Shown here: piece by piece, positions 1 through 64,000 of the stretch
Layout of the letters: every line of letters begins with the position of its first letter
Numbering within the stretch: the first letter of the stretch is position 1
From: a virus
Lineage: Duplodnaviria; Heunggongvirae; Uroviricota; Caudoviricetes
Length of the DNA stretch: 64,000 bases
IMG/VR virus record: IMGVR_UViG_2681813318_000003
Strand: one strand, 5' to 3'
Translations under genes and position numbers: made by a program
The notes under the pieces: model-generated
The model's database searches: none
Told to the model about the DNA's origin: nothing
The model's input: only the letters and a program-made list of their open reading frames with translations

Positions 1-734
1 CAATGCAGAGCTTCATCACGGGCAATAAAGCGCATAATTTTGGTGTTGCCCTCAAGCAACTTCCGTTCGCCAAAGGCAAACGTACATGCAAAACTTACAT
101 AGAAACGGATCGCCTCAAGCGCATTAATGGACACCAACGTGCGGAAAAGCTGACGGTGCAAAGGGTATGGCTCCCAGCCATATTCATTTACGTACAGACG
201 TTCAAACTCTTTCTCACCTAACGACTGGCGCTCGCAGGTCATCCCATAAAGCCTGTCATATTCAGCAGAGATACTGATCGCTCGGTTGATGATTTCTTCA
301 TCCGTAACAATACCGTTAAAAACAATGCTCGGATCGTCCACCATGCCACGAATAATGTGGGTGTAGCTGCGGCTATGGATAGTCTCAGAGAAAGACCATG
401 TTTCAACCCACGTTTCCAGTTCAGGAATAGAGATAAGCGGCAGCAGCGTTGCATTTGGGCTACGTCCCTGAACTGAATCGAGTAACGTTTGATAACGGAG
501 ATTGCTCAGAAAAATGTGACGTTCGTGGTCCCGCAGCTTCGTGTTGAAGTCGATACGATCGCTCGAAATATCAACTTCTTCCGGCCGCCAGAAGAAAGAC
601 AATTGACGTTCAATCAACTTTTCAAAATCACGGTATTTTTGCTGATCGTAACGTGCCACGTTGACAGATTGTCCGAGGAACATAGGCTCTTTGGTTGCAT
701 CATTAGCACCCAAACGGAACGTTGAATATGACAT
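1..734 (-). CDS. nrdB: ribonucleotide reductase class Ia beta subunit (NrdB), N-terminal portion; 3' end lies beyond window start
   Basis: Manual translation from ATG at 732-734 (minus) gives [34 protein letters not shown]...[11 protein letters not shown]...[18 protein letters not shown]..., colinear with E. coli NrdB as recalled from memory. Absent from ORF track because truncated by window edge. Conserved RBS-start motif upstream. Confidence 0.85.
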
Positions 735-838
735 GTGTTTTCCTTTTGCTTATTGATGTGTTTAAACAAGTTGTTATCTTATTTGTTTAAACAAGGTTTA
801 CAAATCAAAGAGAAGGTGGGGATATCCCCCACCATATG

Positions 839-3154
839 TCAGATTTTGCAGGCTCCGTCGCACTCATCTTCTGGCTCGACGGCTACAGCTTGCGTCAGTG
901 GATTCTGCGGTTCGTCGTCATCACGCTTTCCTGCCCCATCTCTGGTGTTGTGGTAGTAAAGCGTTTTAACTCCCATCTTGTAGGCGAGAAGCAAATCTGA
1001 CAGTAGCGTCATCATTGGGACTTTATCGCCTTCAAAGCGAGAAGGGTCATAGTTGGTATTGGCTGAAATAGCCTGGTCAAAGAACTTCTGGATGATCGCC
1101 ACCTTTGTCAGATAGCCGCGGTTGTCCGGCATATCCCACAGGTATTCATACTGTTCCTTCAGTTTTTCAAACTCAGGCACGACCATCTTAACGATGCCGT
1201 CCTTAGAAGATTTCACCGACACCGGGCCACGAGGCGGTTCGATGCCGTTGGTGGAATTAGTGATCTGGCTGGAAGTCTCGCATGGCATTTGTGCCGTCAG
1301 TGTGGAGTTGCGAAGGCCGTATTTTGCAATACGTTCACGCAGTTCTTCCCACGGCATCTTTAACTCAAAGTTGGTTTCGCCACTTTCGTCTAATGAAGAA
1401 CGGTAATGGTCGATCGGCAACTGACCAATTGCGTACTTGGTCTGCTCAAACCAGTCACACTCACCTTTTGCTTCAGCAAGTCGGCAGCTGGCATCAAGAA
1501 GGTAATACTGGATAGCTTCGAACGTTTCATGCACCAGTTTATTGCCAGCGGTATCAGAATAACGAACGCCATTCTTTGCCAGGTAATAAGCAAAGTTGGT
1601 TACACCAATTCCCAAGCTACGACGAGCTTTGGCAGGCACTGCGGCTGCCTCCATCGGATAGTCTTGATAATCCAGTAACGAATCCAGTGCAGCAACGGCA
1701 TAGAACGCCACCTCTTTAAGAGACTCCAGTGAACGGATGGCTCCGAGGTTAAAAGCGGATAAAGTGCATAGCGCGATCTCACCGTTCGGGTCGTCGGTAA
1801 ATGCCAGTGGACGAGTGGGTAGAGTGATCTCCATGCACAGGTTTGACTGGCGGACAGGTGCAAGAGCAGGAATGAAAGCGCCATGCTCATTAATATGATC
1901 GACGTTCGCAATATAAATTCGGCCCGTGGACGCTCGTTCCTGCATCAGAGATGAGAACAGCTCAATGGCAGACACTGACTTCTTGCGAATTGAATCATCG
2001 GCTTCGTATTTATGGTACAGCTTTTCAAACAGATCCTGGTCTGTGAAGAAGGCTTCGTACATATCAGGCACATCATGCGGGCTGAACAGAGTGATGTTCT
2101 CGCTTCTGACGAGTCGACGGTACATTAGACGGTTACTCATGACGCCGTAATCAAGATGGCGAACGCGGTTTTCATCAATACCACGGTTATTTTTCACCAC
2201 CAGCAGACTTTCAACTTCAAGATGCCAGATCGGGTAAAACGCTGTTGCTGCGCCACCACGAACACCACCTTGCGAACAAGATTTAACAGCCGTCTGGAAA
2301 TGCTTCAGGAATGGAATAACTCCGGTATGGGTGGCTTCACCATTGCGGATCTCGCTGCCCAGCGCACGGATACGGCCAAAACCAATACCAATTCCAGCAC
2401 GACGTGAAACGTAGTCGATAATTGCGGCTGAAGCTGCACTAATCCCTTTCAGACTATCGCCAGACTCAATCAGCACACAACTGGAGAACTGACGGGTTGG
2501 AGTACGGACGCCGGCCATGATTGGTGTGGGCAGAGACAGTTTGAACGTACTTGTAACGTCATAGAAACCTTTGACCATCTCCATACGTGTTTTACCAGCG
2601 CAGTCGTCTTCCCAATTCTGGAACAGACACATGCCTACCAGCATATAGATATGTTGCGGCCCCTCATGAATCTCACCAGTAACACGGTTTTGAACGAGGT
2701 ATTTGCTTTGCAACTGCACCGTAGCTGCATAGCCAAAAAGATCGTCACGTTTCGGCTTAATGTAATTGCCGAGTTCTTCGATCTCTTCAAACGAATAATG
2801 TGTCAGCAAATCCTTGTCATAAACGCCCTTGTTAACGTTCTTGACAATGTGTTGGTAGAAGTTCGGATAGTCGTAACGACCGAAGGCATCTTTGCGGATT
2901 TTAAAAATGTTCAGGCGGGCAGCCACCTGTGAGTAATTTGGTGCTTCTGGTGAGATCAAATCAGCGGCAGATTTAACCAAAGCCTCATGCAACTGGCTGG
3001 TGGTAATCCCATCAAAAATGCTGGCCGCAGCTCCCATTGCTACAGCGGATGCGCTTACACCACGAATGCCTTCTACGCCATACATTACGACGCGGTTGTA
3101 TTTTTCTTCGGATAACGGCTCTGTTTGGCCGTTACGTTTTACGATGCTTATCAT
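839..3154 (-). CDS. nrdA: ribonucleotide reductase class Ia alpha subunit (NrdA)
   Basis: 771 aa; N-terminal ATP-cone, catalytic motifs (SLPTPIMAGVRTPTRQFSSCVLIE, CSQGGVRGGAAT, NLCMEI, GLRNSTL) and C-terminal CxxxxC tail (CDGACKI), as in E. coli NrdA. Confidence 0.93.
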   Translation of the reverse strand: MISIVKRNGQTEPLSEEKYNRVVMYGVEGIRGVSASAVAMGAAASIFDGITTSQLHEALVKSAADLISPEAPNYSQVAARLNIFKIRKDAFGRYDYPNFYQHIVKNVNKGVYDKDLLTHYSFEEIEELGNYIKPKRDDLFGYAATVQLQSKYLVQNRVTGEIHEGPQHIYMLVGMCLFQNWEDDCAGKTRMEMVKGFYDVTSTFKLSLPTPIMAGVRTPTRQFSSCVLIESGDSLKGISAASAAIIDYVSRRAGIGIGFGRIRALGSEIRNGEATHTGVIPFLKHFQTAVKSCSQGGVRGGAATAFYPIWHLEVESLLVVKNNRGIDENRVRHLDYGVMSNRLMYRRLVRSENITLFSPHDVPDMYEAFFTDQDLFEKLYHKYEADDSIRKKSVSAIELFSSLMQERASTGRIYIANVDHINEHGAFIPALAPVRQSNLCMEITLPTRPLAFTDDPNGEIALCTLSAFNLGAIRSLESLKEVAFYAVAALDSLLDYQDYPMEAAAVPAKARRSLGIGVTNFAYYLAKNGVRYSDTAGNKLVHETFEAIQYYLLDASCRLAEAKGECDWFEQTKYAIGQLPIDHYRSSLDESGETNFELKMPWEELRERIAKYGLRNSTLTAQMPCETSSQITNSTNGIEPPRGPVSVKSSKDGIVKMVVPEFEKLKEQYEYLWDMPDNRGYLTKVAIIQKFFDQAISANTNYDPSRFEGDKVPMMTLLSDLLLAYKMGVKTLYYHNTRDGAGKRDDDEPQNPLTQAVAVEPEDECDGACKI

Positions 3155-3227
3155 GTATCACCAAATAAAGAGGGCCACTAAATATAGTGGCCCATGTTAA
3201 TAGATAAGCACTTACCTATCAACGAGA

Positions 3228-3797
3228 TCAAATGAGAGACTTGAGAACATCGCGCACCTGGCGAAACTGATCTGTTTGCATACCGGTATGGATGGCAGCC
3301 ACCGCATCAGCCAAATGTTCGTTTTTGTTCACGAGAACATCCTGTCCAGATTGCTTACGACGCAGCCACGGTGCTTTAGGGTGTTTTTTCGTAGCCCACT
3401 GGATAATCTCTTCTTTCGATGTAGTAAGTTTATTGCCGACAAAATGCTTGATTTCGTTTGGAGTAACCTGGATCAATGGCTTATCCACACACGCAAGTAC
3501 ACCGATACAAATACCGTAAGACGTCTGCGAACGAGAGTTTTGGCTCCCAACCGGTAGCTCACAAAAAACCATATTTGCCTTATCAATGATTGGCTTCGCA
3601 ACACGCCATATTTCACTGGCTCGGCGCAGATCGTCACTGTTCACACGAACGGTCTTTTTGTTACTCCCCGCTTTAGTCTCAACAAGAGTAAGGCCGTGAA
3701 TCTCAAGTTCGTCCGTCTCAAGGTCTAAAGTGCCCACAGCAAGCCCAAAGTTGCTCATTGAGGGATCAACACCAACTACGCTGATTTTTTTACTCAT
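3228..3797 (-). CDS. RuvC-like Holliday junction resolvase
   Basis: 189 aa; N-terminal VVGVDPS...FG motif and C-terminal EHLADAVAAI motif typical of the RuvC/RNase H-like fold. Confidence 0.65.
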   Translation of the reverse strand: MSKKISVVGVDPSMSNFGLAVGTLDLETDELEIHGLTLVETKAGSNKKTVRVNSDDLRRASEIWRVAKPIIDKANMVFCELPVGSQNSRSQTSYGICIGVLACVDKPLIQVTPNEIKHFVGNKLTTSKEEIIQWATKKHPKAPWLRRKQSGQDVLVNKNEHLADAVAAIHTGMQTDQFRQVRDVLKSLI

Positions 3798-3806
3798 ATA
3801 GTCTCC

Positions 3807-4550
3807 TTACCATGTTCCCCATATAGGGTTTTCCAATAATCTCGCCTCCAACGAATTGGCTACTATTGCCGTTTGCAACGTTGGTTGGGGATAGTTTGCA
3901 AAGTCTGAATACTCATTTTCCTGCGTGACACGTTTATCTGCGGCATGTTTAACACCACTTGCTATGAAATGACGCATGATGCCCAACAGCCTCCGACTGT
4001 CTGCACTATCGTTTGCTAAAACATGAGGGAGCTGAAGTTCGATTTCTACCATTTCTCCATACTTACCAACAAACTGTAGTTTGTCCGCACTGTACTTTTT
4101 ATCCCTCCTTTGGATAAGGAAACCAGTAAAAGCATCACCTGGCGATGCCAAACTATCCGCCCGCTTATTGGCAAGTCGAATAAGGTTCGTGAAAGCCATA
4201 CAGAGATGCGCATCCATTGCCCCAAAGAACCCTTCGCTATTAATGTTAAGATCTTCAGTTTCATGGGTTGCGATAAACCCAGGTCCGACGTTGGGAAGAT
4301 ATCCCCCCTCAACAAAAGGATTAATCAAGATCGGCGCAATACATCCAGACGGCAGTGATTCCAAACTTTGCATCAATGGTGTCTCGGATATTAGACCAAG
4401 CAACGGGGCGAATTGTGCTTTGTCAATATTATTGCTGCCCCACAGAATACGTGGAGCCGCACTATTGGAAGTATGCCCATTGATCAGTTTTATCGACTGC
4501 ATCACTGCAAACACCTGCAAAAACTGCGAGCGGCTTAATTTAAACGACAT
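3807..4550 (-). CDS. hypothetical protein
   Basis: 247 aa ORF; start overlaps the 3' end of the upstream SbcC-like gene (operon-like packing). No recognised motif. Confidence 0.6.
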   Translation of the reverse strand: MSFKLSRSQFLQVFAVMQSIKLINGHTSNSAAPRILWGSNNIDKAQFAPLLGLISETPLMQSLESLPSGCIAPILINPFVEGGYLPNVGPGFIATHETEDLNINSEGFFGAMDAHLCMAFTNLIRLANKRADSLASPGDAFTGFLIQRRDKKYSADKLQFVGKYGEMVEIELQLPHVLANDSADSRRLLGIMRHFIASGVKHAADKRVTQENEYSDFANYPQPTLQTAIVANSLEARLLENPIWGTW

Positions 4551-6456
4551 AGCTGCGCCCCTCTTTAACTTCCAGCGTAATAGTTTCGCGGAACCATGAC
4601 TTCATCTCTTTATGGGAGATAATCAGCACAGTGCCCCGTTCGCGAGCTTTGGACTCCAGAATACCCATGAGGCGTTCAAGACCGGCTGTATCGAGTGCAT
4701 CGTCAATTTCGTCGCCGATAAACAAATCGATGTTTTTACTCGCCCGGTTACTAACCAGATCCTGCAATGCCAAAGAACACGCAATGCGAACCTTCCGCTT
4801 CTCACCACCAGAGAGGGTCTGGAACGACTTACTTGAACCTTTCTTCTGCACACTAATGTTGAATTTGTCGCGATACTCACCTTTTTTAGTGACATCCATC
4901 GTCGACCACTCAGCAGTAATATTCCCGTCAGACAACGTATTGAGATACTCGGCTGTGCGTGTATTCAGGAAAGGCGTAACAGACGTCAAAATATGAGAAC
5001 GCACCCCGGCAGGAGAGTAGACCTGACGAGCTTTTTCCAATAGCAACGTTTGTTCCTGAATAGCCTTCAACTCATCTTTTAAGGACTTGAAGGTAGACTT
5101 ACTGGATACCAGGTTATCTTCGTGTCTGGCGATAAGAGCAATAAACGGATTAATCTCTTTTGATATACGATCGACCTCAGTACGAGCACGAGTAACAAGA
5201 GACTCAATAGCAACAACCTCCTTCTCACGATGACGCAAAGATGAGAGTTGTTTAGTAAGTTCTTCAATCCGGGCAATGATAGCCGTTACATCAGGTGTCG
5301 TTTTAACAAGGGCAGACTCAATGCTTAACGCCTTCTCAAGATTCGTTTTGTGTTTAGCCATTGCCTCTGCAAGTGTCTTCGCCTGACCAATTTCCTGACG
5401 TGCTTGTTCAATGAAATTCTCCTTCACCGTTGATAGATCTTTTTCGCAGTAGGCTTTGCCACAAGTAGGGCATGGTGATCCTACTTTAGTACCAACCTCT
5501 TCTGCTTTGGTCTTAAAATTGCGCGCGCGGCTCATTGCATCAGCCTGACTATTTTCTGTAGCTTTGATGCTTGCCCGAATATCAGTTATCGCTCCACGCA
5601 CTTTGAGCAACTTGGCGTCATGTTCTTCTTTTGAGGCTAACTTTTTGCGCTCACTTTCGATTGCCTTCTCGGTATCACAGATCTGTTCGGGAAGAGTGCG
5701 GATCTCAAGTTCAACTTCTGTTAACTCAACTTCGGCACTTGCCAGCCCAGCCAGGGCATCGTCATAACGTTTAGAACGCTCTTGTTCCCATGATTCAGAG
5801 GAGGCTTTCGCGGACTCAATTTCTGACTGTGTTGCCTCAATGGTCGAGATTGTCGACTCCAATTTGGTTTTAACCACGTCCATACGTGCGGCAGCTGCGT
5901 TAGCTCGTTCACGAGCAATAGCGTAGGCGCGTGTCAGTCTGTCAACGCCAGCGGCTTCTTCTACGATGGTTTTGAGGTTTTTGTCGGACATTCCAGGTAG
6001 ATCTGGCATAGCTTCTTGGCTTGCATAGATGGAAGCCATGAAAACCTCTTTAGATGCACCGATCAGACGTTCGACGAACTCTTGCGTCAGCGCATCTTTG
6101 CCTTTCGTCATATCGCCGTCTTCACCACGAACGATAAGCCGATTTTTGAACTCTTTGTGTTTACGGTGACGAATGATCGCATATCTCTTGCCTTCATCCT
6201 CGATGGTTACTGCAACACGACAGTTCTTTTCATGGTCGGTAGACAACACATCGTCCCCCTTCACACCATGAGCTGTTTCACCATAAAGACACCACATCAG
6301 GCTATTCATTAGAGTTGACTTTCCAGAGCCATTACTTGATGCGGAACTATCATCACTATTAACGCCCTGAATTAACACTAAACCACGCTGATCTAACTCG
6401 ACCTCCGCGCTGGCGATAGCCATAAAATTCTCAACCTGGAGTTTTAAAAACTTCAT
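4540..6456 (-). CDS. sbcC: SbcC/Rad50-like DNA repair ATPase
   Basis: 638 aa; Walker A GSGKST near N-terminus, long coiled-coil with central CPTCGK zinc-hook-like CxxC, C-terminal signature and Walker B (DEIDDALD). Confidence 0.85.
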   Translation of the reverse strand: MKFLKLQVENFMAIASAEVELDQRGLVLIQGVNSDDSSASSNGSGKSTLMNSLMWCLYGETAHGVKGDDVLSTDHEKNCRVAVTIEDEGKRYAIIRHRKHKEFKNRLIVRGEDGDMTKGKDALTQEFVERLIGASKEVFMASIYASQEAMPDLPGMSDKNLKTIVEEAAGVDRLTRAYAIARERANAAAARMDVVKTKLESTISTIEATQSEIESAKASSESWEQERSKRYDDALAGLASAEVELTEVELEIRTLPEQICDTEKAIESERKKLASKEEHDAKLLKVRGAITDIRASIKATENSQADAMSRARNFKTKAEEVGTKVGSPCPTCGKAYCEKDLSTVKENFIEQARQEIGQAKTLAEAMAKHKTNLEKALSIESALVKTTPDVTAIIARIEELTKQLSSLRHREKEVVAIESLVTRARTEVDRISKEINPFIALIARHEDNLVSSKSTFKSLKDELKAIQEQTLLLEKARQVYSPAGVRSHILTSVTPFLNTRTAEYLNTLSDGNITAEWSTMDVTKKGEYRDKFNISVQKKGSSKSFQTLSGGEKRKVRIACSLALQDLVSNRASKNIDLFIGDEIDDALDTAGLERLMGILESKARERGTVLIISHKEMKSWFRETITLEVKEGRSYVV

Positions 6457-6685
6457 ATAACACCTTTGATACCGTGTGTTAGCTTTTGACCTTCTTTCAA
6501 TCTGAACTCCGTATGCGCCGGGAAGGATCTGCGCCTCAATACGCCTTTTCTGGTTAACCTTCCAAGATAAAACGCTACGGGATTTCCTTGTGGCGGGTAG
6601 GGCTTGTGAAACATCACCGTCTGGCCTCGTTCAAGTCTTTTCATCGTGATGGCAAAGTCTCGAAAGCTCCCATAACGACTTTGCC

Positions 6686-7771
6686 TCACACAGCCTCCGA
6701 ACTCTCCGCTTCGGTGAGGATTTCCTGACACAAAATATCCAACTTGCTCAGATCAAATCCGCCGTCAGTATCGTGGACAATCTTGCAATAAGCAGATACC
6801 GACTCTCCCAGGCTATCGATTTTGCTGGTTTCCGTTGTGCTTGCTGTCCCTTCCATCATTGATGACTTACGGATGAAGTTGCACACAACACCTTTTGCAC
6901 CCATTGTTTTGAGGATGTTCTGGTACTTAATGCCTTCTTCGTCGTTCTCGATTACGGCGCGGAAACGCACGTAGTTGCCGCGAATTTGGTCATCAGCAAC
7001 ATAATCTTCCAGGTTAATGAATTTAGGCGCACTGGTTTCGTAGTGACTGAAACTGCCGTCCGGGTTTACGATCATGTAACCAGCCAGAGATCCAACATCT
7101 CCCCAATTTTGATGGGTCAGTGCACCGACACTGATAACTCCAGGAATGACCTCTTTGTGGTTGTGGTAATGCCCACTAAGCACGAGACGAAAGCCGATAT
7201 CCTTTAACTCCTGCGCATCGATACCGACGTCAGGCATTGTTGGAATGGCTTTGTTAATGGATGTATGGATAACAACATCATGATTATCACCTTCTACGCT
7301 CTTACGTAATGCTTTCAGATCGCTGATAAGCTCTGCATGATTGTTACGCCAGCTAATCAGGTGGACAGTCACATCACCAATTTTTATTGAGTGTGGGCGC
7401 TTGCCACATACGATTACCACGCCGATAGAACTCAGCGATGCTGCTGCGTTGGCGCTATATACTGAATCGTTGGTTTCAAGATCGTGATTACCGGCCAGCA
7501 TTACTACTGTCAGATCAAGCTCGTTGATAATCCACTTGTACGTTTCAGTTACGTAATGCAAAACAGAAGGGGACACAGTTCCTCGGACGTGAAATGTATC
7601 ACCGGCAACCAACATGTACTTACAACCGGCCTTCTTCATGGCGATGGCTGCTTCTTTCGTTGCTTCCAACTGTATTTCAAGTCTGGAGTTAAGCCCCTCA
7701 GCGTTCGTCGTGGAGAACGCATCCCATTTGTGGTAGTGGCAGTCAGAAATGACGCCGTATGGCAAAGTCAT
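6686..7771 (-). CDS. sbcD: SbcD/Mre11-like nuclease (calcineurin-like phosphoesterase)
   Basis: Phosphoesterase motifs (DCHYH, GDTFH, GNHD). Start placed at the internal ATG (7769-7771) preceded by the conserved AAAGGAAAAACAC RBS motif, rather than the track start at 7801. Confidence 0.85.
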   Translation of the reverse strand: MTLPYGVISDCHYHKWDAFSTTNAEGLNSRLEIQLEATKEAAIAMKKAGCKYMLVAGDTFHVRGTVSPSVLHYVTETYKWIINELDLTVVMLAGNHDLETNDSVYSANAAASLSSIGVVIVCGKRPHSIKIGDVTVHLISWRNNHAELISDLKALRKSVEGDNHDVVIHTSINKAIPTMPDVGIDAQELKDIGFRLVLSGHYHNHKEVIPGVISVGALTHQNWGDVGSLAGYMIVNPDGSFSHYETSAPKFINLEDYVADDQIRGNYVRFRAVIENDEEGIKYQNILKTMGAKGVVCNFIRKSSMMEGTASTTETSKIDSLGESVSAYCKIVHDTDGGFDLSKLDILCQEILTEAESSEAV

Positions 7772-8092
7772 GTGTTTTTCCTTTGTGGTTATTTGATACA
7801 AATCTTAAGCTTGCTCGAGAGGTGAGCAACCAAGACAGCACGGCACAGAAGAACATCAACAGGCATAGTATTACAAAATAAATAGGTAAGTGAATACCTA
7901 CCAAAATTGTTGAATGGATTGCTTACAAGGCGGCTAGAGTTTCATTGAAGTGCTTAGATGTATATGGTAGGCAAAAGTCTCATCGTTACATATGAATGAA
8001 CTATCTCATGGGTCATGTATCATTTGATATTTTTATTATCAACAATTACTGTATAAGAGGAATTTTCCAAATTGAAAAAGGATTGATTATCA

Positions 8093-8350
8093 ATGGCTAT
8101 TGATGAAAGAAATATTGTTGTTGGTGGATTGTACAAGACCCATACGAATCAAGAACGGGTCGTTCTAGAAATAAAAGATGATGAAGTGAAATACGCTCCT
8201 CGAGGTGGAAATGTAGAAAATAAATTTGACCATATGCAAAAAGCCAAATTGATCACATTTGCAGGAGCATGTTCAGAAAAAATTAAAGATTTACCCTCCG
8301 ATGAATTTAATAAAATTCGACAACTATTTGTGGATAGAAAACTTATTTAA
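8093..8350 (+). CDS. hypothetical small protein
   Basis: 85 aa; AAGGA RBS about 8 nt upstream; followed by hairpin and T-run terminator at 8442-8471; plus-strand island. Confidence 0.55.
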   Translation: MAIDERNIVVGGLYKTHTNQERVVLEIKDDEVKYAPRGGNVENKFDHMQKAKLITFAGACSEKIKDLPSDEFNKIRQLFVDRKLI

Positions 8351-8441
8351 ATAGTTGTATTAGTTTTGAGGGTTTGTCTCTTAAAGGATTACCATTACTT
8401 GGATGAGTAAATTTTAAACAGGAAAAGTTCTAAAAGCCAAT

Positions 8442-8471
8442 GAGCGCCTATGTAACGAGCGCTCTTTTTTT
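8442..8471 (+). terminator. rho-independent terminator (GAGCGC/GCGCTC stem plus T7 run)
   Basis: Stem 8442-8447 / 8459-8464 followed by TTTTTTT at 8465-8471, between convergent genes. Confidence 0.55.
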
Positions 8472-8497
8472 GTTTGTGGATGGGCCTACTAAACCAT

Positions 8498-9151
8498 TTA
8501 AATCGTGTCGGAGGGCTTTTTACGCGCGTTACGCGCTGCGTTTATGCTTATGACGCCAGCTTTTGGACGTGGGTCAACAAGGTTAAGCTCTTCTTCACTG
8601 TGGTATTCGAGGTCGAACTCACGTTTTACATGTCTGATGTAGATTGCGGTGAGCAGGCTATCTTTGGTTAGGAAGTGTCCGTAGGATTTGCGGATCACTT
8701 CTTCTACCTTCTCGATTTTCTCACCCCCCATACAGAGATGATTAAACCGGCTGTGTTTTCGCAACATTTCGTCTACTGGACCTGAGTAAACCTTGTCTAC
8801 TTTCCCAAAACGGATGATTTTCCCTGTGTCTGCGGATACAAGGCAAATCAGCTTGTCTGGTGATAAACGATCTCGCCACGTCACACCTGAACGGAGTGTG
8901 TTGAAGTAGGGGGCATCCAATCCGATGATCGGTTTACGAAATGCGAGCAATGGAACGTACCTGATGCAACTGTTTAAATGAAAATTCACACCAGCCTTAT
9001 CAAGTTTAATTCTGGTTTCGTAGATCGGGCACTTCGCCGCTATACCGCAGATGTCACAAAGCAACTTCTGCTTATTCAGGTTGGAATTTGATTCGATAGT
9101 GTAGGAGCCGTCTTCAAGACGACGAACCCAGCGCGTGCGTTTTAGATCCAT
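8498..9151 (-). CDS. hypothetical protein (Cys-containing)
   Basis: 217 aa ORF ending just before the origin region; CDICG...C cluster; no confident family assignment. Confidence 0.55.
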   Translation of the reverse strand: MDLKRTRWVRRLEDGSYTIESNSNLNKQKLLCDICGIAAKCPIYETRIKLDKAGVNFHLNSCIRYVPLLAFRKPIIGLDAPYFNTLRSGVTWRDRLSPDKLICLVSADTGKIIRFGKVDKVYSGPVDEMLRKHSRFNHLCMGGEKIEKVEEVIRKSYGHFLTKDSLLTAIYIRHVKREFDLEYHSEEELNLVDPRPKAGVISINAARNARKKPSDTI

Positions 9152-9227
9152 ATGTCATTTTTCTGTGATTGTTAGCCGAGGCAACGATAACCCACCAGGT
9201 GCGCCGAAGGTAGTAAATGCCTGTTTT

Positions 9228-9310
9228 AATTATTCACATATCCACAGGATAGATCCTAATAAAGAGATCCATAGATAGATCCTTGTATAGATCAAATAAG
9301 ATCCCCGATC
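9228..9310. promoter_or_regulatory. origin-like region: two tandem DnaA boxes plus six clustered GATC sites in heptamer repeats
   Basis: TTATTCACA (9230-9238) and ATATCCACA (9238-9246) match the DnaA box consensus TTATNCACA. GATC at 9252, 9266, 9278, 9290, 9300, 9307 within (T/A)AGATCC repeats spaced about 12 bp. Confidence 0.7.
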
Positions 9311-9350
9311 GCTGTAAGCCGCGCCACGACTGGTCTGAAGCCATGTTCAT

Positions 9351-9457
9351 GTATGCTACCAGCGGTAATTGATAGTCTGTCAACGGTTCGCCGTATGCTG
9401 CCAACTGTTTTTGGTATGCTGCCAGCGGCAAATCAAGTATGCTGTCAGCGGTTGAAT
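9351..9457 (+). repeat. upstream iteron set (4-5 direct repeats, consensus GTATGCTGYCAGCGGT)
   Basis: Copies at 9351-9368, 9392-9409 (degenerate), 9414-9432, 9438-9457, plus a partial copy at 9375-9388; immediately precede the rep start. Confidence 0.8.
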
Positions 9458-9472
9458 GACAAAGGTGTCCAC

Positions 9473-10567
9473 ATGTCCACAAAAAATAAAAAAGGTAAAA
9501 ATAACAAAGAAGTAGAAGATAATCTCGACAACTTTGAAGAAGGTTCCCTTGAATTGTACACAGGGGAACTTGTCCCTAATAGCAACAATACAGTCCAACC
9601 AATTGCGTTGATGCGGCTGGGGTTGTTCGTGCCCACGCTCAAGGGGACAAAATACAGCAAGCGTAACAAGCCAAATGAGATCGATGCTTCAAAGGAGCTT
9701 GTTCAGCTCGAAGTAGCCCGTTCTGAAGGTTATTCCGATATCAAGATAACCGGTCCTCGTCTCGACATGGATCATGATTTCAAAACGTGGGTGGGCGTTG
9801 TGCGTTCGCTGGCAGAATACGGCGAACCTAACGGTCGTGTCGAGTTAAGCATCACGAAATTTGCGAAGTTTTGTGGCTATCCATCGTCACAGATCCGCAA
9901 AACACTCCGCGACCGGCTTACAAACAGTCTTTTGAAGATCATGCGTACAACTCTGTCTTTTCAGAGAACGTATGAAGAAAAGAACGTCGACGGCTCTAAC
10001 AAGATCTCGCTTCTGATGGTGCACCTCATCAATAGCGTGGACTACAACGAGCAGAAAGATACGGTGGTGTTCTATGCAGAACCGAAGCTGGCCGAACTAT
10101 ATCGCTTTGACCATAAGGTTCTTTTGCAGTTAAAGGTTATCAATAAGCTACCACGCAAAGAAACAGCACAGGCTCTGTACACCTTCATCGAAAGTCTTCC
10201 AACCAAGCCTGCGCCGGTATCGCTTGCTCGATTACGTGCGCGACTCAATTTGAGTAGCAGGAATGTCAGCTCGCAGAATCAGACTATACGTAACGGCTTA
10301 AAAGCTCTCCAAGATTTGGGCTATCTCGAATACAGCGAGATTAAGCGAGGGCGGTCGATCTATATCCAGATTCACAGCCGCAATCCAAAACTCAAAGTCG
10401 CACCGCCAAAACCTGAAGACATCGAACCCAAAAAACCAGATGAGAAAGCTGGGGAAATTGATGCCAAACAGAACATTATCAACAAGATAACCGAACTTTC
10501 GCAGAATTTGACGCCTGAAAATATCAAGATGATTGAGATCCTTTCCAATAGTCTCAAACTGCTTTGA
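9473..10567 (+). CDS. repA: iteron-binding plasmid-type replication initiator (Rep)
   Basis: Flanked on both sides by iteron arrays (P1 RepA-like layout). Start set at ATG 9473 with AAAGG RBS; the track ORF start at 9353 would translate the iterons. Confidence 0.7.
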   Translation: MSTKNKKGKNNKEVEDNLDNFEEGSLELYTGELVPNSNNTVQPIALMRLGLFVPTLKGTKYSKRNKPNEIDASKELVQLEVARSEGYSDIKITGPRLDMDHDFKTWVGVVRSLAEYGEPNGRVELSITKFAKFCGYPSSQIRKTLRDRLTNSLLKIMRTTLSFQRTYEEKNVDGSNKISLLMVHLINSVDYNEQKDTVVFYAEPKLAELYRFDHKVLLQLKVINKLPRKETAQALYTFIESLPTKPAPVSLARLRARLNLSSRNVSSQNQTIRNGLKALQDLGYLEYSEIKRGRSIYIQIHSRNPKLKVAPPKPEDIEPKKPDEKAGEIDAKQNIINKITELSQNLTPENIKMIEILSNSLKLL

Positions 10568-11100
10568 TATGCTGTCAGCGGTGAAATGTATGCTATCAGC
10601 GGCTATTTTTCTGAAAAGTATGCTGTGAACGGTTAAAGATATGCTACCAGCGGTATAGTGAGATAAACGTATGCTGTGAGCGGTAAATCATCTATCACCA
10701 CTCAATGCTCTGGCATACCTCCCCAGTGGTTACTAACCTCGAAGAGTGCATTCCATATAGGTTTGCGCTCACTAACATTCTATTGCCGTTGCGCTGATTG
10801 CTTGTAGTGAAAGGCATTTATTGCCTGCTGCTCCCTGATAGAACGTATGCTGTCAGCGGTGTTTTATTGAGGAATTTTTGTTTGGATATGCTATCAGCGG
10901 TAATTAATGGTATATGTCAGACCTTCGTATGCTGCCAGCGGTAATTTTGTTCTGGTTATAACCATACCGGTACACATTATTCATGCAATGTCTTAAGTAT
11001 GCTGTCAGCGGTAAAAAATCGAGTAAAGTATGCTGTGAGCGGTGAGATAAACTCTCGATATGCTATCAGCGGTAATTGATTGTGTATGCTGTCAGCGGTG
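10568..11100 (+). repeat. downstream iteron array (about 12 direct repeats in two blocks), likely copy-control locus
   Basis: GTATGCT(G/A)(T/C)(C/G)AGCGGT copies at about 10568, 10588, 10618, 10640, 10669, then 10845, 10886, 10927, 10997, 11028, 11058, 11084; all same orientation; first copy abuts rep stop. Confidence 0.8.
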
Positions 11101-11146
11101 ACGACTATGAAATATGACTGCGGCACGTGCCGCAGTCAGTTTGCAT

Positions 11147-11359
11147 TTAGTGTATTTTCTTTAACAGACCCCAAAGTGTTCCGGCTTTTGTAGTCAGTTT
11201 TCCTGTTTCTGGATCGTACATACGCCATTCACGCCGCTGGTGGACGATATACCCATCTTCACGTTCCAGACGCTCAAGAATGCCAGGCTGCTTGAAACCC
11301 TTAGCACGCCAGTAGCCGCTTGTTTTCTCGATTTCCAGACCTGCCAGTGTTAATGCCAT
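11147..11359 (-). CDS. hypothetical protein
   Basis: 70 aa ORF abutting the next gene upstream. Confidence 0.45.
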   Translation of the reverse strand: MALTLAGLEIEKTSGYWRAKGFKQPGILERLEREDGYIVHQRREWRMYDPETGKLTTKAGTLWGLLKKIH

Positions 11360-11694
11360 TATCCAACCTCCTTGCAGTCATCGAAAAGGTAGCTTTGCTG
11401 AGAAGCGTGAACGCCATAGAAGCCCTTGTATTTGTTGTATACGAAGTGGTCTTCTCCGACGCCGGTTAATTTGCCATTACGGTTTGTGAGATATGGGGAT
11501 GACAATACTCGATCGTCACGCACTACATAGAACTGGTCGCCGCTGTCTACGACCATCGCGCCATATGGTGCTTTTATGACGTCGGTAAAAGCGCCATTCT
11601 TAATGTCGGCTACAGACATTTCACACTGATAAACAGTGGTGTCGGCCACAACGATCGAAGAAAGGAACAACAAAGCGAATGGGATGGCCTTCAT
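11359..11694 (-). CDS. hypothetical secreted protein
   Basis: 111 aa; N-terminal signal-peptide-like hydrophobic segment (MKAIPFALLFLSSIVVA). Confidence 0.55.
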   Translation of the reverse strand: MKAIPFALLFLSSIVVADTTVYQCEMSVADIKNGAFTDVIKAPYGAMVVDSGDQFYVVRDDRVLSSPYLTNRNGKLTGVGEDHFVYNKYKGFYGVHASQQSYLFDDCKEVG

Positions 11695-11870
11695 GCTGCC
11701 ACCTCTTTGATTACATCAAATGCTGAATTAAATACGAGCACGATAGCCAAAGCGTTTATGACTACTTCGTTCACCGGGGAAAATACTTTACGAATGACAC
11801 CAGTGAAAATGCAGTCGATGACAAAAGCTATTGACACGATGAGTAACAAGTATTCAATAAAAATCTTCAT
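11691..11870 (-). CDS. small hydrophobic membrane protein (59 aa)
   Basis: Manual translation MKIFIEYLLLIVSIAFVIDCIF...; stop overlaps the downstream start (ATGA coupling); below the track length cutoff. Confidence 0.4.
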   Translation of the reverse strand: MKIFIEYLLLIVSIAFVIDCIFTGVIRKVFSPVNEVVINALAIVLVFNSAFDVIKEVAA

Positions 11871-11909
11871 GATAGGTAGATACTAACTTATATAAATTTT
11901 ACTGTAAAC

Positions 11910-12185
11910 TCACTCAAAAGTGCTGATGCTTAAAATACGCTCAAGATGTGCGGCATCTTCATCACTGATTTGTTGAGTCTCTTCTACGTACCAACAGTTG
12001 CCGTTATGCCAACAAACACCATCATCATCAACCATCACTGAATCAGCGTCATGACCTGTATATTCAACGAGAATGTGCTGGATCAGCGCGTCAGTTTCTT
12101 CGTCGTTAAGGCCATCGGCTTTGACCATAAAAAGCGGAAACACGTCATAGACAGTGCTGGTAACGATTCGAACTAAAACTCTCAT
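11910..12185 (-). CDS. hypothetical acidic protein
   Basis: 91 aa, Asp/Glu-rich; conserved RBS-start motif at 12183-12205. Confidence 0.55.
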   Translation of the reverse strand: MRVLVRIVTSTVYDVFPLFMVKADGLNDEETDALIQHILVEYTGHDADSVMVDDDGVCWHNGNCWYVEETQQISDEDAAHLERILSISTFE

Positions 12186-12240
12186 GTGTTTTTCCTTTTG
12201 TGGTTAGTGTTTACTTATTTTGTTAGTTATGAATAGGCGA

Positions 12241-12666
12241 TCAATCTTCTTGTTTAGGGAAAAACTGTTCAATAACTCTGTCAACGGCTGTGTCTATATG
12301 GAGTAGATGCCACACAACCATATCTTTGCTTCCCATGCCTTGTGTGAATATCACGTCATACTTACGCCATGCGCAGTGGAACCAATATGCTGAGTCATCA
12401 ATTGGTAAATCCTCTCCCGCCTCTTTGAAGTATTTCAGCAGCATTGCCTGCTCTGCCGTTGGCGTTGGACCTATTTCCTGAGCGTACATACGGATGAATC
12501 GCTGCCAGTCTGTCTCGTCGGGGGTTGGATCTGGTGGGGTCATTTCTGCGATAGCGTTTCGTAGCTGATGCGCCCAATCAGGTTCAGGAAAGCCTTTTGC
12601 TACTTCATCATCAATAACATCCAGAGCCACGTTTGCGGCATCGTAGAGTTTCTTAATAGCTGTCAT
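12241..12666 (-). CDS. hypothetical acidic protein
   Basis: 141 aa; preceded by AAACAA-N-TTGTTT palindrome and AAGGA RBS. Confidence 0.55.
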   Translation of the reverse strand: MTAIKKLYDAANVALDVIDDEVAKGFPEPDWAHQLRNAIAEMTPPDPTPDETDWQRFIRMYAQEIGPTPTAEQAMLLKYFKEAGEDLPIDDSAYWFHCAWRKYDVIFTQGMGSKDMVVWHLLHIDTAVDRVIEQFFPKQED

Positions 12667-12715
12667 GTTTTCTTATCCTTTTAAACAAATTGTTTTCTTA
12701 ATAAGATAATTGCGA

Positions 12716-12741
12716 TAAAAAAGGCGTCCAACTGGACGCCT
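12716..12741 (-). terminator. rho-independent terminator (GGCGTCC/GGACGCC hairpin)
   Basis: Stem 12723-12729 / 12734-12740, loop AACT; T-run on the minus strand (A-run 12716-12722 on plus); follows stop of the SPFH gene. Confidence 0.7.
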
Positions 12742-12757
12742 GAACTTTTTAGGGGAG

Positions 12758-13588
12758 TTATTTCACTGTAATGAAAGGAGTGTTAGCCCCTTGAGTCATG
12801 TACTGCGGTAACTGGCCATTCCATTTATTGATGGCTTCCAGTTCCATAACGTTCGGGTTTTGACGCAGAGCTTCACCGCGCAGACGAATGGCGTCTGCTT
12901 CTGCTTGCGCACGAGCACGGATAGCATCAGCTTCACCATTAGCCTGTTCACGTAGCATATTCGCCTCAGCTTTACGTTGTTCAACTTCCTGCTGACGTTG
13001 CAGAGTACGCTGGTTAGCCGTTACTTTGGCGTTAATAGATTCAATGACAGTTTTTGGGTAATCAGGCTTTCCAACCCATGACAGGCTCAGTACCTCAATA
13101 CCAACCGGAGACATCTCTTTCTGAATATCTTTCAGTGCGTTGTCCAGCAATTGTGCCTTACCACCGTCGATAAATGAGTCAGTGGTCATACGGCTGGCCA
13201 AACGGTTTAGAGAGTCGGCAATTTTCTGACGCAGATCTGATTCGGTGATATCGTCTACGCCTTTGCGATAGGTCTGGAACACCGTCGTTACCTTGTCACG
13301 ATTAACCAGATACGCAACGCCAATTTTGTGACCAATAGCAGTACCGTCACTCATCTGGAATGTGAACGGCTCGTCGTAGGTCTTCATTTGTTTGAAGGTC
13401 GGGAATACGTAAAGTTCGGTGTTAAGACCTGTCCATTGGCGACCAACGCCAACCACTTCACCAATCCCTTTGTCTTCACCTAATTTGTTTACTTTGATGC
13501 CAACGTATCCAGGCTCCACGCGATCGCAGCCAGTAAGACCCATTGTGCAAATAGCCGCCAGAGCAACTGCAAGTAAACCTTTCTTCAT
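12758..13588 (-). CDS. SPFH/band-7 (prohibitin/HflC-like) domain lipoprotein
   Basis: 276 aa; lipobox LTGC after signal peptide; coiled-coil Ala/Glu/Arg-rich segment and C-terminal ...NVMELEAINKW... resembling HflK/HflC-type SPFH proteins (from memory). Confidence 0.55.
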   Translation of the reverse strand: MKKGLLAVALAAICTMGLTGCDRVEPGYVGIKVNKLGEDKGIGEVVGVGRQWTGLNTELYVFPTFKQMKTYDEPFTFQMSDGTAIGHKIGVAYLVNRDKVTTVFQTYRKGVDDITESDLRQKIADSLNRLASRMTTDSFIDGGKAQLLDNALKDIQKEMSPVGIEVLSLSWVGKPDYPKTVIESINAKVTANQRTLQRQQEVEQRKAEANMLREQANGEADAIRARAQAEADAIRLRGEALRQNPNVMELEAINKWNGQLPQYMTQGANTPFITVK

Positions 13589-13591
13589 TAC

Positions 13592-13792
13592 TTATTTCCC
13601 CTTTGCTTTGATTAATGAGTTGATAAACTTACGACCAGCAATAAGACCGATTACAGGAGCACCAAAACCAACGATAACTCCAAACATGACGGCTAAATCA
13701 CTCTTGGTAGAAATCAGCGACGGAACCAGTAAACCGTAGATGAGAGCCACTGAAAGGCCTGTGGCTACTGCCAATAGATAGATTTTGATCAT
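13592..13792 (-). CDS. small two-helix membrane protein
   Basis: 66 aa, two hydrophobic helices; immediately upstream of the SPFH gene (possible membrane partner); conserved RBS-start motif. Confidence 0.5.
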   Translation of the reverse strand: MIKIYLLAVATGLSVALIYGLLVPSLISTKSDLAVMFGVIVGFGAPVIGLIAGRKFINSLIKAKGK

Positions 13793-13855
13793 GTGTTTTC
13801 CTATGTGGTTGTTATGCGAAAATAATAAGTAAGTACTTATATATTTTCAAGAGAT

Positions 13856-13878
13856 AAAAAAGGCGTCCTGTGGACGCC
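13856..13878 (-). terminator. rho-independent terminator (GGCGTCC TGT GGACGCC)
   Basis: Perfect 7 bp stem 13862-13868 / 13872-13878 with T-run on the minus strand; directly after the RecA-like gene stop. Confidence 0.7.
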
Positions 13879-13884
13879 TTGTGT

Positions 13885-14958
13885 TTACTCTTCTACTGAC
13901 TCGGTGGGGTTGTCTTTTGCTCTTCGGTCGTCGATTGCCTGCAAAGCCGCAATGATTTCAGCCAGTGGCTTCTCCCGATACATCTCGACGATCTGCGATT
14001 TGGTGTATTTCTTGTCACCAATTTCAACTCGCCCGCTGGCGTTCTTTGGCAGGTATCCTTCTTCCAGCATGTACTCGACGAGCGATTCGATAACGTCGAG
14101 GCCACGAGTAGGATCGAAGTAGAATTTCCAGGTGCATTTGCCATACGGTGGTGCAACTTTGTTTTTGATGCATTCTGCGCCTACGTCCTGGCCGATCTTC
14201 TCTTTACCATCCTTCATTACCGATGCACCAAGACGGATACGTACAGAAGCGTAGAACTTCGGTGAATCTCCACCTGGCGACGTAGTAGGGTCGCCAAACA
14301 TTACACCGATTTTTGTGCGAACCTGATTCAAGAAGATGATGCAGGCGTTGTATTTGCGTGCCCACAAAGCCAGAGTAGGGAAGTTCGCACTTGTCGCACG
14401 AGCCAGTGCCGTATTGTCGTTCATGTTTAGCTGATCTTTGTCTTTGGCAGTGCCTTCAGCCATCTTTTCGAACTTCTCGGCTTTGGTGTTCGGAACCATA
14501 GACGCAAGTGAGTCAGCCACGATACAGATAGGTGCTGATTCAGGGATAAGCTCTTCATCACGTACCAATTTAAGTATTGTGCCGATCAACTCTACAGAGT
14601 CTTCGAAGGTGTCAGGCTGCTTGTATACCCACTGACCGTCATCCTCATCTGCGTTCAGGCCATTGGCTACAGCCAGGCCAACGTCAAAACTGTTTTCATG
14701 ATCGAGGAATACCGCCAGACCATCTTGTTTTTGAGCGGAGATCATCGCTGCTGTCGCAAGGAACGTTTTCCCTGCACTTGGAGGACCGAATACTTCGACG
14801 ATACGACCACATGGGAAGCCGCCATCGTAACGACCGGAAATAGCTTTGTTTAACGGTGGAAAGCCTGTATCAATCCAATGAGTTACTTTCTGAATTTCGT
14901 CGTTGCTACCGATTTTCTTTTTCAGAGCAAGTGCCAGTGCGGATTTTCCTTTTGCCAT
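13885..14958 (-). CDS. RecA/UvsX-family recombinase
   Basis: 357 aa; GRIVEVFGPPSAGKT Walker A and IIFLNQVRTKIGVMFGDPTTSPGGDSPKFYASVRIRLG, colinear with the E. coli RecA core. Confidence 0.88.
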   Translation of the reverse strand: MAKGKSALALALKKKIGSNDEIQKVTHWIDTGFPPLNKAISGRYDGGFPCGRIVEVFGPPSAGKTFLATAAMISAQKQDGLAVFLDHENSFDVGLAVANGLNADEDDGQWVYKQPDTFEDSVELIGTILKLVRDEELIPESAPICIVADSLASMVPNTKAEKFEKMAEGTAKDKDQLNMNDNTALARATSANFPTLALWARKYNACIIFLNQVRTKIGVMFGDPTTSPGGDSPKFYASVRIRLGASVMKDGKEKIGQDVGAECIKNKVAPPYGKCTWKFYFDPTRGLDVIESLVEYMLEEGYLPKNASGRVEIGDKKYTKSQIVEMYREKPLAEIIAALQAIDDRRAKDNPTESVEE

Positions 14959-14960
14959 GA

Positions 14961-15233
14961 TCAGGCTCCTTTTGTTTCGTTGATTCGTTTTAAAGCGGCG
15001 GATTCGTCGAATACAATCGCATCGTGATTAAGGAGTCTGGATACACGAGCGAGGATTTTTACGACCTGCTCGCTGACTAATCCAAACTCGCGATCTGTCG
15101 CTTTCATTCCGGCAGCGCCCAGAATTGACGGCAGTGCGATGACAGCGTACTCACCGTGATAAAAGACAATCTCTTTTGCCAGTTGGGTGGGGGTGGTTGT
15201 AGCGCCATTAATAATCGATTTAAGCATTAGCAA
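14961..15233 (-). CDS. hypothetical protein
   Basis: 90 aa ORF tightly packed between recombinase and flap endonuclease genes. Confidence 0.5.
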   Translation of the reverse strand: MLMLKSIINGATTTPTQLAKEIVFYHGEYAVIALPSILGAAGMKATDREFGLVSEQVVKILARVSRLLNHDAIVFDESAALKRINETKGA

Positions 15234-16171
15234 TACCTTTCGAATGGAAGAACAAACACTTCAAGGTCTTCAAGGAACGAACGGAAATTCAGCTCGTAGC
15301 ACAGTTGCTCGAATGCTTTCACGTCACGATTGCCTTTGATTGTTTCGATTTCGGTAGGCGGAAACTTCGTCTCAATCAGGTTCATTAGCGTGATGTTTCT
15401 CTTGAACGCTTCGAGCATTCGACAGCCTGTTTTCTCGTTGAAGGCATTCTTCGCTAGTTTGTTGAAGGCGGTCTTATGGCGTCCTTTGTCAACCACGATT
15501 GAGCCGTCGTTGATGCCGCGTACCATCGTTGCGACACTTCCCCATTCATGCAGCAGCTCTTTCGCACCGCCAGCACCAATGCCACCAACACCGCTAATGT
15601 TGTCCGATTTATCGCCTTGTAATGCTTTTGCTTCCAAAAATGCGCGAGGAGTAGCGAATCCTGTCAGCTCCGCAAATTGCTCAAAATTAACCTGCTTGTT
15701 TTTGGCGTCTTCGCGCAGGCTTACCCAGCTTACGTTTTCGCGAACTAACTGAAGCCAGTCGCTATCGCCTGTTAACAGATAGATGTGTTCAACGGTTGGC
15801 TGCGCTGCCATGCGGGATACCAGCAGCCCGGCCAGATCATCCGCTTCTGCATCTTTTGCAATGAGTTGGGTAACTCCAAGCGCGGTCATCATTTTGAGGA
15901 TGTATGGCTTCTGGATAGCAAAGCCTTCCTTCATCTTTTTCATATCAGGATCGTCGTCGCGATTTGCTTTGTAGTCCGGGTAAAAGTCGCGACGCTTGTC
16001 ACTAAATCCATCCCAAAGAATCATAGGTCGGGCATGGAGGATGGAGGCATAACGACGGACGTTCTTAACAAAGCCGAAAGCAGCCTGTACTTCCATTTCG
16101 CCGTTGTGCAATTTGTCAGATTGTTGGTGGTAATAACCCAGGCTATTGCCATCTACGAAGAGATAATTCAC
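15227..16171 (-). CDS. 5'-3' exonuclease / flap endonuclease (FEN, RNase H-like)
   Basis: H3TH-like motif QGDKSDNISGVGGIGAGGAKELL and acidic clusters. Start moved to GTG at 16169-16171 (VNYLFVDGNSLG..., GGAAGGAA RBS) because the track start at 16222 would place a terminator hairpin inside the ORF. Confidence 0.8.
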   Translation of the reverse strand: MNYLFVDGNSLGYYHQQSDKLHNGEMEVQAAFGFVKNVRRYASILHARPMILWDGFSDKRRDFYPDYKANRDDDPDMKKMKEGFAIQKPYILKMMTALGVTQLIAKDAEADDLAGLLVSRMAAQPTVEHIYLLTGDSDWLQLVRENVSWVSLREDAKNKQVNFEQFAELTGFATPRAFLEAKALQGDKSDNISGVGGIGAGGAKELLHEWGSVATMVRGINDGSIVVDKGRHKTAFNKLAKNAFNEKTGCRMLEAFKRNITLMNLIETKFPPTEIETIKGNRDVKAFEQLCYELNFRSFLEDLEVFVLPFERYC

Positions 16172-16186
16172 CGGTACATTCCTTCC

Positions 16187-16215
16187 AAAAAGTAAGGCGT
16201 CCGTAGACGCCTTAC
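16187..16215 (-). terminator. rho-independent terminator (10 bp stem GTAAGGCGTC/GACGCCTTAC)
   Basis: Stem 16192-16201 / 16206-16215, loop CGTA, T5 run on the minus strand; directly downstream of the SSB stop. Confidence 0.7.
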
Positions 16216-16231
16216 TGGTCACGTAATGGGA

Positions 16232-17260
16232 TTACAGAGAGTCCAGCTCTCTCAGTAGGTCATCCAGACCTTCATCTTCCGTCGCAGATGCGGTTGCTAC
16301 AGATGTCGCTGCGACTGCTTCAGACTCTTTGACTGATACGGCAACGGCAGCGGAACTTGCCTCTGGTTTAAATTCAGTTTCAACGGCACGGAGGATTTCT
16401 TCATCAACCAGACTGGTTGGTTCAGAAGCCGGTGTGTGCGCGGTTGCTACAGCCGTCGCTCCTTCTGTATGACCAGTGACAGAGCCAAATCCAGGTAGTG
16501 CCGCAGCCGATGTTTTCGCGGTTGAGGAAATTGCTGGTGCAGATGCTGCGGCAGTTGGTGCAGCGATGCCAATCAGACGACCCATAGTGCGAACTGTCGA
16601 CAGAAGACGAGTTTCATCAGCCTGATTTGCGTATGCGATCAGATCATGCTGAGTGTTCCAGAATTTATCTTCGATATCGCCTTTGTAGACTTTACGCTTA
16701 GGCGAGACGTCATATTTGGTATCGCGACCAGAGCCAGTACGTTTAATCAGGAATGCGTAGCCTTCCTCTTTGCTCAGTGGATTGCCGATATCATCAGCGA
16801 TGTCTTCGGTGATTGCTTTGCAGATATCATCGAATACAGTAGACGGCAGCTCGATTAACTGGCATTTCTCAGCATCTGCGAAATCCTCACGAGCAGAAAG
16901 AATGCCGTTGACCAGGTAGCGAGGAGTGGCACGCATTTGACCGATGCGTTCTTCCATTGCTTTGTTACCCTTGTGACGAGCGCGACCTTCCATCACCATT
17001 TCGCATAGCTGACAAGCGCGACCGTGAGTATGTTGCTCACAAATATAAGCGTTGGTTGCTTCTTTACCTTCCTCGTTCTGATACTTAACGTAGTGCATAC
17101 CGAAAGTCTGGAAGAACTTACCGTTTGGGTCGTCTTTATTCGGGAAGATGCGGATATAGTTGACGCCGTCTTTTAAGCGAGTCAGATCAACGTTGTTACC
17201 ACGTTTGGCGGCAATGTCTTCACGAGTTTTGTTAAGCAAATCAAGTAATGTCTTAGACAT
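16232..17260 (-). CDS. single-stranded DNA-binding protein (T4 gp32-like)
   Basis: 342 aa; N-terminal GVNYIRIFPNKDDPNG and CEQHTHGRACQLC zinc-site region resemble gp32 (from memory); Ala/Ser-rich linker and acidic C-terminal tail DEGLDDLLRELDSL. Confidence 0.65.
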   Translation of the reverse strand: MSKTLLDLLNKTREDIAAKRGNNVDLTRLKDGVNYIRIFPNKDDPNGKFFQTFGMHYVKYQNEEGKEATNAYICEQHTHGRACQLCEMVMEGRARHKGNKAMEERIGQMRATPRYLVNGILSAREDFADAEKCQLIELPSTVFDDICKAITEDIADDIGNPLSKEEGYAFLIKRTGSGRDTKYDVSPKRKVYKGDIEDKFWNTQHDLIAYANQADETRLLSTVRTMGRLIGIAAPTAAASAPAISSTAKTSAAALPGFGSVTGHTEGATAVATAHTPASEPTSLVDEEILRAVETEFKPEASSAAVAVSVKESEAVAATSVATASATEDEGLDDLLRELDSL

Positions 17261-17377
17261 GTGTTTCTCCTTGTTGTGATTTGGCCGATGGCGCTATGCG
17301 CGTTGGGCTTTCGTTCATTCGTGGCTCTTTCGAGCTGTTAAATGATAGATCAGTACTTACTTATTATCTATCAAAAA

Positions 17378-17833
17378 TCAACGGGGAGTAATAAAGCGTT
17401 CAGAGCCTAATCGCTCTAATTCAACGATGGCCATCTTTGACGCCTGAACGATCATGTCTCGGCGATGCGAAAAGGCGGCGACAGCATGTTTGTATATGTC
17501 TGCGATGTGCCGTGCTTCATCCAACTTCTGCCGTTTAGACAGATACTGTGGGTTTGTTTTAACCTTAGCGTCCAGTACAGATTCGTTGAACTTAATGCCG
17601 TTCATACTCAAGTTCTTACGCTCTGTGTCGTATAGCTTTGCTTCAACAGCTTCAAGGTTAAGTTTTGCTTCTGCGACACTTCTTTCTGCATGGGCGAGTT
17701 TTGAGCCATATTCCATCAACAGGCGGGGTTGTCTACGCCAGACTTCTTCCAGATTGTCTCGGTCAAACTCGAGATCAGACATTATTTTCTCGTAAATATC
17801 GGCGATCATGCACATTTCCTTATCACTTATCAT
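17378..17833 (-). CDS. hypothetical protein (possible UvsY-like recombination mediator)
   Basis: 151 aa helical protein next to SSB and recombinase; assignment is positional only. Confidence 0.45.
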   Translation of the reverse strand: MISDKEMCMIADIYEKIMSDLEFDRDNLEEVWRRQPRLLMEYGSKLAHAERSVAEAKLNLEAVEAKLYDTERKNLSMNGIKFNESVLDAKVKTNPQYLSKRQKLDEARHIADIYKHAVAAFSHRRDMIVQASKMAIVELERLGSERFITPR

Positions 17834-17936
17834 TTTGTATTGATTATATCATTGTAATGATGAGGCAATGAGCTTGAAGATAGGGGGGGGTGAGGGGATA
17901 AGGGAAAACATGGCCTTTATGGCCATGTTTATTGGA

Positions 17937-20900
17937 TCACGTCTTAATAGTTTCTGCTACGTCGGCTAATATCGCTTCTAGTCGTTCTCCCTCTTCAGGT
18001 CTGAAGTAAAGAATGTTGGGGTTAAACCCGTAAAAGACAGTAACGTCAAGGTCTGGAAGATACTCCTTCCTGCCGACCAAATCGGATGGCTTGTTTTTGT
18101 TGTTAAACAATGCCGTTGCCCGGCTGCCACACGTCAGCACATAGGTCGGACGCACCAGATTGATCTCTTCACGTATAAAGTCGGTGAACTGGCCGATCTC
18201 GTCTTTGGTGTAGTCTTTTTCTTTGTCTTTAACCTTCTTGCAAACGCCTGTGACATAGAGATCGCCCATTCGTAAATCTCCAGCCGTCAATAGCTTGGCC
18301 TTAAAGTCGTCGTATCCGTTCTCCATAAAGTAACCGGTTCGAGCATCATTGCCGTTCGCATTGTCCAGAATGATCATGATTTTCGGCTTAATACCAATGC
18401 TGGGGCGGATTAGTTCATCACCTAAGCCCATTTCAGCCGCCATCCGCGTCATGAGTACGTTAATTTCAGCCGAACGTTTGGGGTTCATCTCAAACGGACG
18501 TGAGGCTTTAACTGCGTCTATGACAAGATTTCCCATCAATTCAGCCTGGTCGCGTAGGCGCTCTGGAGCAGTTGCTGGCAGACTACCTGGCTCGATGGAT
18601 GCAAACGCCCCTACTTTTTGCAGCGATTCGCGCACTCGACTATTACAGGCACGTTTCTCGACAGCTTCTTCGAATTGCGCCAGTGACTCGAATTTGCCGC
18701 CAACTTTTTCTCGCGCTCTCATGATGGCTTGGCAGCCATTCTCAGAACACCCCTTCACAGCAGAGAATGGCGCATACAGCACCTGGCTGCCATCTTCAAG
18801 CGTGCGGATCTCGATTCGGTTAGATGACACGTTAACGTCTGGTGGCAATACGCGAATGCCATAGGTCAGCGCATCTTTAACCAGCCCCTGGTGTTTATCT
18901 TCGCCAAGAATAGTGAGAGCAGCAGCGAAAAACTCTGCGGGATAATGAGTTTTCAACCACATAGATTGATAACTGATTAAGGAGTAAGCAACAGAGTGTG
19001 ATTTGTTGAACTGGTAGGCACCATTTTTTTCGAATGCGGTCCAGATCTCCTTCGCTTTCATCTCTGATAGCCCTGGATGTGACGCTGTAACGCGTACTGC
19101 GTTTATAGGTAGTTTTGCGCCGTGCTCAAGTGCCTCTTCGACAGTTTTCAGAGTTCCGTCTTCGCATTTAAAATGTTCCGCACGGTGAATGCGCTGTGTA
19201 GTGCCATCTTCCAGCTCAACGTCTATCCAGCCAGCTTGAGCCTGAACGATGAACTTCTCGCCCATGCTCTTCATTTTTTCCATGTTCTTCTTACCGATTG
19301 CGGAACGCACAGCGTCAGCTTCAGCCATTGTGAAGCCGGCAAGCAATCGAGTCGCGTTCATCGTCTGTTCCTGATAGAGAATCACGCCATTTGTTTCCGC
19401 GGTAAGTTCATCAAGAACGGGGTGTAATGATTCCGGCGTCATAAAGCCTTTGGCGACAGAAACATAGTCATCCAACATGCCTGATTGAATTGGCCCTGGC
19501 CGGAAGAGCGCAGTCGTAGCGACGACCGTTTTAAAGCTCATTGGCTCAATTCCACCACCTAAATCTTTAAGCAGCTTGCGCATTGGGCCTGATTCAAGCT
19601 GGAAAACACCTTGAGTATACCCAGCAGCAAAACCATCCAGCACCTTGCGATCTTCAAGAGAAATGGCATCAAGATTGATATCTTCACCTGTGTTCTCTTT
19701 TATGTAGCGTTTTGCACTATCGAGCAAATCGAGAGTTGCCAGGCCAAGCACGTCCAGCTTAATTAGGCCCATAGCCTCGCAGTAACGCTTGTCAAATGCG
19801 ATACAACGCGCGTCACCACGGCGCTCAACCGGTGTACGTTCTGTCAGAGGAACACCTGCTACGATCATCCCTGCCGCATGTCTACCAAAGCCACGCATAA
19901 GGCTTTGTAACTTGCAGGCTGCATTGAATGCATCAGGATATTTTGTTGCGTATTTGTCGAGACTTGCCAGTTGTTCGCGCAGCTCTTCCAATGGAAGGCT
20001 ATCATCCTCGACGTTCTTCAGTTCTTTTGATACCGCCATATCTGCGGACTCCACACCATAAATACGAGCGGTATCACGTAGTGCAGAGGCTGCGCCCAGG
20101 TAGGTGAAGTTCGGAATGCCTGCAACGTAATCTTCGCCGTAGCGTTCATTCAGATACTCGATCACTTCATGGCGACGTGCCTGGCTGAAGTCCAAATCCG
20201 CATCCGGCAAGTCGAGACGCTCAGGGTTGATGAAACGTTCAAACAGAAGACCGTGACGGATTGGGTCGACGTTGGTTATGCCTATGCACCATGCCACCAG
20301 AGATCCAGCGGAGGAACCACGACCAGGCCCGACAGGAATGCCAGTTTCACGGCTGTGATTCATCAGATCGCGTACCATCAGGAAGTAACCACAAAATCCC
20401 AGGCGAGTCAGCGTGTCCATTTCGTACTTTAGCCGCTCAACATAAACCCTGTTCTCAGAAGCAGGTGGTGTGTAGCCAAACTCTTTTGTGGTAAGACGTT
20501 TACGCAGCCCTGCAACAGCCAGTTTCATAAGCGTTGCAGGCTCGTCGTCTGCCATCTTTGGCAGTGCTGGCGGCAATTCATGCCAGCGCCATGTGCAGGC
20601 ATCGATAATGGTATCCTGCGTTGTTGAGGCCATTGCAGCTGTTACCGGCACATCCATGCGAACGGAGAAGGCTTTAAGCGCCTCAAGGAGATGGCGGCGA
20701 CCATTGACGGCGTTATCTCGCTGGTGGGGGATACGCAGACGATGCGGCTGGTCGATTTTGATGTTGTTCGTAACCATGTGCGCAATGTCTTTAATGTCTG
20801 CATCGTCGATCGATTCGTAATAAGCGGGATAGAACGCCACTGGCTCTATTTTCAATGCGCTGGCGACTTTCATCGCCCGGACGTTAATCTGGTCGTAGAA

Positions 20901-21455
20901 TGGGGTAGGGTGCGGATAAACCACACTATAGAAGTTGTCTTTTCCACCCGCTGTAATCAGTGTGCTTATGATTTTTGCAAAATCGTTGCGTTGGAACACG
21001 CTACCGATGTCGGAAGTAAGCAGGATGATGTTGCCTTTGGCATATGTAGAAACCAACTGTTCGAGCGAGAGACGCGGTACAAAGTAGAACTGTTCTCGTG
21101 TGTTGGCCGCCGTCATTAGTTCGCAGATGTCGCGATATCCTTTCTCATTTTTAATTAGAGCGGTAAACGAGTAGTTACGTCCTCGCTCTAATGATTCCAT
21201 ACATCCCTTAGATTCTTTAGCAAGTTTAGCCCGGTGCTCGTATGTGGGATCATCAACGATATTTAGTTTCACACCACAAATAACCGCCATGTCGTCACCA
21301 GCGGCACGTTGTAGTGGAATAACACTCGCAATATTCATGCTATCTGCTGAAATTACAGCGGTGTAGCCAGCTTCTCTGGCAATCTTCACCGCGTTTTCTG
21401 CTTTTAAAGCCGACTCCCCAAGTGAGAAGTCAGTTCGAACCATCAGTGCCTTCAT
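17937..21455 (-). CDS. dnaE: DNA polymerase III alpha subunit (DnaE family)
   Basis: 1172 aa; polymerase core motifs [48 protein letters not shown]; N-terminal PHP-like region apparently degenerate. Confidence 0.9.
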   Translation of the reverse strand: [1172 protein letters not shown]

Positions 21456-21640
21456 GTGTTTTTACCTTTCTGGTTTTTTTTGATTTTGTCATTTGGGAAG
21501 CCTACGAACTTCCCATGCATCGAAATCGCAACTTCTTTTGCTGATTGGTGACAATCAGGCTTGTCTGGACACACCAGACAAGCCTTACCAGTTTCAGAAG
21601 CAGCGATAAGAGAGCCGAAACATCCTTTACGCACGATCAA
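21452..21640 (-). CDS. small Cys-rich hypothetical protein
   Basis: 62 aa with CxxC...C...C; overlaps neighbours at both ends; may be spurious because it spans the 5' leader of the polymerase gene. Confidence 0.25.
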   Translation of the reverse strand: MIVRKGCFGSLIAASETGKACLVCPDKPDCHQSAKEVAISMHGKFVGFPNDKIKKNQKGKNT

Positions 21641-22872
21641 CCAAATATTTTTTGAACAACTTCACGAGCCGCTTGTGCAGAAGCTGAAGGGAGTTTGTTA
21701 ATGAAAGAACGCTCAATACCTGTCACAAAGTCGCCTCGCATCATTCCAATCTTGGCCGACAACAAAAGTTCACGAGGGCCAATTGGCTGACTGATAAGGT
21801 GTTCTTCGTATCCATCGCGAACGATACCGGCAAACTTAACCATCTTTTCTGCGTATTCATCCACGATACCGGCATTTATCAACATGTTGATCTCTGCCTC
21901 TTTGCTCATGTATTTCACATTCGAAACGATGCCAAAACGCGAAAAGTTCGCGGCGTTCTGGATGTTTGTACCCTGGTACAAGCCGGTTTCATCACCAGAT
22001 CCGTTCGTGTTGCCAGTGCCAATGAAAGCAAACCGTTCATGCGGAGTAATGCGACGCCATTCTGGAGTTGCCTCTTTGATGACCAACGCTTCACCTTCCA
22101 GCACTGGCTGATACACGCCAAGAATTTGTGGAAACGCAAAGTCGTATTCATCCGCGAGGTAAACCCAGCCATGCTTCATTGCGAGCGCAAGCAAGCCAGG
22201 TTCGAAATACGTAGAGCCATCACGCGCCAGAATTTGCCCCGTAACATGTGCCTCTTCCATTGATGCTGTATGTTGGGCACGGATCAACGGACGATTGAGC
22301 AAAGCACATAGCTGTGTAGGCAATGACGATTTGCCTGTTCCTGCATGACCCCACAAATAGCCAGGTATGCCAAGTTCAAGCATCATGAAAATATCTTTGA
22401 TCAGTTCGAAGTCGCCATATACGTAGCCTTTCTTCACTTCGGGAACGAACTCTGGATACGGCGTATTGACGTTGACGCTAACCATGAGCGGCGTCCCACG
22501 TTTTGTTCCGAGTTCTTCCACCGTTACGTTTAGCAGTTCGTGAGCTGCGACCAGATCTGTCTTGTACTCAACTGTGCCTGTGTAGCCAGGGCTACTGGTC
22601 AAGCCAGAAGATTTGGCCATTTCGCTTTTTTGCTCGGCACGTTTAGCTTGAATTGCATCAAGTGCCTTTTTCGATAGCGTTGGTTCATCTGGAAACTGCG
22701 TTGTGTACATTTTCAGTACGGTGTCAGGATCGGCATCTTTTACTGACTCAGGAATGCCCTCGCAATTACCATTGGCTACATGGGACTTAAAATAGTGAAA
22801 TGATTTGCCGCACCACTTGCAAACAAGGTAATCAGAAGGATTTTTTTCATTTTGCAGTGCAGTAGTCGTCAT
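21637..22872 (-). CDS. CobS/MoxR-like AAA+ ATPase
   Basis: 411 aa; Walker A GHAGTGKSS, Walker B VYLADEYDF; N-terminal CxxC...C zinc-ribbon-like; paired with a downstream vWA protein. Confidence 0.65.
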   Translation of the reverse strand: MTTTALQNEKNPSDYLVCKWCGKSFHYFKSHVANGNCEGIPESVKDADPDTVLKMYTTQFPDEPTLSKKALDAIQAKRAEQKSEMAKSSGLTSSPGYTGTVEYKTDLVAAHELLNVTVEELGTKRGTPLMVSVNVNTPYPEFVPEVKKGYVYGDFELIKDIFMMLELGIPGYLWGHAGTGKSSLPTQLCALLNRPLIRAQHTASMEEAHVTGQILARDGSTYFEPGLLALAMKHGWVYLADEYDFAFPQILGVYQPVLEGEALVIKEATPEWRRITPHERFAFIGTGNTNGSGDETGLYQGTNIQNAANFSRFGIVSNVKYMSKEAEINMLINAGIVDEYAEKMVKFAGIVRDGYEEHLISQPIGPRELLLSAKIGMMRGDFVTGIERSFINKLPSASAQAAREVVQKIFG

Positions 22873-22967
22873 GCGTTTTTCCTTTGTTCTCTAATGAGCG
22901 TTCAACTTCTTATATAAATATATCATCATCTATCGTAAGTGGTTACTTATCGTTAAGGCTGTTTTGT

Positions 22968-25076
22968 TCACTTTAAAATGATACGAGATAGTTCAGTAAC
23001 TACAGATGAACCAAGACTATCAACGCTCGTTACCAGGGCATGATTTGAGTAAAATCTCTCCGGTGCGTCAGTCATGATGCCAATTGCCATCAAATCAATA
23101 TCAGTCTGCGTTTCAATTTGCTTCGCAACTGAACGCAAATGAGCGTCAAAACCTCTCCCAACAGCCCACGGCGCGCCATCACTCAGAACAAGCATGATCT
23201 TCCTGTCCTCCAAGCGACCGGAAAATAACGATGCAAGGCTGGCTATGCTTTCACCATCCACGTTATTAAGAAGTGGGAATGTGTAGCCTACGCACCCCAT
23301 ACGTGAGCGAACTTCGCGAGAATTTACCTTTTCATTCCAATTTTTGATGATAGGTAGCATTAAAGATTCAAAGCGAGAGAACTCATACTTGACAGCCTTA
23401 AGTTCTCCTGCCGCCATATGACTACCAAATGTAGTGAAGCCGGTGATAATGTTGGGAACATTTATTCGATCAAGGGCATCTGCGATGGTATATGCACTTG
23501 CAAGAGCCAATTGTATCGTTATACCACTCATTGAACCTGATAAATCAATCACTTGTTGAACACAGGCGTTAACGGCTTTAGATTCTTCTTTTTTACGAAA
23601 CACGCGATCATCATTCATTGCTAATCTGTAGATACTAGAACCATGAATGCGCCCCCGACGCTGGCCCGGTATAAACTGAACTCTGTTTCTGCTTGCTATT
23701 GCTCGCTCCAGGTCTTTTGCCAGCGTCGACGAAACACCTGACGAAAGATGCTTTTCAATATATTTGTCGAAGAGCTGGTTGCCTTCAGGAACGATGCGAT
23801 AGCGGCTGATTGGATATCCTCCTAAATCAATATCGGAGAATGTTTTAATAAGCCGTTTGATATGGGCTTCTGCCTGATCAATCGAGCCGATGAAGTCGTA
23901 TGAGCGATTGTATGGCCTGTATTCGCTTTTCGAGCTTTCTGTTAACTCGCTTTTAATCGTTTCGGATAGAGCATCTTCTGTCATGCCTCCGACTTCATCT
24001 TCTATGCTATCCAGCTCCTCTAAAGCCTCTTCCAGACTCATTTTTGACGGAGTTGGAATATCTGAAGAGCCGTCTTCTGTCGTTTTTCTTTTTTCGTGGT
24101 CAGCGATAAATGATTCTGACACCGCGTTATCAGAAGCATCAGAATCTGATACCTCTTTATCATTTTCTGTATCATCGAATATTGTTTCTGATGATTCAGA
24201 ATTATCTGAATCATCACTGTCGTTATTATCATGTTTGTGCTTACTGTGTGATTCTGATTTGATAGATTTGTGATTATCTAACGCTGAGGGTGTCTCATGA
24301 TCTTCGTTGTCTTCATTGTTTTCTCCAGAGGCATCCGTCTGGTCAGCGTCTGAAGGATCGGAAGTTTTTCCCGGAGCTGACTCCTTACCTTTGCTTTCAC
24401 TTTCAGTGTCTTTGAGGATCTTAGCTATGGTCGCAGCCACCTTTACACAATCCTCGGTGCAAGACATGTTACGCACGGCCACATCGATACCATGTTCTTT
24501 TAATAATGAAATTGGTTTCTCAATGACAGGCCAATATTCATCCATGAAATCTACGAACGGTGCTTGGCCATCCCAGGCTCTTACAACCGGACAGAGAAAG
24601 AAGTTTAGAAAAAGCGCGCGCTGATCTTTGCCACAATAAGCAATAGCCTCTGAAGCCTTTGGTTTAAAGACTTTTTCGATTATAAGGCGCTGAGTTGCCA
24701 TCAGATTACGTCTTGTTCCGTTAAAGACCTGACCCATTTTTCGCTCGATGAACACGTCTTCTAAGGCATTCCATAGCGACCAGGAAGGAACGCGTCCTTT
24801 TTCTCTCATTTTGTTGGACACACGAATATCGGTAAACAAAATGTGAGCAACCTCATGATCGAGAAATCCGCGCACAGCATTCATCAATGCCGGTGTTGCG
24901 TTATCCGGGATTGATGGGATGTTTACGAGAATTGGCTCTCCATCATCGTTATAGCGTACATAAGCGTCGTCCCCTCGTTCTGCAACAGGGATGTTTTTAC
25001 CTGAAAGGAGAGCGACTACTCGTTTTACACTGTCACGGAAGTCCTGAACCTCTTTGATAGAACGTTTTTTAGACAT
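22968..25076 (-). CDS. CobT-like von Willebrand factor A domain protein with long acidic Ser/Asp-rich linker
   Basis: 702 aa; C-terminal vWA MIDAS motif DLSGSMSG; central low-complexity acidic region (about aa 220-330). Confidence 0.65.
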   Translation of the reverse strand: MSKKRSIKEVQDFRDSVKRVVALLSGKNIPVAERGDDAYVRYNDDGEPILVNIPSIPDNATPALMNAVRGFLDHEVAHILFTDIRVSNKMREKGRVPSWSLWNALEDVFIERKMGQVFNGTRRNLMATQRLIIEKVFKPKASEAIAYCGKDQRALFLNFFLCPVVRAWDGQAPFVDFMDEYWPVIEKPISLLKEHGIDVAVRNMSCTEDCVKVAATIAKILKDTESESKGKESAPGKTSDPSDADQTDASGENNEDNEDHETPSALDNHKSIKSESHSKHKHDNNDSDDSDNSESSETIFDDTENDKEVSDSDASDNAVSESFIADHEKRKTTEDGSSDIPTPSKMSLEEALEELDSIEDEVGGMTEDALSETIKSELTESSKSEYRPYNRSYDFIGSIDQAEAHIKRLIKTFSDIDLGGYPISRYRIVPEGNQLFDKYIEKHLSSGVSSTLAKDLERAIASRNRVQFIPGQRRGRIHGSSIYRLAMNDDRVFRKKEESKAVNACVQQVIDLSGSMSGITIQLALASAYTIADALDRINVPNIITGFTTFGSHMAAGELKAVKYEFSRFESLMLPIIKNWNEKVNSREVRSRMGCVGYTFPLLNNVDGESIASLASLFSGRLEDRKIMLVLSDGAPWAVGRGFDAHLRSVAKQIETQTDIDLMAIGIMTDAPERFYSNHALVTSVDSLGSSVVTELSRIILK

Positions 25077-25174
25077 GGCTAATCCTTTGTTATGAAAACA
25101 AATTATTTACTAGTGTGTTTAATGTAGCACTGCGCGAACAGGGAACTAAGCCATTCGCGCAGGGAGAAGAGGGG

Positions 25175-25387
25175 TTAACAGATTCTGACGGCTAAAGACC
25201 CGGAGCCGGTATTGAGAAGCGTGAAGCGTTTGTTGTTAAGTTCGAATATAAAGCCAGTTGTGTCATTCACACCAACCTGAATCTGCTCATTCGGTAGATC
25301 GGTGAGGATGTCAGCTACACACTCATCAGCTAATTTCTGTACGTGTCCGATCTCAAGAGCGATTAGGCTGGAAATAGTGGTGTTCAT
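25175..25387 (-). CDS. hypothetical protein
   Basis: 70 aa ORF divergent from the XRE regulator gene. Confidence 0.4.
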   Translation of the reverse strand: MNTTISSLIALEIGHVQKLADECVADILTDLPNEQIQVGVNDTTGFIFELNNKRFTLLNTGSGSLAVRIC

Positions 25388-25638
25388 TCAATCAATCCAT
25401 TCTAACTTATACTATGGTAAGGAATACTACTAAAATTTGTATCAATACTGAATACATTCATATCATATGCAAGTTAATTTTCTTACCTATTTTGGGCTAG
25501 TTTTTCTCCGTGCAATGGCCTTTAACCGGTCTTTTAAGTGCCTATCGAAAAAAATGATAATAGCTTTACAACCCTAACCTTTGATGTAATATCGGTAAGC
25601 ACTTACCAGAGAGAATTGAACGCGCAAAGGTTGTAACC

Positions 25639-26025
25639 ATGTCTGATAACAAGATTGAATTTATAGAAAGTCGCTACGCTGCTTTTATCGCAGGGTTGAT
25701 TGAATCCTCACCTATGAGCCAGGCCCAGATAGCCAAAACAATTGGGTATAAAAACGCCAACAACCTTTCTTTAATTAAAAGCGGCAAAATTCCTTTGCCT
25801 ATCGATAAGGTTCGTCCGCTGGCGCTGGCACTGGGTATTGAGCCAAGTCGTCTTATGATGATGGTGCTGGAAGAACGCCAACCCGAACTCGCAGCATTTT
25901 TATACAAAGAAGGCACTGCTCCTCTTAACGAGGACGAAAAACAGGTTCTTGCTGCATATAACGAGCGATTCGGTAAAGAGAAAGGCGCATCACAAAAGGT
26001 TGTTGAGGCCATAAAGTCTCTATGA
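25639..26025 (+). CDS. XRE-family helix-turn-helix transcriptional regulator (candidate repressor)
   Basis: 128 aa; HTH segment MSQAQIAKTIGYKNANNLSLIKSGK; AAAGG RBS; divergent 250 bp control region upstream containing a GGTAAGCACTTACC palindrome. Confidence 0.65.
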   Translation: MSDNKIEFIESRYAAFIAGLIESSPMSQAQIAKTIGYKNANNLSLIKSGKIPLPIDKVRPLALALGIEPSRLMMMVLEERQPELAAFLYKEGTAPLNEDEKQVLAAYNERFGKEKGASQKVVEAIKSL

Positions 26026-27123
26026 AAAATTTACACGAATAAGCTCTGTTGATAGACGATCTCCCTTAAATTTGTGGTCAATTTCGTCTAAATCCGGTTG
26101 CTCTACGATTGATGCGATGTACGTCGAGAAACTTTCTAAGGCGTCTCGCATCTCGTCCATATAATCGTGCCGGTCGTAGACCCGATCTATCCCCTCAAGA
26201 CTGTGGTTCATGATTTTACGTGATACCTCCTGGCTTATGCCTAATGCTGGGAAGTAACTACGCGCAGTACGGCGCAAATCTCGGGGTGTAAATGGCTCAA
26301 GCTCCATCAGTTCTGGTCGTTCCAGAATACGACGTAATGCCTGGGCTATTGCCACTTTAGACATAGGAAGGTCTTTCCCGATTTTTTTATTCGAAGGCAC
26401 GAGCCACTGGCTGTCTTTACCGTATTCGAACAACTCTTCAATGCATGTGCGCATTAATGTGCTTAAAGGCAGCGAATGCTCACGTGCTGACTTGTTTCTC
26501 TTGCCTTGATTCCAAACCCCACGCTTAAGATTGAACTCACTTTTTTTAGCCCGCAGTACTTCGTCAGGTCGTCTTGCTGATACAAGACACAGTCTGGCCG
26601 CCCATTTTGTACCAGCGCACACATTGAAGTAGTCCCATATATTCCAGAACACCCATACCTCTGCGTCAGTCAGCTTCCGCTCGCGGGGCGTGGGCTTTGC
26701 GCCACCGGCAACTTTGTTAAGTGACATATCGTTTAACGGTGACACGTCTATCATCCCCTGGAAGGCGCACCAGCTAAGGAACTGCTTCATCAGAGAGAAA
26801 ACGCGGCGGCCCATAACAATTTTGCCATCCAGTATTAGTGGGTTGACCAGTTGGTTCACCATGAACCTATTAATGTCACTTACTTTTACATCGGCAATGT
26901 GCGGCAAAACATGTATCAAAATACAATGAACAGCGATCTCTGGCCGACGTCTGGTTATCAGCAGAGATAAGCGAGTGAATAACAGGAATGCGTCCGAGAA
27001 TCTCATGTCATTGCTGACCTGGGAGATCATAACGGCCTGCATTTGAGATGCTCTTTCGAGATACTCTATCGCCTCTTTTGAGGTGTTCTCCGCAGCGCGT
27101 GCTCTGTCAAAGCTATTTTTCAT
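26020..27123 (-). CDS. tyrosine site-specific recombinase (integrase/resolvase family)
   Basis: 367 aa; C-terminal catalytic region PRDLRRTARSYF...KIMNHSLEGIDRVYDRHDY (R..H..R..Y arrangement). Confidence 0.8.
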   Translation of the reverse strand: MKNSFDRARAAENTSKEAIEYLERASQMQAVMISQVSNDMRFSDAFLLFTRLSLLITRRRPEIAVHCILIHVLPHIADVKVSDINRFMVNQLVNPLILDGKIVMGRRVFSLMKQFLSWCAFQGMIDVSPLNDMSLNKVAGGAKPTPRERKLTDAEVWVFWNIWDYFNVCAGTKWAARLCLVSARRPDEVLRAKKSEFNLKRGVWNQGKRNKSAREHSLPLSTLMRTCIEELFEYGKDSQWLVPSNKKIGKDLPMSKVAIAQALRRILERPELMELEPFTPRDLRRTARSYFPALGISQEVSRKIMNHSLEGIDRVYDRHDYMDEMRDALESFSTYIASIVEQPDLDEIDHKFKGDRLSTELIRVNFS

Positions 27124-27221
27124 ATGACAATCACCGAGTTACGCCGATGCACTGTATAAGTAAACAGTATATTAGGCATAGATTCTTATAGGATCAAGAG
27201 TAAAAGTAACTCATTTTCAGC

Positions 27222-27254
27222 AATGATTCCATACATAGTAGGTATGGAATCATT
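27222..27254. other. candidate recombination core site: 13 bp perfect inverted repeat with 7 bp spacer
   Basis: AATGATTCCATAC-ATAGTAG-GTATGGAATCATT, about 100 bp upstream of the recombinase start; lox/dif-like geometry; extra half-site at 27259-27267. Confidence 0.5.
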
Positions 27255-27445
27255 TAAGGTATGGAATTTAAATTCTGTAATATTAGAGGGGCATTACTTC
27301 GGAAATCGTGAACCTTTACATGTGAGGATTATTGTTCTATTTTTGCTGGGACACGTCGTAGCGCCGCCGGGATTATTAGGCTCGATATTGAGATTTTGAG
27401 CAGAGAGTAGGTTAAGAAGAGGCAATGACCGCTATTGCTTTCAGA

Positions 27446-27862
27446 TCAGGAGGCGTGAAAGTTTTCTGCAACGTTTGAAAAATATTTTAGTAGCCTAGTA
27501 TCTCTTGCAGACATGCGAACATGAGCTGGAGTGACTAACCCCATCAGCAAATAACGACCGTTCTCCCACATATGCTCGGTATAGATCAGATAGTGATCTG
27601 AAGTTCGGTTGTAGTTTTCTTGCCTTACACTCCAGGTTAACTGGAAATGTAAATTTACGTGAATATGTTGGACGTTAGCGTCAACGGCAAACGGAGGAAA
27701 ATCGAATGGCGCATCTCTACCAAGAAGATTGGACGGGTTGCCAGTTGATTTGTAGGTAATGAACTCAGTTTTGAGCTGATTTTCTAGATCAGGATAAACG
27801 GCAAAAGTAGGTTGAAAAAACTCTACCCATGTCTCTTGACTGTATTCAGCCGTTAATGCCAT
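27446..27862 (-). CDS. YafO-like type II toxin (ribosome-dependent mRNA interferase family)
   Basis: 138 aa; motif series FITYKSTGNP..GRDAPFD, VQHIHV, NYNRTSDHYLIY, LLMGLVTPAH, ARDTRL, AENF matches E. coli YafO as recalled from memory (needs HMM confirmation). Confidence 0.5.
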   Translation of the reverse strand: MALTAEYSQETWVEFFQPTFAVYPDLENQLKTEFITYKSTGNPSNLLGRDAPFDFPPFAVDANVQHIHVNLHFQLTWSVRQENYNRTSDHYLIYTEHMWENGRYLLMGLVTPAHVRMSARDTRLLKYFSNVAENFHAS

Positions 27863-28401
27863 TTGACTGCAGCCTTGTTGCCTGTCGCCAATAGATGATT
27901 CATGGCAACGAGGTTTACGCCAGAGTCACGTACTACAGAGGTGCGTGTAATCTGGTCGATCAGATTTAGATAATTTTTGGCCGCAATACTGACCATTTTA
28001 ATAGCTTTAAAGAAGGCAAACTCTACAGCGTTTTTGTCGTAAGACAAAATGACATCTTTTTCAGGTAACATCAAAACGAAAGATTCTGCGATTGCGGCTA
28101 CATGAATCGTTTGATTTTTAATTTCTTCCGCTACATTGACAGCAGCAAAAAAATCAGTGTCAGCATAACGAGCAAGTTCAGCGCGGCTTGAGCGCAGTTC
28201 TGTCGCTAGCTCATTAAGAGCTGCTGTAAGATCGCTGATGTCGGTTTTGTTGACTCTAGCGCCCATCTCATAAACCCGCTCTACAATAGTGGGCTGGCAC
28301 GCAACCGCTTTTGGTTGCGGCTGGATGCTGGCAAGAACCAGTGCCACTGCTGCCTGTAAATGCTGGATTTTAAATTTCACGATAGACTCCATAATCGTCA
28401 T
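27853..28401 (-). CDS. hypothetical protein, candidate cognate antitoxin
   Basis: 182 aa ORF overlapping the toxin start by 10 nt (operon); does not resemble YafN/Phd-type antitoxins; start codon uncertain. Confidence 0.45.
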   Translation of the reverse strand: MTIMESIVKFKIQHLQAAVALVLASIQPQPKAVACQPTIVERVYEMGARVNKTDISDLTAALNELATELRSSRAELARYADTDFFAAVNVAEEIKNQTIHVAAIAESFVLMLPEKDVILSYDKNAVEFAFFKAIKMVSIAAKNYLNLIDQITRTSVVRDSGVNLVAMNHLLATGNKAAVKWH

Positions 28402-28528
28402 TTCTCGACGAGGCGTAGTATTCTACTACTGAATTTAACTATAAGCTAAAAAAACTTGGTTGCATAGACGACTGAGACTGCAAAACACGAAATGAAAAAT
28501 TAAAGGCCGCTTTCACGGCCCTTTAAAG

Positions 28529-28774
28529 TCAAAGTGTGCTGACATATGCGGCCAGCTCTGTGTATCCGCCAATAGGTTGGCCATCGATCAGCACTTGGGG
28601 GATAGTCTCTACCGGTTTACCAACAATTTCGCTAAGTTTTTCCTTGTCGATACCGGCAGTTGTGATGTCGATGTACTCATAATCACCGTAGCCATGTCCC
28701 TTTAGTTGCTTCGCCAGCTCGACCGCACGTTTGCAGTATGAGCAGTTATCTCGTCCGTAGATAACGACTTTCAT
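28529..28774 (-). CDS. glutaredoxin (RNR electron donor type)
   Basis: CSYC active site near N-terminus and PQVLIDGQPIGGY C-terminal motif; start set at ATG 28774 (track uses upstream GTG). Confidence 0.85.
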   Translation of the reverse strand: MKVVIYGRDNCSYCKRAVELAKQLKGHGYGDYEYIDITTAGIDKEKLSEIVGKPVETIPQVLIDGQPIGGYTELAAYVSTL

Positions 28775-28890
28775 CACTTCACCTCGTGCAACTGCTGTTC
28801 ATTAACGATGATTGTGTCAATTTCGTAGCCGTGGATGCGTTTCACTGCCTGACGAGCTGCGCGACGCGCCTGTTTACGTTTGTTTCCCAT
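28771..28890 (-). CDS. small basic protein (39 aa)
   Basis: Manual translation MGNKRKQARRAARQAVKRIHGYEIDTIIVNEQQLHEVK; AAAGGA RBS; stop overlaps the glutaredoxin start (TGATG); below track cutoff. Confidence 0.3.
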
Positions 28891-28991
28891 ATTGAGTCCT
28901 TTCAAGTGAGTAAGTGTCGTGACTATAGCTAAAATGAATAAGTGAGTCATTACCTATTTAATGTGTTGGGTTACTAAGCAGAAATGGCTTT

Positions 28992-30329
28992 GTGAGGTTG
29001 ACGCACCAGAACCGGCAAGACAGCTTTAAACTAGCTGAAATGGTATGGTCGATTAGGTATCATTCAGTTTCAAAATTAACCAAAGACACTGATAAAATGC
29101 CTGTTTTGTTAATCCTCATACTTGGGACAGTGATGATTATTTTCTGGGATACCGTCAAGGAAAACGTAGAGGTCATAGGTACACTTGCCACTTCACTTGC
29201 ATTTTTCGCCACAGCATGGGCCGCTTACGAGGCAAGGCATAGTGCAAAGGCAGCAATGAGGGCTACTAGGCTGACGGCAGCTTCACTCCTTGAAATGAAA
29301 AAAGCCTCTTTTAAGGAATGGTACGGCATATTACTTGAACAGCATAATAGATTACTTGAGGATGTTAACAAGACCTTGCAGGATGATAGGGAACTTAATG
29401 CAAAACTGGGAATGAATCTCATCAAGGCTATTTATTACCATGTAACCAAAAACTCCGTTTACATTAAATATATTAACCACATAGTTTTAATTCTTGATTA
29501 TTTAGATAAAGACTTCTATTCGCCGTCATCAGCCGATTATGAAAAGAGAGCTTACATAGAACAGCTGCGCAACAGCATTAGTCCTAATGTAAGCCTGCTG
29601 ATAGCTACATTCGGCCTTAATATTGACACTAATAAAACCTATGACGCAAAGAGACTTTACAGTCTGCTAAGCAAGTATAACTTCTTCGAAGGCCAACTTT
29701 TTTTTGAAGAAGCAATATCGAAAGTTCATTATTTGGACTCTTATGCTGCTGTGATATTTGATAACGAATACCGAAAAGATGTAGAGTTTTATGTTGAAGA
29801 AATGGTTCGAGGTCGTGAGACCCCTAAAATCGATACAAGATACCGTCATTTAAGGGCTACGTTCGCAATTCTGTGGTCTTACAACAACCCCTGCCGACAA
29901 CATTTGCTTCAAAGATTTAATGACCTACCTATGCATATGCGAAACAGCATTGAGCTGAGGATGGAAAATGCAGCCGATAAAGTAGCTGAGTTCAACTCTT
30001 TGTTACCTGGTTTTATAGGCTGGGAGCTTAGAATCGCAGGTAATAAAGTGAGGGTGATCAAGGATGAAAAACATTTAAAGAGGCTAATAAAACTCAACGA
30101 TAAGTATCCTATTTCCCCCCGAGAGAGAAGTATTCTGTTAACCAATGGTATCACCAATAGATTCGCTGATGAGATTAAAAATAGTCTGTCTATGTATAAG
30201 TTAGAAAATGCCTATTTAGCACTCAACTCTAATCAACACAAAGAAAAGGTGATTGATGAAATTGTTGTTGAAGTTGAGAAAATTGTCGATAAATTTAAAG
30301 CAGAACTTGATTCTTTAGATTTCAACTAA
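28992..30329 (+). CDS. hypothetical two-transmembrane-helix protein in an AT-rich plus-strand island
   Basis: 445 aa ORF; two N-terminal hydrophobic helices then about 350 aa soluble domain; markedly AT-rich relative to flanks; true start may be internal (for example ATG 29097 MPVLLILILG). Confidence 0.6.
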   Translation: MRLTHQNRQDSFKLAEMVWSIRYHSVSKLTKDTDKMPVLLILILGTVMIIFWDTVKENVEVIGTLATSLAFFATAWAAYEARHSAKAAMRATRLTAASLLEMKKASFKEWYGILLEQHNRLLEDVNKTLQDDRELNAKLGMNLIKAIYYHVTKNSVYIKYINHIVLILDYLDKDFYSPSSADYEKRAYIEQLRNSISPNVSLLIATFGLNIDTNKTYDAKRLYSLLSKYNFFEGQLFFEEAISKVHYLDSYAAVIFDNEYRKDVEFYVEEMVRGRETPKIDTRYRHLRATFAILWSYNNPCRQHLLQRFNDLPMHMRNSIELRMENAADKVAEFNSLLPGFIGWELRIAGNKVRVIKDEKHLKRLIKLNDKYPISPRERSILLTNGITNRFADEIKNSLSMYKLENAYLALNSNQHKEKVIDEIVVEVEKIVDKFKAELDSLDFN

Positions 30330-30331
30330 GC

Positions 30332-30356
30332 AAAAAGGGGCCGAAGCCCCTTTAAT
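30332..30356 (+). terminator. rho-independent terminator (GGGGC CGAA GCCCC plus T-rich tail)
   Basis: Stem 30337-30341 / 30346-30350 followed by TTTAATTATTT; A-run upstream makes it potentially bidirectional. Confidence 0.7.
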
Positions 30357-30508
30357 TATTTGCGCTGAAAAAAGTGTTGCTACGATGCTAAGAAGCAATG
30401 GTTAAGAACGTCTGCCGTAATTGTCTATCACAGCGTTGAGCGGTCTGGTTTATGTTAGCGGAGTCTTAATCTGGGTGATTAAAAGGCCAAACCGCTCAAC
30501 GCTGTGTC

Positions 30509-30595
30509 TGGCGGAGAGTAATGGAATCGAACCATCATCGCTTGCGCAATGGGACGGTTTTCAAGACCGCTTGAGCACCATGCTCCCTACTCTCC
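30509..30595 (-). tRNA. tRNA-Ser (anticodon UGA), type II with long variable arm
   Basis: Manual cloverleaf: acceptor GGAGAGT/ACTCTCC, anticodon stem-loop GCGGT-CUUGAAA-ACCGT (as in E. coli serT), T-arm GATGG-TTCGATT-CCATT, encoded CCA. Confidence 0.7.
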
Positions 30596-30915
30596 GGCCG
30601 TTGTGGTGGCCGGTACTGAACTCCGACACAGGGTTGTAGCAAACCCCGCAAAGCGCGCACTACTGTAGTTGCGGCACATCAGCCTGTGCATTCATCACAA
30701 CGGTAAGATCACTACCTTTCGACCAGTCATTGTGCACATGAACGACGATTAACCGTAATGATATTATCGTTGTGTTGTGAAGCCAGATGCTTATCTTCTG
30801 GTTGCTTCAAAGAGCTGCACTTCCTCACAACGGTAAGAGCACTGGTCTGACTCTATCGATTTACGGCCTTGTGGGTCAGTATCGCCGATTCGCCCAATGC
30901 TCTTACCTGTTGTGT

Positions 30916-30991
30916 TGGTGCCGGTTAACGGACTTGAACCGCTGGCCATTCGCTTACAAAGCGACTGCTCTACCAACTGAGCTAAACCGGC
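30916..30991 (-). tRNA. tRNA-Thr (anticodon UGU)
   Basis: 76 nt: GCCGGTT acceptor, D-arm GCTC-AGTTGGTA-GAGC, anticodon loop TTTGTAA, T-arm AGCGG-TTCAAGT-CCGTT, encoded CCA. Confidence 0.8.
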
Positions 30992-30995
30992 AATT

Positions 30996-31082
30996 TGGTG
31001 GGGAGTGATGGAGTCGAACCACCCGAGTCGCCATGACAGTAGATTTACAGTCTACACCGCTACCTCTACGGACTAACTCCCC
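30996..31082 (-). tRNA. tRNA-Tyr (anticodon GUA), type II
   Basis: 87 nt: acceptor GGGGAGT/ACTCCCC, anticodon stem-loop GTAGA-CTGTAAA-TCTAC, long variable arm, T-arm GGTGG-TTCGACT-CCATC, encoded CCA. Confidence 0.8.
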
Positions 31083-31087
31083 TAAAT

Positions 31088-31162
31088 TGGCGATGGTGGG
31101 TGGATTCGAACCACCGACCAGTTGGTTAACAGCCAACTGCTCTACCGCTGAGCTACACCATC
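31088..31162 (-). tRNA. tRNA-Asn (anticodon GUU)
   Basis: 75 nt: acceptor GATGGTG/CACCATC, D-arm GCTC-AGCGGTA-GAGC, anticodon stem-loop GTTGG-CTGTTAA-CCAAC, T-arm GGTGG-TTCGAAT-CCACC, encoded CCA. Confidence 0.85.
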
Positions 31163-31940
31163 AATTCAGCACTGCCAGTATTTATTACTCAACAGTGCCA
31201 ATCGCGACGGTTTAGTTTCTGCCAGGAAACGCACCGCTACTTGCACTTTTCGTTAGTGCCAGACGCTTTCGACTTCGCTCAATAGTAGAAGGCAAAATCT
31301 TTAAGTAGATGATGTTTCTGAGGACAGCACCTACTTTGTAATTTATACAATGTGATGTATGGAATCATTTGTTGTGAAAACAGGCACCAATGGCAACAGT
31401 GGTTAAACCTACACAACAATCCCGTCTTCACAACGTTGAGGCCACTACTCCGATTGAATGTTTGCCCAACATGTTACATATCAACGCTCGCCGGTATCTC
31501 TGTGAATAGAACCTTAGAATTGATAAAAATGTAATGGCCTCAACGTTGTGTGCTGGCTAACCATACCAGCCGGGCTACGTCGCCGCTTTTTAACCCAGTA
31601 TAAACGACATAATTGAACAAAATGACGTAACAGGATGGGCGGTCAGTGGCTAAGAATCCGGGAGTCATATGGAGTTGAAAATATACCGACCGCCCATTCT
31701 GTTACTTCATCGGAGGGAACACTCATGTTCCCTCCTGCGTTCTGCAATCACACTCGCTCAGTGTGTCCCATTTCGGTAACGAGGCTGGAAACTGACCTCG
31801 CTGGTGTTTGGCTTATTAGGCTACTGCCAGATAGACTTCTTCGTTTGCACTTGTATTTAAGTTCAAACAGTCGCGTCTCAACGAAAACAAAGTCATCTTA
31901 TACATAAAAGATAAGTAAGTAAATACTTATCACTATGTTT

Positions 31941-32231
31941 TTATTCGGTTGTAACTTTTTTGATCAAGGCCACTCTACGATCAGGTGTTCTTGTGATGGT
32001 GGCAGTGAATCGTTTCGCTTGGATAGTAATGGTTTCGTTCTCCTTAAGTTGCCCGTAGCGAGTTTCCACCAGGGTACCAAGACGCCACAGACCATCATCG
32101 ATACGTTTATGACTAGCAAATTTAATAAGCAACAGTTTTACGACTAACTGACCTACGTAAAAGGCGAATGCGACTCCGGCCGCTAAGAAATAGGTGGCCA
32201 ACCACCAGTCCCAAGAAGTTAAATTGCTCAT
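31941..32231 (-). CDS. hypothetical membrane protein
   Basis: 96 aa with N-terminal hydrophobic helix (WDWWLATYFLAAGVAFAFYVGQLVV). Confidence 0.45.
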   Translation of the reverse strand: MSNLTSWDWWLATYFLAAGVAFAFYVGQLVVKLLLIKFASHKRIDDGLWRLGTLVETRYGQLKENETITIQAKRFTATITRTPDRRVALIKKVTTE

Positions 32232-32376
32232 TTTCTAACCTTTGTTTCATGAACTACCCGATACACACGCTTTCCGATGCACAGTGTTTTGGTTTTAAGT
32301 TCCTGCTTAATTAAATCACGACAGATGCCGAAGCCGATAAGGAAGCCACCCATAAAAGCCAATGAGATGTATGGAA

Positions 32377-32592
32377 TCATTTTAACACTCCTGATTCTAC
32401 TAATTGCTGTAGCAATACTTTCCCTTTATCAGTTAACTGGTAGTTGGCCGAGCACCACGTTTCAGAAACGTTTGCAACCAATCCTAAACGCTCTAACTTA
32501 GCTCGCGTTTTAGGCTTCCAGTACTCAGGGAACTCCGGCCACTTACTTATTTCATGAAGCGTTTCTTTCTCCCGTTTACTTAATACGATCAT
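32377..32592 (-). CDS. hypothetical protein
   Basis: 71 aa; start overlaps the ligase stop (coupled); 3' end overlaps a copy of the GTATGGAATCATTT repeat. Confidence 0.45.
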   Translation of the reverse strand: MIVLSKREKETLHEISKWPEFPEYWKPKTRAKLERLGLVANVSETWCSANYQLTDKGKVLLQQLVESGVLK

Positions 32593-33911
32593 TCTTTATC
32601 TCCGATTCGATCTTCGGTATCGCGTAAGCAACGCGGCCATTTCAGTCGTGGGTGGCGTAAGCTGCCATCCGGCGTTTTCTCGTGACAATGAACCTCGACA
32701 ATACGACCACGGTACTTCTCTTTGTTGTTCCAGATCTCGTCCAGATATTTATGCTTAATGCCGCTCGCACGAACAATCACACCGTTTTCAAGGCGAATAA
32801 CAATTTTTCCAAGCGTGTTGGCAAAACCAGAGTCCGGGTCGCCCGGCTCAAAATCGATAATTTCACCATCTTCTGAATCTTCGTCTTTTAACTTCCACCA
32901 GCTGCGGGTACGTTTAAACTCGTAAACAGAGTTCGGATCTTTGCCCATCTCCCCTTCTTCGTTATCGTCCAGGCGTTTCATGAAGCGTTCGATGAAGTCT
33001 TCGTGGCTATGGATGATGTAGAACGGATGCAGGTGAATGTCTTGTGCGTAGCCTTCACTGCGATCGTTTTTGAACAACGCCACGAGCATAGCCAGGCGCT
33101 CTTTCAGCTTCATACATGTCTTTGCATACTCTTTGGATTTAGCCTGTGCTCGCCATTCCGGTAGGAAGAAGTCGAAAACATGATAAATAGCGCCAATTGC
33201 CTGCACGTTCTTTTTGCGCAATGCAGATACGGACTGGTTAAATGAGCCGGCTGTTCCTTCACCATCGAAGAAGATGTGTTTGTGGCCTGAAAGTTTGCCT
33301 AATTCGAGCATTGCTGGCTTTAGGTGATCGAGAGACGTGATTGGATTACCAGTACGAGAAAGGAAGTTAACCTCTTCCTCGTCAACAATAACCTCGCAAA
33401 TTACTCGCAAACCATCGAGCTTAAGACTGCCAATCATCGGCCATTTTGCTTTAGGGTTTGGCTTGAAGGGGTATTTGTCGCCTTTTTCTTTATACGGTGA
33501 CGCCAGCTGCACCTCGAATTTCGGAATGGGATTTTCAAAAACCTTGTTGCATAGGCTAATCCCAACACCCGCTTTCGGGTCTTTTAAGAGGAAACGACGG
33601 AACACGTCCTGCCCATCGGCGCACATTGATGCCACGATAGACTCAACAGCAGCTATTGCTGCGTTCCCCGTCAGCTCGCGAGAGGCCAGCTTATTCAGTA
33701 CATCAATGGCTTTTTCGTCACTTGGGACGGACTCACTAAGCGGCTCTGCCACTTTGTATTTCTTTACCCCAAAACGGATGAAAGGGTTGAGCATCAATGA
33801 AACCATGCTTTGTTCAAAGTCATCCATGTTGGCCAATGCCTCTTTTTTTGCATTGGTTCCCATAGCTTTCATTTCGTCCAGCTTATGCTTAAGTGCGATC
33901 AACTTTTTCAT
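32589..33911 (-). CDS. ATP-dependent DNA ligase
   Basis: 440 aa; adenylation motif I GSLKLDGLR (KxDG), motif V-like WWKLK, OB-fold C-terminal region. Confidence 0.85.
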   Translation of the reverse strand: MKKLIALKHKLDEMKAMGTNAKKEALANMDDFEQSMVSLMLNPFIRFGVKKYKVAEPLSESVPSDEKAIDVLNKLASRELTGNAAIAAVESIVASMCADGQDVFRRFLLKDPKAGVGISLCNKVFENPIPKFEVQLASPYKEKGDKYPFKPNPKAKWPMIGSLKLDGLRVICEVIVDEEEVNFLSRTGNPITSLDHLKPAMLELGKLSGHKHIFFDGEGTAGSFNQSVSALRKKNVQAIGAIYHVFDFFLPEWRAQAKSKEYAKTCMKLKERLAMLVALFKNDRSEGYAQDIHLHPFYIIHSHEDFIERFMKRLDDNEEGEMGKDPNSVYEFKRTRSWWKLKDEDSEDGEIIDFEPGDPDSGFANTLGKIVIRLENGVIVRASGIKHKYLDEIWNNKEKYRGRIVEVHCHEKTPDGSLRHPRLKWPRCLRDTEDRIGDKE

Positions 33912-34390
33912 TGTTGTTTTGCCTCCATATGTTGATCGATTTGCTCATGTGTTTCTTTTGTTGTTTCTTCAAGCAACGCCGCATACACGTCAGTGATCGC
34001 TGTTTGTGATGTGGCGCTCTTCTTAACCATGCTATTAATCGTTACACTGTCACGTTTTCGTTTTATAGTTCTGGCTTGTTTATTCCGTTCTTCAACCTCC
34101 TTAATGAGTGCGGTCATATCTTCGAAATACAGAGATTCTCCTTTACGAATCTCTTCAACCATCATTTTTAACGCCTTGCATTTGCCTGCTTTGATAGCGG
34201 TTGCGCACGACTGGAATGAAGTTCGAGGAAGACGGTTTTCTTTGAAGGCAAGAATGGTGTGCTGGCAAACGGAGTAGCTGCAATATGCCGACTCACCGTT
34301 TATCTTTACTTCCTCACAACGAAGTGAATAACCATTATTTCCTGAAATAGAGGGGATTTTTGACAAATCAGCTTTCACAACCACCGCCAC
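33908..34390 (-). CDS. hypothetical Cys-rich protein
   Basis: 160 aa; C..C..C..H..C cluster near N-terminus; overlaps ligase start. Confidence 0.5.
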   Translation of the reverse strand: MAVVVKADLSKIPSISGNNGYSLRCEEVKINGESAYCSYSVCQHTILAFKENRLPRTSFQSCATAIKAGKCKALKMMVEEIRKGESLYFEDMTALIKEVEERNKQARTIKRKRDSVTINSMVKKSATSQTAITDVYAALLEETTKETHEQIDQHMEAKQQ

Positions 34391-34445
34391 AAATAATCTT
34401 GTACCTACCTATCATTCTTTGCGTAAAAAACGACACACTGAGAGA

Positions 34446-35228
34446 TTACCAACTTCCCCAGCTAATCATCTTGCGCTGATTGCTTTCTAAGCGATAGGGG
34501 GCAAGAAGCTCTGTGACATGATTGGTGGCGTATGATTTGGCCTCTTGCTCTATCATCGGTAATTCGTTAGCAATCCTGACCATCTTCCCAGCAAATTCCG
34601 CCATTACGCCATCACACGCCTTACCCGCATCAACAATGATATGCACAAGATCCAACTGGCTTTTGCACATGTCCCAAAGAGTCGAATATTCGCTCTCCCT
34701 GATTAGGTTTACAGCATCATTAGCCCCTTTATTAATCAAAACCTCCAACAGATTTGTCGGGGTGACGAAATCGGCTTTCAGAGACAATGTTGGTTCAGCT
34801 TTTACCGACAGCAAGTAATCTTCAAAGTTTTGCTTGTCTTCCAGCAAAGCTAAACTACGCATAGCTCGAATTGATTCTCGAATAACGGCTTCAATATGTT
34901 CGTCACCTGGAGGACAGATAATGGTATCTGTATAGATGACTCTGCCATCAAACCACGCCCCAACCTGCACTTTTAGAGTTCGTAAGTTTTCTTTGCGTAC
35001 AAAAACAACTAATGCAGAACGTCGTGCATGTGCAGGTTCGCCCCATACGCACAACTTAACCTTCAGATAAGGTAGCCCCGGTAGAGGGATCTCGACCAAA
35101 CGAGTGGCGATATGATCCATTGCCGTATTGACGGCTTTTTCAATGATGTCTAGCCGATTGCTCTCGCTGATTTCTAAACCAGTTTTATCAATGATGTTGC
35201 AGGCTAATCTCTTAATTTCTTCTTTCAT
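34446..35228 (-). CDS. hypothetical protein
   Basis: 260 aa ORF; TAAGTA..TACTTA palindrome 40-60 nt upstream. Confidence 0.55.
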   Translation of the reverse strand: MKEEIKRLACNIIDKTGLEISESNRLDIIEKAVNTAMDHIATRLVEIPLPGLPYLKVKLCVWGEPAHARRSALVVFVRKENLRTLKVQVGAWFDGRVIYTDTIICPPGDEHIEAVIRESIRAMRSLALLEDKQNFEDYLLSVKAEPTLSLKADFVTPTNLLEVLINKGANDAVNLIRESEYSTLWDMCKSQLDLVHIIVDAGKACDGVMAEFAGKMVRIANELPMIEQEAKSYATNHVTELLAPYRLESNQRKMISWGSW

Positions 35229-35353
35229 ACCAACTCCTAGCTAACGGATGAAAGTATTCTTACAAAAACTTAAGTATGTATCTACTTATAATTTTAGGTG
35301 CAATAGTTCCCTATACGAGGATGCCGGGCTTATAGTCTGCCCGGCATTCACCA

Positions 35354-35767
35354 TTAATGAGCTACAGCCTCACTGTTGCACATCTTTCTGTAGACCTGCT
35401 TATAACGCTGTAAGTCATGAGGATCATTAGGTGCCAACGACTTCGATAGGATTTTGTATACCACCCCTTTCGAAAACATGCCCTTTGGCTTCATTTCGAG
35501 TTCAACAACATATGAGTGATAGCCCACGTATGCACCAAAGCCATTTTTGGCGTTCAATTCTCCGCACACAAAGCCTGTCACACTTCCATCGTCATGATCA
35601 GTCCTGACAAACTTATCTTTCCTAAACATCACCGACGTGGGATCTTTCATATCATCCGCAATTGCTTGTTGGCCCAGAGCAATAGCCTTCTCGTCTGTAG
35701 GCTTACACCCCACTAAAGCAAACAAAGACAATAAAGCTCCTGTTAAAATCAGCTTATTTTTGCTCAT
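35354..35767 (-). CDS. hypothetical lipoprotein
   Basis: 137 aa; signal peptide with lipobox LVGC; possibly periplasmic/outer-membrane accessory (for example exclusion) function, speculative. Confidence 0.55.
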   Translation of the reverse strand: MSKNKLILTGALLSLFALVGCKPTDEKAIALGQQAIADDMKDPTSVMFRKDKFVRTDHDDGSVTGFVCGELNAKNGFGAYVGYHSYVVELEMKPKGMFSKGVVYKILSKSLAPNDPHDLQRYKQVYRKMCNSEAVAH

Positions 35768-35999
35768 GTTGGCTTCCCTTTATTTATATTTATTGCAGGT
35801 ATTAGTTAATCAAAACACGAGCAGTGCCACAATAATTAAATGGCGTACTATTTCTTATGGTTATTAGTTTCCCGGTAACTTTACCGACCATAAACTAAAT
35901 CAACAAAGCTGACATATTAACTAAATTTAAGTACCCTTTTCGCACACTTGACGCTTGCCGCGTCTAAACTGTTCATCCTATATCAACAGAACAAAAAAT

Positions 36000-37145
36000 A
36001 TGAAATACATAAAATCTTCATCGTTGCTGGCATTAACTTTGCTTTTTAGCTCTGGATTCGTTAACGCAGACAATAAACAAACGCTGATAGAAGCCGCTAA
36101 CGCAGGGAATACCGCAGCACAAAGTGAGTTAGGGACAAATTATTTTGATGGTATCAATGGTTTTGATAAGGATGTAGTTGAGGCCAAGAAGTGGATTGAT
36201 CTAGCTGCAGAAAAGGGAGATAAAGTAGCATATTATGCACTTGGAGTTATGTACACATTTGGCGAGGGTGTAGATAAAGACCTAAATAAAGCTGTTGAGT
36301 ACTACAAACTTGCGGGGGACGCTCGTGAAGGTAGAGCCTACAACAATCTTGGTGCTATTTATCAAAAGGGGATGCTTGGTAAAGTAGATCATGCACTCGC
36401 CATTAAATACTTCAAACTAGCCTCTGATGCCGGGTATGTTAAAGCAACTTCAGTTCTTGGGGCGTATTACCAATATGGTGAAGGCGTTCAAAAGAATTAT
36501 AAAAAGGCTTTTGCTTATTACAAAAAAGCGGCGGATCAAGGTAGTTCAGATGGTATGTTCGCATTAGGCACCTTATACGATGATGGTTTAGGTGTTAAAC
36601 GAAACGATGCCGAAGCAATTAAGTGGTATAAAAAAGCTGCTGAACTCGGAAACGTCGATGCCATGACAAATCTTGGCATTATGTATGAGAATGGCGAGGG
36701 TGTTAAAAAGGATTATAAAAAAGCAGCCGATTTTTATCAGGCCGCTTGCGATAAAGGAGATAAAAGCGGCTGTAAATACATTGCAGAACTGAAAGAAAGC
36801 GGCAAATATCGAGCGCCGGCTTCCAAAGCCAAAACAAAATCCGCCACCCAGCGACTTATTGCTAAATCCATTGATAAGGGCGTTAACGCTACATTTACCT
36901 GGCAGGGTGATGATGCTACCTTCACCGCTAATGATGGCAAAGTTGACTGCACCTTCCTGAAGGATTTTTCAGAGAAAGGAGGCAATCTGGCTACCTCGTT
37001 TGTTTGCACCGATAACGTTCAAATCATCCTGAAGCAATTCAGAGATACCAAAAATGCCTACCTCGCGGTAATGACTGACAACTTCAATACTGAAGTTAAA
37101 TCATTTTCGGTCAATGTGTATGTGACTAATACTGGTTCAAACTAA
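36000..37145 (+). CDS. Sel1-like repeat (SLR/TPR-like) secreted protein
   Basis: Signal peptide MKYIKSSSLLALTLLFSSGFVNA; about six Sel1-type repeats (A..WY.KAA..G...A...LG.MY..GEGV.KD). Start set at ATG 36000 rather than track start 35955. Confidence 0.65.
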   Translation: MKYIKSSSLLALTLLFSSGFVNADNKQTLIEAANAGNTAAQSELGTNYFDGINGFDKDVVEAKKWIDLAAEKGDKVAYYALGVMYTFGEGVDKDLNKAVEYYKLAGDAREGRAYNNLGAIYQKGMLGKVDHALAIKYFKLASDAGYVKATSVLGAYYQYGEGVQKNYKKAFAYYKKAADQGSSDGMFALGTLYDDGLGVKRNDAEAIKWYKKAAELGNVDAMTNLGIMYENGEGVKKDYKKAADFYQAACDKGDKSGCKYIAELKESGKYRAPASKAKTKSATQRLIAKSIDKGVNATFTWQGDDATFTANDGKVDCTFLKDFSEKGGNLATSFVCTDNVQIILKQFRDTKNAYLAVMTDNFNTEVKSFSVNVYVTNTGSN

Positions 37146-38318
37146 TGCAGCTATGCCTTTTACCTTGCTTAAAAGTTCAAGCTGTCGTGAGTAAGGTTTT
37201 GCGCAATAGTAGGCTTTGATAATCTGCCCCGGGGTCGCATCGCCGGGGTCTAGTCCTTCCTCGCCCAAACATGCAATTTTCACATTAAGACCGATACTGG
37301 TCAGTCGCCTGGCTGCGGCCATAGTGTTTCGTATAGCTTGCTTTTCACTATCCCACATCATGATCACATTACGTAATCCACGCGTCTTGAGCGTCAGGAA
37401 CGCGCCTAACTGATCTTCTGCATCCTGAGTGGTGTTGCCAGATAGATGCATCCCGAACGTTCCTATTGGTTCCACATAATCACGTAATGTTTCTTCGTCA
37501 AAAATAGCTCGTTTGACCCCCATAACATCGAACGCCCCCTCACAGACAACTACAGTCTGTTTGCCGACTGCATTATGGCCGTTGTAGAGAAACTTACCTG
37601 AAGCTGGAAGCTGCATAGGAAAGAGGTAGCGGCGTTCTGCTGTACCGGTAATGTCTCGTCCCTGAAATGTCTTCATTACCCCATCCAGATCGTAAACCGG
37701 TATCAGTATTCGCATATCGAATATCTGTCCTTTAACCTGATCTGTATACGGATCTACATAGGCGTGCTTGCCTTCGACGCAGTATCGTAGGTCAAAATAC
37801 TTTGCCATTTCAGGCGATATGTTTCGTTCAACCAGATAGTCTGGAAGACGGCCATCTATAGGAAGTTCGTAATGACGAGGGAGTGCAAGTGGTCCCTCTA
37901 ACTCGACTGTGCTTGCAAGCACTATCTCTTCTTTCTTTGGTGCCCACCCCTGGGAAAGAAGAGCGTTCTGCACATATTCCTCGAACTGTCGTCGTGATTT
38001 ACCGCTGTAGTGCTTGAGGAAGACCAGCTTATTGAACTGAATCTCTTCGGGATGATCACCAGCGAAGCATTTGCCGACGCCACTGGTCAGATTGAAATAT
38101 ACCTTCCAGTTGGAGCTGCCGCATACCGGACATTCCTTGATATTCACTTCACGACCGCGAGCACTCACGCCTCCACGTCGATAAACGATACCTTCAGTGT
38201 CCAACCATTGTTCAAAATCTAATTCGGTAATTAGCTCTTTCAGCTCGCTCACGATAATTCCACTTTTAACAGGCAATATTGTGACCAACCTAAATGTTGA
38301 TATAACATAAAGGCTCAT
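37137..38318 (-). CDS. DNA primase (DnaG-like zinc finger plus TOPRIM)
   Basis: Zinc-binding CPVCGSS...C...H near N-terminus and TOPRIM VVVCEGAFDVMG. Start set at ATG 38316-38318 preceded by the conserved AAAGAAAAACAC RBS motif (track start 38390). Confidence 0.8.
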   Translation of the reverse strand: MSLYVISTFRLVTILPVKSGIIVSELKELITELDFEQWLDTEGIVYRRGGVSARGREVNIKECPVCGSSNWKVYFNLTSGVGKCFAGDHPEEIQFNKLVFLKHYSGKSRRQFEEYVQNALLSQGWAPKKEEIVLASTVELEGPLALPRHYELPIDGRLPDYLVERNISPEMAKYFDLRYCVEGKHAYVDPYTDQVKGQIFDMRILIPVYDLDGVMKTFQGRDITGTAERRYLFPMQLPASGKFLYNGHNAVGKQTVVVCEGAFDVMGVKRAIFDEETLRDYVEPIGTFGMHLSGNTTQDAEDQLGAFLTLKTRGLRNVIMMWDSEKQAIRNTMAAARRLTSIGLNVKIACLGEEGLDPGDATPGQIIKAYYCAKPYSRQLELLSKVKGIAALV

Positions 38319-38399
38319 GTGTTTTTCTTTTGTGGTTTGGCAAAAGAAAAGTTGTTTCACCAATGAATCAAGCGTGGAGGTGTTCTCCACGCTTATTTT

Positions 38400-39740
38400 T
38401 TAGGTAACGTCTAAGATCCGCTCAATGAAGCGCATTTGTTCGAGGTTTTGTTTAACACGAATGCTGATCCCTCCCTGCTGGTTACGTGAACCAGCAAAGT
38501 AGAGACGAGCCTCTCCTTTCGCTTCTTCTTCTTCGGTTTTGTTGATCGTTATTACCAGGTCAGCAATACGTACTTTTTCGATGTTGTCGGCGGCGTGCAT
38601 CATTGTGGCAACTTCTGACGCGCCACCTTCACGGTTTGTCTGCGATGCCGTGATTCCAGCAACGTTATGTTTGTCATAAAGAGCACGTAAATCGGTGTAG
38701 ATACTACGAATGTTGGCGCGATCATCACGAAGGTCATAACTGGCACGCATCAAATCTGCGTAGTCGACAACAAGCATGTCAGGCACCATGCCATTGGCTT
38801 TCATACTGTTAAGCATACGGTCCAGATCTGCCGGTGACATACTTCCTGACGGACGCTCAACCACCCACAAACTACCAATCCCCTTCGTGGCTCCCAACTC
38901 TGCCAACTTACGATGAACCTCATCGCGCCGTTCCACCAGCTTGGACATTTCTGTCTCCGACAATCTTGCATCAAAACGGTCGGATAAAATGGTGGTGTGA
39001 ACCTCCAGCGAAAGATACAGAACATTGTAGCCAGCAAGCGTTGCATTTATGGAAAATTCACCCATTGCGGTCGATTTACCGGATTTAGCGAACCCCATGA
39101 AGAGCACCATTTCACGCTTCGCCCAGCCTTTTTGGTACAGCAACCTATCGAGCAGAGGGAGTCCAGTTGTAATGCTGTTTGGCACATACTCCTCTGAAGC
39201 CTCATATTCACGCGCTTTCAATCGCTCACTTGCGGAGGTGTAGTAGTCATAGATTCCGGTCGCTTCGTTCGATCCAATCTGCTGAACCTTGGCCATGATT
39301 GCCATCGCCCCCTGAAAGTCGCCTTTCTCTTTCAGTTCAGCAGCCTTAATCAGAGCATCATCAAACGCTACACTTTTTGCGAAGGTTGATACCTGGTCAA
39401 CCATGTACGAGGTATCGGACAATTTTTCTGCAAGAATGCGCTTAAACGCAGCAACAACATCGGCGAATAGTTCCTCACGGATAGTCTTATCGCGTTTCGC
39501 ACGCTTAAGCATATCCAGAATTGCAGATGAAGAGGGCGCGCTCTTGTACATACGGTAATAGCCCGAAACCATATTAACCAATATGGCATTGGCCGCATTG
39601 GCAAATTGGCTAGGCACAACCAGATCTCCCGCACGAGTAAGAAACTCGTGATCACGACAAAAATATGCCGTCAGTCTGTTCTGGAAATCTTCATCAAACT
39701 CTTCGGACAGCCCGCGTCCTGTATGGCAAAGTTCTGTCAT
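38400..39740 (-). CDS. DnaB-like replicative DNA helicase
   Basis: 446 aa; Walker A GFAKSGKST, Walker B LVVDYADL, SQTNR arginine-finger region typical of the DnaB/RecA-fold helicase family. Confidence 0.8.
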   Translation of the reverse strand: MTELCHTGRGLSEEFDEDFQNRLTAYFCRDHEFLTRAGDLVVPSQFANAANAILVNMVSGYYRMYKSAPSSSAILDMLKRAKRDKTIREELFADVVAAFKRILAEKLSDTSYMVDQVSTFAKSVAFDDALIKAAELKEKGDFQGAMAIMAKVQQIGSNEATGIYDYYTSASERLKAREYEASEEYVPNSITTGLPLLDRLLYQKGWAKREMVLFMGFAKSGKSTAMGEFSINATLAGYNVLYLSLEVHTTILSDRFDARLSETEMSKLVERRDEVHRKLAELGATKGIGSLWVVERPSGSMSPADLDRMLNSMKANGMVPDMLVVDYADLMRASYDLRDDRANIRSIYTDLRALYDKHNVAGITASQTNREGGASEVATMMHAADNIEKVRIADLVITINKTEEEEAKGEARLYFAGSRNQQGGISIRVKQNLEQMRFIERILDVT

Positions 39741-39783
39741 GTGCTTTCCTTTGTTTTTTAAACAAATTGTTTTCTAGTATTAG

Positions 39784-40533
39784 TTAATTAGATAGGGGAT
39801 CAATAAACCGCCGTGCTTCTTCCAGTTCTTCTGGAAAGTGGGCGGAAATAAGGCGCTCTGGAACGATTTCCATTAGCCAGATAGCGGAGAAAATTGCGCG
39901 TATGCGCTTGCTGCGAGGGATGGTGCGCAAACGCTCCAGAATCCACTCAAAATAGCTTTCCTGAATCGGGTTGAACTGCATGTCTCCCATATGCTTAAAG
40001 CTAACAAGAGAGTCATCCAGACGGGTTGTTGCGCGTCTGGCTAATTTCTCTTCGAATATCTCAACCAGCTCTGGCTGCCACAAATGCTGTGGGCGCGGCA
40101 GCTTGTCCCACAGCCGTCGTGCAGCTGCGGAAAGAACGGTGGAGATAAAGTAGTCGTATGAGCAGCAATAGCGGTCAGCAAACTGGCGTGCTTTCCATAG
40201 AGACGTTTTATTGGCAGTCGACAACTCCTGATAAGGCAGGCGTTTTAACCCGGTGGTGAACGGAGCTGTTTCAAAGTGTTCGCGACCGTGCGTCAGCATG
40301 ATATTTGAGTACTGACGTTTGTATGCCTCCGTAAACAGACAGGTGGCCATAAGAGGATGCATGTCTCGGTAATCAAACCACTTCGTCTCGAAGAGTTCAG
40401 CCTCGTCTTTACAGCGCGACAAACCAATGTTTTCAGCGACCCACTTGTCCATAACAGCGGTATTCCACTCTGTCATGAAGTCGTACTGGTCGTTGTCGAT
40501 GGTATCGAAAAAGATTTGGCTCATGTGGCTCAC
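39784..40533 (-). CDS. hypothetical protein
   Basis: 249 aa ORF upstream of the helicase (possibly a helicase loader by position only). Confidence 0.55.
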   Translation of the reverse strand: MSHMSQIFFDTIDNDQYDFMTEWNTAVMDKWVAENIGLSRCKDEAELFETKWFDYRDMHPLMATCLFTEAYKRQYSNIMLTHGREHFETAPFTTGLKRLPYQELSTANKTSLWKARQFADRYCCSYDYFISTVLSAAARRLWDKLPRPQHLWQPELVEIFEEKLARRATTRLDDSLVSFKHMGDMQFNPIQESYFEWILERLRTIPRSKRIRAIFSAIWLMEIVPERLISAHFPEELEEARRFIDPLSN

Positions 40534-40798
40534 CTGGTAGGTAGTTACTTACTTATCACAATGGACGGATGATAGCGACTGGTGTCAGTTTTTGGAAGTG
40601 AAAACGGAAGGGAGTTGTTCTGGTGGTGTCTTTTAAAAGACCTGCTTCCGTATATATTTAATAAGTTACTTATTATTTATATACAGAAACAGGCTCCTAA
40701 TGGATACCAAGAACAACATAATTTGACTCCAACTCCAGATGCTATGTCATTGACAGATTTATCAAGGGAGATCATGTTAGAATTAGTGTTTTAGCCTC

Positions 40799-41872
40799 GT
40801 GGATATTGTCACCATGCGCATGAATAGACTTCCAGGATATGGCCTTCCCGAACTGGCTTTTTGGCCTCAGCCTAAATATGAACGGAATAAATGGTCGATG
40901 TTCTGTCTGAAACTCCGTAATGATGGAACCCTTGCTTGGTATCGGCGATATGTTGATCGTGGTATGCCAAACCACGCTGTTGATGACGACTACGATAACT
41001 ATCCTGAAGCAAGAAAAGCGGCATTAGAGCTGAATAAAAACGTGAGCTTTGACATTGAAAAACTTCCTCTATCTATGTTTCAAAAGAAGTCATTGCGTTT
41101 GAAAGTTGACAAAGCACTCAAAGCCAAATCACGTCTCATGGATGAAGAGTATATAATGCTCAACGAAGCAATTAAGGCACACGCCAACGATCCGCGAGTG
41201 ACATTAAATGAGTTAATAATTAACCCAGATTACGAAACTTTGCGTCAACCCCTTTTTGACGTGCTAAGCGAGATGCCTTACTTACATTTTGTTTTTCTTC
41301 CCAAATTCCAAGTTTCACTTCAACTCGTTGCTCCTAACACTTGGGAATGTTCATATAACAACAAAGCTAAGACAGCGAAGATCTGCTACCAAGAACGCAT
41401 AGCCAGAGGTTTTGGTTTATCAGGTGCTGCACATTGGGGAAAAACAAAAGCGACTATTCGCTCAATGCTGCTGCCGCGTGCTAACCGGTTACTGCAACTC
41501 GCCAGCGTAAAAAGAATGCTGGATGAAGCTCTCAGGAATGGGCAAAAGGTACTGGTTGTTGGCAACTTTGTTTTCTGGTTTGAGGACAAAAATCAGGTAG
41601 GTTGGAGTGTTAAAGTTGCTAGCGAAAGCGAAACCACCTCAAGAGGCAATACGCTCTGGAAAGAAGGAACTATCATTTCAAAAAATCACGGTCGAATTGT
41701 CGTGCTGCCGTATACAAAAGAAAACGGTAAACATGTAAAAGGTTATACCAAGAATGCCCCTAACGACGGCAATGCAATTCCGAGACATAAGGATGAGTAT
41801 GTTGAGTTGCCCTTTGAAATTTTGGATGGTGACTTGATGTTCAGTCTGTTCGGTGAGCTTAACTACGAATAG
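40799..41872 (+). CDS. hypothetical protein (plus-strand orphan)
   Basis: 357 aa ORF convergent with the partition operon; start uncertain (GTG 40799 or ATG 40814/40820; no clear RBS). Confidence 0.5.
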   Translation: MDIVTMRMNRLPGYGLPELAFWPQPKYERNKWSMFCLKLRNDGTLAWYRRYVDRGMPNHAVDDDYDNYPEARKAALELNKNVSFDIEKLPLSMFQKKSLRLKVDKALKAKSRLMDEEYIMLNEAIKAHANDPRVTLNELIINPDYETLRQPLFDVLSEMPYLHFVFLPKFQVSLQLVAPNTWECSYNNKAKTAKICYQERIARGFGLSGAAHWGKTKATIRSMLLPRANRLLQLASVKRMLDEALRNGQKVLVVGNFVFWFEDKNQVGWSVKVASESETTSRGNTLWKEGTIISKNHGRIVVLPYTKENGKHVKGYTKNAPNDGNAIPRHKDEYVELPFEILDGDLMFSLFGELNYE

Positions 41873-41932
41873 CTTTCATAGAACGAAATATTTCTAAGGC
41901 TGTCCAATGCAGACCAGCCTTAGAGATTTATA

Positions 41933-42292
41933 TCAACCTTTCTTCATTAACTCGCGTTTAATTTCATCGGTACGCATCGTGACATCGGCAGCAGTGATCG
42001 CCTCGTTAAGCTTCACGATGTCCTCGATTTCCTGCGGTGACTTCTCTGCCAGATGGAAAATGGCTGCTCGAATCACGTCAGAACGAGTGAACTTCTCGAA
42101 GCGAGGGATGAACTTCATCATCTCCAGCAGTTCGAAGTATTCGTCTTCCAGTGACATTGTGCGGCTTTTAATTTTCTCTTTGCCACGAGTCGGGCGTCCC
42201 TGTGGTCTGACTGGTTGGCGCAAAGGAGTTGTGTTCTTAGCCGGTGCATCAGGCTCTTTGCGCTTTGCTAGGTCACCCATTTTCATGGACAT
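41933..42292 (-). CDS. small partition protein, candidate centromere-binding protein (ParG/ParB-like)
   Basis: 119 aa; basic flexible N-terminus (KRKEPDAPAKNTTPLRQPVRPQGRPTRGKEK) and helical C-terminal domain; immediately downstream of and coupled to parA. Confidence 0.5.
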   Translation of the reverse strand: MSMKMGDLAKRKEPDAPAKNTTPLRQPVRPQGRPTRGKEKIKSRTMSLEDEYFELLEMMKFIPRFEKFTRSDVIRAAIFHLAEKSPQEIEDIVKLNEAITAADVTMRTDEIKRELMKKG

Positions 42293-42960
42293 TATTCTTC
42301 TTCCTCCAGACTCAACAGATAATCTACAAATTCTTCAAACTCGGCTTCCGCCTTTTTGTCGCGCTCGCTACCGGTCATTTCAAAGATAGAACGACCAGAC
42401 TCTTCCGCATCATCATAGACGTTGCGGTTATATAGATTGACTGGCGCAGACTCGATGCCAAACGTCTCAACAATCTCTTTAGCCGCCAGAATGCGAGACA
42501 CTTGTGATGGCAAAGCCGGGCACTGGTTCATGACCGCGCGGACCTTCACTTTATCGTTTACATTACGAACATTGTCGATAATAGGATCAATGTCACGCAG
42601 AGATTTCAAATCACGACGCTTAGGACGAAGCGGGATAATGATAACGTCGGCCATCAGCATCGCTTGTCGCTGAATTTCGGAGTCAAAGCCACCAGCATCT
42701 ACCACTACAAACTCAGCTCTACCCTGAAGCGATTTTAGGTGCTTAATGATGTCATCCTGAACGTATGCAAAAGGAATCAGCTCAAGGTCTTCGTTCTGTC
42801 GACGGTCTTCACACCAGCTTGTTGTCGTGCGCTGAATATCTATATCAGTGATATAAACCTTCTTCTTCTTTTTGACTTTCAGGCAAACGGCAATTTGCTG
42901 GGCAACGGTGGATTTGCCAGGCCCGCCCTTTGTGCCGCCAACCACAAAGATCTTGGTCAT
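42292..42960 (-). CDS. parA: ParA/ParF-family partition ATPase
   Basis: 222 aa; deviant Walker A GGTKGGPGKST at N-terminus and ParA-like core. Confidence 0.8.
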   Translation of the reverse strand: MTKIFVVGGTKGGPGKSTVAQQIAVCLKVKKKKKVYITDIDIQRTTTSWCEDRRQNEDLELIPFAYVQDDIIKHLKSLQGRAEFVVVDAGGFDSEIQRQAMLMADVIIIPLRPKRRDLKSLRDIDPIIDNVRNVNDKVKVRAVMNQCPALPSQVSRILAAKEIVETFGIESAPVNLYNRNVYDDAEESGRSIFEMTGSERDKKAEAEFEEFVDYLLSLEEEE

Positions 42961-43086
42961 TGGAGAGTTCCCTTTGCGTATATAATTATCGTCTGAAACA
43001 ACTTGTTTTCTTATATGTGATATAGCCTAAATGCCTACGGCTGCGGTGTAAAGGTTTAATGATAGGTACATAGGTGGGCTTAATAA

Positions 43087-43112
43087 CAAAAAACCCGCCG
43101 TAGCGGGTTTAT
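43087..43112 (-). terminator. rho-independent terminator (CCCGC CGTA GCGGG flanked by A6/T-run)
   Basis: Stem 43094-43098 / 43103-43107; reads as hairpin plus T6 on the minus strand immediately after the stop at 43109; also T-rich on the plus side. Confidence 0.7.
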
Positions 43113-43882
43113 TGATTCATAGATCGTTTACTCAGAATGTTCACTATATGAGTACAAGCACCTGGGGTGAGATTGATTTTATTAGTCCCCCACTCTTCAC
43201 GTCTTCGCATCTGGCCTCCGTCAGACTTACCGATATCCCACGGAATAAAACCACTTACGCCACAGGCATCCTCACCCAATTCCTCTATAAAATTTTCGTT
43301 CTTCGTATCGTAAATTTCGACCAGTCCATGTTTGCGCATACTCACAGCCCAAAGAGTTGCGCCTTTTATCGTCTGTAACGTATCGCAAACCAAGTATTGA
43401 TACTTATCTACGAGATAAAGGTAAGCAAAACTTGCGATGCCTAATCCCATATAATCAGCATGAGTAAAAACCCCTCTAATCTGCTTGGCGCTGACTTTTA
43501 CTCCAGATTTATCCTTGATTGGAAACTCGCAGTAGGCCACGCGGAAGACTGTTTGGACTGGCTGCCCCACATGCAACTTGTAGGATTCAATTTCTGCTCC
43601 TATCTCAAGAGGTGTGTAACCAGCACGTTTGAGTCGCTTAACTTCCTGCTCTTGGTAATCAGGATCACATGACTCAAGACACTCGCCAACAATACAGCGT
43701 TCATAGGCCGAATCAACAAGCTCGTATTCGGTAAATCGAATTAGATCGAAACCTCGGGAGATAAAATAGAACTCACCGAGAGCGATAATTCTCGTCGCTC
43801 TCGGCATTTCAGACAAGACCTTGCTGTAGTCTTCTATTTCAGGGATTAATCTGTTCGCCTGACCAATTAGAGATGGTGCCAT
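43109..43882 (-). CDS. hypothetical protein
   Basis: 257 aa ORF between lysis and partition modules. Confidence 0.55.
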   Translation of the reverse strand: MAPSLIGQANRLIPEIEDYSKVLSEMPRATRIIALGEFYFISRGFDLIRFTEYELVDSAYERCIVGECLESCDPDYQEQEVKRLKRAGYTPLEIGAEIESYKLHVGQPVQTVFRVAYCEFPIKDKSGVKVSAKQIRGVFTHADYMGLGIASFAYLYLVDKYQYLVCDTLQTIKGATLWAVSMRKHGLVEIYDTKNENFIEELGEDACGVSGFIPWDIGKSDGGQMRRREEWGTNKINLTPGACTHIVNILSKRSMNQ

Positions 43883-44286
43883 GAAGTATTCTGTGCCGTT
43901 GATGGTTCCATATCATCGATTTTACAGAATTTCTTCATAAAAGACTCTACAACTTGTTTGATTCGTGAAGAAATATCACGATCTAAACACTTCAAGTCAG
44001 GATATTGTTCAGCAACATCTAAAACAAAAGAGGTTCGTTTACCGTTAGCGACAACCTCGGCCAACGGTTTAACCAGTGACGTAGAATTAGAGACCTTTTC
44101 GGCACGCGCCACATCGCTCTTAAAAGTGACGATGAAGTGCTGGCGGTTAGCTGATTCACGGCACAACATACGTCGCACTTCTACTGCGTCTTCACTGTTG
44201 TGAATACGCATAGGAAAGCTGTCGATAACCGCAGTATTGGTGCGGATCGTCTGCATAGAACGCGTATTGTCATGATAATTTAGCAT
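43867..44286 (-). CDS. hypothetical protein
   Basis: 139 aa ORF overlapping the downstream gene start. Confidence 0.5.
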   Translation of the reverse strand: MLNYHDNTRSMQTIRTNTAVIDSFPMRIHNSEDAVEVRRMLCRESANRQHFIVTFKSDVARAEKVSNSTSLVKPLAEVVANGKRTSFVLDVAEQYPDLKCLDRDISSRIKQVVESFMKKFCKIDDMEPSTAQNTSWHHL

Positions 44287-44495
44287 ATATCCACCTTAGC
44301 CGTTAACACAAGTGTCATTGCGGCACCCCTCTCGGGGTTGAAGGCTACGAGAATGCGTAGCCTGTATGTGCCCACTTACGTGGATGCCTAATAAATCTAC
44401 ATCAAATTACTAAATGATTCAACATGAGCTTGAGTGAACAGGCGTGTATATGAGTGAAGATGCCATCTTTAGGATAAAAGGTAAACTGAGATCAA

Positions 44496-44741
44496 TCATC
44501 GACTCAGTTCAGGTGCCCCCCACTCACACAGCCTTTCACCTATCGTATTGTGGATAAGCAACTGTCGCTCCGTTTCCTCAGTCATAAAATCCTCTCTACT
44601 CACATAGATAGGATTTGCAGCATCGCAGAATAGCACGCCTGGAGCCTGCGTCTTAATCACGCACCCATTTATCAAACAGCTCGCGATGAACACCAGAGGC
44701 ATCTTTTTGCCGCACTTCATTAACCGTTTCATTTTTGACAT
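44496..44741 (-). CDS. outer-membrane spanin (o-spanin lipoprotein), overlapped with i-spanin
   Basis: Out-of-frame ORF starting inside the i-spanin gene; lipoprotein signal with lipobox (MKRLMKCGKKMPLVFIASC / LINGC). Exact start ambiguous (44702-44741). Confidence 0.5.
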   Translation of the reverse strand: MSKMKRLMKCGKKMPLVFIASCLINGCVIKTQAPGVLFCDAANPIYVSREDFMTEETERQLLIHNTIGERLCEWGAPELSR

Positions 44742-44904
44742 CCACTGTGCTTTGAAGTCGTTTTCTGTCTTCCTGTTTTGCCTTCTCTTCCATTGCTCGT
44801 CGCGCCGCATTCCCGCCCATCGTGTAAGCGCCGACCAGAACGAAAAGAACGGCAGCCAGCGTAATCAAAGCAACTTTTAGCTTTGTCATCAGGCTGCCTA
44901 GCAT
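44653..44904 (-). CDS. inner-membrane spanin (i-spanin)
   Basis: 83 aa; N-terminal TM helix then charged periplasmic helical domain; o-spanin frame begins within it. Confidence 0.55.
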   Translation of the reverse strand: MLGSLMTKLKVALITLAAVLFVLVGAYTMGGNAARRAMEEKAKQEDRKRLQSTVDVKNETVNEVRQKDASGVHRELFDKWVRD

Positions 44905-44905
44905 A

Positions 44906-45625
44906 TTAGACCATCCCTTTCTGGTGTTTTCTTACCTGCGACCAGGCAATGAATCCTGCCACAACAATAGTGGCAATACCGAAGATGATGCGTACTGTAT
45001 CCCCGCTAGAGATATGACCTTGTGCTTTATCCATAGCAGCGGAAACCTGTGGCATAACATCGGCCAGCTGTGCCAGACCAATACCTGCTGTAACAGTTGC
45101 GCCTGCGGTTTCTTTAGTTACAGGAACAGCCTTCACGGTTTTCACCGGCTTAACGACGCCAGCTCGACGCAGACCTTCCTCAATAACTTCTGCCGCATAC
45201 CAGGTGTTCAGCGTTTTTAGCGGACCTCGCCCATTCTCATGGCGAATGATTGCCTCAACCAAAGGTCGAAGGATGTCGTAATCATGCAGATCGATGATCA
45301 TGTCTGCGGTTACACCAACGGCTTTAGACACCTCATTAATGTAGGCGTCAGTGTTGTTTTCATTCGGCGGTGCCCAACGTTCAATAACTTCACGAATGGT
45401 ATCGATACTTGAGCCGTCTTTTGCGCGACGTTTGTCGTGGTAGGTAATTAGAGTCACCGCCAGCGCACGAATCCCCCAAACAGGGTCTTTAAACGTGCAA
45501 AAGCGCGGTTCGTCTGGATTCGCAACCAGACCTTGCCACGGTGATCCTTTATCAAGATTACCGGGGTTATTATTACGAATGCCTCTCGGAGTCTTCATCC
45601 TTGATCTCCTGTTATTGCAGTCCAT
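44906..45625 (-). CDS. lysis-cassette protein with C-terminal TM helix (possible endolysin-type peptidoglycan hydrolase)
   Basis: 239 aa; GIRNNNPGNL motif near N-terminus and C-terminal hydrophobic helix; functional call by position between holin-like and spanin genes. Confidence 0.35.
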   Translation of the reverse strand: MDCNNRRSRMKTPRGIRNNNPGNLDKGSPWQGLVANPDEPRFCTFKDPVWGIRALAVTLITYHDKRRAKDGSSIDTIREVIERWAPPNENNTDAYINEVSKAVGVTADMIIDLHDYDILRPLVEAIIRHENGRGPLKTLNTWYAAEVIEEGLRRAGVVKPVKTVKAVPVTKETAGATVTAGIGLAQLADVMPQVSAAMDKAQGHISSGDTVRIIFGIATIVVAGFIAWSQVRKHQKGMV

Positions 45626-45947
45626 TTTTTACGCCATACGCGGCTAACCCCAAAAGCAGTGCAGTAATAATGAACGACGTTATTTTAGAAACAATGCCGC
45701 CAAAGAACCCACTGGAGATGGAATCTAACCGGTTAAGGAGTTTGTCCAGATTGGAGTGTTGAATACTATGTTGCGCCGGGGTCATATCACCAAAGTAGGT
45801 TTTCAGCTGATCATTGACCTCCTGGCCAATTTCTTCACGTAGCTCTTTGCCTAATTTGCCAACAACCTCCCGAGCAACGATCGCGGCAATACGCTCAACT
45901 TGCTCTGTTGTAACGCCCGCCATCTCGTTCGACATATTTTCCTCCAT
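45612..45947 (-). CDS. holin-like small membrane protein
   Basis: 111 aa with C-terminal TM helix, immediately upstream of the putative lysin; call positional. Confidence 0.3.
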   Translation of the reverse strand: MEENMSNEMAGVTTEQVERIAAIVAREVVGKLGKELREEIGQEVNDQLKTYFGDMTPAQHSIQHSNLDKLLNRLDSISSGFFGGIVSKITSFIITALLLGLAAYGVKNGLQ

Positions 45948-46016
45948 GAAAAGTCAAATCGGGATGGCGGATTTATATCACATTTCACCCTTTTGTTGTA
46001 GGTGTGTGCTTACCTA

Positions 46017-46247
46017 TCATTCAGCATTGCAACGGACTGATGAGAAAGCACCTACTCCAACCCATCGCCAGTTATAGATGCTACCCGCTTTGTATAAGGT
46101 ATAGTCGTTCACTTTTTTAACAGCATATATGGGTATGACTGTCTCCTGTCCACCAATGCTAGCCTCACCATAACATATAGGTGTCGGCAATTTCTGGCAG
46201 CCAGTAAGAGAGAGAACAACAGCTATTGTTAGAAATAATCTTTTCAT
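46017..46247 (-). CDS. small lipoprotein
   Basis: 76 aa; signal peptide with lipobox LTGC. Confidence 0.5.
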   Translation of the reverse strand: MKRLFLTIAVVLSLTGCQKLPTPICYGEASIGGQETVIPIYAVKKVNDYTLYKAGSIYNWRWVGVGAFSSVRCNAE

Positions 46248-46257
46248 CGTTTACTCA

Positions 46258-46866
46258 TCAGTTATACAGATTTCTATTTATTACCGGTACTCTGCCATTT
46301 ACACTAAAACTATGGCCGCCATTAAGTTGGTTTACGAATATAGAGCTAACAGTATTTCCATATGCCGCATATCCATAAACCATTGTCATGGCCCCGCCCG
46401 GTACTGGAACCGCGAACACATTTGCATATGTTGGGATTATCGCTGGCGGGTAATCAAAAACATGCCCTCCAGAACTGTTCCACTCCGTATTATTAAGAAA
46501 GGTAAATGAAAGTGGGATATTTGCCGTATTATAGATTTCCTCCCCTTGTGCATTGAAAAAACTCATGCCCCAAGTTTCTTTTTTGGCTATACCTTTCGAA
46601 AATACGTATATCGTGGCACTAGAGTCGCTACCCTGACCTCCGAAACTGTAAATCACCTGGTTGTTACGCACTATTCTGTTGGCTATTAATGAAACAGCTT
46701 TCGAATAGGCAACAAAAATCATCGGTGAACGATCTGGAGATATTTGGGTGTTAAACTCTGTCCCGCCAGACAAAGAAACAACCTGCTTTCTCTGAAAAAC
46801 GATAGGAGACAAAGAAGGAGACATCCAGACCTTCCCGTCAGATCGATATATCTTGCTTCCGTACAT
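46258..46866 (-). CDS. hypothetical tail-fibre-associated protein
   Basis: 202 aa Gly/Ser/Asn-rich ORF directly downstream of the tail fibre gene. Confidence 0.5.
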   Translation of the reverse strand: MYGSKIYRSDGKVWMSPSLSPIVFQRKQVVSLSGGTEFNTQISPDRSPMIFVAYSKAVSLIANRIVRNNQVIYSFGGQGSDSSATIYVFSKGIAKKETWGMSFFNAQGEEIYNTANIPLSFTFLNNTEWNSSGGHVFDYPPAIIPTYANVFAVPVPGGAMTMVYGYAAYGNTVSSIFVNQLNGGHSFSVNGRVPVINRNLYN

Positions 46867-47120
46867 TATTTTTGAAAAACCAATATGTTTAAATTGCCAC
46901 TAGCTCCAGACCATGAAATGGTATTTCCAGAAACCGTAAGACTTGTGTATTTCCCATTGGTTACGTCCATTATGTAATAGTCGATTCCCAATCCCGCCTC
47001 AACCTCATATGTTCTACTTCCAGAACCAGAGGGAGTAAAATAATCGAGGTAATAAACAGGGGCCAACGCATCGACCATCTCCTGTCTTGATGGCGACCAT
47101 ACCTGTGCACCATAGCTCAT
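46866..47120 (-). CDS. hypothetical protein
   Basis: 84 aa ORF; stop/start abuts the next gene. Confidence 0.45.
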   Translation of the reverse strand: MSYGAQVWSPSRQEMVDALAPVYYLDYFTPSGSGSRTYEVEAGLGIDYYIMDVTNGKYTSLTVSGNTISWSGASGNLNILVFQK

Positions 47121-47180
47121 AAATATATCCTTATACTTTTAAGCAGGGGCTGGTTTAGTTCCAGCCCCGATTGAAGTTGT

Positions 47181-50100
47181 TTATTCTTTAGGTGAATTTA
47201 ACTTCGTTTCAAGCTCCTCAACCCTTTTGGTCAATTGCTGAATATGATGAATGAGTGGTACAACCAAACGCTCATACATCACCCCTTCAGCGACCATACC
47301 ATTTGAGGAAATATCTTCTGGAGAATCATTATTTGTTGGTTCACGCCAATGGACATATTGCGGGGCAATCTCACCTACCTCTTCAGCAATAAGGCCGTAA
47401 TACCCCCAATCCTTTCGGTCACCTCGACAAATTGAACGATACCAAACAGGTCTTAATGACAAAAGTTCATCAGCATATCGATCTTGTAATGTTTCAATAT
47501 CCTTTTTATAGCGCCTTGAAGATGTTGAACGCCAAACTGTATTGATACCTGGGTTTGGATCAATGTACATATTGGCACCGCTAGTAGTTGTGCCAATATC
47601 CCATATAGCAAACCCTCCACTACCGCCTGATTTGACAACCAGTGTTTCAGCAATAATATCCAGGTTGCCACTATAGCCTGTCAGTGATGATCTGCTTGCA
47701 TAGGAACTTAGAAGGTTTGTTACCTCTGTTTTCGTGTAAGCATTAAGGTTAGCCGCAGTCAAAGTAATATCGGCAGAGCCATCAAACGCCACACCAGCAA
47801 TTTTCCTTGCTGTCTGCAATTTTGTGGCTGTTGCGGCATTACCAGTAGTATTCTGATTACCGGTTGTATTCACACCAGGGATTGAATCCTTAGCAGTATA
47901 TACCTGCGCCCACGCTGACCATGCCGCATCTGTGGTATCTCTTCGTGAGCGAATGAAAACTGGCGCATGTGCACCGCTCGTACCACTCCAGCCAATAAGC
48001 AACTCGCCCTCACCAGCAGCACTCGCACCTTTCATGTGCAATACGTTGCCATACGTGGTCGGATAGCTATTGTTGTACGCCTCGTACATTTGAATGCCAG
48101 CAGTGCCTTGAGTAGAGCCGCTTAATGCCGTAACTCGGCCACGAGATACCAGTGTATTAATGTTGATATCGCCTGAGCCATCAAACTTAACACCATTGAT
48201 GTTTCTCGCTGTTTGCAACTTCGTAGCTGTTGAAGCATTACCGTTCAAACTACCATTTACGCCACCAGTCACATTTAGTCCATTACCAATTGATACCGCA
48301 CCGCTGGTATTATTAATTGTAATAGGTCGCAAACCGTTCCATGAACCTAATGTGTCTCCTGATGCTGTTAGCATGAAATATGTGTTCGATCCATCATTAC
48401 GGATAAAGAACCCAAAGCTACCGTAAGCAATGCGGAAACCATTTGCATATTTTGAAATGATCTCACCAGAAGACGTTAATCCGCCAGTTAACGCTCCTCC
48501 AGATAGTGGTAAAGCTCCGACATCAGCCGCAGTAGGCTTGTTTTTAGTGTTATACGCTCTGCGCCATCCTGGTGAATAGCTCGTCCCGTTAAATACATAG
48601 ATAAACTCCGCATTAGTGAGAGCACCAGAGACACTCGTCGTTGTGGCCGTTGTTATACGGATCGTATAATTGTTTGAGCTACTACCGTTATTAAATACCT
48701 CTATAACAGCTCCTGCTAATGGAATAACGCCACAACCAGTTTCACTATTTGGTATGGTTGCACTATTGGCATAGGCCCACGCACATCGAGCAATCCATGA
48801 CTTTGTGTTAAATGCTCCATTATTTTGCAATAACGTCACTAACTGTGCTGTTGTTATTGCTCCGCCATTACTTCCTGTAGTTAACCAACCAGTAGGAGAT
48901 GCCGGGCAACCTATATTTGCTGGCGACAAGGAAATATTTGCCGAGCCGTCAAACGACACCCCATTGATAGTACGCGCAGTCTGCAACTTCGTAGCAGTAG
49001 CCGCGTTGCCCGTTGTATTCTGATTACCAGTCGTATTAACACCTGGCAAATTAATATTCGCAGTACCATCAAAGCTCACGCCGCCGATAGTTCTTGCCGT
49101 CTGAAGTTTTGTAGCAGTTGCAGCATTACCAGTGGTGTTCTGATTACCCGTAGTATTTACACCTGGAAGGTTGATATTTGCAGAACCGTCGAAACCAACT
49201 CCACCGATAGATCTTGCCGTCTGCAATTTCGTTGCTGTACTTGCATTACCATTTAATGTTCCGGTGATCCCACCAGTAACAGACAACGGACCTGAAACTG
49301 TTCCTCCGGTTGTTGGCAGTGCTCCAATATCTAACGGCGTCGGTTTCTGATGTGTGCTATACATCGTATAAACAACACCATCGGTAACGCTGGAAGGCTT
49401 ACTAGCTGAATATGTTGGCGATGTATAAATAGAAACTGTCGCATTTGCAGTACAATCCCAATGGATATTTACACGAGTCGCATAATTGCCAATCTCAACG
49501 TAAATATCATATGTATCGCCGGATGTGTTGATCCAGGCGAAATTCGTTAATCCGACAGCTGTACGCTTCCACAAAGCACCTGTAATCCCTTTGGGGTTTC
49601 CATTGCCTGCTCGTAGAACCAGTTCTGAAATGCCTGCCTGATGTGGGGAGCCGACGTTGTAACCAGCGCCACCAATCAATGCGATGTAAACGATGGAACT
49701 CGCTTGTGGCATTGTAACAGTAGCCAGTTTGAACCACCCGGCCCCGCCAGAGAAAGACATCGTTATTGAATTTAAAGTACCAATATCTTTCGGCGTTAAT
49801 GTGATATCCGCAGTCAGTGCTTTCCCGTTAATTTTTCGGTTAGATGGCACCCTGCTGTTCGCATTGTCATTGACTACTTTAACTGCTTTTGGCGTTGCGG
49901 CCAGCGATTCACTGGTGCTGTCGACAGCACTGCTAAGTTTCACAACACCTTTAGTTGTAAGGCTTGCGTCTTCCATCGCAACTGCACCGGCAATCTCTTC
50001 AGCACGATCAGCAGCAGCTTCCGCACGGGTCGCAGCGGATTCAGCAGCAGTTTTGCTCTGAGATGCTGCCGTCGCACTGCCTGCCGCCTCTGTTGCTTTC

Positions 50101-51338
50101 GTGGATGCCGTCGTGGCGCTGCCCTTCGCTGCTGACGCCTGTCTGGTCGCCTCATCTTTTGAAGCAGACGCAGATGATGCCGATGACGCTGCCGAACTGG
50201 CGGATGATGCGGCTGCCGTTTTTGAGGATTCTGCACGGGTTTCCGACGCTTTCGCGTTCGTTTCGGATGTCTTCGCTGCGGAAGCAGACCTCGCTGCTGC
50301 GCTGGCCTGTTCAGTGGCTTCGCCAGCCTTCGTTGTGGCTGTTGAAGCAGACGATGCGGCACTTTCTGCCGATTTTCCGGCGGCGGTGGCACTGGCTGAG
50401 GCCTGCCCGGCACTTGTTGACGCGGCACTGGCAGACGACGCAGCCGCTGTTTTTGAGCCTGCCGCAGCCGAGGCGCTCTGTCCCGCTGCCGTTTCAGAAG
50501 ACCTGGCGTTCGTCTCGGACGTTTTTGCCGCCTTCGCGGAATTTCCTGCCGCCGTTGCCGAGGAAGCGGCATTACTGGCGCTCGAGGCTGCGCTCGTTTC
50601 TGATGATTTCGCTGCCTCTTTTGAGGCCGCCGCATCCCGGGCTGAGGTGGCAGCTTCTGACGCCTTCGTGGTCGCGGTGGATGCAGAAGTGGCTGCAGAT
50701 TTTTGTGACGCTGCAGCATTCGTTTCAGACGTTTTCGCGGCACCGGCACTGGTGGCCGCCGCGCTTTTTGAGGACTCTGCAGCGGATGCACTTTGAGACG
50801 CTTGAGAGGCTTTTTCTCCAGCGGTATTGGCGCTTTCTGCTGCTGCGGCAGCACTGGCCGCCGCCTCACGAGCTTTGTCGCCAGCAGCATCAATCGCGTC
50901 AGTGTTATTTTTATACCACTCAACGTTTTCGTTGTGCTCGTTGACGATCTGCATTAGCGGCTTAACGGTCACTTCTGTACCGTCTTCACGCTCGATTGTC
51001 ACCTCATCCAGAGCAGTCAACCAACTGCGCATGGACTTGGAATCAGCCGACATACGCGACATTAGTGCTGTAAAGCGCGCGCTAAACTGTGTTAAGTCGC
51101 CTTCATAGGTCGTAATGATTCGGCACGGAACTTCAGACTGAGTTTCGCCGGTATAGGGTTCTGAGAGAACAATGTTCGTATCACTGGTTACGCGCTTGAT
51201 CTCATACAGCTTATTGTCGGGGCCAATGACGATCATCCCCGGCAACACACCATTAGCTGTTACGTTCCAGGCTGTCCCTGCCCCAACCAGAGTATTGCTG
51301 CCCTGTGTAAATGTGATAGTACCTTCCCTGTACCACAT
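47181..51338 (-). CDS. long tail fibre protein with Ala/Ser-rich low-complexity region, tandem repeats and C-terminal peptidase S74 intramolecular chaperone domain
   Basis: 1385 aa; about 330 aa Ala/Ser-rich region; repeated NINLPGVNTTGNQNTTGNAATATKLQTAR units; C-terminal STSSRRYKKDI...YGLIAEEV motif typical of self-cleaving S74 chaperone domains (T5 pb1 / endosialidase type). Confidence 0.8.
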   Translation of the reverse strand: MWYREGTITFTQGSNTLVGAGTAWNVTANGVLPGMIVIGPDNKLYEIKRVTSDTNIVLSEPYTGETQSEVPCRIITTYEGDLTQFSARFTALMSRMSADSKSMRSWLTALDEVTIEREDGTEVTVKPLMQIVNEHNENVEWYKNNTDAIDAAGDKAREAAASAAAAAESANTAGEKASQASQSASAAESSKSAAATSAGAAKTSETNAAASQKSAATSASTATTKASEAATSARDAAASKEAAKSSETSAASSASNAASSATAAGNSAKAAKTSETNARSSETAAGQSASAAAGSKTAAASSASAASTSAGQASASATAAGKSAESAASSASTATTKAGEATEQASAAARSASAAKTSETNAKASETRAESSKTAAASSASSAASSASSASASKDEATRQASAAKGSATTASTKATEAAGSATAASQSKTAAESAATRAEAAADRAEEIAGAVAMEDASLTTKGVVKLSSAVDSTSESLAATPKAVKVVNDNANSRVPSNRKINGKALTADITLTPKDIGTLNSITMSFSGGAGWFKLATVTMPQASSIVYIALIGGAGYNVGSPHQAGISELVLRAGNGNPKGITGALWKRTAVGLTNFAWINTSGDTYDIYVEIGNYATRVNIHWDCTANATVSIYTSPTYSASKPSSVTDGVVYTMYSTHQKPTPLDIGALPTTGGTVSGPLSVTGGITGTLNGNASTATKLQTARSIGGVGFDGSANINLPGVNTTGNQNTTGNAATATKLQTARTIGGVSFDGTANINLPGVNTTGNQNTTGNAATATKLQTARTINGVSFDGSANISLSPANIGCPASPTGWLTTGSNGGAITTAQLVTLLQNNGAFNTKSWIARCAWAYANSATIPNSETGCGVIPLAGAVIEVFNNGSSSNNYTIRITTATTTSVSGALTNAEFIYVFNGTSYSPGWRRAYNTKNKPTAADVGALPLSGGALTGGLTSSGEIISKYANGFRIAYGSFGFFIRNDGSNTYFMLTASGDTLGSWNGLRPITINNTSGAVSIGNGLNVTGGVNGSLNGNASTATKLQTARNINGVKFDGSGDININTLVSRGRVTALSGSTQGTAGIQMYEAYNNSYPTTYGNVLHMKGASAAGEGELLIGWSGTSGAHAPVFIRSRRDTTDAAWSAWAQVYTAKDSIPGVNTTGNQNTTGNAATATKLQTARKIAGVAFDGSADITLTAANLNAYTKTEVTNLLSSYASRSSLTGYSGNLDIIAETLVVKSGGSGGFAIWDIGTTTSGANMYIDPNPGINTVWRSTSSRRYKKDIETLQDRYADELLSLRPVWYRSICRGDRKDWGYYGLIAEEVGEIAPQYVHWREPTNNDSPEDISSNGMVAEGVMYERLVVPLIHHIQQLTKRVEELETKLNSPKE

Positions 51339-51430
51339 GTTGAATATGCTCCTTGATTTGGTGGGCTATCCTTGCCCACCATTAAGTATGTACATACTTA
51401 TTTTTACCGATATAAATATTTTTTTCTACA

Positions 51431-54400
51431 TTACAGAAGGCCAATTCTTACTCGTAGGACGTTGTTATCGTCATAAACGTCAATCCGCTGACCATTTATG
51501 ACCAGTCGCCCATTACCCCCGCTATTACCGTTGATCTCAAGCGTTCCATTTTTGCCGAACCGCCATCCAGATCTACCGCTAACAAAATTGGTAGATTGCA
51601 GATCGCCTACTTTTGCATTGGTGATTGTGCCATCCTTGATATACGCACCATTCATATAGGCGATACTGTTTTCGATAACAAATGGCGTGGTGATCTTCCC
51701 GTTAACAGAGTTGACCAAACCAAACCTGTCAGCCTGCACCAAAAACTGAGAAAGGCCAGTGGTGTCGATACCAAGCGCAATACCAGCAACATACTTCTGC
51801 CCTCCGCTCGTTGAAGTTTCCATTTTCAACGTCCACGCGGTTGACACTTTTTTGTTGGTATCAGCAATAGCTGTTGCCTGCTGTTGAATTGTCGCGGTAT
51901 TTCCATCCACCTCTGCTTTCAGAGTATCGATTCGCCCACTCAGAGCATTATCTGCCTGCGTTCTCGCTGTCGTTTCAGTTGTTACCGCCGCGGAAATGTT
52001 GGCTGCCGTTTGAGACTCTAAGTTTGTGATTTGAGTCGCCAATGCAGCATCTTGCTCTGTACGCGTTTTCGTTTCGGTTGCTACAGCCGCTTTAATATCC
52101 TCTTTGTATTGAGAGGTCAGCTTGGTGATCTGAGACGACAACGCCGAGTCAGCATCAGTTCGAGCCTGCGTTTCAACTGCAACGGCCGCACTAATATCTT
52201 TCGCTGTCTGTGCTTTTAAACTTGAAACCTCTTTTGTTAAAGCGGTATCACCATCAGCACGAGCCGTTGTTTCTCTGGCAAGAGATGCCTCGAGATCATT
52301 AGCTTTTGCTGTAAGAGACGAAATCTGAGTGGACAATGCACTATCGGCATCAGTCCTTGCCTTTGTCTCTACAGCAACCGCTGCGGCAATATCAGTTCCG
52401 GTTTGTGCTCGCAGGCTGTTAATTTCTCGTGAGAGCGCCTGGTCAGCACTTGCTCTGGCCTCCTGCTCCTGAGTGATGGCAGCGGATATATCACCGTCAA
52501 CCTTTGACTGAAGCTGGTTTATTTGTTTGGCTAACGCAGAGTCCCCGCTTGCTCGGGCCTCCTGCTCACTACGTATTGCAGCAGAAATATCATCATCAAC
52601 CTTTGCCTGAAGTTGGGTGATCTGGCTTGCCAGAGCCGAATCTTCCGTTGCTCGGGCTTCTTGCTCTTCCTTAATAGCTGCGACGATATCGTTGCTTACT
52701 TTCGACTCAAGCTGAGTGATCTGTGTCGTCAGAGCTTCATCGGCAGATGTGCGAGCCTCCTGCTCTGTACTAATCGCCGCGCTGATATCTCCTTCAAACT
52801 TAGATTGCAGCTGAGTGACACGCTTTGCCAACGCTTCATCGCCATCGGCACGAGCGGTGGACTCTTCCAGAATACTGGCCTTAATGTCTTCGCCAATTTC
52901 TACGCGAATTTCCTCAACCTTCGTGGCCATTGCAGACATATCATCAGCAAAGGTTTTCTGTGTTGTTGCGATCTTCGCGTTATTGACCATCTGCTTGTGC
53001 TGGTCTTCATCTTGACGAAGAGCCAGGTCAATATTTGTTTTGGCTAACGCCTCAATGTTCGTAGTCAGTTCTGCACTGGCACGATCGACCTCTGCAACCG
53101 TCTTTTTCATTTCTTCAACGGCAGCGGAGCTTTCCTCTACCGTTGACTGCAACACTTCCAGTTGTTTAGCGTTTGCAGCATCGCCTTCAACACGAGCCTC
53201 GCTTTCCTTAGCAATAAGAGCCGCAGCTTCATCTCTTGCAGCCTTTATTGCCTCGACTGTATTAGCGAGAGCTTTATCGTGTTCAGATACGGTGTTTTCG
53301 ATTTCAACAATTGCAGCATCAGTGGCATCAATTTTTTCAAACGCTTCATTGACCTTGTCGATCGTTGCCGAAACCTCACCTTTAAGCTCGGTTTGTGCGT
53401 TCTCCAAAGCATCGCTACGCTCGTTGAATTTTATTTCAAAACCCGCGAGGTTATCGCTGAACTGCTTATCTAATTCAGCTATATCTTCCTTAACGTCGTT
53501 TACCGACCCCTCCAAAGATTCGACGCTCTGGTTGATATGCTCATTTAACTCGTCAACTGCTTCTTGAGAGGCTTTGCTGTTGATGTCCTCAAGCAGAGCC
53601 TGACCAAGCTCGGAAGATGTAATTTTGCCAGCCAGGAACGACAGTACATCGCGAGTTGTCGCCTCTGTACCCAAGTTTGAGTTCGGAGGGCTTAACATAC
53701 CTCGCTTGTTCGATGCTCGAACCCAGTAATACCACGTTTCGCTATCCCCAAGACCAGCATGTGTAAAGGTGGTGCTTGCAGACTCTGCGATCAGTTTCGC
53801 CGTATCCAGATTGTTGGTCTGGGATGCGTAAACATTAATGTGATCAAGGTCTACCGAATCTGGATTAACCCAATTCAGTATCACATTACGATAGTCTCCA
53901 ACGGCCGTTAATGACGTTGGGGCATCCGGCGGTGTCATTGTGCCCAACACCTGATAAACGGTACTGATAATCTCTGTTTTTTTACCGTTGAATGAAACCG
54001 CATACAGTTGGAAGTCGTAGCGTCCATTCTCCGCGACATTAACGATTTCGTATTGCTCTTCGGTTACACGCGCCGATTGCCAGTTCGATACATTGTTTTC
54101 ATCAGAACGTCGCCAACTGATCCAATACTCTGGAGATTTTCCTTCCCATGTTGCAGTCAGTTTTACTGACAGGTTGCCCGGGCTTGAGAGATAAGTCCCT
54201 TCAGTGATTTGCAGATTAGATGGCTTGGAGTAAGTTGGGTCCAATACCGTCGTATTCTGCGGGATCAGCGTTGCACCATTGTCGATTGCCTCATATTTAG
54301 ACGGATTGTTCTCAACAGCGGTGATGTCAAAGCTACCCGGCGTTTCCCCCTGCGCGATGTTAACGATGCGAACGCGCATAGGTTCGAGATCTGGTTCTGT

Positions 54401-56161
54401 AATTGTCCAGACACCGTTCAAAACAGGCGTTTCCGCTGACGACAGGGCTTTTGAAAACGTAACCTTTGTTATGTTTTCGCCAGTTTCAAGAACATCGCGT
54501 TCAACGATTTTGCCTTCCTGATTCAATATCCGAATAAAGCTGCCGCTTTTAGCTAACGACACAGGCGCATCGAGAGTGATGCTGTTTTTGGTAAACTCCA
54601 CAATTCGACCGGAGTTACGTTTACCTGCACGATATTTGTTCTGAATCAGAACGGTTTCACCAGGCATCAGAAATGAGGCGTCTAAGCCGGCAGTAAATGT
54701 AATTACATCCGACTCCATTCTGGCGGTATACAAAAGCCACAAACCAACTCGGTGAGCCTGGCCTCGGCTTGTACATCCAAATGCTACGACTTCTGTTTTA
54801 CGCTCACCATAACGGCGCATTGCGTCCTGATCTTCAACGTATTCGATGTTTTGCTTATAACCGTCCTCCTTGTTGTTGTAGGTTACGAGCGCAACGGATG
54901 GGCGATCTTTACGCGCAGAACCTTTATAGGTAAACAGTCCATCTTTGACGTTGGAGTTGGTAAACATCATTACCGGATCTGATGGGCTATCCTGCATGAT
55001 GTTAACCATGCCACCAGCCCAAAACACCATGCCGCGGAATGCACCGGCAATATCCTGAATTAATCGGTATGCGTCTTGTCGACTGGTGATCTGCGTATTG
55101 ATTGCAAAGCGTTTCTCTTTACCCCCAAAGCCATCATCGACCTCTTCGTCACAATATCGACCAATCTGGTAGAGCTGGCCGAGGTCAATCATGGATTCCG
55201 ACACAAATTGCCCAAGACCATACCGAGTATTGGTAAGCAAATCGTAGAGAATCCACGCAGGGTTTGAAGAAGACAACAGCTTAAAAGTACCGTCCCATAC
55301 GCCGACATAAGTATTGGTGTATTCGTTGTAGTTTGACGGTACTCGGATTTTGATACCGCGCACCAAATACGAACGGGAAGGCATTGTGCTACCAAACTGC
55401 TCTGAATTGACCTTCAAGCCAACAAGAGCAGAGTTAGGGTAGTTCATTGGCGTGTCGACAATCTCACCTATGGAATCAACCCATGTGTCGTTGTAGAGGT
55501 ACTGGCTACTGTTATCATCTGTAAGACGAATCACCCTAACCTTGTATGCACGACCAGGCTTAGGTAGTTTCAGCTCATAGCTACGGTAATACACGCCTGT
55601 TTTCTTTGCCGTTAGCGTGATATCAACGCTTTTCTCACCTTCTGCCACTACATCAGAAAATGTTGCGTCTCCGTTGGCGATCTGGAATTTGTACTTCACC
55701 GTAGTGCCATTTGTATCGCCAGAGCTTTTATCAACGCTACGTAAAGAGGGGAATTTCATGATGACACGAACGCGATCAGCTTCATCGTTATCGATTGAAA
55801 CCGTAACGTCGTGTGTTTTTTTAAGCTGAATATTTACGGACTTAGGCGTTTCGACAAAATCAAAACCAGCCATTGGCGTCTGATCTTGTGAGCCGTCACG
55901 AAAATCCCATGTAATACCGCTGAAGTTGGAAGAGCCATCTTCATTCAAGATCGGTAAATCGTCGATGAAGATCGACTTTGCGCCATTTACCAGGCCACCG
56001 ATAACCCCCTCGCCAAGAAGGTCGAGGATGGCTGCCATAGCACGAGAATTGACAGTATCATCAGCTTCAACCGGGGTACGGCTGGAGCTTTTACTTTTCT
56101 TGCCACCAGCACCGGCAATAAGAAGCGGTAATTTTTTCTTCTTGAACTGTTCCATGTCCAA
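51431..56161 (-). CDS. tail tip host-specificity protein (lambda gpJ-like)
   Basis: 1576 aa; N-terminal and central regions colinear with lambda J (NSALVGLKVNSEQFG, YLVRGIKIRVPSNY, WDGTF, NPAWILYDLL, AFGCTSRGQAHRVGLWLL); about 11 tandem 28-aa helical repeats inserted; C-terminal region J-like. Confidence 0.88.
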   Translation of the reverse strand: MDMEQFKKKKLPLLIAGAGGKKSKSSSRTPVEADDTVNSRAMAAILDLLGEGVIGGLVNGAKSIFIDDLPILNEDGSSNFSGITWDFRDGSQDQTPMAGFDFVETPKSVNIQLKKTHDVTVSIDNDEADRVRVIMKFPSLRSVDKSSGDTNGTTVKYKFQIANGDATFSDVVAEGEKSVDITLTAKKTGVYYRSYELKLPKPGRAYKVRVIRLTDDNSSQYLYNDTWVDSIGEIVDTPMNYPNSALVGLKVNSEQFGSTMPSRSYLVRGIKIRVPSNYNEYTNTYVGVWDGTFKLLSSSNPAWILYDLLTNTRYGLGQFVSESMIDLGQLYQIGRYCDEEVDDGFGGKEKRFAINTQITSRQDAYRLIQDIAGAFRGMVFWAGGMVNIMQDSPSDPVMMFTNSNVKDGLFTYKGSARKDRPSVALVTYNNKEDGYKQNIEYVEDQDAMRRYGERKTEVVAFGCTSRGQAHRVGLWLLYTARMESDVITFTAGLDASFLMPGETVLIQNKYRAGKRNSGRIVEFTKNSITLDAPVSLAKSGSFIRILNQEGKIVERDVLETGENITKVTFSKALSSAETPVLNGVWTITEPDLEPMRVRIVNIAQGETPGSFDITAVENNPSKYEAIDNGATLIPQNTTVLDPTYSKPSNLQITEGTYLSSPGNLSVKLTATWEGKSPEYWISWRRSDENNVSNWQSARVTEEQYEIVNVAENGRYDFQLYAVSFNGKKTEIISTVYQVLGTMTPPDAPTSLTAVGDYRNVILNWVNPDSVDLDHINVYASQTNNLDTAKLIAESASTTFTHAGLGDSETWYYWVRASNKRGMLSPPNSNLGTEATTRDVLSFLAGKITSSELGQALLEDINSKASQEAVDELNEHINQSVESLEGSVNDVKEDIAELDKQFSDNLAGFEIKFNERSDALENAQTELKGEVSATIDKVNEAFEKIDATDAAIVEIENTVSEHDKALANTVEAIKAARDEAAALIAKESEARVEGDAANAKQLEVLQSTVEESSAAVEEMKKTVAEVDRASAELTTNIEALAKTNIDLALRQDEDQHKQMVNNAKIATTQKTFADDMSAMATKVEEIRVEIGEDIKASILEESTARADGDEALAKRVTQLQSKFEGDISAAISTEQEARTSADEALTTQITQLESKVSNDIVAAIKEEQEARATEDSALASQITQLQAKVDDDISAAIRSEQEARASGDSALAKQINQLQSKVDGDISAAITQEQEARASADQALSREINSLRAQTGTDIAAAVAVETKARTDADSALSTQISSLTAKANDLEASLARETTARADGDTALTKEVSSLKAQTAKDISAAVAVETQARTDADSALSSQITKLTSQYKEDIKAAVATETKTRTEQDAALATQITNLESQTAANISAAVTTETTARTQADNALSGRIDTLKAEVDGNTATIQQQATAIADTNKKVSTAWTLKMETSTSGGQKYVAGIALGIDTTGLSQFLVQADRFGLVNSVNGKITTPFVIENSIAYMNGAYIKDGTITNAKVGDLQSTNFVSGRSGWRFGKNGTLEINGNSGGNGRLVINGQRIDVYDDNNVLRVRIGLL

Positions 56162-56172
56162 AAAATCCTTGA

Positions 56173-56763
56173 TTACATAAGCTGGTCGATGGTGATAGAA
56201 GAACTCACGACCTGTGAGCCAACTAAAATTTCCTCGCCATAGATAAGCTGTACAGGGTTCCCCTGGTTTGTTGTGTTTTGAGGTCCATCAAAGTAATAAG
56301 AGTTCGAGTTATCCGCCTGCCTCACACTTTCGTTAGTGGCTTGCGGAGATATGATTTGCGCTATACCGCTCATCATCAGTGACAAACCGAGAGGCGCAAG
56401 AGCGGGCACCCATATCGAGGCAACCATTAATACTGCTCCAACAACCGTCTGAAACCATCCAAAAGCAGATCCACTACTTCCTCGCGGAACAGGGGTAATG
56501 CGGATTTTTGCAATATTGTCAGACTGCCCCATCATCTGATATTCACTCTCGTCCACAGACCACTTGTGGCCCTGTTTATTGGTGATCTGGATGTGGTATC
56601 TGTCATAGGTTTTGATATTGCGCTTCATCCATGCTTTAAACCCAGGCTTGTTGGCCTCAATTAAATCCAGAGCCTGTTTTGTATTACGCACCTTTAGATG
56701 CCAGTGGCGGCCAAAATGTTTGGCCATAGGGCCGCCAAGCTGCACATGAACTAACTCAGACAC
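56173..56763 (-). CDS. tail assembly protein (lambda gpI-like)
   Basis: 196 aa with central hydrophobic segment; position between K-like and J-like genes. Confidence 0.6.
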   Translation of the reverse strand: MSELVHVQLGGPMAKHFGRHWHLKVRNTKQALDLIEANKPGFKAWMKRNIKTYDRYHIQITNKQGHKWSVDESEYQMMGQSDNIAKIRITPVPRGSSGSAFGWFQTVVGAVLMVASIWVPALAPLGLSLMMSGIAQIISPQATNESVRQADNSNSYYFDGPQNTTNQGNPVQLIYGEEILVGSQVVSSSITIDQLM

Positions 56764-57575
56764 GTCTCATCTCCCTTGAGCAAGTCTCTGTGACGCAAGT
56801 GATGCGTCGTATGTTTCTGATACATCCCGCCGTAATAAGCACGACAACTAAGGCGGTCGATCTGGTGATGAAGAATCATTCCATCGCCGATATAAACCGC
56901 ACAGTGGTCAGGCATTTTTCCGTATTGGATAAAGAAGACGTCCCCACGTTGAGGTTCTGTTCCGGGCGCAAGCCGTACCAATCCTTCGTTTCGGTAGTTC
57001 TGATCGAGAATGTCGTTATCGCCGGTGTACCACGATGGAATATGCAGGTGTGCGTTCGGGTTTAGTTCGACGTTAAACTCACGCTTCAAATAGTCCCGAC
57101 ACAACATCCAGCAATCAAATACGCCAAATACATACGGTCTGCCCAGGTATGGCATTTCGAAACCATCAGGAGTGATCACATTCATCTCGCTAAAATGGAA
57201 AGGGGCATCTCCCTCAACATTCTTGCGAATAGCCAGAATCATCCACGGAACTTCCGTCGCTTCGCAGCCTGCACGATCGGCATCAGATGCTTCTGCTGAT
57301 TCATCAGTATGTGAATGCCAGATTGCGATAACATCACCCGCATCCTCTGCCGCCATAATGTCGTCAACGTGCATTACAAAAGTGTTCTGCGGGTTCTCCG
57401 AAACATTCCGCGCTTCCATAAAGCGATATTTGTCGCCATTAGTTCTAACCAGAAAGCCACACGCTTCATTAGGGTAGCGATTTATGGCGCAGAGATAGAT
57501 TTGCTGCATAACGTCAGAGCCAAGCTCAGGGATTGCTTTATTACCCATACCGCGTAGCTCCAATAAATCCGCCAA
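56751..57575 (-). CDS. tail tip assembly protein (lambda gpK-like; JAB/MPN plus NlpC/P60 domains)
   Basis: JAMM-like EACGFL...HSHT...S..D motif and NlpC/P60-type Cys (FDCWMLCRDY) / His (DHCAVYIGDGMILHH). Confidence 0.75.
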   Translation of the reverse strand: MADLLELRGMGNKAIPELGSDVMQQIYLCAINRYPNEACGFLVRTNGDKYRFMEARNVSENPQNTFVMHVDDIMAAEDAGDVIAIWHSHTDESAEASDADRAGCEATEVPWMILAIRKNVEGDAPFHFSEMNVITPDGFEMPYLGRPYVFGVFDCWMLCRDYLKREFNVELNPNAHLHIPSWYTGDNDILDQNYRNEGLVRLAPGTEPQRGDVFFIQYGKMPDHCAVYIGDGMILHHQIDRLSCRAYYGGMYQKHTTHHLRHRDLLKGDETCLS

Positions 57576-58239
57576 AATGGATCACACCGTCGGCAAAATA
57601 ATTCCGACGCGCATTACAGGCGTCATAACGTTTTGTGCAGTAATCAGCACCAGACATAGACGTCTGCTGGTTATTTTTGTCGAAATATGGACCGGTATAG
57701 CCGCATTCTGGCCCTCGGTATTTCCACGGGCAGGTGTTTTTAATGATCTGACGATACGGCAGTTGCACCCCCATCAAATCGAACACACTGGACAATTCAA
57801 ACTCGACAACCTGATGAGTTTCGAGAGTTTTCTGTTCGATAAACCACATTTCATCCGGGAAATGTTGGTTTGGATCTGCTGTTGGGTTGCCGTCTTTAAA
57901 ATTAACGGCATCGAGGAAGCGAGCCAGCGTCATCTTGCGAATAATGCGGCAGCCAACAAGATCGTCGTTCGCCTGAACTTCCGCAGAGACGGTTCCGGCA
58001 AAGTTCGATACCTGAATTTTTGGACGTGGCAACGTTCCCTGGCCAGTTTTGTCAAAGCCTGATGCTTTGATTGGCCACGGCTCGTATGTCACTCCTTGCC
58101 AGACGACCGGTTGCATCAGTTCGTTTGTTCCGGCGTGGAAGAATAGCTTCCCCCCTGAAGTTGTGTTCGACATATCCAATACGAACAACTCAATGAGTGC
58201 AGAGGGAGATAAGCTCTGAATATCAGCTTTAATTCCCAT
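57541..58239 (-). CDS. minor tail protein (lambda gpL-like)
   Basis: C-terminal Cys cluster CPWKYRGPECGYTG...C...C typical of gpL. Start set at ATG 58237-58239 (AAGGA RBS; MGIKADIQ...) instead of track start 58272. Confidence 0.7.
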   Translation of the reverse strand: MGIKADIQSLSPSALIELFVLDMSNTTSGGKLFFHAGTNELMQPVVWQGVTYEPWPIKASGFDKTGQGTLPRPKIQVSNFAGTVSAEVQANDDLVGCRIIRKMTLARFLDAVNFKDGNPTADPNQHFPDEMWFIEQKTLETHQVVEFELSSVFDLMGVQLPYRQIIKNTCPWKYRGPECGYTGPYFDKNNQQTSMSGADYCTKRYDACNARRNYFADGVIHFGGFIGATRYG

Positions 58240-58321
58240 TGTTTCATCCTTAAAATAAGTAGGCGCTAACATCCTGTCAGCGCCACAATGATAGTAAATT
58301 AGTACTTACTTATCCAGATAC

Positions 58322-58657
58322 TTAAGCCTCAAATACTTGTCTGAATGTAGCAGTTAAGACACAGTACCCCTGATATCGCTTGACCGTATGACTGTCACAT
58401 ACAACTACAATCTGCTTGCCTCTTGGATTAACCCAATAGAACGATTCAACGCCTGATCGCTCAGTCAGGAAGTCATCGATTGCATTAATTTCGTTGTATG
58501 ATCTGGTAAAGGTTAACGACCATTCTTCTTTAATACGATTAAGACCTTGAGCCTGTCGCTGCTCGTAGTCATCACCCAAATTAAGTACAGTTACATTCGG
58601 TTTTACGCTTTTTTCAGATTCGTAATCTGGATACCAATTAAACGTTTGTCTTTCCAT
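58322..58657 (-). CDS. minor tail protein (lambda gpM-like)
   Basis: 111 aa (lambda M is 109 aa), positioned between tape measure and L-like genes; AAGGA RBS. Confidence 0.65.
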   Translation of the reverse strand: MERQTFNWYPDYESEKSVKPNVTVLNLGDDYEQRQAQGLNRIKEEWSLTFTRSYNEINAIDDFLTERSGVESFYWVNPRGKQIVVVCDSHTVKRYQGYCVLTATFRQVFEA

Positions 58658-58699
58658 CTCACATCCTTGTGAGACTGCCCCGGTCGGGGCAGTCGATAG

Positions 58700-61600
58700 T
58701 TAGTTACGTTGAGTGTTTGGGTTGAGTGATCCGCCAGGGCGTTTCTCTTGAGCGATAGTCTCAAGCGCGATTGCTTTCATCCGTTGAGCGGCATTGTTCC
58801 ATATGCTTTCTGTATCGCCGGATTCAGTTGTGCTACCGTCACTATGGACGTTGATCTCAATTGATACAGGAGAAAGAACATTTCCGCCTCCACTCATACC
58901 ATCGGTACTGAGCGTTACAGGGATTGTTCGGCCATCAGGCAATGGAACATACGCCTCATTCATAGAACCTTCCCCAAACAACGCTAATTGAGGCGAGTTA
59001 GCAATACCGCCTTTCTGGTATGCCCGGAGCGGGATCACGCCGTCTTTTCCGAATATTCCTCCATTTGCAAACTTCGGGATTGCAGGAATGCCTTTAGTTC
59101 CGTCAGCCACACTGCTGGTTGCGGTTTTAGCAGAGCTTGATGTCAAGCTGTCGAAACCACCGCCAGCCCAAGCTGAAACAAGACCAGATGCAACCGTTGC
59201 TCCAAAACTCAACCACTTATTACCAGAGCCGGAAGCATTAGCTCCAAGCATTGCAAACGCGGCAGACAGCGCGCCGGTAACAGAGCTGAGGTTCTGCATC
59301 GAGAAGATGGAGTCCTTCACGGCTTTTGTCTCGGCATCTTTGGCTTCGGTGCTATCAAATAGCCCCGATACCCAGCTACCAATCGCATTTGTTGCTGTGC
59401 CAATTGCGCTGGTGGTCTGCTGTGTTGTTTGCCCCAATCCAGTTACCGAACTGGACGTCTCCTTCGTGGCTTCTCCTACCGACTTGTCGCCATTAACAGT
59501 GTTGCCCATTCGTACACCTTGATTGGCAACGGCAGAAGCAACTCCAGTGAGCAAATTGCCACTCTGTGAACTACCAGCTGCGGTGGTTCCCATCCCCAAC
59601 ATGTTCATTAGAGGCAGCGTGATTTGCGACTTCACGACCATATTGGTGATATCTTTCAAAATGGACTGAGATAGGCTGGAGAAGCTCATCTTCCCGTTAA
59701 TAACGAAATCAGTCAGGACATCAGTTAAGCCACTAAACAAATCAGTCCAGGTGCTTTCGATCTGCTCTGCCAAGTTTTCGTATTCCAGTGCCAACTTCTG
59801 CGTCGCAGTCCCCGTCTCTTTAATAAGCGCGGTATTGCCAGCAGCAATCAGTTGATTGATTTTCTTTGTATAAAGCGCCACAACTTTAGGATCAGACGCC
59901 TTATCACGAAGTTCTATCAACGCTTTGAGATTGCGGTTGTAGGTGTCTTCGAAATCAGCAACTTTATCTTCGCGAGACGGCGTATAGCCAGCACTAATAA
60001 TGGAATCCGCCTCCGGTGCCCAAGTGGAGATCATCTGCTCAACATTGCGGCGATTAAACATCTCGCGATATTCAGGTGTCGCATTTTTGAGGTCTTCAAG
60101 ACGTTTTTTCGCCTTGTCGATCATCTCTTGAGTGATGAACTCGTTAGGAACCGCATTAGCCAAATCTGTCAGCGATTTCGTTGTATCGCGAAGAGACTGA
60201 TCAAACGATACCGTAGCCTTAGAGCTTTCACCCATTTGCCCCATAAGCTGATCGGCTTTGTCCAGAGCCTTCTGGTATCCGGCTGCCAGTTTCTGTTGCG
60301 CTGCCTGTTCCTTCTTGGCCGCACGCTGCGAGGCGTTAGCTGATCGTTGGGCTGCTTTCTCGGCAGCTGCTGCATCCTGTTCACGAGCTTTAGTCAGTGC
60401 AGCAATGGCTGCGGCACGCTCTTCATCGCTCATTTTCTCCAGAGAGCTGGCGCTGGATGCTTTCTGCAAATTAAGCTGCGTCTTGAGTTGTTTAGGCCCA
60501 ATAATCGGCTTACCTTCGAAGTCCATCATCGGAGTGCCGTCAGGCAAAGTACGTTGATAAGTCGCAGAATCCATCTGGTTTCGCATATATTGCGCCAGCG
60601 CCTTCTGAGCAGCTTTATCAGTTGTACCTAACCCAAGAACAGTCCCCTGGTTTGACATTACGCCCTTACCAGTTTTGGCCGCGTTATCTCTCTCGAACTC
60701 TGCCTGAGTCAGCTCCTGAGCAACGGCTTCCAAATGCTCCTGATAACCACGAATACTGCCTTGCAGTTTCTGGATCTGCTCGGTATTTCCATCCTTTTTG
60801 GCTTTTTCAAGCTGATCATTAAGAGTCGCGATTTGCTTCTCGGTCGCATTCTTACGAGAAGAAAGTGAATCAACCAGTTTTTGCGCAGGCTCCAGATAGC
60901 TTTTGTTTACCGTTTCACGTAACGGTGCCAATAGCTTGTTCTTTTCGTCATCTGAAAGTGAACCGTCATCATTGATTTTCTGGATCTTATCCAGAGCCTC
61001 CTGCCGGGCTTTCACGAATGTTGCCGCGAAAATCTGGTTTTCCGCTCGAATTTTCTCAATCTGAGATTCGGCAGCCTCTTTAGCCAAACGCTTTGCTACA
61101 GCGCCGTCACCAAGAGCTATCGTGCCGGTTATCTTTTGATACTCTTCCTGATTTTTTTTCAGGCGTGCTTCGATGTCAGCCTTCGACTCTTTGTGAGTAA
61201 TAACACCGGCAGAGTTAGATACGTAATTAACGCCCTCACCATTTTTTAATGCTCGTTGATCAGCGAGAATCTGCTTTTCGAGCTTTTCTGCGCGATCGGC
61301 CATCTGTGCTCGTTTGGCCGCTGTCATCGCCTCTGGTATTTTCCTAATCTCGTCAACGACCTTTGAAGTTTCGCTGCGGAGCATGGTCATGTACGTGATT
61401 AGGCCAGCAACAGCTACAGTGGCAACTGTAAATGCTGCCCCTATAGGGTTTGCTGCAATGAACGCCGTTAATCCAGCAAAAGCGCCTTTAAGCCCCGTAA
61501 TCGCCCCACGGATGGCGAAAATAAGAGAGGGGATCGGAGCCAGCCCCATACGTGCCGCACGATTGAATCGGGTTACTGCTGTAGCGCCGAGGTTAAATGG

Positions 61601-63274
61601 AGTCTGTATGGCTGTCGCCATCGTGGCAAAGGTGCTAACCATCTGGCTGCCTGCGCCAACTACCCCCATGATCCCTGCTCGCATCAGTTTGAACGCAACC
61701 ATCGCGGCCACGACCTTACCGAGATTAATTACCAGCTCTTGGTTCTTTGCTAACCATTGAGCAAGCTGACGCAACCCATCGATTGCCGTTGTTAACCCCG
61801 AACCTAAAGAATTGGCAAACGAAATCCCTTCGGCGCTATTCATGATTGAAGCCAGTTCTTTCATCCCCTTCGATAGAGAATCCAGATATCCGGCCTGACC
61901 AACCCGATCAGCAAATAACGTGAATGACGTCTGAAGTTGCGCCAGCGCACCTGTGTAGGTTTGCATCATGTCTTTCGCTGCGTTCTCATTCTCCGCACGC
62001 AGACCAACAAACATCAGAGACAACGCCTGTTTTGCCTCAACCGTACCGCTGGCAACGGCTTTAGTCAGTTCCCCCATAGTGATGCCTGCGGCGTCTGCCA
62101 TTGCCTGCATCGCGTTAGGAACGGCTTCACCTAATTGCTGACGTAGCTCTTCCATTGACACAACGCCCTTACCGGACATCTGCTGAACGGCCACAGCCGC
62201 ACGTTTCAACAGCTCACTATCACCACCAAAACGAGCAACGGAGTCCACCAGCGCCTTCAGAGAACCATCGGTTGGATCTAAGCCAGCAGAACGAAACTTC
62301 ACGAAGGAGTCTGTTAACGCCTGCATCGCGAACGGCGCATTTTGAGCCATGTCTACGATGTACTTCATATCATCAGCGGCAGCCTGGCCCGGGTTGGACT
62401 TCTCCTTATTCAACCCTCGAAGCATCACCCGCATACGTTCCATTTCGGCCGCAGCTTCAACAATAGGCTTCTGCCACCCAAACATGATGTCAGTAACCGT
62501 TCTGGCTGCATCTCCGATCTCGCCAAGCAGGAAAATGTTGCCACGAAGGCCAGAGAACATACCTCCTTCGTTACTTTTACCGCTATGGCCAGAAGCGCCG
62601 CTACGCCGCCCGCTACCACCATCGCCACTTCCAGATGTACGAACGCGTACCGGCTTGCTAATCAGTTGCTGACGTCCGATAACTTCGTCCATCTGCTCAC
62701 GAACCTTTTTCAGTCCCTCGGCAGCCTGACTCGTTGTGACACCCCAATTACTGAGTCGCTTCGTCGTGGTATTAAGGCGCGTATTCATGCCACTCACGGA
62801 CACAGAGGCTTCTTTGACCTCCGTACCAAAGCGGCTTGCGCTTTTGCTTGCATAGGTCGCCCAATCAGAGAAATCATTTAGCTCTGATTGCACTTTACGC
62901 AATGACGCGGTGAGTTTATCTACTGAAGAAGTTGTCGTATCGACGCGCTCAATCAGGGCTTTAAGACCAGAATTGAGGCTGGTGATGTTGCCACGCATTT
63001 TACGCGTAGCATCTGAAGCAAGCTCAAAACCGGCAGCTACATCCTGTAGTTTATCTGCCGTAGAATCGAGCTTGCTTTCCAGAACGCCAATGATACGGGC
63101 GACCGAACCCAAAGAGCGTTCAAAGGTTTGGATTTTTTGAGCAGGCTTTGTTACCTGCTCACCAAATCGAGTAAGCAGTTTCCCCGCACGATCGATTGAC
63201 GCTGTAAACTGTTTGTCTTCCAGCGACAGGATAAACTCTACGTTTTGTGACATTCCCTTGTCATCCTCTGCCAA
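58700..63274 (-). CDS. tail tape measure protein
   Basis: 1524 aa, highly alpha-helical/coiled-coil with internal hydrophobic segments, located between the G/T chaperone and M/L genes. Confidence 0.9.
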   Translation of the reverse strand: MAEDDKGMSQNVEFILSLEDKQFTASIDRAGKLLTRFGEQVTKPAQKIQTFERSLGSVARIIGVLESKLDSTADKLQDVAAGFELASDATRKMRGNITSLNSGLKALIERVDTTTSSVDKLTASLRKVQSELNDFSDWATYASKSASRFGTEVKEASVSVSGMNTRLNTTTKRLSNWGVTTSQAAEGLKKVREQMDEVIGRQQLISKPVRVRTSGSGDGGSGRRSGASGHSGKSNEGGMFSGLRGNIFLLGEIGDAARTVTDIMFGWQKPIVEAAAEMERMRVMLRGLNKEKSNPGQAAADDMKYIVDMAQNAPFAMQALTDSFVKFRSAGLDPTDGSLKALVDSVARFGGDSELLKRAAVAVQQMSGKGVVSMEELRQQLGEAVPNAMQAMADAAGITMGELTKAVASGTVEAKQALSLMFVGLRAENENAAKDMMQTYTGALAQLQTSFTLFADRVGQAGYLDSLSKGMKELASIMNSAEGISFANSLGSGLTTAIDGLRQLAQWLAKNQELVINLGKVVAAMVAFKLMRAGIMGVVGAGSQMVSTFATMATAIQTPFNLGATAVTRFNRAARMGLAPIPSLIFAIRGAITGLKGAFAGLTAFIAANPIGAAFTVATVAVAGLITYMTMLRSETSKVVDEIRKIPEAMTAAKRAQMADRAEKLEKQILADQRALKNGEGVNYVSNSAGVITHKESKADIEARLKKNQEEYQKITGTIALGDGAVAKRLAKEAAESQIEKIRAENQIFAATFVKARQEALDKIQKINDDGSLSDDEKNKLLAPLRETVNKSYLEPAQKLVDSLSSRKNATEKQIATLNDQLEKAKKDGNTEQIQKLQGSIRGYQEHLEAVAQELTQAEFERDNAAKTGKGVMSNQGTVLGLGTTDKAAQKALAQYMRNQMDSATYQRTLPDGTPMMDFEGKPIIGPKQLKTQLNLQKASSASSLEKMSDEERAAAIAALTKAREQDAAAAEKAAQRSANASQRAAKKEQAAQQKLAAGYQKALDKADQLMGQMGESSKATVSFDQSLRDTTKSLTDLANAVPNEFITQEMIDKAKKRLEDLKNATPEYREMFNRRNVEQMISTWAPEADSIISAGYTPSREDKVADFEDTYNRNLKALIELRDKASDPKVVALYTKKINQLIAAGNTALIKETGTATQKLALEYENLAEQIESTWTDLFSGLTDVLTDFVINGKMSFSSLSQSILKDITNMVVKSQITLPLMNMLGMGTTAAGSSQSGNLLTGVASAVANQGVRMGNTVNGDKSVGEATKETSSSVTGLGQTTQQTTSAIGTATNAIGSWVSGLFDSTEAKDAETKAVKDSIFSMQNLSSVTGALSAAFAMLGANASGSGNKWLSFGATVASGLVSAWAGGGFDSLTSSSAKTATSSVADGTKGIPAIPKFANGGIFGKDGVIPLRAYQKGGIANSPQLALFGEGSMNEAYVPLPDGRTIPVTLSTDGMSGGGNVLSPVSIEINVHSDGSTTESGDTESIWNNAAQRMKAIALETIAQEKRPGGSLNPNTQRN

Positions 63275-63647
63275 ATATTTGCATCAGTTGCTCTTTGGCG
63301 TCAGGGTCTGCCTTATCCTGGCTTGGATCGTAGACTTTATCTGTTACGACTGGTCTTCCAATCCTGAGTTGCAAACCCTCCATGAACGCCTTCACAGCCT
63401 CGCCATCCGCCTGGGACGCACGAGCGACTTGTAAGTTGCGGACATCCTCTTCCGCACGCAGACGGTCTATATTGCGACTGAGCATCCAGAACATCGTGAG
63501 AGGAACGTTCAGTAGCTCTAATGGCGACACGGCGTAGTGAGCAACTACACGACTGAAATAGAATCCGAGATCTATTGAGACGGTCCTTGTCCCGGATTCA
63601 TCGCGGGAAATTACTTTGCCCCTTCGCCAGCCGCTTTTTCGTTTTCT
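63261..63647 (-). CDS. tail assembly chaperone T-like frame (expressed as G-T fusion by -1 frameshift)
   Basis: Frame open from 63647 without ATG (track start 63530 is GTG); overlaps the G stop by about 37 nt; slippery GAAAAAG at 63634-63640. Confidence 0.55.
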   Translation of the reverse strand, partial: RKRKSGWRRGKVISRDESGTRTVSIDLGFYFSRVVAHYAVSPLELLNVPLTMFWMLSRNIDRLRAEEDVRNLQVARASQADGEAVKAFMEGLQLRIGRPVVTDKVYDPSQDKADPDAKEQLMQIFGRG

Positions 63648-63943
63648 TCATCAATCACTTCCATAGCGAAGGTGAAGATCTGCTGGAGTTGCGGAACAGT
63701 CAGTTTTTCAAGAACTTCGTCAGGTACTGAAGGGATAACCTTACGAACCAGATCTGCATAAGCTGTCACTTGCTCAACAGGAGACATGTTCATGAGATCT
63801 TTACCTTCCATCTGCTTGATGGAAACGAACAGACCTACCGTCATTTCAACGATGGGATATTCCTGACCGCCAAATTTGATGCTTTTCTTCGGAGGCAGAA
63901 TGGAATCGAGAGTAAGCGTAAACTGACCGCCGTATGTAGCCAT
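63611..63943 (-). CDS. tail assembly chaperone (lambda gpG-like)
   Basis: 110 aa acidic protein immediately upstream of the T frame and tape measure gene. Confidence 0.6.
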   Translation of the reverse strand: MATYGGQFTLTLDSILPPKKSIKFGGQEYPIVEMTVGLFVSIKQMEGKDLMNMSPVEQVTAYADLVRKVIPSVPDEVLEKLTVPQLQQIFTFAMEVIDEENEKAAGEGAK

Positions 63944-64000
63944 CAGACGAGAATTGGTAACTTAGACGCCCATCTGATATAGACGGACATCTAAGTATGG

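Follow-up and report, generated by a model that had tools for sequence, protein, structure and literature searches.

Several described systems place one short site at many scattered genes. Phage-plasmid P1 has a C1 repressor with dispersed operators, which are asymmetric 17-mers (ATTGCTCTAATAAATTT), and its lytic functions are scattered over many operons. The operator of the RK2 protein KorB is a 13-bp 6-1-6 palindrome, and its class I sites lie ~39 bp upstream of the start site. At the RNA level, the single T4 protein RegA acts on A/U-rich sites near many start codons; these sites are non-palindromic and overlap the start codon. T4-type phages also carry PeSL elements, which are repeated promoter and hairpin modules beside small variable early genes, and we know of no report of PeSL elements as operators. 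The SSU5-like phage-plasmids (pHCM2, pECOH89, Cyrano/pLF82 and Klebsiella relatives) occur commonly among clinical Enterobacteriaceae, and CTX-M-15 is carried by some of them. The literature that we searched contained no account of promoters in SSU5-like elements or of the motif described here.

We analyzed a 64,000-nt stretch of DNA (the window) from an SSU5-like phage-plasmid with ~98% identity to Escherichia phage Cyrano. The original prediction was that a palindromic operator-like motif recurs upstream of nrdB, cobT and the genes for a helicase, ParA and an acidic protein. This palindrome is real, as exact AACAANTTGTT occurs four times (765-775, 12684-12694, 39761-39771 and 42997-43007) compared with 0.18 expected occurrences, and none of 100 shuffles attained four. 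At 25097-25107 there is a fifth copy, AACAAATTATT, which has one mismatch. The predicted positions were off by a few bases; the last exact copy, upstream of parA, had been placed at 43000-43018. When one mismatch to AAACAAnTTGTTT was allowed, the window contained five copies, all of them between genes and in the orientation of the gene downstream (nrdB, the gene for a 141-aa acidic protein, cobT, helicase and parA). The 6-1-6 palindrome AAACAANTTGTTT identified the same five sites at up to one mismatch, whereas additional matches with two mismatches were close to chance (10 observed vs 5.9 expected). An 18-nt weight matrix gave six matches of at least 15 bits vs 0.27 expected; these are the same five intergenic palindromes, with the cobT site scoring on both strands. 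Intergenic DNA makes up 11% of the window (coding fraction 0.888), and the probability that five of five sites would fall there is about 2e-5 (0.112^5).

In its full form the palindrome (class A) reads AGAAAACAA-n-TTGTTT, spans 13-19 bp and heads many operons, directly 3' of their predicted start sites. All five window sites share the coding-strand flank AAGAAAACAAnTTGTTT in gene orientation. This includes the parA copy, which had been described as reversed and instead has its asymmetric flank oriented as in the other four.

Table. Class A sites and associated features in the window. Distances are from the palindrome centre to the start codon; promoter elements and the terminator are predictions.
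Feature	Positions	Strand	Centre and distance to ATG	Sequence or basis
Class A site, nrdB upstream	763..780	-		coding strand TAAGATAACAACTTGTTTAA; 26.5 bits
Core palindrome of nrdB site	765-775		770; 36 nt (ATG 734-732)	
Everted 12-bp palindrome	783..794	.		TTGTTTAAACAA; 24 nt upstream of nrdB site
Class A site, upstream of 141-aa acidic protein gene (12241-12666)	12682..12699	-	12689; 23 nt	coding strand AAGAAAACAATTTGTTTA; 29.5 bits
Intrinsic-terminator-like hairpin plus T-run	12721..12744	-		GGCGTCCAGTTGGACGCC; from sequence; kept together with cassette
Degenerate class A site, cobT upstream	25095..25112	-	25102; 26 nt	coding strand TAGTAAATAATTTGTTTT; 20.5 bits
Extended -10-like element, putative cobT promoter	25121..25129	-		TGCTACATT; consensus match only
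Class A site, upstream of DnaB-like helicase	39759..39776	-	39766; 26 nt	coding strand TAGAAAACAATTTGTTTA; 28.1 bits
Class A site, parA upstream	42995..43012	-	43002; 42 nt	coding strand AAGAAAACAAGTTGTTTC; 27.8 bits
Predicted parA promoter	43024..43052	-		TTTACA (43047-43052), 17-nt spacer, TAGGCT (43024-43029); consensus reading only

The nrdB site is kept at the orthologous place in Cyrano (70322-70339) and SSU5 (70215-70232). TTGTAA-16-TAAGAT is a possible sigma70 promoter for this gene, in which case the start site would fall within the palindrome. What had been taken for a second copy upstream of nrdB consists of everted half-sites in a different arrangement, and another everted arrangement, GTGTTTAAACAA, is found at 758-769. 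Only TTGTTTAAAC of the everted element is kept in Cyrano and SSU5. By its sequence TTGTTTAAACAA is a motif distinct from the class A palindrome, possibly a promoter element or an additional half-site. The site upstream of the 141-aa protein gene belongs to a terminator-promoter-operator cassette, and relatives without the cassette are also without the motif; as judged from its sequence, the hairpin is the end of the preceding transcription unit, directly before the promoter and operator. The cobT position has the canonical CAAGAAAACAAATTGTTTT in more distant relatives, and T(-7) of the predicted cobT -10 element is 19 nt from the palindrome centre. Upstream of the helicase gene, the motif was invariant in 42 distinct upstream regions in which the central base was T, A or C and both flanks varied, and it was much better conserved than the neighbouring -10 element or Shine-Dalgarno (SD) sequence. 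Similarly, the parA site was unchanged in 38 distinct upstream regions, with the entire ~75 nt upstream of parA conserved among relatives; the predicted promoter would put the palindrome centre at ~+15.

The genome-wide motif scan that had been proposed identified 17 sites in Cyrano and 18 in SSU5. Across the family the motif behaves as a phylogenetic footprint, being invariant while its flanks and central base vary (42, 11 and 38 distinct upstream regions), and it forms an island amid diverged intergenic DNA. It is kept at orthologous places in genomes that are ~77% identical and across IMG/VR relatives, and it does not change even in the remotest relatives retrieved, in which the FljA-like protein has 53-57% identity. 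Beyond SSU5-like contigs the exact motif gave isolated single matches only. It could be argued that the palindrome is an artefact of chance or base composition, as the intergenic regions are A/T-rich and two-mismatch matches occur at chance frequency. However, this explanation is already refuted by the orthologous conservation and by the enrichment of exact copies described above, together with the 17-18 strong sites per genome. Because of its invariance across the family, the motif is very probably the binding site of a global regulator.

We next considered where the motif lies relative to the promoter and the start codon. The distance from the palindrome centre to the start codon was 23, 26, 26, 36 and 42 nt for the five window sites, within the 15-45 nt that had been predicted, but this distance is not fixed, as it ranges from 15 to 56 nt across the family. 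The fixed distance is instead to the -10 element. Canonical copies have a TGnGATAAT extended -10 about 20-21 nt upstream. In 40 of 47 sites, 20 nt separate the palindrome centre from T(-7) of gaTAAT, often with a preceding TG. This spacing places the palindrome at ~+7 to +19 relative to the predicted start sites. As had been proposed, the window sites lie between the predicted -10 and the SD sequence. Leader-type copies account for ~2/3 of the non-redundant set, and about half of these abut the SD sequence (TTGTTTAaGGAG) at a distance of 1-2 nt. Some promoters have a second, inverted copy at ~-38, always 51 bp from the +14 copy. These inverted copies are upstream of the -10 element and often 3' of the terminator hairpin of the upstream gene; hence, they are probably little transcribed. 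One SSU5 copy is in a 3' UTR directly before a terminator, with no evident promoter there. The -10 elements of the five window sites are weaker or non-canonical compared with those of the small-gene promoters. A sigma70 scan that needed both a -35 and a -10 element found no promoter at the sites, which fits extended -10 promoters without a -35.

The constant distance from the -10 element could also be explained by a family-specific promoter or leader module without a dedicated binding protein, such as an initially transcribed region or an A/U-rich translational enhancer that spread as a mobile terminator-promoter cassette, or by an activator site rather than a repressor site. In keeping with this, the terminator and promoter cassette upstream of the 141-aa protein gene is present or absent together with the motif as a unit, an imperfect inverted repeat extends over the whole promoter region, and the -38 position fits an activator at promoters without a -35. 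Nevertheless, we consider this explanation distinctly improbable. A precise 6-1-6 dyad whose central base is free would be superfluous in a leader without a binder, a site at +14 is wrongly placed for an activator, the helicase motif outlasts its own -10 and SD sequences, and genes with near-consensus promoters are silent in the lysogen (see below).

The model that we favour, to which we give an even chance, is that the palindrome is a DNA operator for a dimeric regulator that the phage-plasmid itself encodes. The dyad-symmetric site, with the core AAACAA-n-TTGTTT and a promoter-proximal arm lengthened to AGAAAACAA, would cover the first ~20 transcribed bp of sigma70-type promoters, many with an extended -10, while the second inverted copy at some promoters would lie over the -35 region, 51 bp or about five helical turns away. 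Bound regulator would prevent RNA polymerase from binding or escaping at 17-18 promoters simultaneously, thereby controlling nucleotide-metabolism, replication, partition and packaging operons as well as a battery of small early-type genes. The motif with its enrichment, placement and conservation was observed directly, as was the silence of most target genes in a lysogen. The regulator protein and the start sites are inferred, and so is a mode of action by repression (not activation) at the level of DNA (not RNA).

Several features argue for this model. An exact 6+6 bp dyad with a free central base, as found in the 47 non-redundant sites (16 A, 11 C, 12 G and 8 T), is characteristic of a symmetric dimer bound to DNA. 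Natural variants disrupt the C:G pair on either arm (C3>T at cobT and G9>A at several other sites), as predicted for a symmetric DNA site but not for an RNA helix. Phasing to the -10 rather than to the start codon, the inverted copies at ~-38, the invariance of the motif in distant relatives and the low expression of motif-headed genes in the lysogen also favour a DNA operator, as does the lack of a stable or consistent leader hairpin. When six leaders were folded, minimum free energies ranged from -1.2 to -5.2 kcal/mol (z -1.6 to +0.95) without a stable or shared hairpin, the pairings differed from leader to leader, and no Rfam family matched. Conversely, A-G-A is conserved 5' of the left arm in gene orientation whereas the mirror positions on the right are variable, an asymmetry that a purely symmetric DNA site does not require. 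The copies that abut the SD sequence would suit translational control, and expression of the parA operon in the lysogen despite its site, the weaker -10 elements in the window and the use of predicted rather than mapped start sites also count against a DNA operator.

Published RNA-seq data for the Cyrano lysogen, with a background median of 9.8 (PMC9928086, S1 Table), were compared with the positions of the motif. Most motif-headed genes were at background despite near-consensus extended -10 elements, a relationship that is correlative only: terS 7.1, cobT 7.8, CYRAN_58 5.7, nrdB 12.9, CYRAN_85 7.0, _87 7.1, _101 7.5, _105 12.8, _106 12.2 and _110 6.7 (PMC9928086). The parA operon was the sole motif-headed operon that was clearly expressed, at 50-89 or 5-9 times background; lesser exceptions were the helicase gene (2 times) and CYRAN_111 (2.6 times) (PMC9928086). 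The proposal of an operator for a dedicated regulator draws support from the footprint, the placement and the silence of most motif-headed genes in the lysogen, but not from the distance to the start codon, which is not fixed. The proposed regulon of nucleotide metabolism, replication and partition was too narrow, as the motif also lies in the leader of the terminase (late operon) and heads about ten small early-type genes.

The cognate DNA-binding protein was sought among phage-plasmid candidates, and none was found. SSU5 retains the motif but has no CYRAN_45 (window 25639-26025), the protein published as the 'putative master repressor'. The SSU5 family has a second class of dispersed palindrome, and the divergent region of CYRAN_45 bears a copy of that class, GGTAAGCACTTACC. 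CYRAN_98, annotated as 'LexA-like', is UmuD-like and 129 aa long, has a LexA box upstream of its gene and is likewise absent from SSU5. CYRAN_37 and CYRAN_123 gave weak winged-helix hints only, Pfam recognized no DNA-binding domain in ten motif-driven small proteins, and no autoregulatory motif copies were found in the promoters of the candidate regulator genes checked. Only one family-core protein gave a significant match to a regulator domain, namely an FljA homologue, which has an RNA-binding fold.

This protein (CYRAN_114 / SSU5_121, encoded outside the window) raises the main alternative, in which the palindrome is an RNA operator in the 5' leader (about +7 to +19), through which the protein would globally repress the translation of lytic genes or destabilize their mRNAs, as FljA does on fliC mRNA. 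FljA-type proteins are reported to block translation of that mRNA (PMC2652032). CYRAN_114 is a full-length match to Pfam PF03614 (Flag1_repress; E = 1e-80) and is expressed in the lysogen (18 in overnight LB and log2 about 7-8 in other conditions; PMC9928086). Its gene was found in 12 of 12 SSU5-like phage records, with homologues on ~100-115 kb contigs. The asymmetry of the motif on the transcribed strand, the proximity of many copies to the SD sequence and the SSU5 copy in a 3' UTR would also fit. We nevertheless regard this explanation as doubtful. Exact reverse-complement symmetry has no rationale in recognition of single-stranded RNA, no stable hairpin and no constant distance to the start codon were found, and most -38 copies lie beyond a terminator and upstream of the -10. 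Furthermore, no real match was seen in the fliC leaders of E. coli K-12 and of 56 other Enterobacterales, some of which have genuine FljA. Matrix scores in the 56 leaders were at most 4 bits, the best match to the motif core had 2-3 mismatches, and the conserved element was instead an AUCAAG(U/A)UGUAA(A)UUGAU stem-loop. Identity between the phage-plasmid proteins and genuine FljA is only ~40%. Because gene and motif are both family-core, their co-occurrence cannot discriminate between binders, and because the motif is identical even in the most distant relatives, there is no co-variation of motif and regulator to correlate.

The FljA homologue was modelled as a tandem Hfq-like protein, and the predicted fold suggests an Hfq-like character for the family as a whole. 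Since the motif is self-complementary, copies on different RNAs could pair. The palindrome might be the RNA target of this protein, which would silence lytic genes post-transcriptionally within a palindrome-seeded, protein-chaperoned RNA-RNA network. The pairing copies would be those in leaders, in 3' ends and possibly in short divergent transcripts that end at the hairpins beside the inverted copies. We think this version unlikely. If the FljA homologue is the binder, a family whose only known context is flagellar phase variation would gain a role in global phage regulation. An invariant site at the head of 17-18 transcription units provides a handle for the regulator, its regulon and induction reporters.

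The Salmonella FljA-fliC system resembles the one described here in having a homologous core protein and a site in a short leader adjoining the SD sequence. However, the motif is missing from fliC leaders, FljA has one known target compared with the 17-18 needed here, and the FljA-fliC precedent would leave the dyad symmetry and the -38 copies unexplained. The terminator-promoter-operator cassettes resemble the PeSL modules of T4-type phages, whereas unlike the targets of T4 RegA the sites are palindromic, and no RegA homologue was seen. As with KorA and KorB of IncP/RK2, short palindromic operators occur at many promoters, including those for replication and partition, and the class I position of KorB resembles that of the -38 copies. 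Unlike the RK2 operators, the sequences are different, most sites are downstream of the predicted start site, and the Cyrano ParB-like genes are at background in the lysogen (PMC9928086). Compared with P1, the site is a 6-1-6 dyad of unrelated sequence, no C1 homologue was identified, and the SSU5 family has its second dispersed palindrome class. As in P1, one short operator would head many scattered operons of a plasmid prophage, and with such a layout a single regulator could silence replication, recombination and other genes together.

The palindrome was present in the window as the original prediction had claimed, with four exact copies of AACAANTTGTT against an expectation of 0.18 and a fifth copy carrying one mismatch to that sequence. 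Each of these five sites matched the longer palindrome AAACAANTTGTTT with at most one mismatch, and looser matches to AAACAANTTGTTT in the window showed no excess over chance. An 18-nt matrix made from the Cyrano sites scored 20-30 bits at all five, and Markov-shuffled windows yielded 0.27 matches of at least 15 bits. All five sites are in non-coding DNA, which makes up 11% of the window, and all lie on the minus strand, the orientation of each downstream gene. Chance is excluded as an explanation of the palindrome. Several details of the prediction did not hold. Its coordinates were shifted by a few bases, the parA site that it described as reversed has the same orientation as its gene, and its second nrdB copy, TTGTTTAAACAA (783-794), is a different element with everted half-sites. 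The distance to the start codon, which had been considered fixed, varied from 23 to 42 nt across the window sites.

Complete genomes of Cyrano and SSU5 were used for comparison. The first 12 kb of the window was ~98% identical to Escherichia phage Cyrano (OV696614; phage-plasmid pLF82 from E. coli LF82) and ~77% identical to Salmonella phage SSU5 and Klebsiella relatives. The window corresponds to roughly Cyrano 7.1-71.1 kb in reverse complement, so nearly all of its genes are on the minus strand. We found 17 strong sites in Cyrano and 18 in SSU5, in largely orthologous places. Single copies preceded parA, the helicase gene, cobT, nrdB and the orthologue of the 141-aa acidic protein gene (12241-12666), and about 10 small genes without an assigned function, clustered at Cyrano 80-98 kb outside the window, also carried copies. 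The small terminase gene leader contained two tandem copies followed by a terminator-like hairpin. In this leader (Cyrano 1-135, locus L001, outside the window; SSU5 52-94) the AACAAnTTGTT copies are 25 bp apart; a weak -10 element (CCTAAT) precedes them, and a GC-rich hairpin and T-run follow directly, before the Shine-Dalgarno (SD) sequence. Such an arrangement resembles an attenuator or a late leader under antitermination control. For CYRAN_105 and CYRAN_110 (Cyrano 95805 and 97903; 15805 and 17903 in locus L003), the annotated start overlaps the palindrome or comes before it; an ATG codon 19-20 nt past the palindrome centre, with its own SD sequence, is in each case the more likely start.

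Across 50 IMG/VR loci around one family-core gene, we obtained 230 distinct site contexts, 70 of them non-redundant. More distant relatives, the Enterobacter and Nissabacter-type contigs, bore the same motif, and beyond SSU5-like contigs the exact motif gave isolated matches only. Footprinting of the regions upstream of the helicase gene (42 sequences), cobT (11) and parA (38) revealed an invariant island exactly over (T/C)A(A/G)GAAAACAA-n-TTGTTT, in which the central base was free to vary; the helicase regions had diverged on both flanks. Among relatives, the motif ahead of the 141-aa gene was present or absent together with a terminator and promoter. The terminator (GGCGTCCAGTTGGACGCC plus T-run), the promoter and the AACAAnTTGTT palindrome make up a single cassette at window 12700-12745 (relatives L396-L448), and a similar cassette heads another gene in SSU5 (56844). 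This all-or-none behavior, with a different gene headed in SSU5, suggests mobile regulatory cassettes.

To avoid matrix bias, sites for an anatomical comparison were picked by the symmetric core alone and oriented by the downstream ORF, giving 47 non-redundant sites. The core formed a perfect 6-1-6 dyad whose central base carried no information. A conserved A-G-A extended the left arm and the mirror positions of the right arm were not conserved; thus, the element is directional. The last T of a -10 hexamer, gaTAAT, lay exactly 20 nt from the palindrome centre in 40 of the 47 sites, often preceded by the TG of an extended -10. This spacing predicts transcription initiation ~12-13 nt before the centre, which would place the palindrome at about +7 to +19. 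Start codons followed the centre by 15-56 nt with a mode of 19-21 nt, at which the SD sequence directly abutted the right arm (TTGTTTAaGGAG). A subset of promoters contained a second, inverted copy, always centred 51 bp upstream at about -38 and with its long arm likewise turned towards the -10 element, and a few promoters bore the -38 copy alone. The -10 elements at the five window sites were less canonical, and the position of those at nrdB and helicase would put the start site inside the palindrome. Transcription start sites at all motif copies are predictions from sequence. A -35/-10 scan called no promoter at the palindrome sites, as would be expected of promoters lacking a -35 element.

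Coordinates and sequences of palindromes and neighboring features (window positions)
Feature	Position or sequence	Detail
Palindrome, exact AACAANTTGTT	765, 12684, 39761, 42997	
Palindrome, one mismatch	25097	
Palindrome site, 19-bp version	AGAAAACAAGTTGTTTTCT	
parA predicted promoter	TTTACA-17-TAGGCT	good; palindrome ~+15
cobT -10-like element	TGcTACATT	19 nt from palindrome centre
nrdB, helicase -10-like elements	TAnnAT hexamers	immediately upstream; our own sequence reading
Second palindrome class	3201-3218, 7885-7900, 11873-11890, 12204-12217, 13826-13843, 17346-17363, 22936-22949, 25592-25607, 31912-31929, 35271-35288, 40538-40555, 40659-40675, 45999-46014, 51383-51400, 58295-58312	intergenic
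Perfect second-class copy GGTAAGCACTTACC	25594-25607	
Divergent control region, 251 bp	25388-25638	GGTAAG/CTTACC-type repeats
HTH repressor gene (+)	25639-26025	
70-aa gene (-)	25175-25387	
Integrase gene	26020-27123	adjoins
Four-tRNA cluster (-)	30509-31162	Ser-TGA, Thr-TGT, Tyr-GTA, Asn-GTT; Cyrano annotation: Asn, Thr, Ser only
AGATCC/TAGATC repeats, close-set	~9152-9352	GATC-containing; upstream of repA (9353-10567, +)

A second dispersed palindrome of ~18-22 bp, with a consensus of roughly TAAGTAAGTAnnTACTTACTTA, was more abundant. Allowing up to two mismatches, its core had 21 matches in the window, where 1.4 were expected, and 36 and 41 matches in Cyrano and SSU5, respectively. This class is probably the first motif of the original prediction. 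Its sites are upstream of nrdA, sbcD, ssb, cobS, holin, tail fibre, tail L and other genes, and it also precedes internal genes in operons that begin with the AACAAnTTGTT class; the copy at 13826 occupies the spacer of a good TTGAAA-17-TATTAT promoter. Since the two classes share no promoter within the window, this phage-plasmid seems to rely on two or more global operators. The second class is not simply an operator of CYRAN_45, as SSU5 has the palindrome without CYRAN_45. The divergent control region separates the HTH repressor and 70-aa genes, and the entire integrase-repressor module is missing from SSU5. The repeats upstream of repA look like plasmid-origin iterons or Dam-methylation sites, and a ~900-bp A/C-rich stretch of repeated GCCATTACCCAA(A/T)ACA units (Cyrano 94300-95200, L003, outside the window) looks like iterons or a centromere.

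Our preferred reading, of moderate confidence, is that a dimeric regulator of the phage-plasmid uses the palindrome as its DNA operator. This reading best explains the dyad with its free centre, as well as the fixed -10 phasing, the 51-bp paired geometry and the symmetric pattern among natural variants. That the same arrangement is a promoter or leader module without a binder, or an activator site, we consider quite improbable. An RNA operator for a FljA-like protein would best explain the directional A-G-A extension, the closeness to the SD sequence, the absence of an obvious DNA-binding candidate and a core gene predicted to encode a regulator with an RNA-binding fold. However, recognition on RNA does not readily account for the exact dyad or the -38 copies, folding of the motif leaders yielded no stable hairpin, and the fliC leaders of 56 Enterobacterales, some of which have genuine FljA, had no resemblance to the motif. 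We regard this alternative as rather unlikely.

The protein in this alternative would be CYRAN_114, the Cyrano FljA homologue, whose match to Pfam Flag1_repress (FljA; E = 1e-80) was the only significant domain among regulators common to Cyrano and SSU5. A FljA-like gene was present in 12 of 12 SSU5-like phage records, and the proteins of these elements form a subfamily ~40% identical to genuine FljA. Because FljA-type proteins are reported to stop fliC mRNA from being translated (PMC2652032) and the gene is core, control at the RNA level is a serious rival. In a further, rather unlikely reading, CYRAN_114, modelled as a tandem Hfq-like protein, would act post-transcriptionally through the palindrome. 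CYRAN_37 (window 32377-32592) and CYRAN_123 gave weak winged-helix hints. No DNA-binding domain was detected among the motif-driven small proteins, nor was the motif found in the own promoter of any candidate regulator. CYRAN_45, the product of the HTH repressor gene, was named the putative master repressor (PMC9928086) but is absent from SSU5, where the motif persists, and its own control region has a different palindrome. CYRAN_98 is a UmuD-like protein; a perfect LexA box, TACTGTATGTGTATACAGTA (Cyrano 89240-89310, outside the window), precedes its gene.

Per-gene RNA-seq of the Cyrano lysogen has a background median of 9.8 (S1 Table of PMC9928086). Values for terS (7.1), cobT (7.8), CYRAN_58 (5.7), nrdB (12.9) and CYRAN_85, _87, _101, _105, _106 and _110 (6.7 to 12.8) (PMC9928086) place these motif-headed genes at or near background. 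The helicase gene and CYRAN_111 reached 21 and 25, the parA operon (50-89) was the sole motif-headed operon clearly on, and ciprofloxacin induces Cyrano 39-fold (PMC9928086). This correlative pattern fits repression of motif-headed genes in the lysogen, and the DNA operator best accounts for such silence at the transcript level.

The palindrome is not a demonstrated member of the FljA-fliC system. Closest in logic are the dispersed operators of the P1 C1 repressor and the KorA/KorB regulons of IncP plasmids, although no regulator homologous to those of either system was found. The operator sequences of those systems are unrelated to the palindrome, and the searchable literature yielded no description of it. 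We therefore class the palindrome set as a global operator regulon of a mobile element.

Follow-up and report, generated by a model that had tools for sequence, protein, structure and literature searches.

The intergenic regions of a 64,000-nt viral sequence (the window, i.e., the whole stretch of DNA analysed) repeatedly carry one A/T-rich inverted repeat, raising the question of which protein reads it and with what effect. The window belongs to an SSU5-family phage-plasmid and has ca. 97% identity to the E. coli phage Cyrano/pLF82. The palindrome precedes nearly every lytic gene block of this SSU5-like element and, judged from the sequence, is most likely bound by a small repressor that the element itself encodes. 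Such an operator regulon has apparently not been described before; the kind of system is itself known.

Distribution and conservation of the palindrome

A sequence-only reading had proposed at least 12 copies of an inverted repeat built on an A/T-rich half-site. The inverted repeat was real, and its actual unit is a 20-bp palindrome, ATARGTA-N6-TACYTAT (i.e., ATARGTAAGT·ACTTACYTAT; full form ATAAGTAAGT·ACTTACTTAT), flanked on both sides by an A/T-rich 3-bp extension. A scan of spacer lengths found 14 sites at a spacer of 6 and none at spacers of 0, 1, 3, 7 or 11. A weight matrix derived from the distant relative pC714_2 alone, applied to the window at a threshold of ≥ 16 bits, identified 12 strong sites. 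All 12 were intergenic, as the earlier reading had expected, in a window of which intergenic DNA makes up only 11.5%; Markov simulation predicted 0.045 such sites in the window as a whole, or 0.022 when run with the composition of intergenic DNA. With approximately four weak copies, also intergenic, they make up the window's complement. The decamer ATAAGTAAGT, with at most one mismatch, occurred 13 times against 3.55 expected, a count matched in none of 100 shuffles. The sites are as follows (strong sites scored with the pC714_2 matrix).

3200..3219: strong operator-like site ATAGATAAGCACTTACCTAT, between a ruvC-like gene and nrdA, 23.7 bits
7882..7901: strong site upstream of an sbcD-like gene, 19.2 bits
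11872..11891: strong site abutting the start of a small ORF (11691-11870) at the head of a Cra-like gene cluster, 20.0 bits
13825..13844: strong site between recA-like and membrane-protein genes, 23.3 bits
17345..17364: strong site upstream of a gp32-like SSB gene, 21.0 bits
22931..22950: weaker operator-like site TATCGTAAGTGGTTACTTAT, upstream of a cobS-like gene, 11.6 bits (window matrix)
25591..25610: weak variant ATCGGTAAGCACTTACCAGA whose 14-bp core is a perfect palindrome, 10.4 bits (window matrix)
28938..28957: strong site in the divergent gap between a glutaredoxin gene (minus strand) and a 445-aa ORF (28992-30329, plus strand), 19.4 bits
31911..31930: strongest site, directly after gene 31941-32231 and ca. 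750 nt upstream of the tRNA genes clustered on the minus strand, 26.7 bits
35270..35289: strong site upstream of gene 34446-35228, 17.7 bits
40537..40556: strong site 12 nt ahead of the start of gene 39784-40524, with a ribosome-binding site directly after it, 21.5 bits
40661-40680: weaker copy near the preceding site, 13.9 bits
45998..46017: strong site upstream of the holin gene, 16.5 bits
51382..51401: strong site between a J-like tail gene and the tail-fibre gene, 19.1 bits
58294..58313: strong site between tail genes M and L, 22.9 bits

Each of the 12 places listed in the earlier reading holds the whole element or part of it. Eight are strong sites, with coordinates a few bases off, and those at 12205, 22936, 25598 and 40660 are weak or half sites; the count of at least 12 stood, with the strong sites at 7882, 11872, 28938 and 45998 having been overlooked. 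The proposed location 15–110 nt upstream of minus-strand starts was roughly right (1–129 nt in the Cyrano orthologues). A preceding terminator was confirmed at some sites, such as 13825..13844 (terminator at 13860-13880), and at 3200 and 58294 a terminator-like hairpin comes after the motif instead.

The element's co-directional lytic genes form a block of ca. 85 kb that includes nucleotide metabolism, replication, recombination, tRNA, head, tail and lysis genes. Cyrano and SSU5 carry 20–21 strong sites each and pC714_2 carries 19, and 17 gene junctions retain a site in all three. For instance, the site at 3200..3219 has orthologues in Cyrano, SSU5 and pC714_2, that at 7882 corresponds to Cyrano 63199, SSU5 63080 and pC714_2 1092, and that at 45998 to Cyrano 26657 and SSU5 27474; even the cobS-like junction has weaker sites in all three relatives. 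Site identity was 0.89 where that of the flanks was 0.5, the corresponding values for the distant relative being 0.71 and 0.35, with the distant Klebsiella relative and SSU5 keeping sites at the same junctions despite diverged flanks.

The motif is A/T-rich and intergenic, and one consensus is common to elements from Escherichia, Salmonella and Klebsiella, as would be expected if a host protein (a global regulator or nucleoid protein) bound the sites or if they were a compositional by-product of A/T-rich intergenic DNA. However, intergenic composition accounts for 0.02 sites against the 12 observed, and two lineages in A. baumannii bear different variants of the motif. To our knowledge, the consensus is also unlike the LexA, Fur, TyrR and CRP boxes. 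We therefore regard a host or compositional origin as very improbable.

Symmetry of the site

The profile over 60 sites is a symmetric 20–26 bp palindrome with half-site centres 10 bp apart and flanks that are symmetric as well. Such a sequence could fold into a 7–10 bp A/U-rich hairpin, and many copies lie a few bases past a stop codon and just ahead of a ribosome-binding site, so that a role in the transcript (RNA processing or stabilisation, a translational operator, or weak termination between cistrons) has to be weighed. Among the non-Watson-Crick pairs in the 60 sites, however, the G-U type (55) was as frequent as the A-C type (57), and no covariation between the palindrome halves was found over these sites (Fisher's test on variable pairs, p = 0.045 to 0.71, uncorrected). 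Independent halves and the absence of a G-U bias point to a double-stranded DNA site for a dimer rather than an RNA hairpin, in support of the dimeric regulator originally suggested from the symmetry. An Rfam scan matched tRNAs only (genes at 30509-31162, minus strand), and the same palindrome occurs at the XRE promoter, which is transcribed in the opposite direction. An RNA function thus appears hardly credible.

Overlap with predicted promoters

Sequences resembling sigma-70 promoters, called as consensus matches, overlap most of the sites; they lie on the gene strand and occur in several registers. Cases in the window are listed below.

3222-3194, minus strand: predicted promoter TTGATA(3222-3217)-17-TAACAT(3199-3194), enclosing site 3200..3219
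11872..11891: site overlapped by promoter-like TTTACA-17-TAGTAT and TTTATA-16-TATCAT
13850-13822: predicted TTGAAA(13850-13845)-17-TATTAT(13827-13822), its spacer occupied by site 13825..13844; best match in the first 20 kb (10/12 positions)
17345..17364: site within the spacer of predicted TAGATA-17-TATCAT
28938..28957: site with minus-strand promoter-like ATGACT-17-TATAGT
58316-58288: predicted TGGATA-17-TATCAT, with site 58294..58313 in its spacer and a terminator-like hairpin (58284-58262) starting 4 nt past its -10

In every enterobacterial genome, promoter scores near the palindrome favoured the gene strand over the opposite one (p = 0.004, 0.038, 7e-5 and 0.034). The pooled means were 7.6 and 5.7, respectively (p = 7e-7), and 60% of gene-strand scores exceeded the random 95th percentile compared with 17% on the opposite strand; promoter scores are inflated because the motif ends (ATA…TAT) are themselves -10-like. 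The same strand comparison gave no significant difference for the Acinetobacter element (p = 0.22), and promoter predictions were poor at four window sites (35270, 40537, 45998 and 51382). In several orthologues the start codon follows the motif by only 1–17 nt, and such sites cannot lie upstream of a leader holding the ribosome-binding site.

Overlap of this kind could mean activation as well as repression. The palindrome might bind an activator of the lytic cycle or belong to a phage-specific promoter, the factor switching the lytic units on and, by occupying the XRE promoter, XRE off. No fixed, conserved -35 accompanies the sites; the palindrome centre lies near -20 for a -10 at motif positions 18–23, a superficially P1-late-like arrangement; structural genes bear sites, as expected of late promoters; and the lytic isolate SSU5, without XRE, retains them. 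Nevertheless, the apparent -10 signal (T at position 23) simply mirrors the A at position -3, and the site and promoter meet in at least four registers, a variability that activation does not tolerate and that fits repression. Where the site fills the spacer, the spacer has the optimal length of 17 bp and is not MerR-like. The same site, moreover, occurs at replication and structural genes alike, and the copy at the XRE promoter is placed where a bound protein would repress. We accordingly consider an activator improbable.

The XRE protein as candidate repressor

The sequence-only reading had named a small XRE-type protein as the possible binder. The relevant features are as follows.

25565..25592, plus strand: predicted XRE promoter TTTACA(25565-25570)-16-TAATAT(25587-25592), read from the sequence and kept in pHCM2 and a Klebsiella plasmid
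25639..26025, plus strand: gene for a 128-aa HTH protein of the XRE type that shares its whole sequence with Cyrano CYRAN_45 (100% identity, tblastn)
26020-27123: adjoining integrase gene

The XRE gene is opposite in direction to the lytic genes. Its product matched PHROG 8 ('transcriptional regulator') at 1.3e-11 and, among Pfam families, HTH_19 at 7.8e-4, with HTH_19, HTH_37 and HTH_3 all under the gathering score. The core of its AlphaFold model (pLDDT > 85) matches C.AhdI, 434 Cro, 434 repressor, SinR and HigA at target TM-scores of 0.7–0.8, among them 0.80 for C.AhdI and 0.78 for 434 Cro; the model thus indicates a cI/Cro-like five-helix HTH DNA-binding domain. The domain scan of the 128-aa protein gave no Peptidase_S24 match. 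This self-cleavage domain is not universal among cI/Cro-type repressors, and without it induction must take another route. Cyrano is inducible by ciprofloxacin. RNA-seq of an LF82 lysogen showed CYRAN_45 RNA at 10-fold over the prophage background, and that study treats the protein as the master repressor (PMC9928086).

The weak palindrome at 25591..25610 lies across the -10 of the predicted XRE promoter and its expected start point, an arrangement that is the same in E. coli, pHCM2 and Klebsiella (three enterobacterial lineages), and from its position it is a candidate autoregulatory operator of XRE. No tandem operator array of the OR1-3 type was seen at the repressor gene. XRE homologues occur in 865–1013 SSU5-like plasmids, with a genus distribution like that of the SSB gene, and only on contigs of ca. 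100–116 kb. The gene is near-universal in plasmid-form relatives and absent only from SSU5, which lacks the XRE-integrase module yet keeps the sites. An Aeromonas relative has only a few weak sites and an XRE gene co-directional with the lytic genes, which counts against the XRE model.

Another element-encoded regulator could instead bind the operators, with XRE only a target or sharing the sites with a Cro-like partner. Candidates are the winged-helix proteins encoded at 32377-32592 (= CYRAN_37) and by CYRAN_123 (outside the window), as well as the 70-aa Cro-like product of 25175-25387. The site at the XRE promoter is equally compatible with control of XRE by another factor, and a second dispersed palindrome (motif B, below) requires a second binder anyway. 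CYRAN_123 has a weak LexA-type winged-helix match and is unusually conserved (78% identity in pC714_2; SSB 42%), matching the unchanged operator. On the other hand, these small candidate proteins are encoded within the lytic block, downstream of motif-bearing promoters, and would thus be off in lysogeny, whereas only XRE is both on the opposite strand and transcribed in the lysogen. The 70-aa gene is absent from pC714_2 and SSU5, both of which keep the sites, and the HTH matches of the rival small proteins fall far under the cut-offs. A different element-encoded binder is therefore unlikely in our view. The element also encodes ParB-like proteins, none of which is tied to the 20-bp palindrome by evidence.

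Site variants in Acinetobacter and a second palindrome

Two Acinetobacter lineages carry altered forms of the motif in the same 20-bp frame: ATCAGTCAGT·ACTGACTGAT in the first (ca. 30 copies) and ATTAGTAAGC·GCTTACTAAT in the second (11 copies in 40 kb). The occurrence of two variants within one host species, A. baumannii, argues for an element-encoded binder. The XRE recognition helices differ in both lineages, and partial variant copies lie at the XRE promoters of both. This co-change of helix and operator is not specific to XRE, since all proteins differ between the lineages. Compared at sequence level, the paired operator and recognition-helix variants look like immunity types. Motif B, AAACAAnTTGTTT, is likewise operator-like, and XRE could in principle bind it instead of the 20-bp palindrome.

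Proposed regulatory model

We propose that the palindromes are probably operators for a dimeric, element-encoded repressor, with the 128-aa XRE protein at 25639-26025 as the most likely binder. The initial suggestion of an XRE operator regulon is thus supported indirectly, by the symmetry of the motif, the footprint, the promoter overlap, the copy at the XRE promoter, expression in the lysogen, the gene's distribution and the co-change in Acinetobacter. In the plasmid-prophage state, XRE would occupy ca. 20–25 sites across the ca. 85-kb co-directional lytic block. Every site would lie over a host sigma-70-type promoter, covering its spacer, its -35, or its -10 together with the start point. 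An occupied site would thereby exclude RNA polymerase, and each transcription unit would be silenced separately. The lower-affinity copy at the XRE promoter could cap the repressor level through negative autoregulation. Upon DNA damage, the repressor would be removed by a further step and all units would fire; until then, silencing by XRE may keep a 100-kb virus quiet during plasmid life. Direct repressor operators within late structural operons are unusual among temperate phages, which counts against this model.

A broader reading, in which XRE gates every unit and is combined with hetero-immunity classes, motif B and insulated units, is possible but rather doubtful. If it holds, more than 20 promoters, including those for head, tail and lysis, would be gated directly and no late activator or antiterminator cascade would operate. 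Hetero-immunity classes in the SSU5/AB supergroup would be set by two altered bases in each half-site (TAAG to TCAG, or a changed end, …AAGC), motif B would gate accessory or early genes, and some units would be insulated because their transcripts start inside an upstream terminator stem. Regulation would then be unusually flat and modular for a large temperate phage.

Comparison with known systems

The analogy originally drawn to the C1 operators of P1 held in its logic. As in P1, which has at least 17 C1 operators, one proposed repressor of a phage-plasmid would serve many unlinked operators over a genome of ca. 100 kb rather than one immunity region. The components differ, however: the candidate here has an XRE/cI-Cro-type HTH and is not homologous to C1, and no C1-like protein emerged from scanning the candidate regulators against the library or from the annotation tables of relatives. 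The P1 C1 operator is an asymmetric 17-bp sequence (ATTGCTCTAATAAATTT), whereas the proposed operator here is a symmetric 20-bp palindrome of different sequence. The sites here also lie inside the head, tail and lysis blocks, whose counterparts in P1 depend on Lpa. P1 late promoters consist of a -10 and a palindrome near -22 and are Lpa-dependent; they similarly place a dispersed palindrome beside a -10-like hexamer before the morphogenetic genes of a phage-plasmid. Their geometry is fixed, whereas the register varies here and the apparent -10 belongs to the symmetry of the palindrome.

In RK2, KorB and KorA likewise act through one palindrome that recurs a dozen times or more along the plasmid backbone, at the promoters of many operons, achieving coordinate silencing. 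KorB, a CTP-dependent clamp of the ParB family, is able to act at a distance, whereas the sites here overlap predicted promoters and a small HTH protein is the preferred binder. Lambdoid and 434 cI/Cro systems have two tripartite operator clusters in place of the ca. 20–25 genome-wide operators proposed here, and lambda cI differs from the XRE protein, which lacks the S24 self-cleavage domain. They nevertheless share with the present element the HTH core fold (as modelled), palindromic operators whose half-sites are spaced by one helical turn, a copy at the predicted promoter of the repressor, a repressor gene opposite to the lytic genes, and sequence variants resembling immunity types.

Identity and gene organisation of the element

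Over its first 25 kb, the window was 96.8% identical to Escherichia phage Cyrano (phage-plasmid pLF82 of E. coli LF82) and 78.6% identical to Salmonella phage SSU5. According to the annotation of the Cyrano and SSU5 records, the lytic genes form a long co-directional minus-strand block. The genes of the window are ordered as follows:

First part: nrdA, ruvC, sbcCD, repA (plus strand), recA-like, exonuclease, gp32-like SSB, uvsY, dnaE, cobS/cobT-like
Middle, after the cobS/cobT-like genes: XRE regulator (plus strand) and integrase
Last part: tRNAs, ligase, primase, helicase, parA, lysis genes, tail fibre, J, K, L, M, tape-measure gene

Its gene content and relatedness to Cyrano and SSU5 place the window in the SSU5 supergroup of phage-plasmids reported by Pfeifer et al. 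(PMC7969092). Several differences from Cyrano were observed. The recA-like gene encodes 357 aa in the window (13885-14958) versus a 2340-nt CDS in Cyrano (L001:15700-18039), suggesting an intein or insertion in the latter. The hicAB genes of Cyrano were not present in the window, and the following were extra relative to Cyrano:

27446-27862, YafO-type toxin gene
28992-30329, plus strand, ORF with no Pfam match
35955-37145, plus strand, ORF with Sel1 repeats
40799-41872, plus strand, ORF

Outside the window, the Cyrano gene CYRAN_114 (L003:27677-28198), annotated as 'transcriptional regulator', gave a full-length match (1e-80) to Pfam Flag1_repress, that is, FljA, a post-transcriptional repressor of flagellin; its C-terminal part is Hfq/LSM-like.

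A dispersed intergenic palindrome

The sequence-only reading had described a repeat of the form TAAGTA..TACTTA at 12 intergenic places. The element or part of it was present at all 12, and its palindromic nature held, but the true unit proved longer and more regular, with the full consensus ATAAGTAAGT·ACTTACTTAT. Scanning the window for ATA[AG]GTA-N(d)-TAC[CT]TAT with at most two mismatches returned 14 sites at d = 6 as well as 12 at d = 2, whereas d = 0, 1, 3, 7 and 11 gave none. The half-site is a tandem TAAG-TAAG, so that most of the d = 2 sites coincide with those at d = 6.

To avoid circularity, a weight matrix was built solely from the sites of pC714_2, a distant Klebsiella plasmid with conserved synteny, whose SSB shares only 42% identity with that encoded in the window. 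With a threshold of at least 16 bits, this matrix identified 12 sites in the window, all of them intergenic (intergenic DNA, 11.5% of the window), compared with 0.045 per window expected from first-order Markov simulation and 0.022 at intergenic composition. These sites include 3200-3219, 13825-13844 and 31911-31930. Of the originally listed sites, eight were strong, whereas those at 12205, 22936, 25598 and 40660 were weak or half sites, and strong sites at 7882, 11872, 28938 and 45998 had been overlooked. The same motif was recovered by a de novo palindrome search of Cyrano.

Conservation and symmetry of the sites

Whole genomes contained similar numbers of strong sites (Cyrano, 20; SSU5, 21; pC714_2, 19), nearly all within the block of lytic genes. 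Across the three genomes, 17 or more sites share their gene junction, including those before the portal gene, inside its end, following the capsid gene, and in front of the tail genes, holin, SSB, sbcD, nrdA, thyX, dam and further genes. In site-anchored alignments, identity between Cyrano and SSU5 was 0.89 in the site versus ca. 0.5 in the flanks, and against pC714_2 it was 0.71 versus ca. 0.35.

Among 60 sites, base preferences in the left half equalled those at the mirror positions throughout, and the symmetry reached three bases into both flanks (WWR-…-YWW). Such a palindrome could also be an RNA element folding in the transcript. However, G-U-type and A-C-type mirror pairs were equally frequent (55 versus 57), no covariation was found among the variable mirror pairs, and an Rfam scan matched tRNAs as the only families. 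The RNA hairpin was rejected on these three grounds, and an RNA element is very improbable. Together with the symmetry, they fit the expectation for a dimeric protein on double-stranded DNA and not that for a functional transcript hairpin. A directional promoter element, with a better-kept left half and a T at position 23 as a fixed -10, was also considered and dropped, as the 60-site motif is symmetric and the T at 23 mirrors the A at -3.

Predicted promoters at the sites

The symmetry of the site makes the opposite strand a built-in control for promoter scores. When the best sigma-70 score was taken from 80 nt around the centre of each site, it was higher on the gene strand than on the opposite strand in Cyrano (p = 0.004), SSU5 (p = 0.038), pC714_2 (p = 7e-5) and the 12 sites of the window under study (p = 0.034). 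Pooled means were 7.6 on the gene strand and 5.7 on the opposite strand (p = 7e-7), with 60% and 17% of the 80-nt segments, respectively, above the 95th percentile of random segments. In the first Acinetobacter element (NZ_CP156934.1), the strand asymmetry did not reach significance. A simple consensus scanner agreed with the gene-strand preference in the enterobacterial genomes: although matches to the sigma-70 consensus were rarer than in shuffles (18 versus 28.3 in 1-20000; 10 versus 29.6 in 40001-60000), a gene-strand match was present at four of the five sites within 1-20000, as well as at 58294. The register between site and predicted promoter varied, with four arrangements:

13850-13822, TTGAAA-17-TATTAT, site fills the 17-bp spacer (predicted)
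3222-3194, nrdA, first three site bases complete a TTGATA -35 (predicted)
Right half of the site provides a TTTACT -35 (predicted)
Site lies just downstream of a -10 (predicted)

These promoters are predictions from sequence; four sites in the window had weak promoter calls, and in several orthologues the site lies only 1-17 nt from the start codon. An activator site or a phage-specific promoter would be an alternative reading of the palindromes. A register that varies is common where repression is steric and is not easily squared with activation, and a P1-late-like or MerR-like activator geometry was rejected given this variability and the 17-bp spacers. We regard this alternative as improbable. 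Under repression, the overlap of each operator with a sigma-70-type promoter would silence the lytic genome unit by unit.

Terminator-like hairpins were observed beside two of the predicted promoters, beginning 1-4 nt past the predicted -10:

3172-3193, minus strand, hairpin at the 3200 promoter
58262-58284, minus strand, hairpin at the 58294 promoter

A transcript from either promoter would start within the 5' arm of the hairpin and avoid termination, whereas transcription reading through from upstream would be halted. These hairpins may be a way to insulate transcription units.

Variants of the proposed operator in related lineages

A de novo palindrome search of the A. baumannii phage-plasmid NZ_CP156934.1 revealed ca. 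30 dispersed copies of ATCAGTCAGT·ACTGACTGAT, which retain the 20-bp frame and tandem-tetramer architecture but have A->C at positions 3 and 7, mirrored on the other side, and often lie between TTGAAA and TATACT. A second A. baumannii lineage (NZ_CP131894.1) carried 11 copies of ATTAGTAAGC·GCTTACTAAT in 40 kb. The recognition helices of the XRE proteins in these two lineages (RPNVLSMIKSGE and NQNMVSFIVRGK) differ from the enterobacterial one, and partial copies of the local variant are located at both XRE promoters. An Aeromonas relative had only one strong and three weak sites in 40 kb, and IMG/VR loci around XRE homologues yielded enterobacterial lineages only, with no new specificity class.

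The variants look like immunity types. Two variants occur within one host species, which speaks against recognition by a host factor, a reading that is very improbable. The variants support a co-evolving binder encoded by the element, without singling out XRE because all proteins differ between these lineages; an element-encoded binder other than XRE is considered unlikely.

In the A. baumannii element p2008C02-166-1, a sigma-70-family sigma factor is encoded between the cobS-like gene and dnaE (L097:15110-15775), a position at which enterobacterial elements have only a 62-aa ORF. This lineage also has a further repeat, TTTTTGTACCGTTA (7-9 copies in 40 kb), which could represent promoters of this sigma factor.

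XRE as the candidate repressor

The sequence-only reading had proposed operators of a dimeric regulator, possibly the XRE protein. The best explanation of the palindromes is that they are operators of the lysogeny repressor of the element, each of which would overlap a sigma-70-type promoter, with XRE as the most likely binder; we consider this reading reasonably probable. XRE (128 aa, 25639-26025, plus strand) is encoded by the only regulator-like gene on the strand opposite the lytic block. In the LF82 lysogen, published RNA-seq showed its gene transcribed 10-fold over the prophage background, the authors listed it as the reference master repressor, and ciprofloxacin induced Cyrano 39-fold (PMC9928086). 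The AlphaFold model (pLDDT 74.6, core >85) matched cI/Cro-type HTH proteins; XRE had no S24 domain, and a sequence search of solved structures found nothing.

The role of XRE was initially doubted, since tblastn found no homologue in SSU5 although the sites are kept there. The doubt was withdrawn because XRE is near-universal in plasmid-form relatives and SSU5 is without the entire module that comprises XRE, the 70-aa gene and integrase (SSU5 record, ca. 41.8-42.8 kb, versus window 25175-27123), which almost all plasmid-form relatives carry. Integrase-adjacent homologues were found in 865 plasmid records, spread over genera just as the SSB gene is, the Acinetobacter protein matched 1013 records, and homologues in a large protein collection were only on contigs of ca. 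100-116 kb. SSU5 was isolated on Salmonella and is used in phage cocktails; the absence of the module fits a repressor-less derivative. An argument against XRE from its divergence (identity down to 48-66%) also failed: enterobacterial variants of 48-100% overall identity have a conserved HTH and recognition helix (…GYKNANNLSLIKSGK…), consistent with a common enterobacterial operator.

A weak site at 25591-25610 accompanies the predicted promoter of XRE itself:

25565-25570 and 25587-25592, plus strand, TTTACA-16-TAATAT, XRE promoter predicted from sequence

ATCGGTAAGCACTTACCAGA overlaps and then directly follows this promoter; it represents the central 14 bp of the motif with the outer ATA/TAT absent, and the arrangement is kept in pHCM2 and a Klebsiella plasmid. 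Placing a weaker operator over the promoter of the repressor gene is the classical arrangement for negative autoregulation, through which the repressor would feed back on itself. Between the 70-aa gene and XRE, the divergent region (25388-25500) also contains isolated half-site-like elements (GGTAAGG at ca. 25416; CTTACCTAT at ca. 25483) and a block, TTGTATCAATACTGAATACAT, conserved in pHCM2, which may be further switch elements.

A second dispersed palindrome and translation starts

Another palindrome, AAACAAnTTGTTT (motif B), occurs in the window and at ca. 25-30 copies per genome, densely in the accessory region and with many copies in the Cyrano segments L003 and L002. Copies in the window include:

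764-776, motif B
12683-12695, motif B
25096-25108, motif B before cobT
39760-39772, motif B before the helicase gene
42996-43008, motif B before parA

It usually has AGA upstream and is usually read as AGAAAACAAnTTGTTT with upstream (A/T)T(A/T)ACACCAA; many sites have a ribosome-binding site and a start codon shortly downstream. In the accessory region, pairs 51 nt apart lie in opposite orientation on either side of an extended -10 (TGnGATAAT), and terS is preceded by two direct copies and a terminator-like hairpin. Motif B is probably a second operator family. The translation-start context (A)GGAAAACACATG(A) was strongly conserved on the gene strand across the window, and AAAACACATG occurred 6, 9 and 12 times in the window, Cyrano and pC714_2, respectively, on the gene strand in every case.

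Significance and comparison with known systems

SSU5-type phage-plasmids are among the commonest large plasmids in clinical Enterobacteriaceae; pHCM2 (S. Typhi), pMT1 (Y. pestis), pLF82 and the pKpn and pSLy3 groups are examples, and A. baumannii often carries related elements. With a defined operator sequence, a candidate repressor identified by name and ca. 20 promoters predicted to form its regulon, silencing and induction of these elements become directly testable. The operator variants predict which elements should show mutual immunity, which bears on co-residence, resistance-gene transfer and the use of SSU5-like phages in cocktails, and the sites offer a simple signature by which to annotate transcription units of SSU5-type genomes.

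A literature search found the motif strings or an SSU5-family operator described nowhere in the searchable literature. The proposed logic is like that of the dispersed C1 operators of P1, and XRE is of the same protein family as the regulators of cI/Cro-type systems.

Follow-up and report, generated by a model that had tools for sequence, protein, structure and literature searches.

The segment at positions 9230–11138 of the window, the 64,000-nucleotide stretch of Caudoviricetes DNA analyzed here (IMG/VR record IMGVR_UViG_2681813318_000003), is very probably the prophage-maintenance replicon of an SSU5-type phage-plasmid and a diverged member of the P1 RepA/RepFIB group. This replicon and that of P1, both of which maintain the prophages of phage-plasmids, have a common order of tandem DnaA boxes, GATC heptamers, GC-rich spacer, five iterons, rep, and control array, and the P1-type oriR/incC-repA-incA layout proposed in the first-pass annotation corresponds in each of its elements to the curated annotation of P1. 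Judged from the alignments of the Rep protein and of the origin nucleotides, the resemblance to P1 is one of homology. The replicon is already catalogued as a known relative of P1 and IncFIB, and its type of phage-plasmid has already been described; replicon typing assigns it to the pECOH89/p09EL50 Rep type and to MOB-suite rep_cluster_488.

The outer end of the origin is formed by two tandem DnaA boxes on the + strand (9230–9246), located where the first-pass annotation had placed them, of which TTATTCACA (9230–9238) has no mismatch to the DnaA box TTATNCACA and ATATCCACA (9238–9246) has one. The two boxes overlap by one base, fall in alignment on the DnaA-binding site annotated in P1 oriR (1167–1184 in the P1 sequence compared), and are kept in seven related replicons. 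No other tandem pair of same-strand DnaA boxes occurs within the 64-kb window, but such a pair arose somewhere in 64 kb in 29 of 300 shuffles, so that what makes the pair convincing is where it lies and its homology to P1, the statistics alone being insufficient. The AT-rich segment that follows (9248–9310, + strand, 34% G+C) contains six GATC (Dam) sites at 9252, 9266, 9278, 9290, 9300, and 9307, with spacings of 14, 12, 12, 10, and 7 nt, and aligns with five annotated Dam sites of P1. Five of these sites lie in heptamers of the (A/G)AGATC(C/A) type and the sixth in CGATCG, which agrees with the six sites and five heptamers reported earlier for 9252–9310. With six GATC in 59 bp vs 4.2 per kb overall, this is the densest GATC cluster of the window, and a maximum cluster of six was reached in 6 of 5000 random placements; the segment is presumed to be the region of unwinding and SeqA sequestration. 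Between the heptamers and the iterons lies a G+C-rich spacer, GCCGCGCCACGACTGG (9311–9340, + strand; 62% G+C when measured over 9307–9340), whose block GCCGCGCCACG is conserved across the aligned replicon family. The nucleotide alignment with P1 oriR covers the first ∼120 nt of the origin, including this block, which is identical in P1, and the origin core can be aligned across seven replicons whose iterons differ.

Five origin iterons comparable to incC follow on the + strand (9351–9456; starts at 9351, 9372, 9393, 9414, and 9437), spaced by 21, 21, 21, and 23 bp, compared with 21, 21, 21, and 22 bp in P1 incC. The earlier count of four to five iterons at 9351–9457 is explained by the degeneracy of the second and third copies, and degenerate middle iterons are also found in P1 and in the Salmonella relative. 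Downstream of rep, the incA-like control array consists of five direct iterons in block 1 (10567–10688, + strand) and seven direct iterons in block 2 (10845–11103, + strand; spacings of 41, 41, 70, 31, 30, and 26), which bears out the reading of twelve same-orientation iterons in two blocks. The first iteron of block 1 overlaps the rep stop codon, and similarly, incA iteron 9 of P1 begins at the repA stop codon. An inter-block spacer had been noted at 160 bp; it is present (10689–10844, ∼156 bp), and its length is corrected to 156–160 bp. A G+C-rich hairpin with a 10-bp stem and the look of a bidirectional terminator (11115–11138) closes the module. The iteron consensus, G-TATGCTGTCAGCGG-T, has 16 informative positions, and the pattern has 17 matches on the + strand in 9352–11098 plus one weak match on the − strand inside rep; the whole window contains 21 matches vs 3.7 expected by chance, and none of 100 shuffles reached 21.

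Comparison with the Salmonella relative gives 85% conservation in the origin iterons vs 69% in the inter-iteron bases, and 83% vs 50%, respectively, in block 1. With conservation of 83–85% in the iterons and 50–69% in the bases between them, the iterons are under purifying selection. The inter-block spacer is kept in length and not in sequence (54% identity to the Salmonella relative), the block-to-block distance being 176 nt in the window and 174 nt in that relative; it contains no ORF of at least 50 aa, and an Rfam search at E ≤ 1 over 8900–11500, including this spacer, matched no RNA family. Block 2 is complete, at 97.7–99.8% identity, in the full-length Escherichia plasmids listed, and the control array is present to at least 80% in 122 records. 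Across relatives, the iteron sequence covaries with the Rep lineage while iteron number, spacing, and position are maintained. A 19-nt inverted repeat (95%) between origin iteron 3 and a site within rep (9806–9828) appeared non-random and was set aside as probably not functional, being absent from the Salmonella and Klebsiella relatives.

The rep gene (9473–10567, + strand) is an ATG-to-stop frame of 364 aa at the position given in the first-pass annotation, and its product is predicted to be an iteron-binding initiator of the P1 RepA/RepFIB family. An HMM search, which had been proposed as a check on Rep, matched Pfam Rep3_N (WH1) at residues 118–239 (3.9e-9; 37.5 bits vs a cut-off of 22.4). 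BLASTP aligned Rep with residues 20–284 of the 286 residues of P1 RepA at 46% identity (129/278, E 4e-86), tblastn gave E-values of 2e-64 to P1 and 1e-68 to a P7 repA fragment record, and PHROG 775 was matched at 4.6e-133. Identity is 93% to the Rep of the Salmonella relative, 85% to that of the Klebsiella relative, ∼50% to the RepA of IncFIB plasmids, and 47% to SSU5 RepA. No WH2 model was matched in Pfam and no family in NCBIfam, sequence searches of the PDB with Rep alone and with an eight-sequence profile found no initiator structure, and a single-sequence AlphaFold model (mean pLDDT 39) was unusable. Rep extends beyond P1 RepA at the N-terminus and in a C-terminal tail of ∼55 aa; a role of this tail in contacting a replisome protein encoded by the phage backbone was considered and dropped, as classical IncFIB RepA has a similar tail. 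The RepA family is mislabeled as “replication helicase” in both PHROGs and RefSeq.

The ATG at 9473 is preceded by AAAGGT 6 nt upstream. RefSeq probably starts rep too far upstream, as a 404-aa frame from the ATG at 9353, which lies within iteron 1. A candidate weak rep promoter, TTGGTA-N16-AAGTAT (9411–9438, + strand), may lie between iterons 3 and 5, at a location equivalent to that of the annotated P1 PrepA inside iterons 12–10; a consensus sigma-70 scan reported no + strand promoter among the iterons, this candidate included. A possible further DnaA box, the 9-mer GTGTCCACA (9465–9473, + strand), has two mismatches and overlaps the rep start codon, and the Salmonella and Klebsiella relatives have GTATCCACA, with one mismatch, at this position. 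P1 has CTATCCACA between its iterons and repA, whereas this right-hand box is degenerate in the window and overlaps the ATG.

Several features separate the replicon from that of P1. The iteron had been described as different from the P1 iteron, and it is, being TATGCTGTCAGCGG in the window and TGTGTGCTGGAGGG in P1; no P1-type iterons (GATGTGTGCTGGAGGGAAA, recognized by P1 RepA) were found in the replicon region. By its iteron sequence, the replicon is placed outside the P1 specificity group (IncY), and because the iterons differ, cross-incompatibility with P1 is not expected. The control iterons number 12 in the window, all direct and in two blocks, vs nine in P1, three direct and six inverted, and the quantitative behavior of the array may therefore differ from that of P1. 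The P1 parAB-parS genes lie directly downstream of incA, whereas in the window this place is taken by small opposite-strand ORFs, with no parAB-parS, and a candidate partition locus lies 31 kb away on the − strand (41933–42960). This locus consists of a gene for a ParA-like ATPase (42292–42960, 222 aa), with matches to Pfam MipZ, AAA_31, CbiA, and ParA and to PHROG 164 “ParA-like partition protein” (4.2e-51), and a gene for a 119-aa partner (41933–42292). The phage backbone is likewise unrelated to that of P1, being of the SSU5 siphovirus type. The phage DNA-metabolism surroundings recognized earlier agree with the annotation, which gives nrdAB and SbcCD-like, RecA-like, 5′-3′ exonuclease, dnaE, ligase, primase, and DnaB-like helicase genes, then tail genes. 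The features of the SSU5 supergroup, a siphovirus structural and DNA-metabolism backbone plus plasmid replication and partition genes, are all present.

The replicon occurs at 98–99% identity in ∼120 plasmids, and among 5,426 complete E. coli genomes it was found at 185 places in 120 genomes and never in a chromosome. Most of the records that bear it are circular and ∼100–115 kb in size, and MOB-suite reported no further replicon on them. One carrier, p09EL50, is a ∼110-kb plasmid by PFGE (PMC3486847), and its RepA and that of pECOH89 are 100% identical (PMC3999498). After electroporation, E. coli TOP10 maintained a Klebsiella relative whose Rep lineage is ∼85% identical to that of the window (PMC6735626), and phage-plasmids of the SSU5 group have been typed as IncFIB (PMC7969092). 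The plasmid-only records and these published carriers thus back the plasmid state that the first-pass annotation had proposed. Two near-identical genomes, PhiR41_1 (98.4% identical) and CMS-2020a, have also been deposited as phages, and the window is collinear with pEC881_2 at 95–99% identity, except for one 371-bp stretch at 78%. A 2026 preprint on heteroresistance, in which RepA is mentioned 41 times, was rejected as a source, since the phage-plasmid that it treats, 49 kb in size and with an IncFII CopA/CopT replicon, is unrelated.

The replicon could be a decayed or silent relic in an element that is maintained or replicated from another origin with its own DnaE, helicase, and primase. In favor of this reading are the complete complement of replication proteins encoded by the element, the degeneracy of origin iterons 2 and 3, and the failure to find a strong promoter. 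It is very unlikely, since the rep ORF is intact, its product keeps 93% identity in the Salmonella relative and 85% in the Klebsiella relative despite divergence elsewhere, purifying selection acts on the iterons, the module is 98–99% conserved in ∼120 plasmids, MOB-suite gives no other replicon for these records, and the degeneracy of the middle iterons extends to the Salmonella relative and P1. The repeats could also be read as prophage attachment sites or recombination scars around an inserted gene, as the record of Klebsiella phage pJN2-26 labels 20-bp repeats flanking its rep as attR and attL; these two are simply 2 of the 13 iterons of that locus. The window has 17 copies with 21-bp phasing, adjoining DnaA boxes and a Dam cluster that are homologous to P1 oriR, and the element was chromosomal in none of the 5,426 genomes. 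Repeat copy number and arrangement refute the attachment-site reading, which retains practically no probability.

As a functional plasmid replicon, the element is expected to work in the manner of P1, from which its dependence on DnaA and on Dam and SeqA, its autoregulation, and its handcuffing are inferred; for Dam, SeqA, and handcuffing, the sources are the GenBank annotation of P1 and background knowledge. Rep monomers would bind the five origin iterons and host DnaA the tandem boxes, and together they would open the AT-rich segment of GATC heptamers for loading of the host helicase. Firing of the origin would require full Dam methylation of the heptamers, and SeqA would afterward sequester the hemimethylated GATCs and block immediate re-initiation. 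The rep promoter among iterons 3–5 would be repressed by Rep, and the twelve downstream iterons would keep the copy number near one per chromosome by titrating Rep and by pairing through Rep with the origin iterons in cis and in trans (handcuffing), which would also make them the main determinant of incompatibility. Inheritance may be stabilized by the distant ParA-type locus and probably also by a YafO toxin module. It is rather unlikely that the downstream array acts mainly as a passive sink for Rep and that handcuffing is not the main control of copy number. The 12 downstream vs five origin sites, their direct orientation and irregular spacing, and the unconserved sequence of the 156-bp spacer would fit such titration, and sequence leaves pairing unproven; however, origin pairing is ascribed to RepA in the annotation of P1 itself, and titration and pairing are not mutually exclusive. 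In iteron plasmids, including P1, titration alone cannot set the copy number because rep is autoregulated, and pairing has been demonstrated for P1 incA.

Related replicons share different parts of this organization. RepFIB, the IncFIB replicon of F-type conjugative plasmids, has a RepA slightly closer to the window Rep than that of P1, in a conjugative host element rather than a phage. Classical IncFIB replicons resemble the window in the DnaA box and the phased GATC cluster at the head of the origin. In pCombat13F7-2 (typed IncFIB), for example, a DnaA box precedes five GATCs spaced by ∼11 bp, rep is flanked by iterons, and RepA ends in a C-terminal tail of the window style, but the iterons are of the ACAGCTTAT type and in mixed orientation, both of which differ from the window. 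The IncpKPHS1 plasmids and SSU5-like phage-plasmids of Klebsiella (pKPHS1, pJN2-26) belong to the Rep lineage of the window (85% identity) and agree with it in the iteron consensus, in the five iterons of the origin, and in a downstream array of direct iterons only, which contains eight iterons (4 + 4, with an 87-nt gap) vs 12 in the window; the start of the control array recurs in ∼340 Klebsiella plasmids. Iterons have been mislabeled as att sites in one phage record of this group. The ori2/RctB system of Vibrio cholerae chromosome 2 offers a functional analogy with an unrelated initiator and no expected sequence homology, since ori2 is an iteron origin with a DnaA box, Dam-dependent initiation, and SeqA sequestration, in which extra initiator sites exert negative control by titration and handcuffing (PMC6090056). 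It differs from the window in its 39-mer control sites, in having GATC inside the iterons, and in its crtS-linked firing.

The replicon of SSU5, pHCM2, and pLF82 (phage Cyrano) has the phage-plasmid backbone and the replicon insertion site in common with the window, the flanks of the window replicon being 98% identical to pLF82 and 73–77% identical to SSU5, and in the DnaA/GATC half of the origin, which they have in common, the identity is 88%. The Rep of this type belongs to the same family and also has the C-terminal tail, yet is only 46–47% identical, which agrees with the 48% published for the RepA proteins of pECOH89 and pLF82 (PMC3999498), and its iterons, of the TATCCACTGTAG type and in mixed orientation, are unrelated to those of the window. 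The pLF82 record compared was NC_011917, and the link to pECOH89 was taken from the literature (PMC3999498). Homology to pLF82 stops at 9339, in the G+C spacer, and resumes at 11130, and window positions 9340–11129 have no nucleotide match to SSU5 or pLF82. We lean toward a two-part origin, in which the host-factor half (DnaA boxes, Dam heptamers, and GC spacer) would remain part of the conserved phage backbone and the specificity half (9340–11129), comprising iterons, rep, and iterons with a 12-iteron all-direct array distinct from P1 incA, would be exchanged as a cassette between sibling phage-plasmids. The breakpoints of this cassette would lie exactly at the junction of spacer and iterons and just past the last iteron.

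The replicon governs the maintenance, typing, and separation of a widespread family of phage-plasmids in E. coli, Shigella, and Salmonella; ∼2% of the complete genomes of E. coli contain it, and CTX-M-15 is present in some of its carriers. The origin anatomy given here goes beyond the sole published description found for this Rep lineage, in which a Klebsiella relative was described with four downstream iterons only and no known RepA domain (PMC6735626). The general understanding of iteron replicons is unchanged by these results, and their main value lies in better annotation. The cassette boundaries provide a concrete hypothesis for incompatibility switching by sibling phage-plasmids; if it is true, near-identical phages would obtain different incompatibility and could co-reside.

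The replicon begins with two tandem DnaA boxes, TTATTCACA (9230-9238) and ATATCCACA (9238-9246), located by direct reading and pattern search and having one base in common. The tandem pair is the sole one in the window and is persuasive through its position and homology, not through statistics, because 29 of 300 shuffles also produced one somewhere. Six GATC sites follow (9252, 9266, 9278, 9290, 9300, and 9307) in a segment with 34% G+C, five of them held by AGATC(C/A)-type heptamers; no other GATC cluster in the 64 kb is as dense, such density arose in 6 of 5000 random placements, and a spacer with 62% G+C comes directly after the segment. Five origin iterons (starts 9351, 9372, 9393, 9414, and 9437; spacing 21, 21, 21, and 23) precede rep, which runs from ATG 9473 to a stop at 10567 and encodes 364 aa. 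Downstream are 12 control iterons, all on the + strand, in a block of five (10567-10688), the first overlapping the rep stop codon, and a block of seven (10845-11103), and a hairpin resembling a bidirectional terminator (11115-11138) ends the module. The iteron has 16 informative positions (consensus G-TATGCTGTCAGCGG-T) and its pattern is matched 21 times in the whole window versus 3.7 expected by chance, a count reached in 0 of 100 shuffles, with 17 of the 21 being + strand matches inside 9352-11098. In comparison with a Salmonella relative (Rep 93% identical), conservation is 83-85% in iteron bases versus 50-69% in inter-iteron bases, and the spacer between the blocks is conserved in length (176 vs. 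174 nt) but not in sequence (54% identity). Direct reading of 9000-11400 together with repeat and pattern searches confirmed every element listed in the first-pass annotation (tandem DnaA boxes, GATC sites, iterons, rep, and two iteron blocks). A 19-nt inverted repeat (95% complementary) also pairs 9385-9407, origin iteron 3 with its 8-nt flank, with 9806-9828 (- strand), where an iteron-like site lies within rep at the codons for SLAEYGEP; chance is an unlikely explanation, but the repeat is not conserved in Salmonella or Klebsiella relatives.

An HMM search of Rep, which had been proposed as a check, found the WH1 domain that is typical of iteron initiators (Pfam Rep3_N). Rep is 46% identical to P1 RepA (E 4e-86, residues 20-284 of the 286-aa P1 protein aligned) and ~50% identical to RepA of a classical IncFIB plasmid. 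RefSeq (PGAP) places the rep start at ATG 9353, within iteron 1, giving 404 aa, whereas the phage record PhiR41_1 and the P1 layout favor ATG 9473, which has an AAAGGT Shine-Dalgarno sequence; the upstream frame (9353-9472) is kept open by the 21-bp iteron phasing and probably misleads gene callers. The P1 RepA family is named "replication helicase" in PHROGs (PHROG 775) and several RefSeq phage records (P1, P7, and SSU5), but it is a family of iteron-binding initiators, not helicases. In the public record of Klebsiella phage pJN2-26, 20-bp repeats around rep (1378-1397 and 2648-2667) are called attR and attL, which we reject as a misannotation, both being among the 13 iterons of that replicon.

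The proposal that this is a P1-type replicon is supported by element order, Rep homology, and alignment of the origin core. All elements of the curated P1 record, in which oriR, incC, repA, and incA are each annotated, recur in the same order, and in both replicons five origin iterons are phased at 21 bp and the control array starts at the stop codon of rep. Over its initial ~120 nt, which comprise DnaA boxes, heptamers, and spacer, the origin aligns with P1 oriR, the GCCGCGCCACG block being identical, and this core can be aligned over seven replicons that have iterons of unrelated sequence; the same origin head, with a DnaA box, five GATCs ~11 bp apart, and then iterons, is seen in a classical IncFIB plasmid. 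The resemblance to P1 is thus due to homology. Across the six lineages compared, iterons differ in sequence from one Rep lineage to the next but are constant in number, spacing, and position, the mark of an initiator that evolves together with its binding sites. The iteron differs in sequence from that of P1, as had been claimed, and incompatibility with P1 is therefore not expected. The 12 direct control iterons in two blocks also differ from the nine of P1 (three direct and six inverted); downstream iterons are 4+4 and all direct in a Klebsiella relative and of mixed orientation in SSU5, JK004, and RCS47. Window Rep has a ~55-aa C-terminal tail, shared with SSU5-type and classical IncFIB RepAs, that P1-lineage RepAs lack. 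Unlike in P1, a degenerate 9-mer overlapping the start codon (9465-9473) is the sole right-hand DnaA-like box; it reads GTGTCCACA-TG in the window and GTATCCACA-TG in Salmonella and Klebsiella relatives, and may be the counterpart of the P1 right-hand DnaA box.

By homology with P1, Rep bound to the five origin iterons and DnaA bound to its boxes would open the AT-rich heptamer segment, firing would require Dam methylation, and the hemimethylated origin would afterward be sequestered by SeqA, the Dam requirement and SeqA sequestration being details of P1 replication. Rep would also repress its own promoter among the iterons, and the downstream array would limit copy number through titration and handcuffing and set incompatibility; the P1 record gives RepA the roles of initiator, autorepressor, and pairing. 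A weak point is that a promoter scan gave no consensus promoter, the only candidate being a weak one (TTGGTA-N16-AAGTAT, 9411-9438) at the position of P1 PrepA.

The 2-kb replicon region is 98-99% identical in ~120 plasmids, mostly of 100-115 kb, from E. coli, E. albertii, and Shigella. These carry the annotation "RepB family plasmid replication initiator protein" and the type rep_cluster_488, and the region also matches three phage-deposited records (PhiR41_1 and CMS-2020a). Among 5,426 complete E. coli genomes, it occurs in 120, at 185 places, all in plasmid records, with no chromosomal copy. The window is collinear with pEC881_2, and the literature assigns such elements to the SSU5 phage-plasmid supergroup, with IncFIB as their type (PMC7969092; bioRxiv 10.1101/2025.09.12.675607). 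The replicon is carried by p09EL50, seen by PFGE as a ~110 kb plasmid (PMC3486847), and pECOH89 RepA is 100% identical to p09EL50 RepA and 48% identical to pLF82 RepA (PMC3999498). The window replicon is therefore of the pECOH89/p09EL50 Rep type. This type probably corresponds to IncFIB(H89-PhagePlasmid) of PlasmidFinder, a name in routine use. For Klebsiella "IncpKPHS1" plasmids, four downstream iterons and "no known domain" were reported, and one such plasmid was electroporated into E. coli TOP10 (PMC6735626); no other published anatomy of the window's Rep lineage was found. Several E. albertii plasmids of ~62 kb (62-64 kb), three recorded from wild birds, carry the replicon at 99.2% identity and may be defective forms of the ~110 kb phage-plasmid that arose by deletion.

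The setting among phage DNA-metabolism genes was correctly recognized, the neighbors being nrdAB, an SbcCD-like pair, a RecA-like gene, a 5'-3' exonuclease, dnaE, ligase, primase, and a DnaB-like helicase, followed by tail genes. A ParA-like ATPase (222 aa) with a downstream 119-aa partner (41933-42960, - strand) is a candidate type-Ib partition locus, which lies 31 kb from the replicon and, unlike in P1, does not adjoin the control array; two ParB-N-domain genes occur in relatives beyond the window (10966-12332 of L013, a stretch of pEC881_2). The RecA-like gene (13885-14958, - strand; 357 aa, Pfam RecA 2e-42) is uninterrupted, whereas pLF82 and PhiR41_1 have at its position a 2340-nt gene annotated as a LAGLIDADG homing endonuclease or RecA-like protein, which suggests that siblings differ in whether they have an intein there. 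A YafO-family toxin (138 aa, Pfam 1.7e-20) overlapping a 182-aa upstream ORF (27446-28401, - strand) probably forms a toxin-antitoxin stability module, within a segment (27255-30894) without a match in pEC881_2. Four tRNA genes (Ser-tga, Thr-tgt, Tyr-gta, and Asn-gtt) lie at 30509-31162 (- strand); for pECOH89, only Thr and Asn tRNA genes are reported. A Sel1-repeat protein (396 aa, Pfam 5.5e-54; 35955-37145, + strand), its surrounding segment unmatched in pEC881_2, is accessory cargo. A ~720-bp segment (7810-8528) between a metallophosphoesterase gene and the gene upstream of the origin is unmatched in pLF82 and pEC881_2 and holds an 85-aa ORF (8093-8350) without a match in a Pfam search. Close relatives carry a phage N6-adenine methyltransferase gene outside the window (38920-39513 of L013, 66419-67012 of pEC881_2), and dam is reported on pECOH89; a Dam-type enzyme encoded by the element itself would be a parallel to P1, with a bearing on the GATC-rich origin, the gene being absent from the window.

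The backbone of pLF82 (phage Cyrano) is 98% identical to the window on either side of the replicon, and homology is 88% over the upstream gene and the DnaA, GATC, and spacer half of the origin, up to 9339. It is gone from 9340 and back at 11130, so that the breakpoints are the spacer/iteron junction (9339/9340) and a point just past the last iteron, and the module 9340-11129 is replaced as a unit between the window and both pLF82 and SSU5. This loss and resumption of homology points to exchange of iterons, rep, and iterons as a cassette, the host-factor half of the origin apparently remaining with the backbone. A parallel is found in P1-like elements, where IncY and p0111 replicases are alternatives at one site (PMC7969092). 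The replicon type is already catalogued and belongs to a known phage-plasmid family, and the main remaining value lies in better annotation and in the observation of the cassette boundaries.
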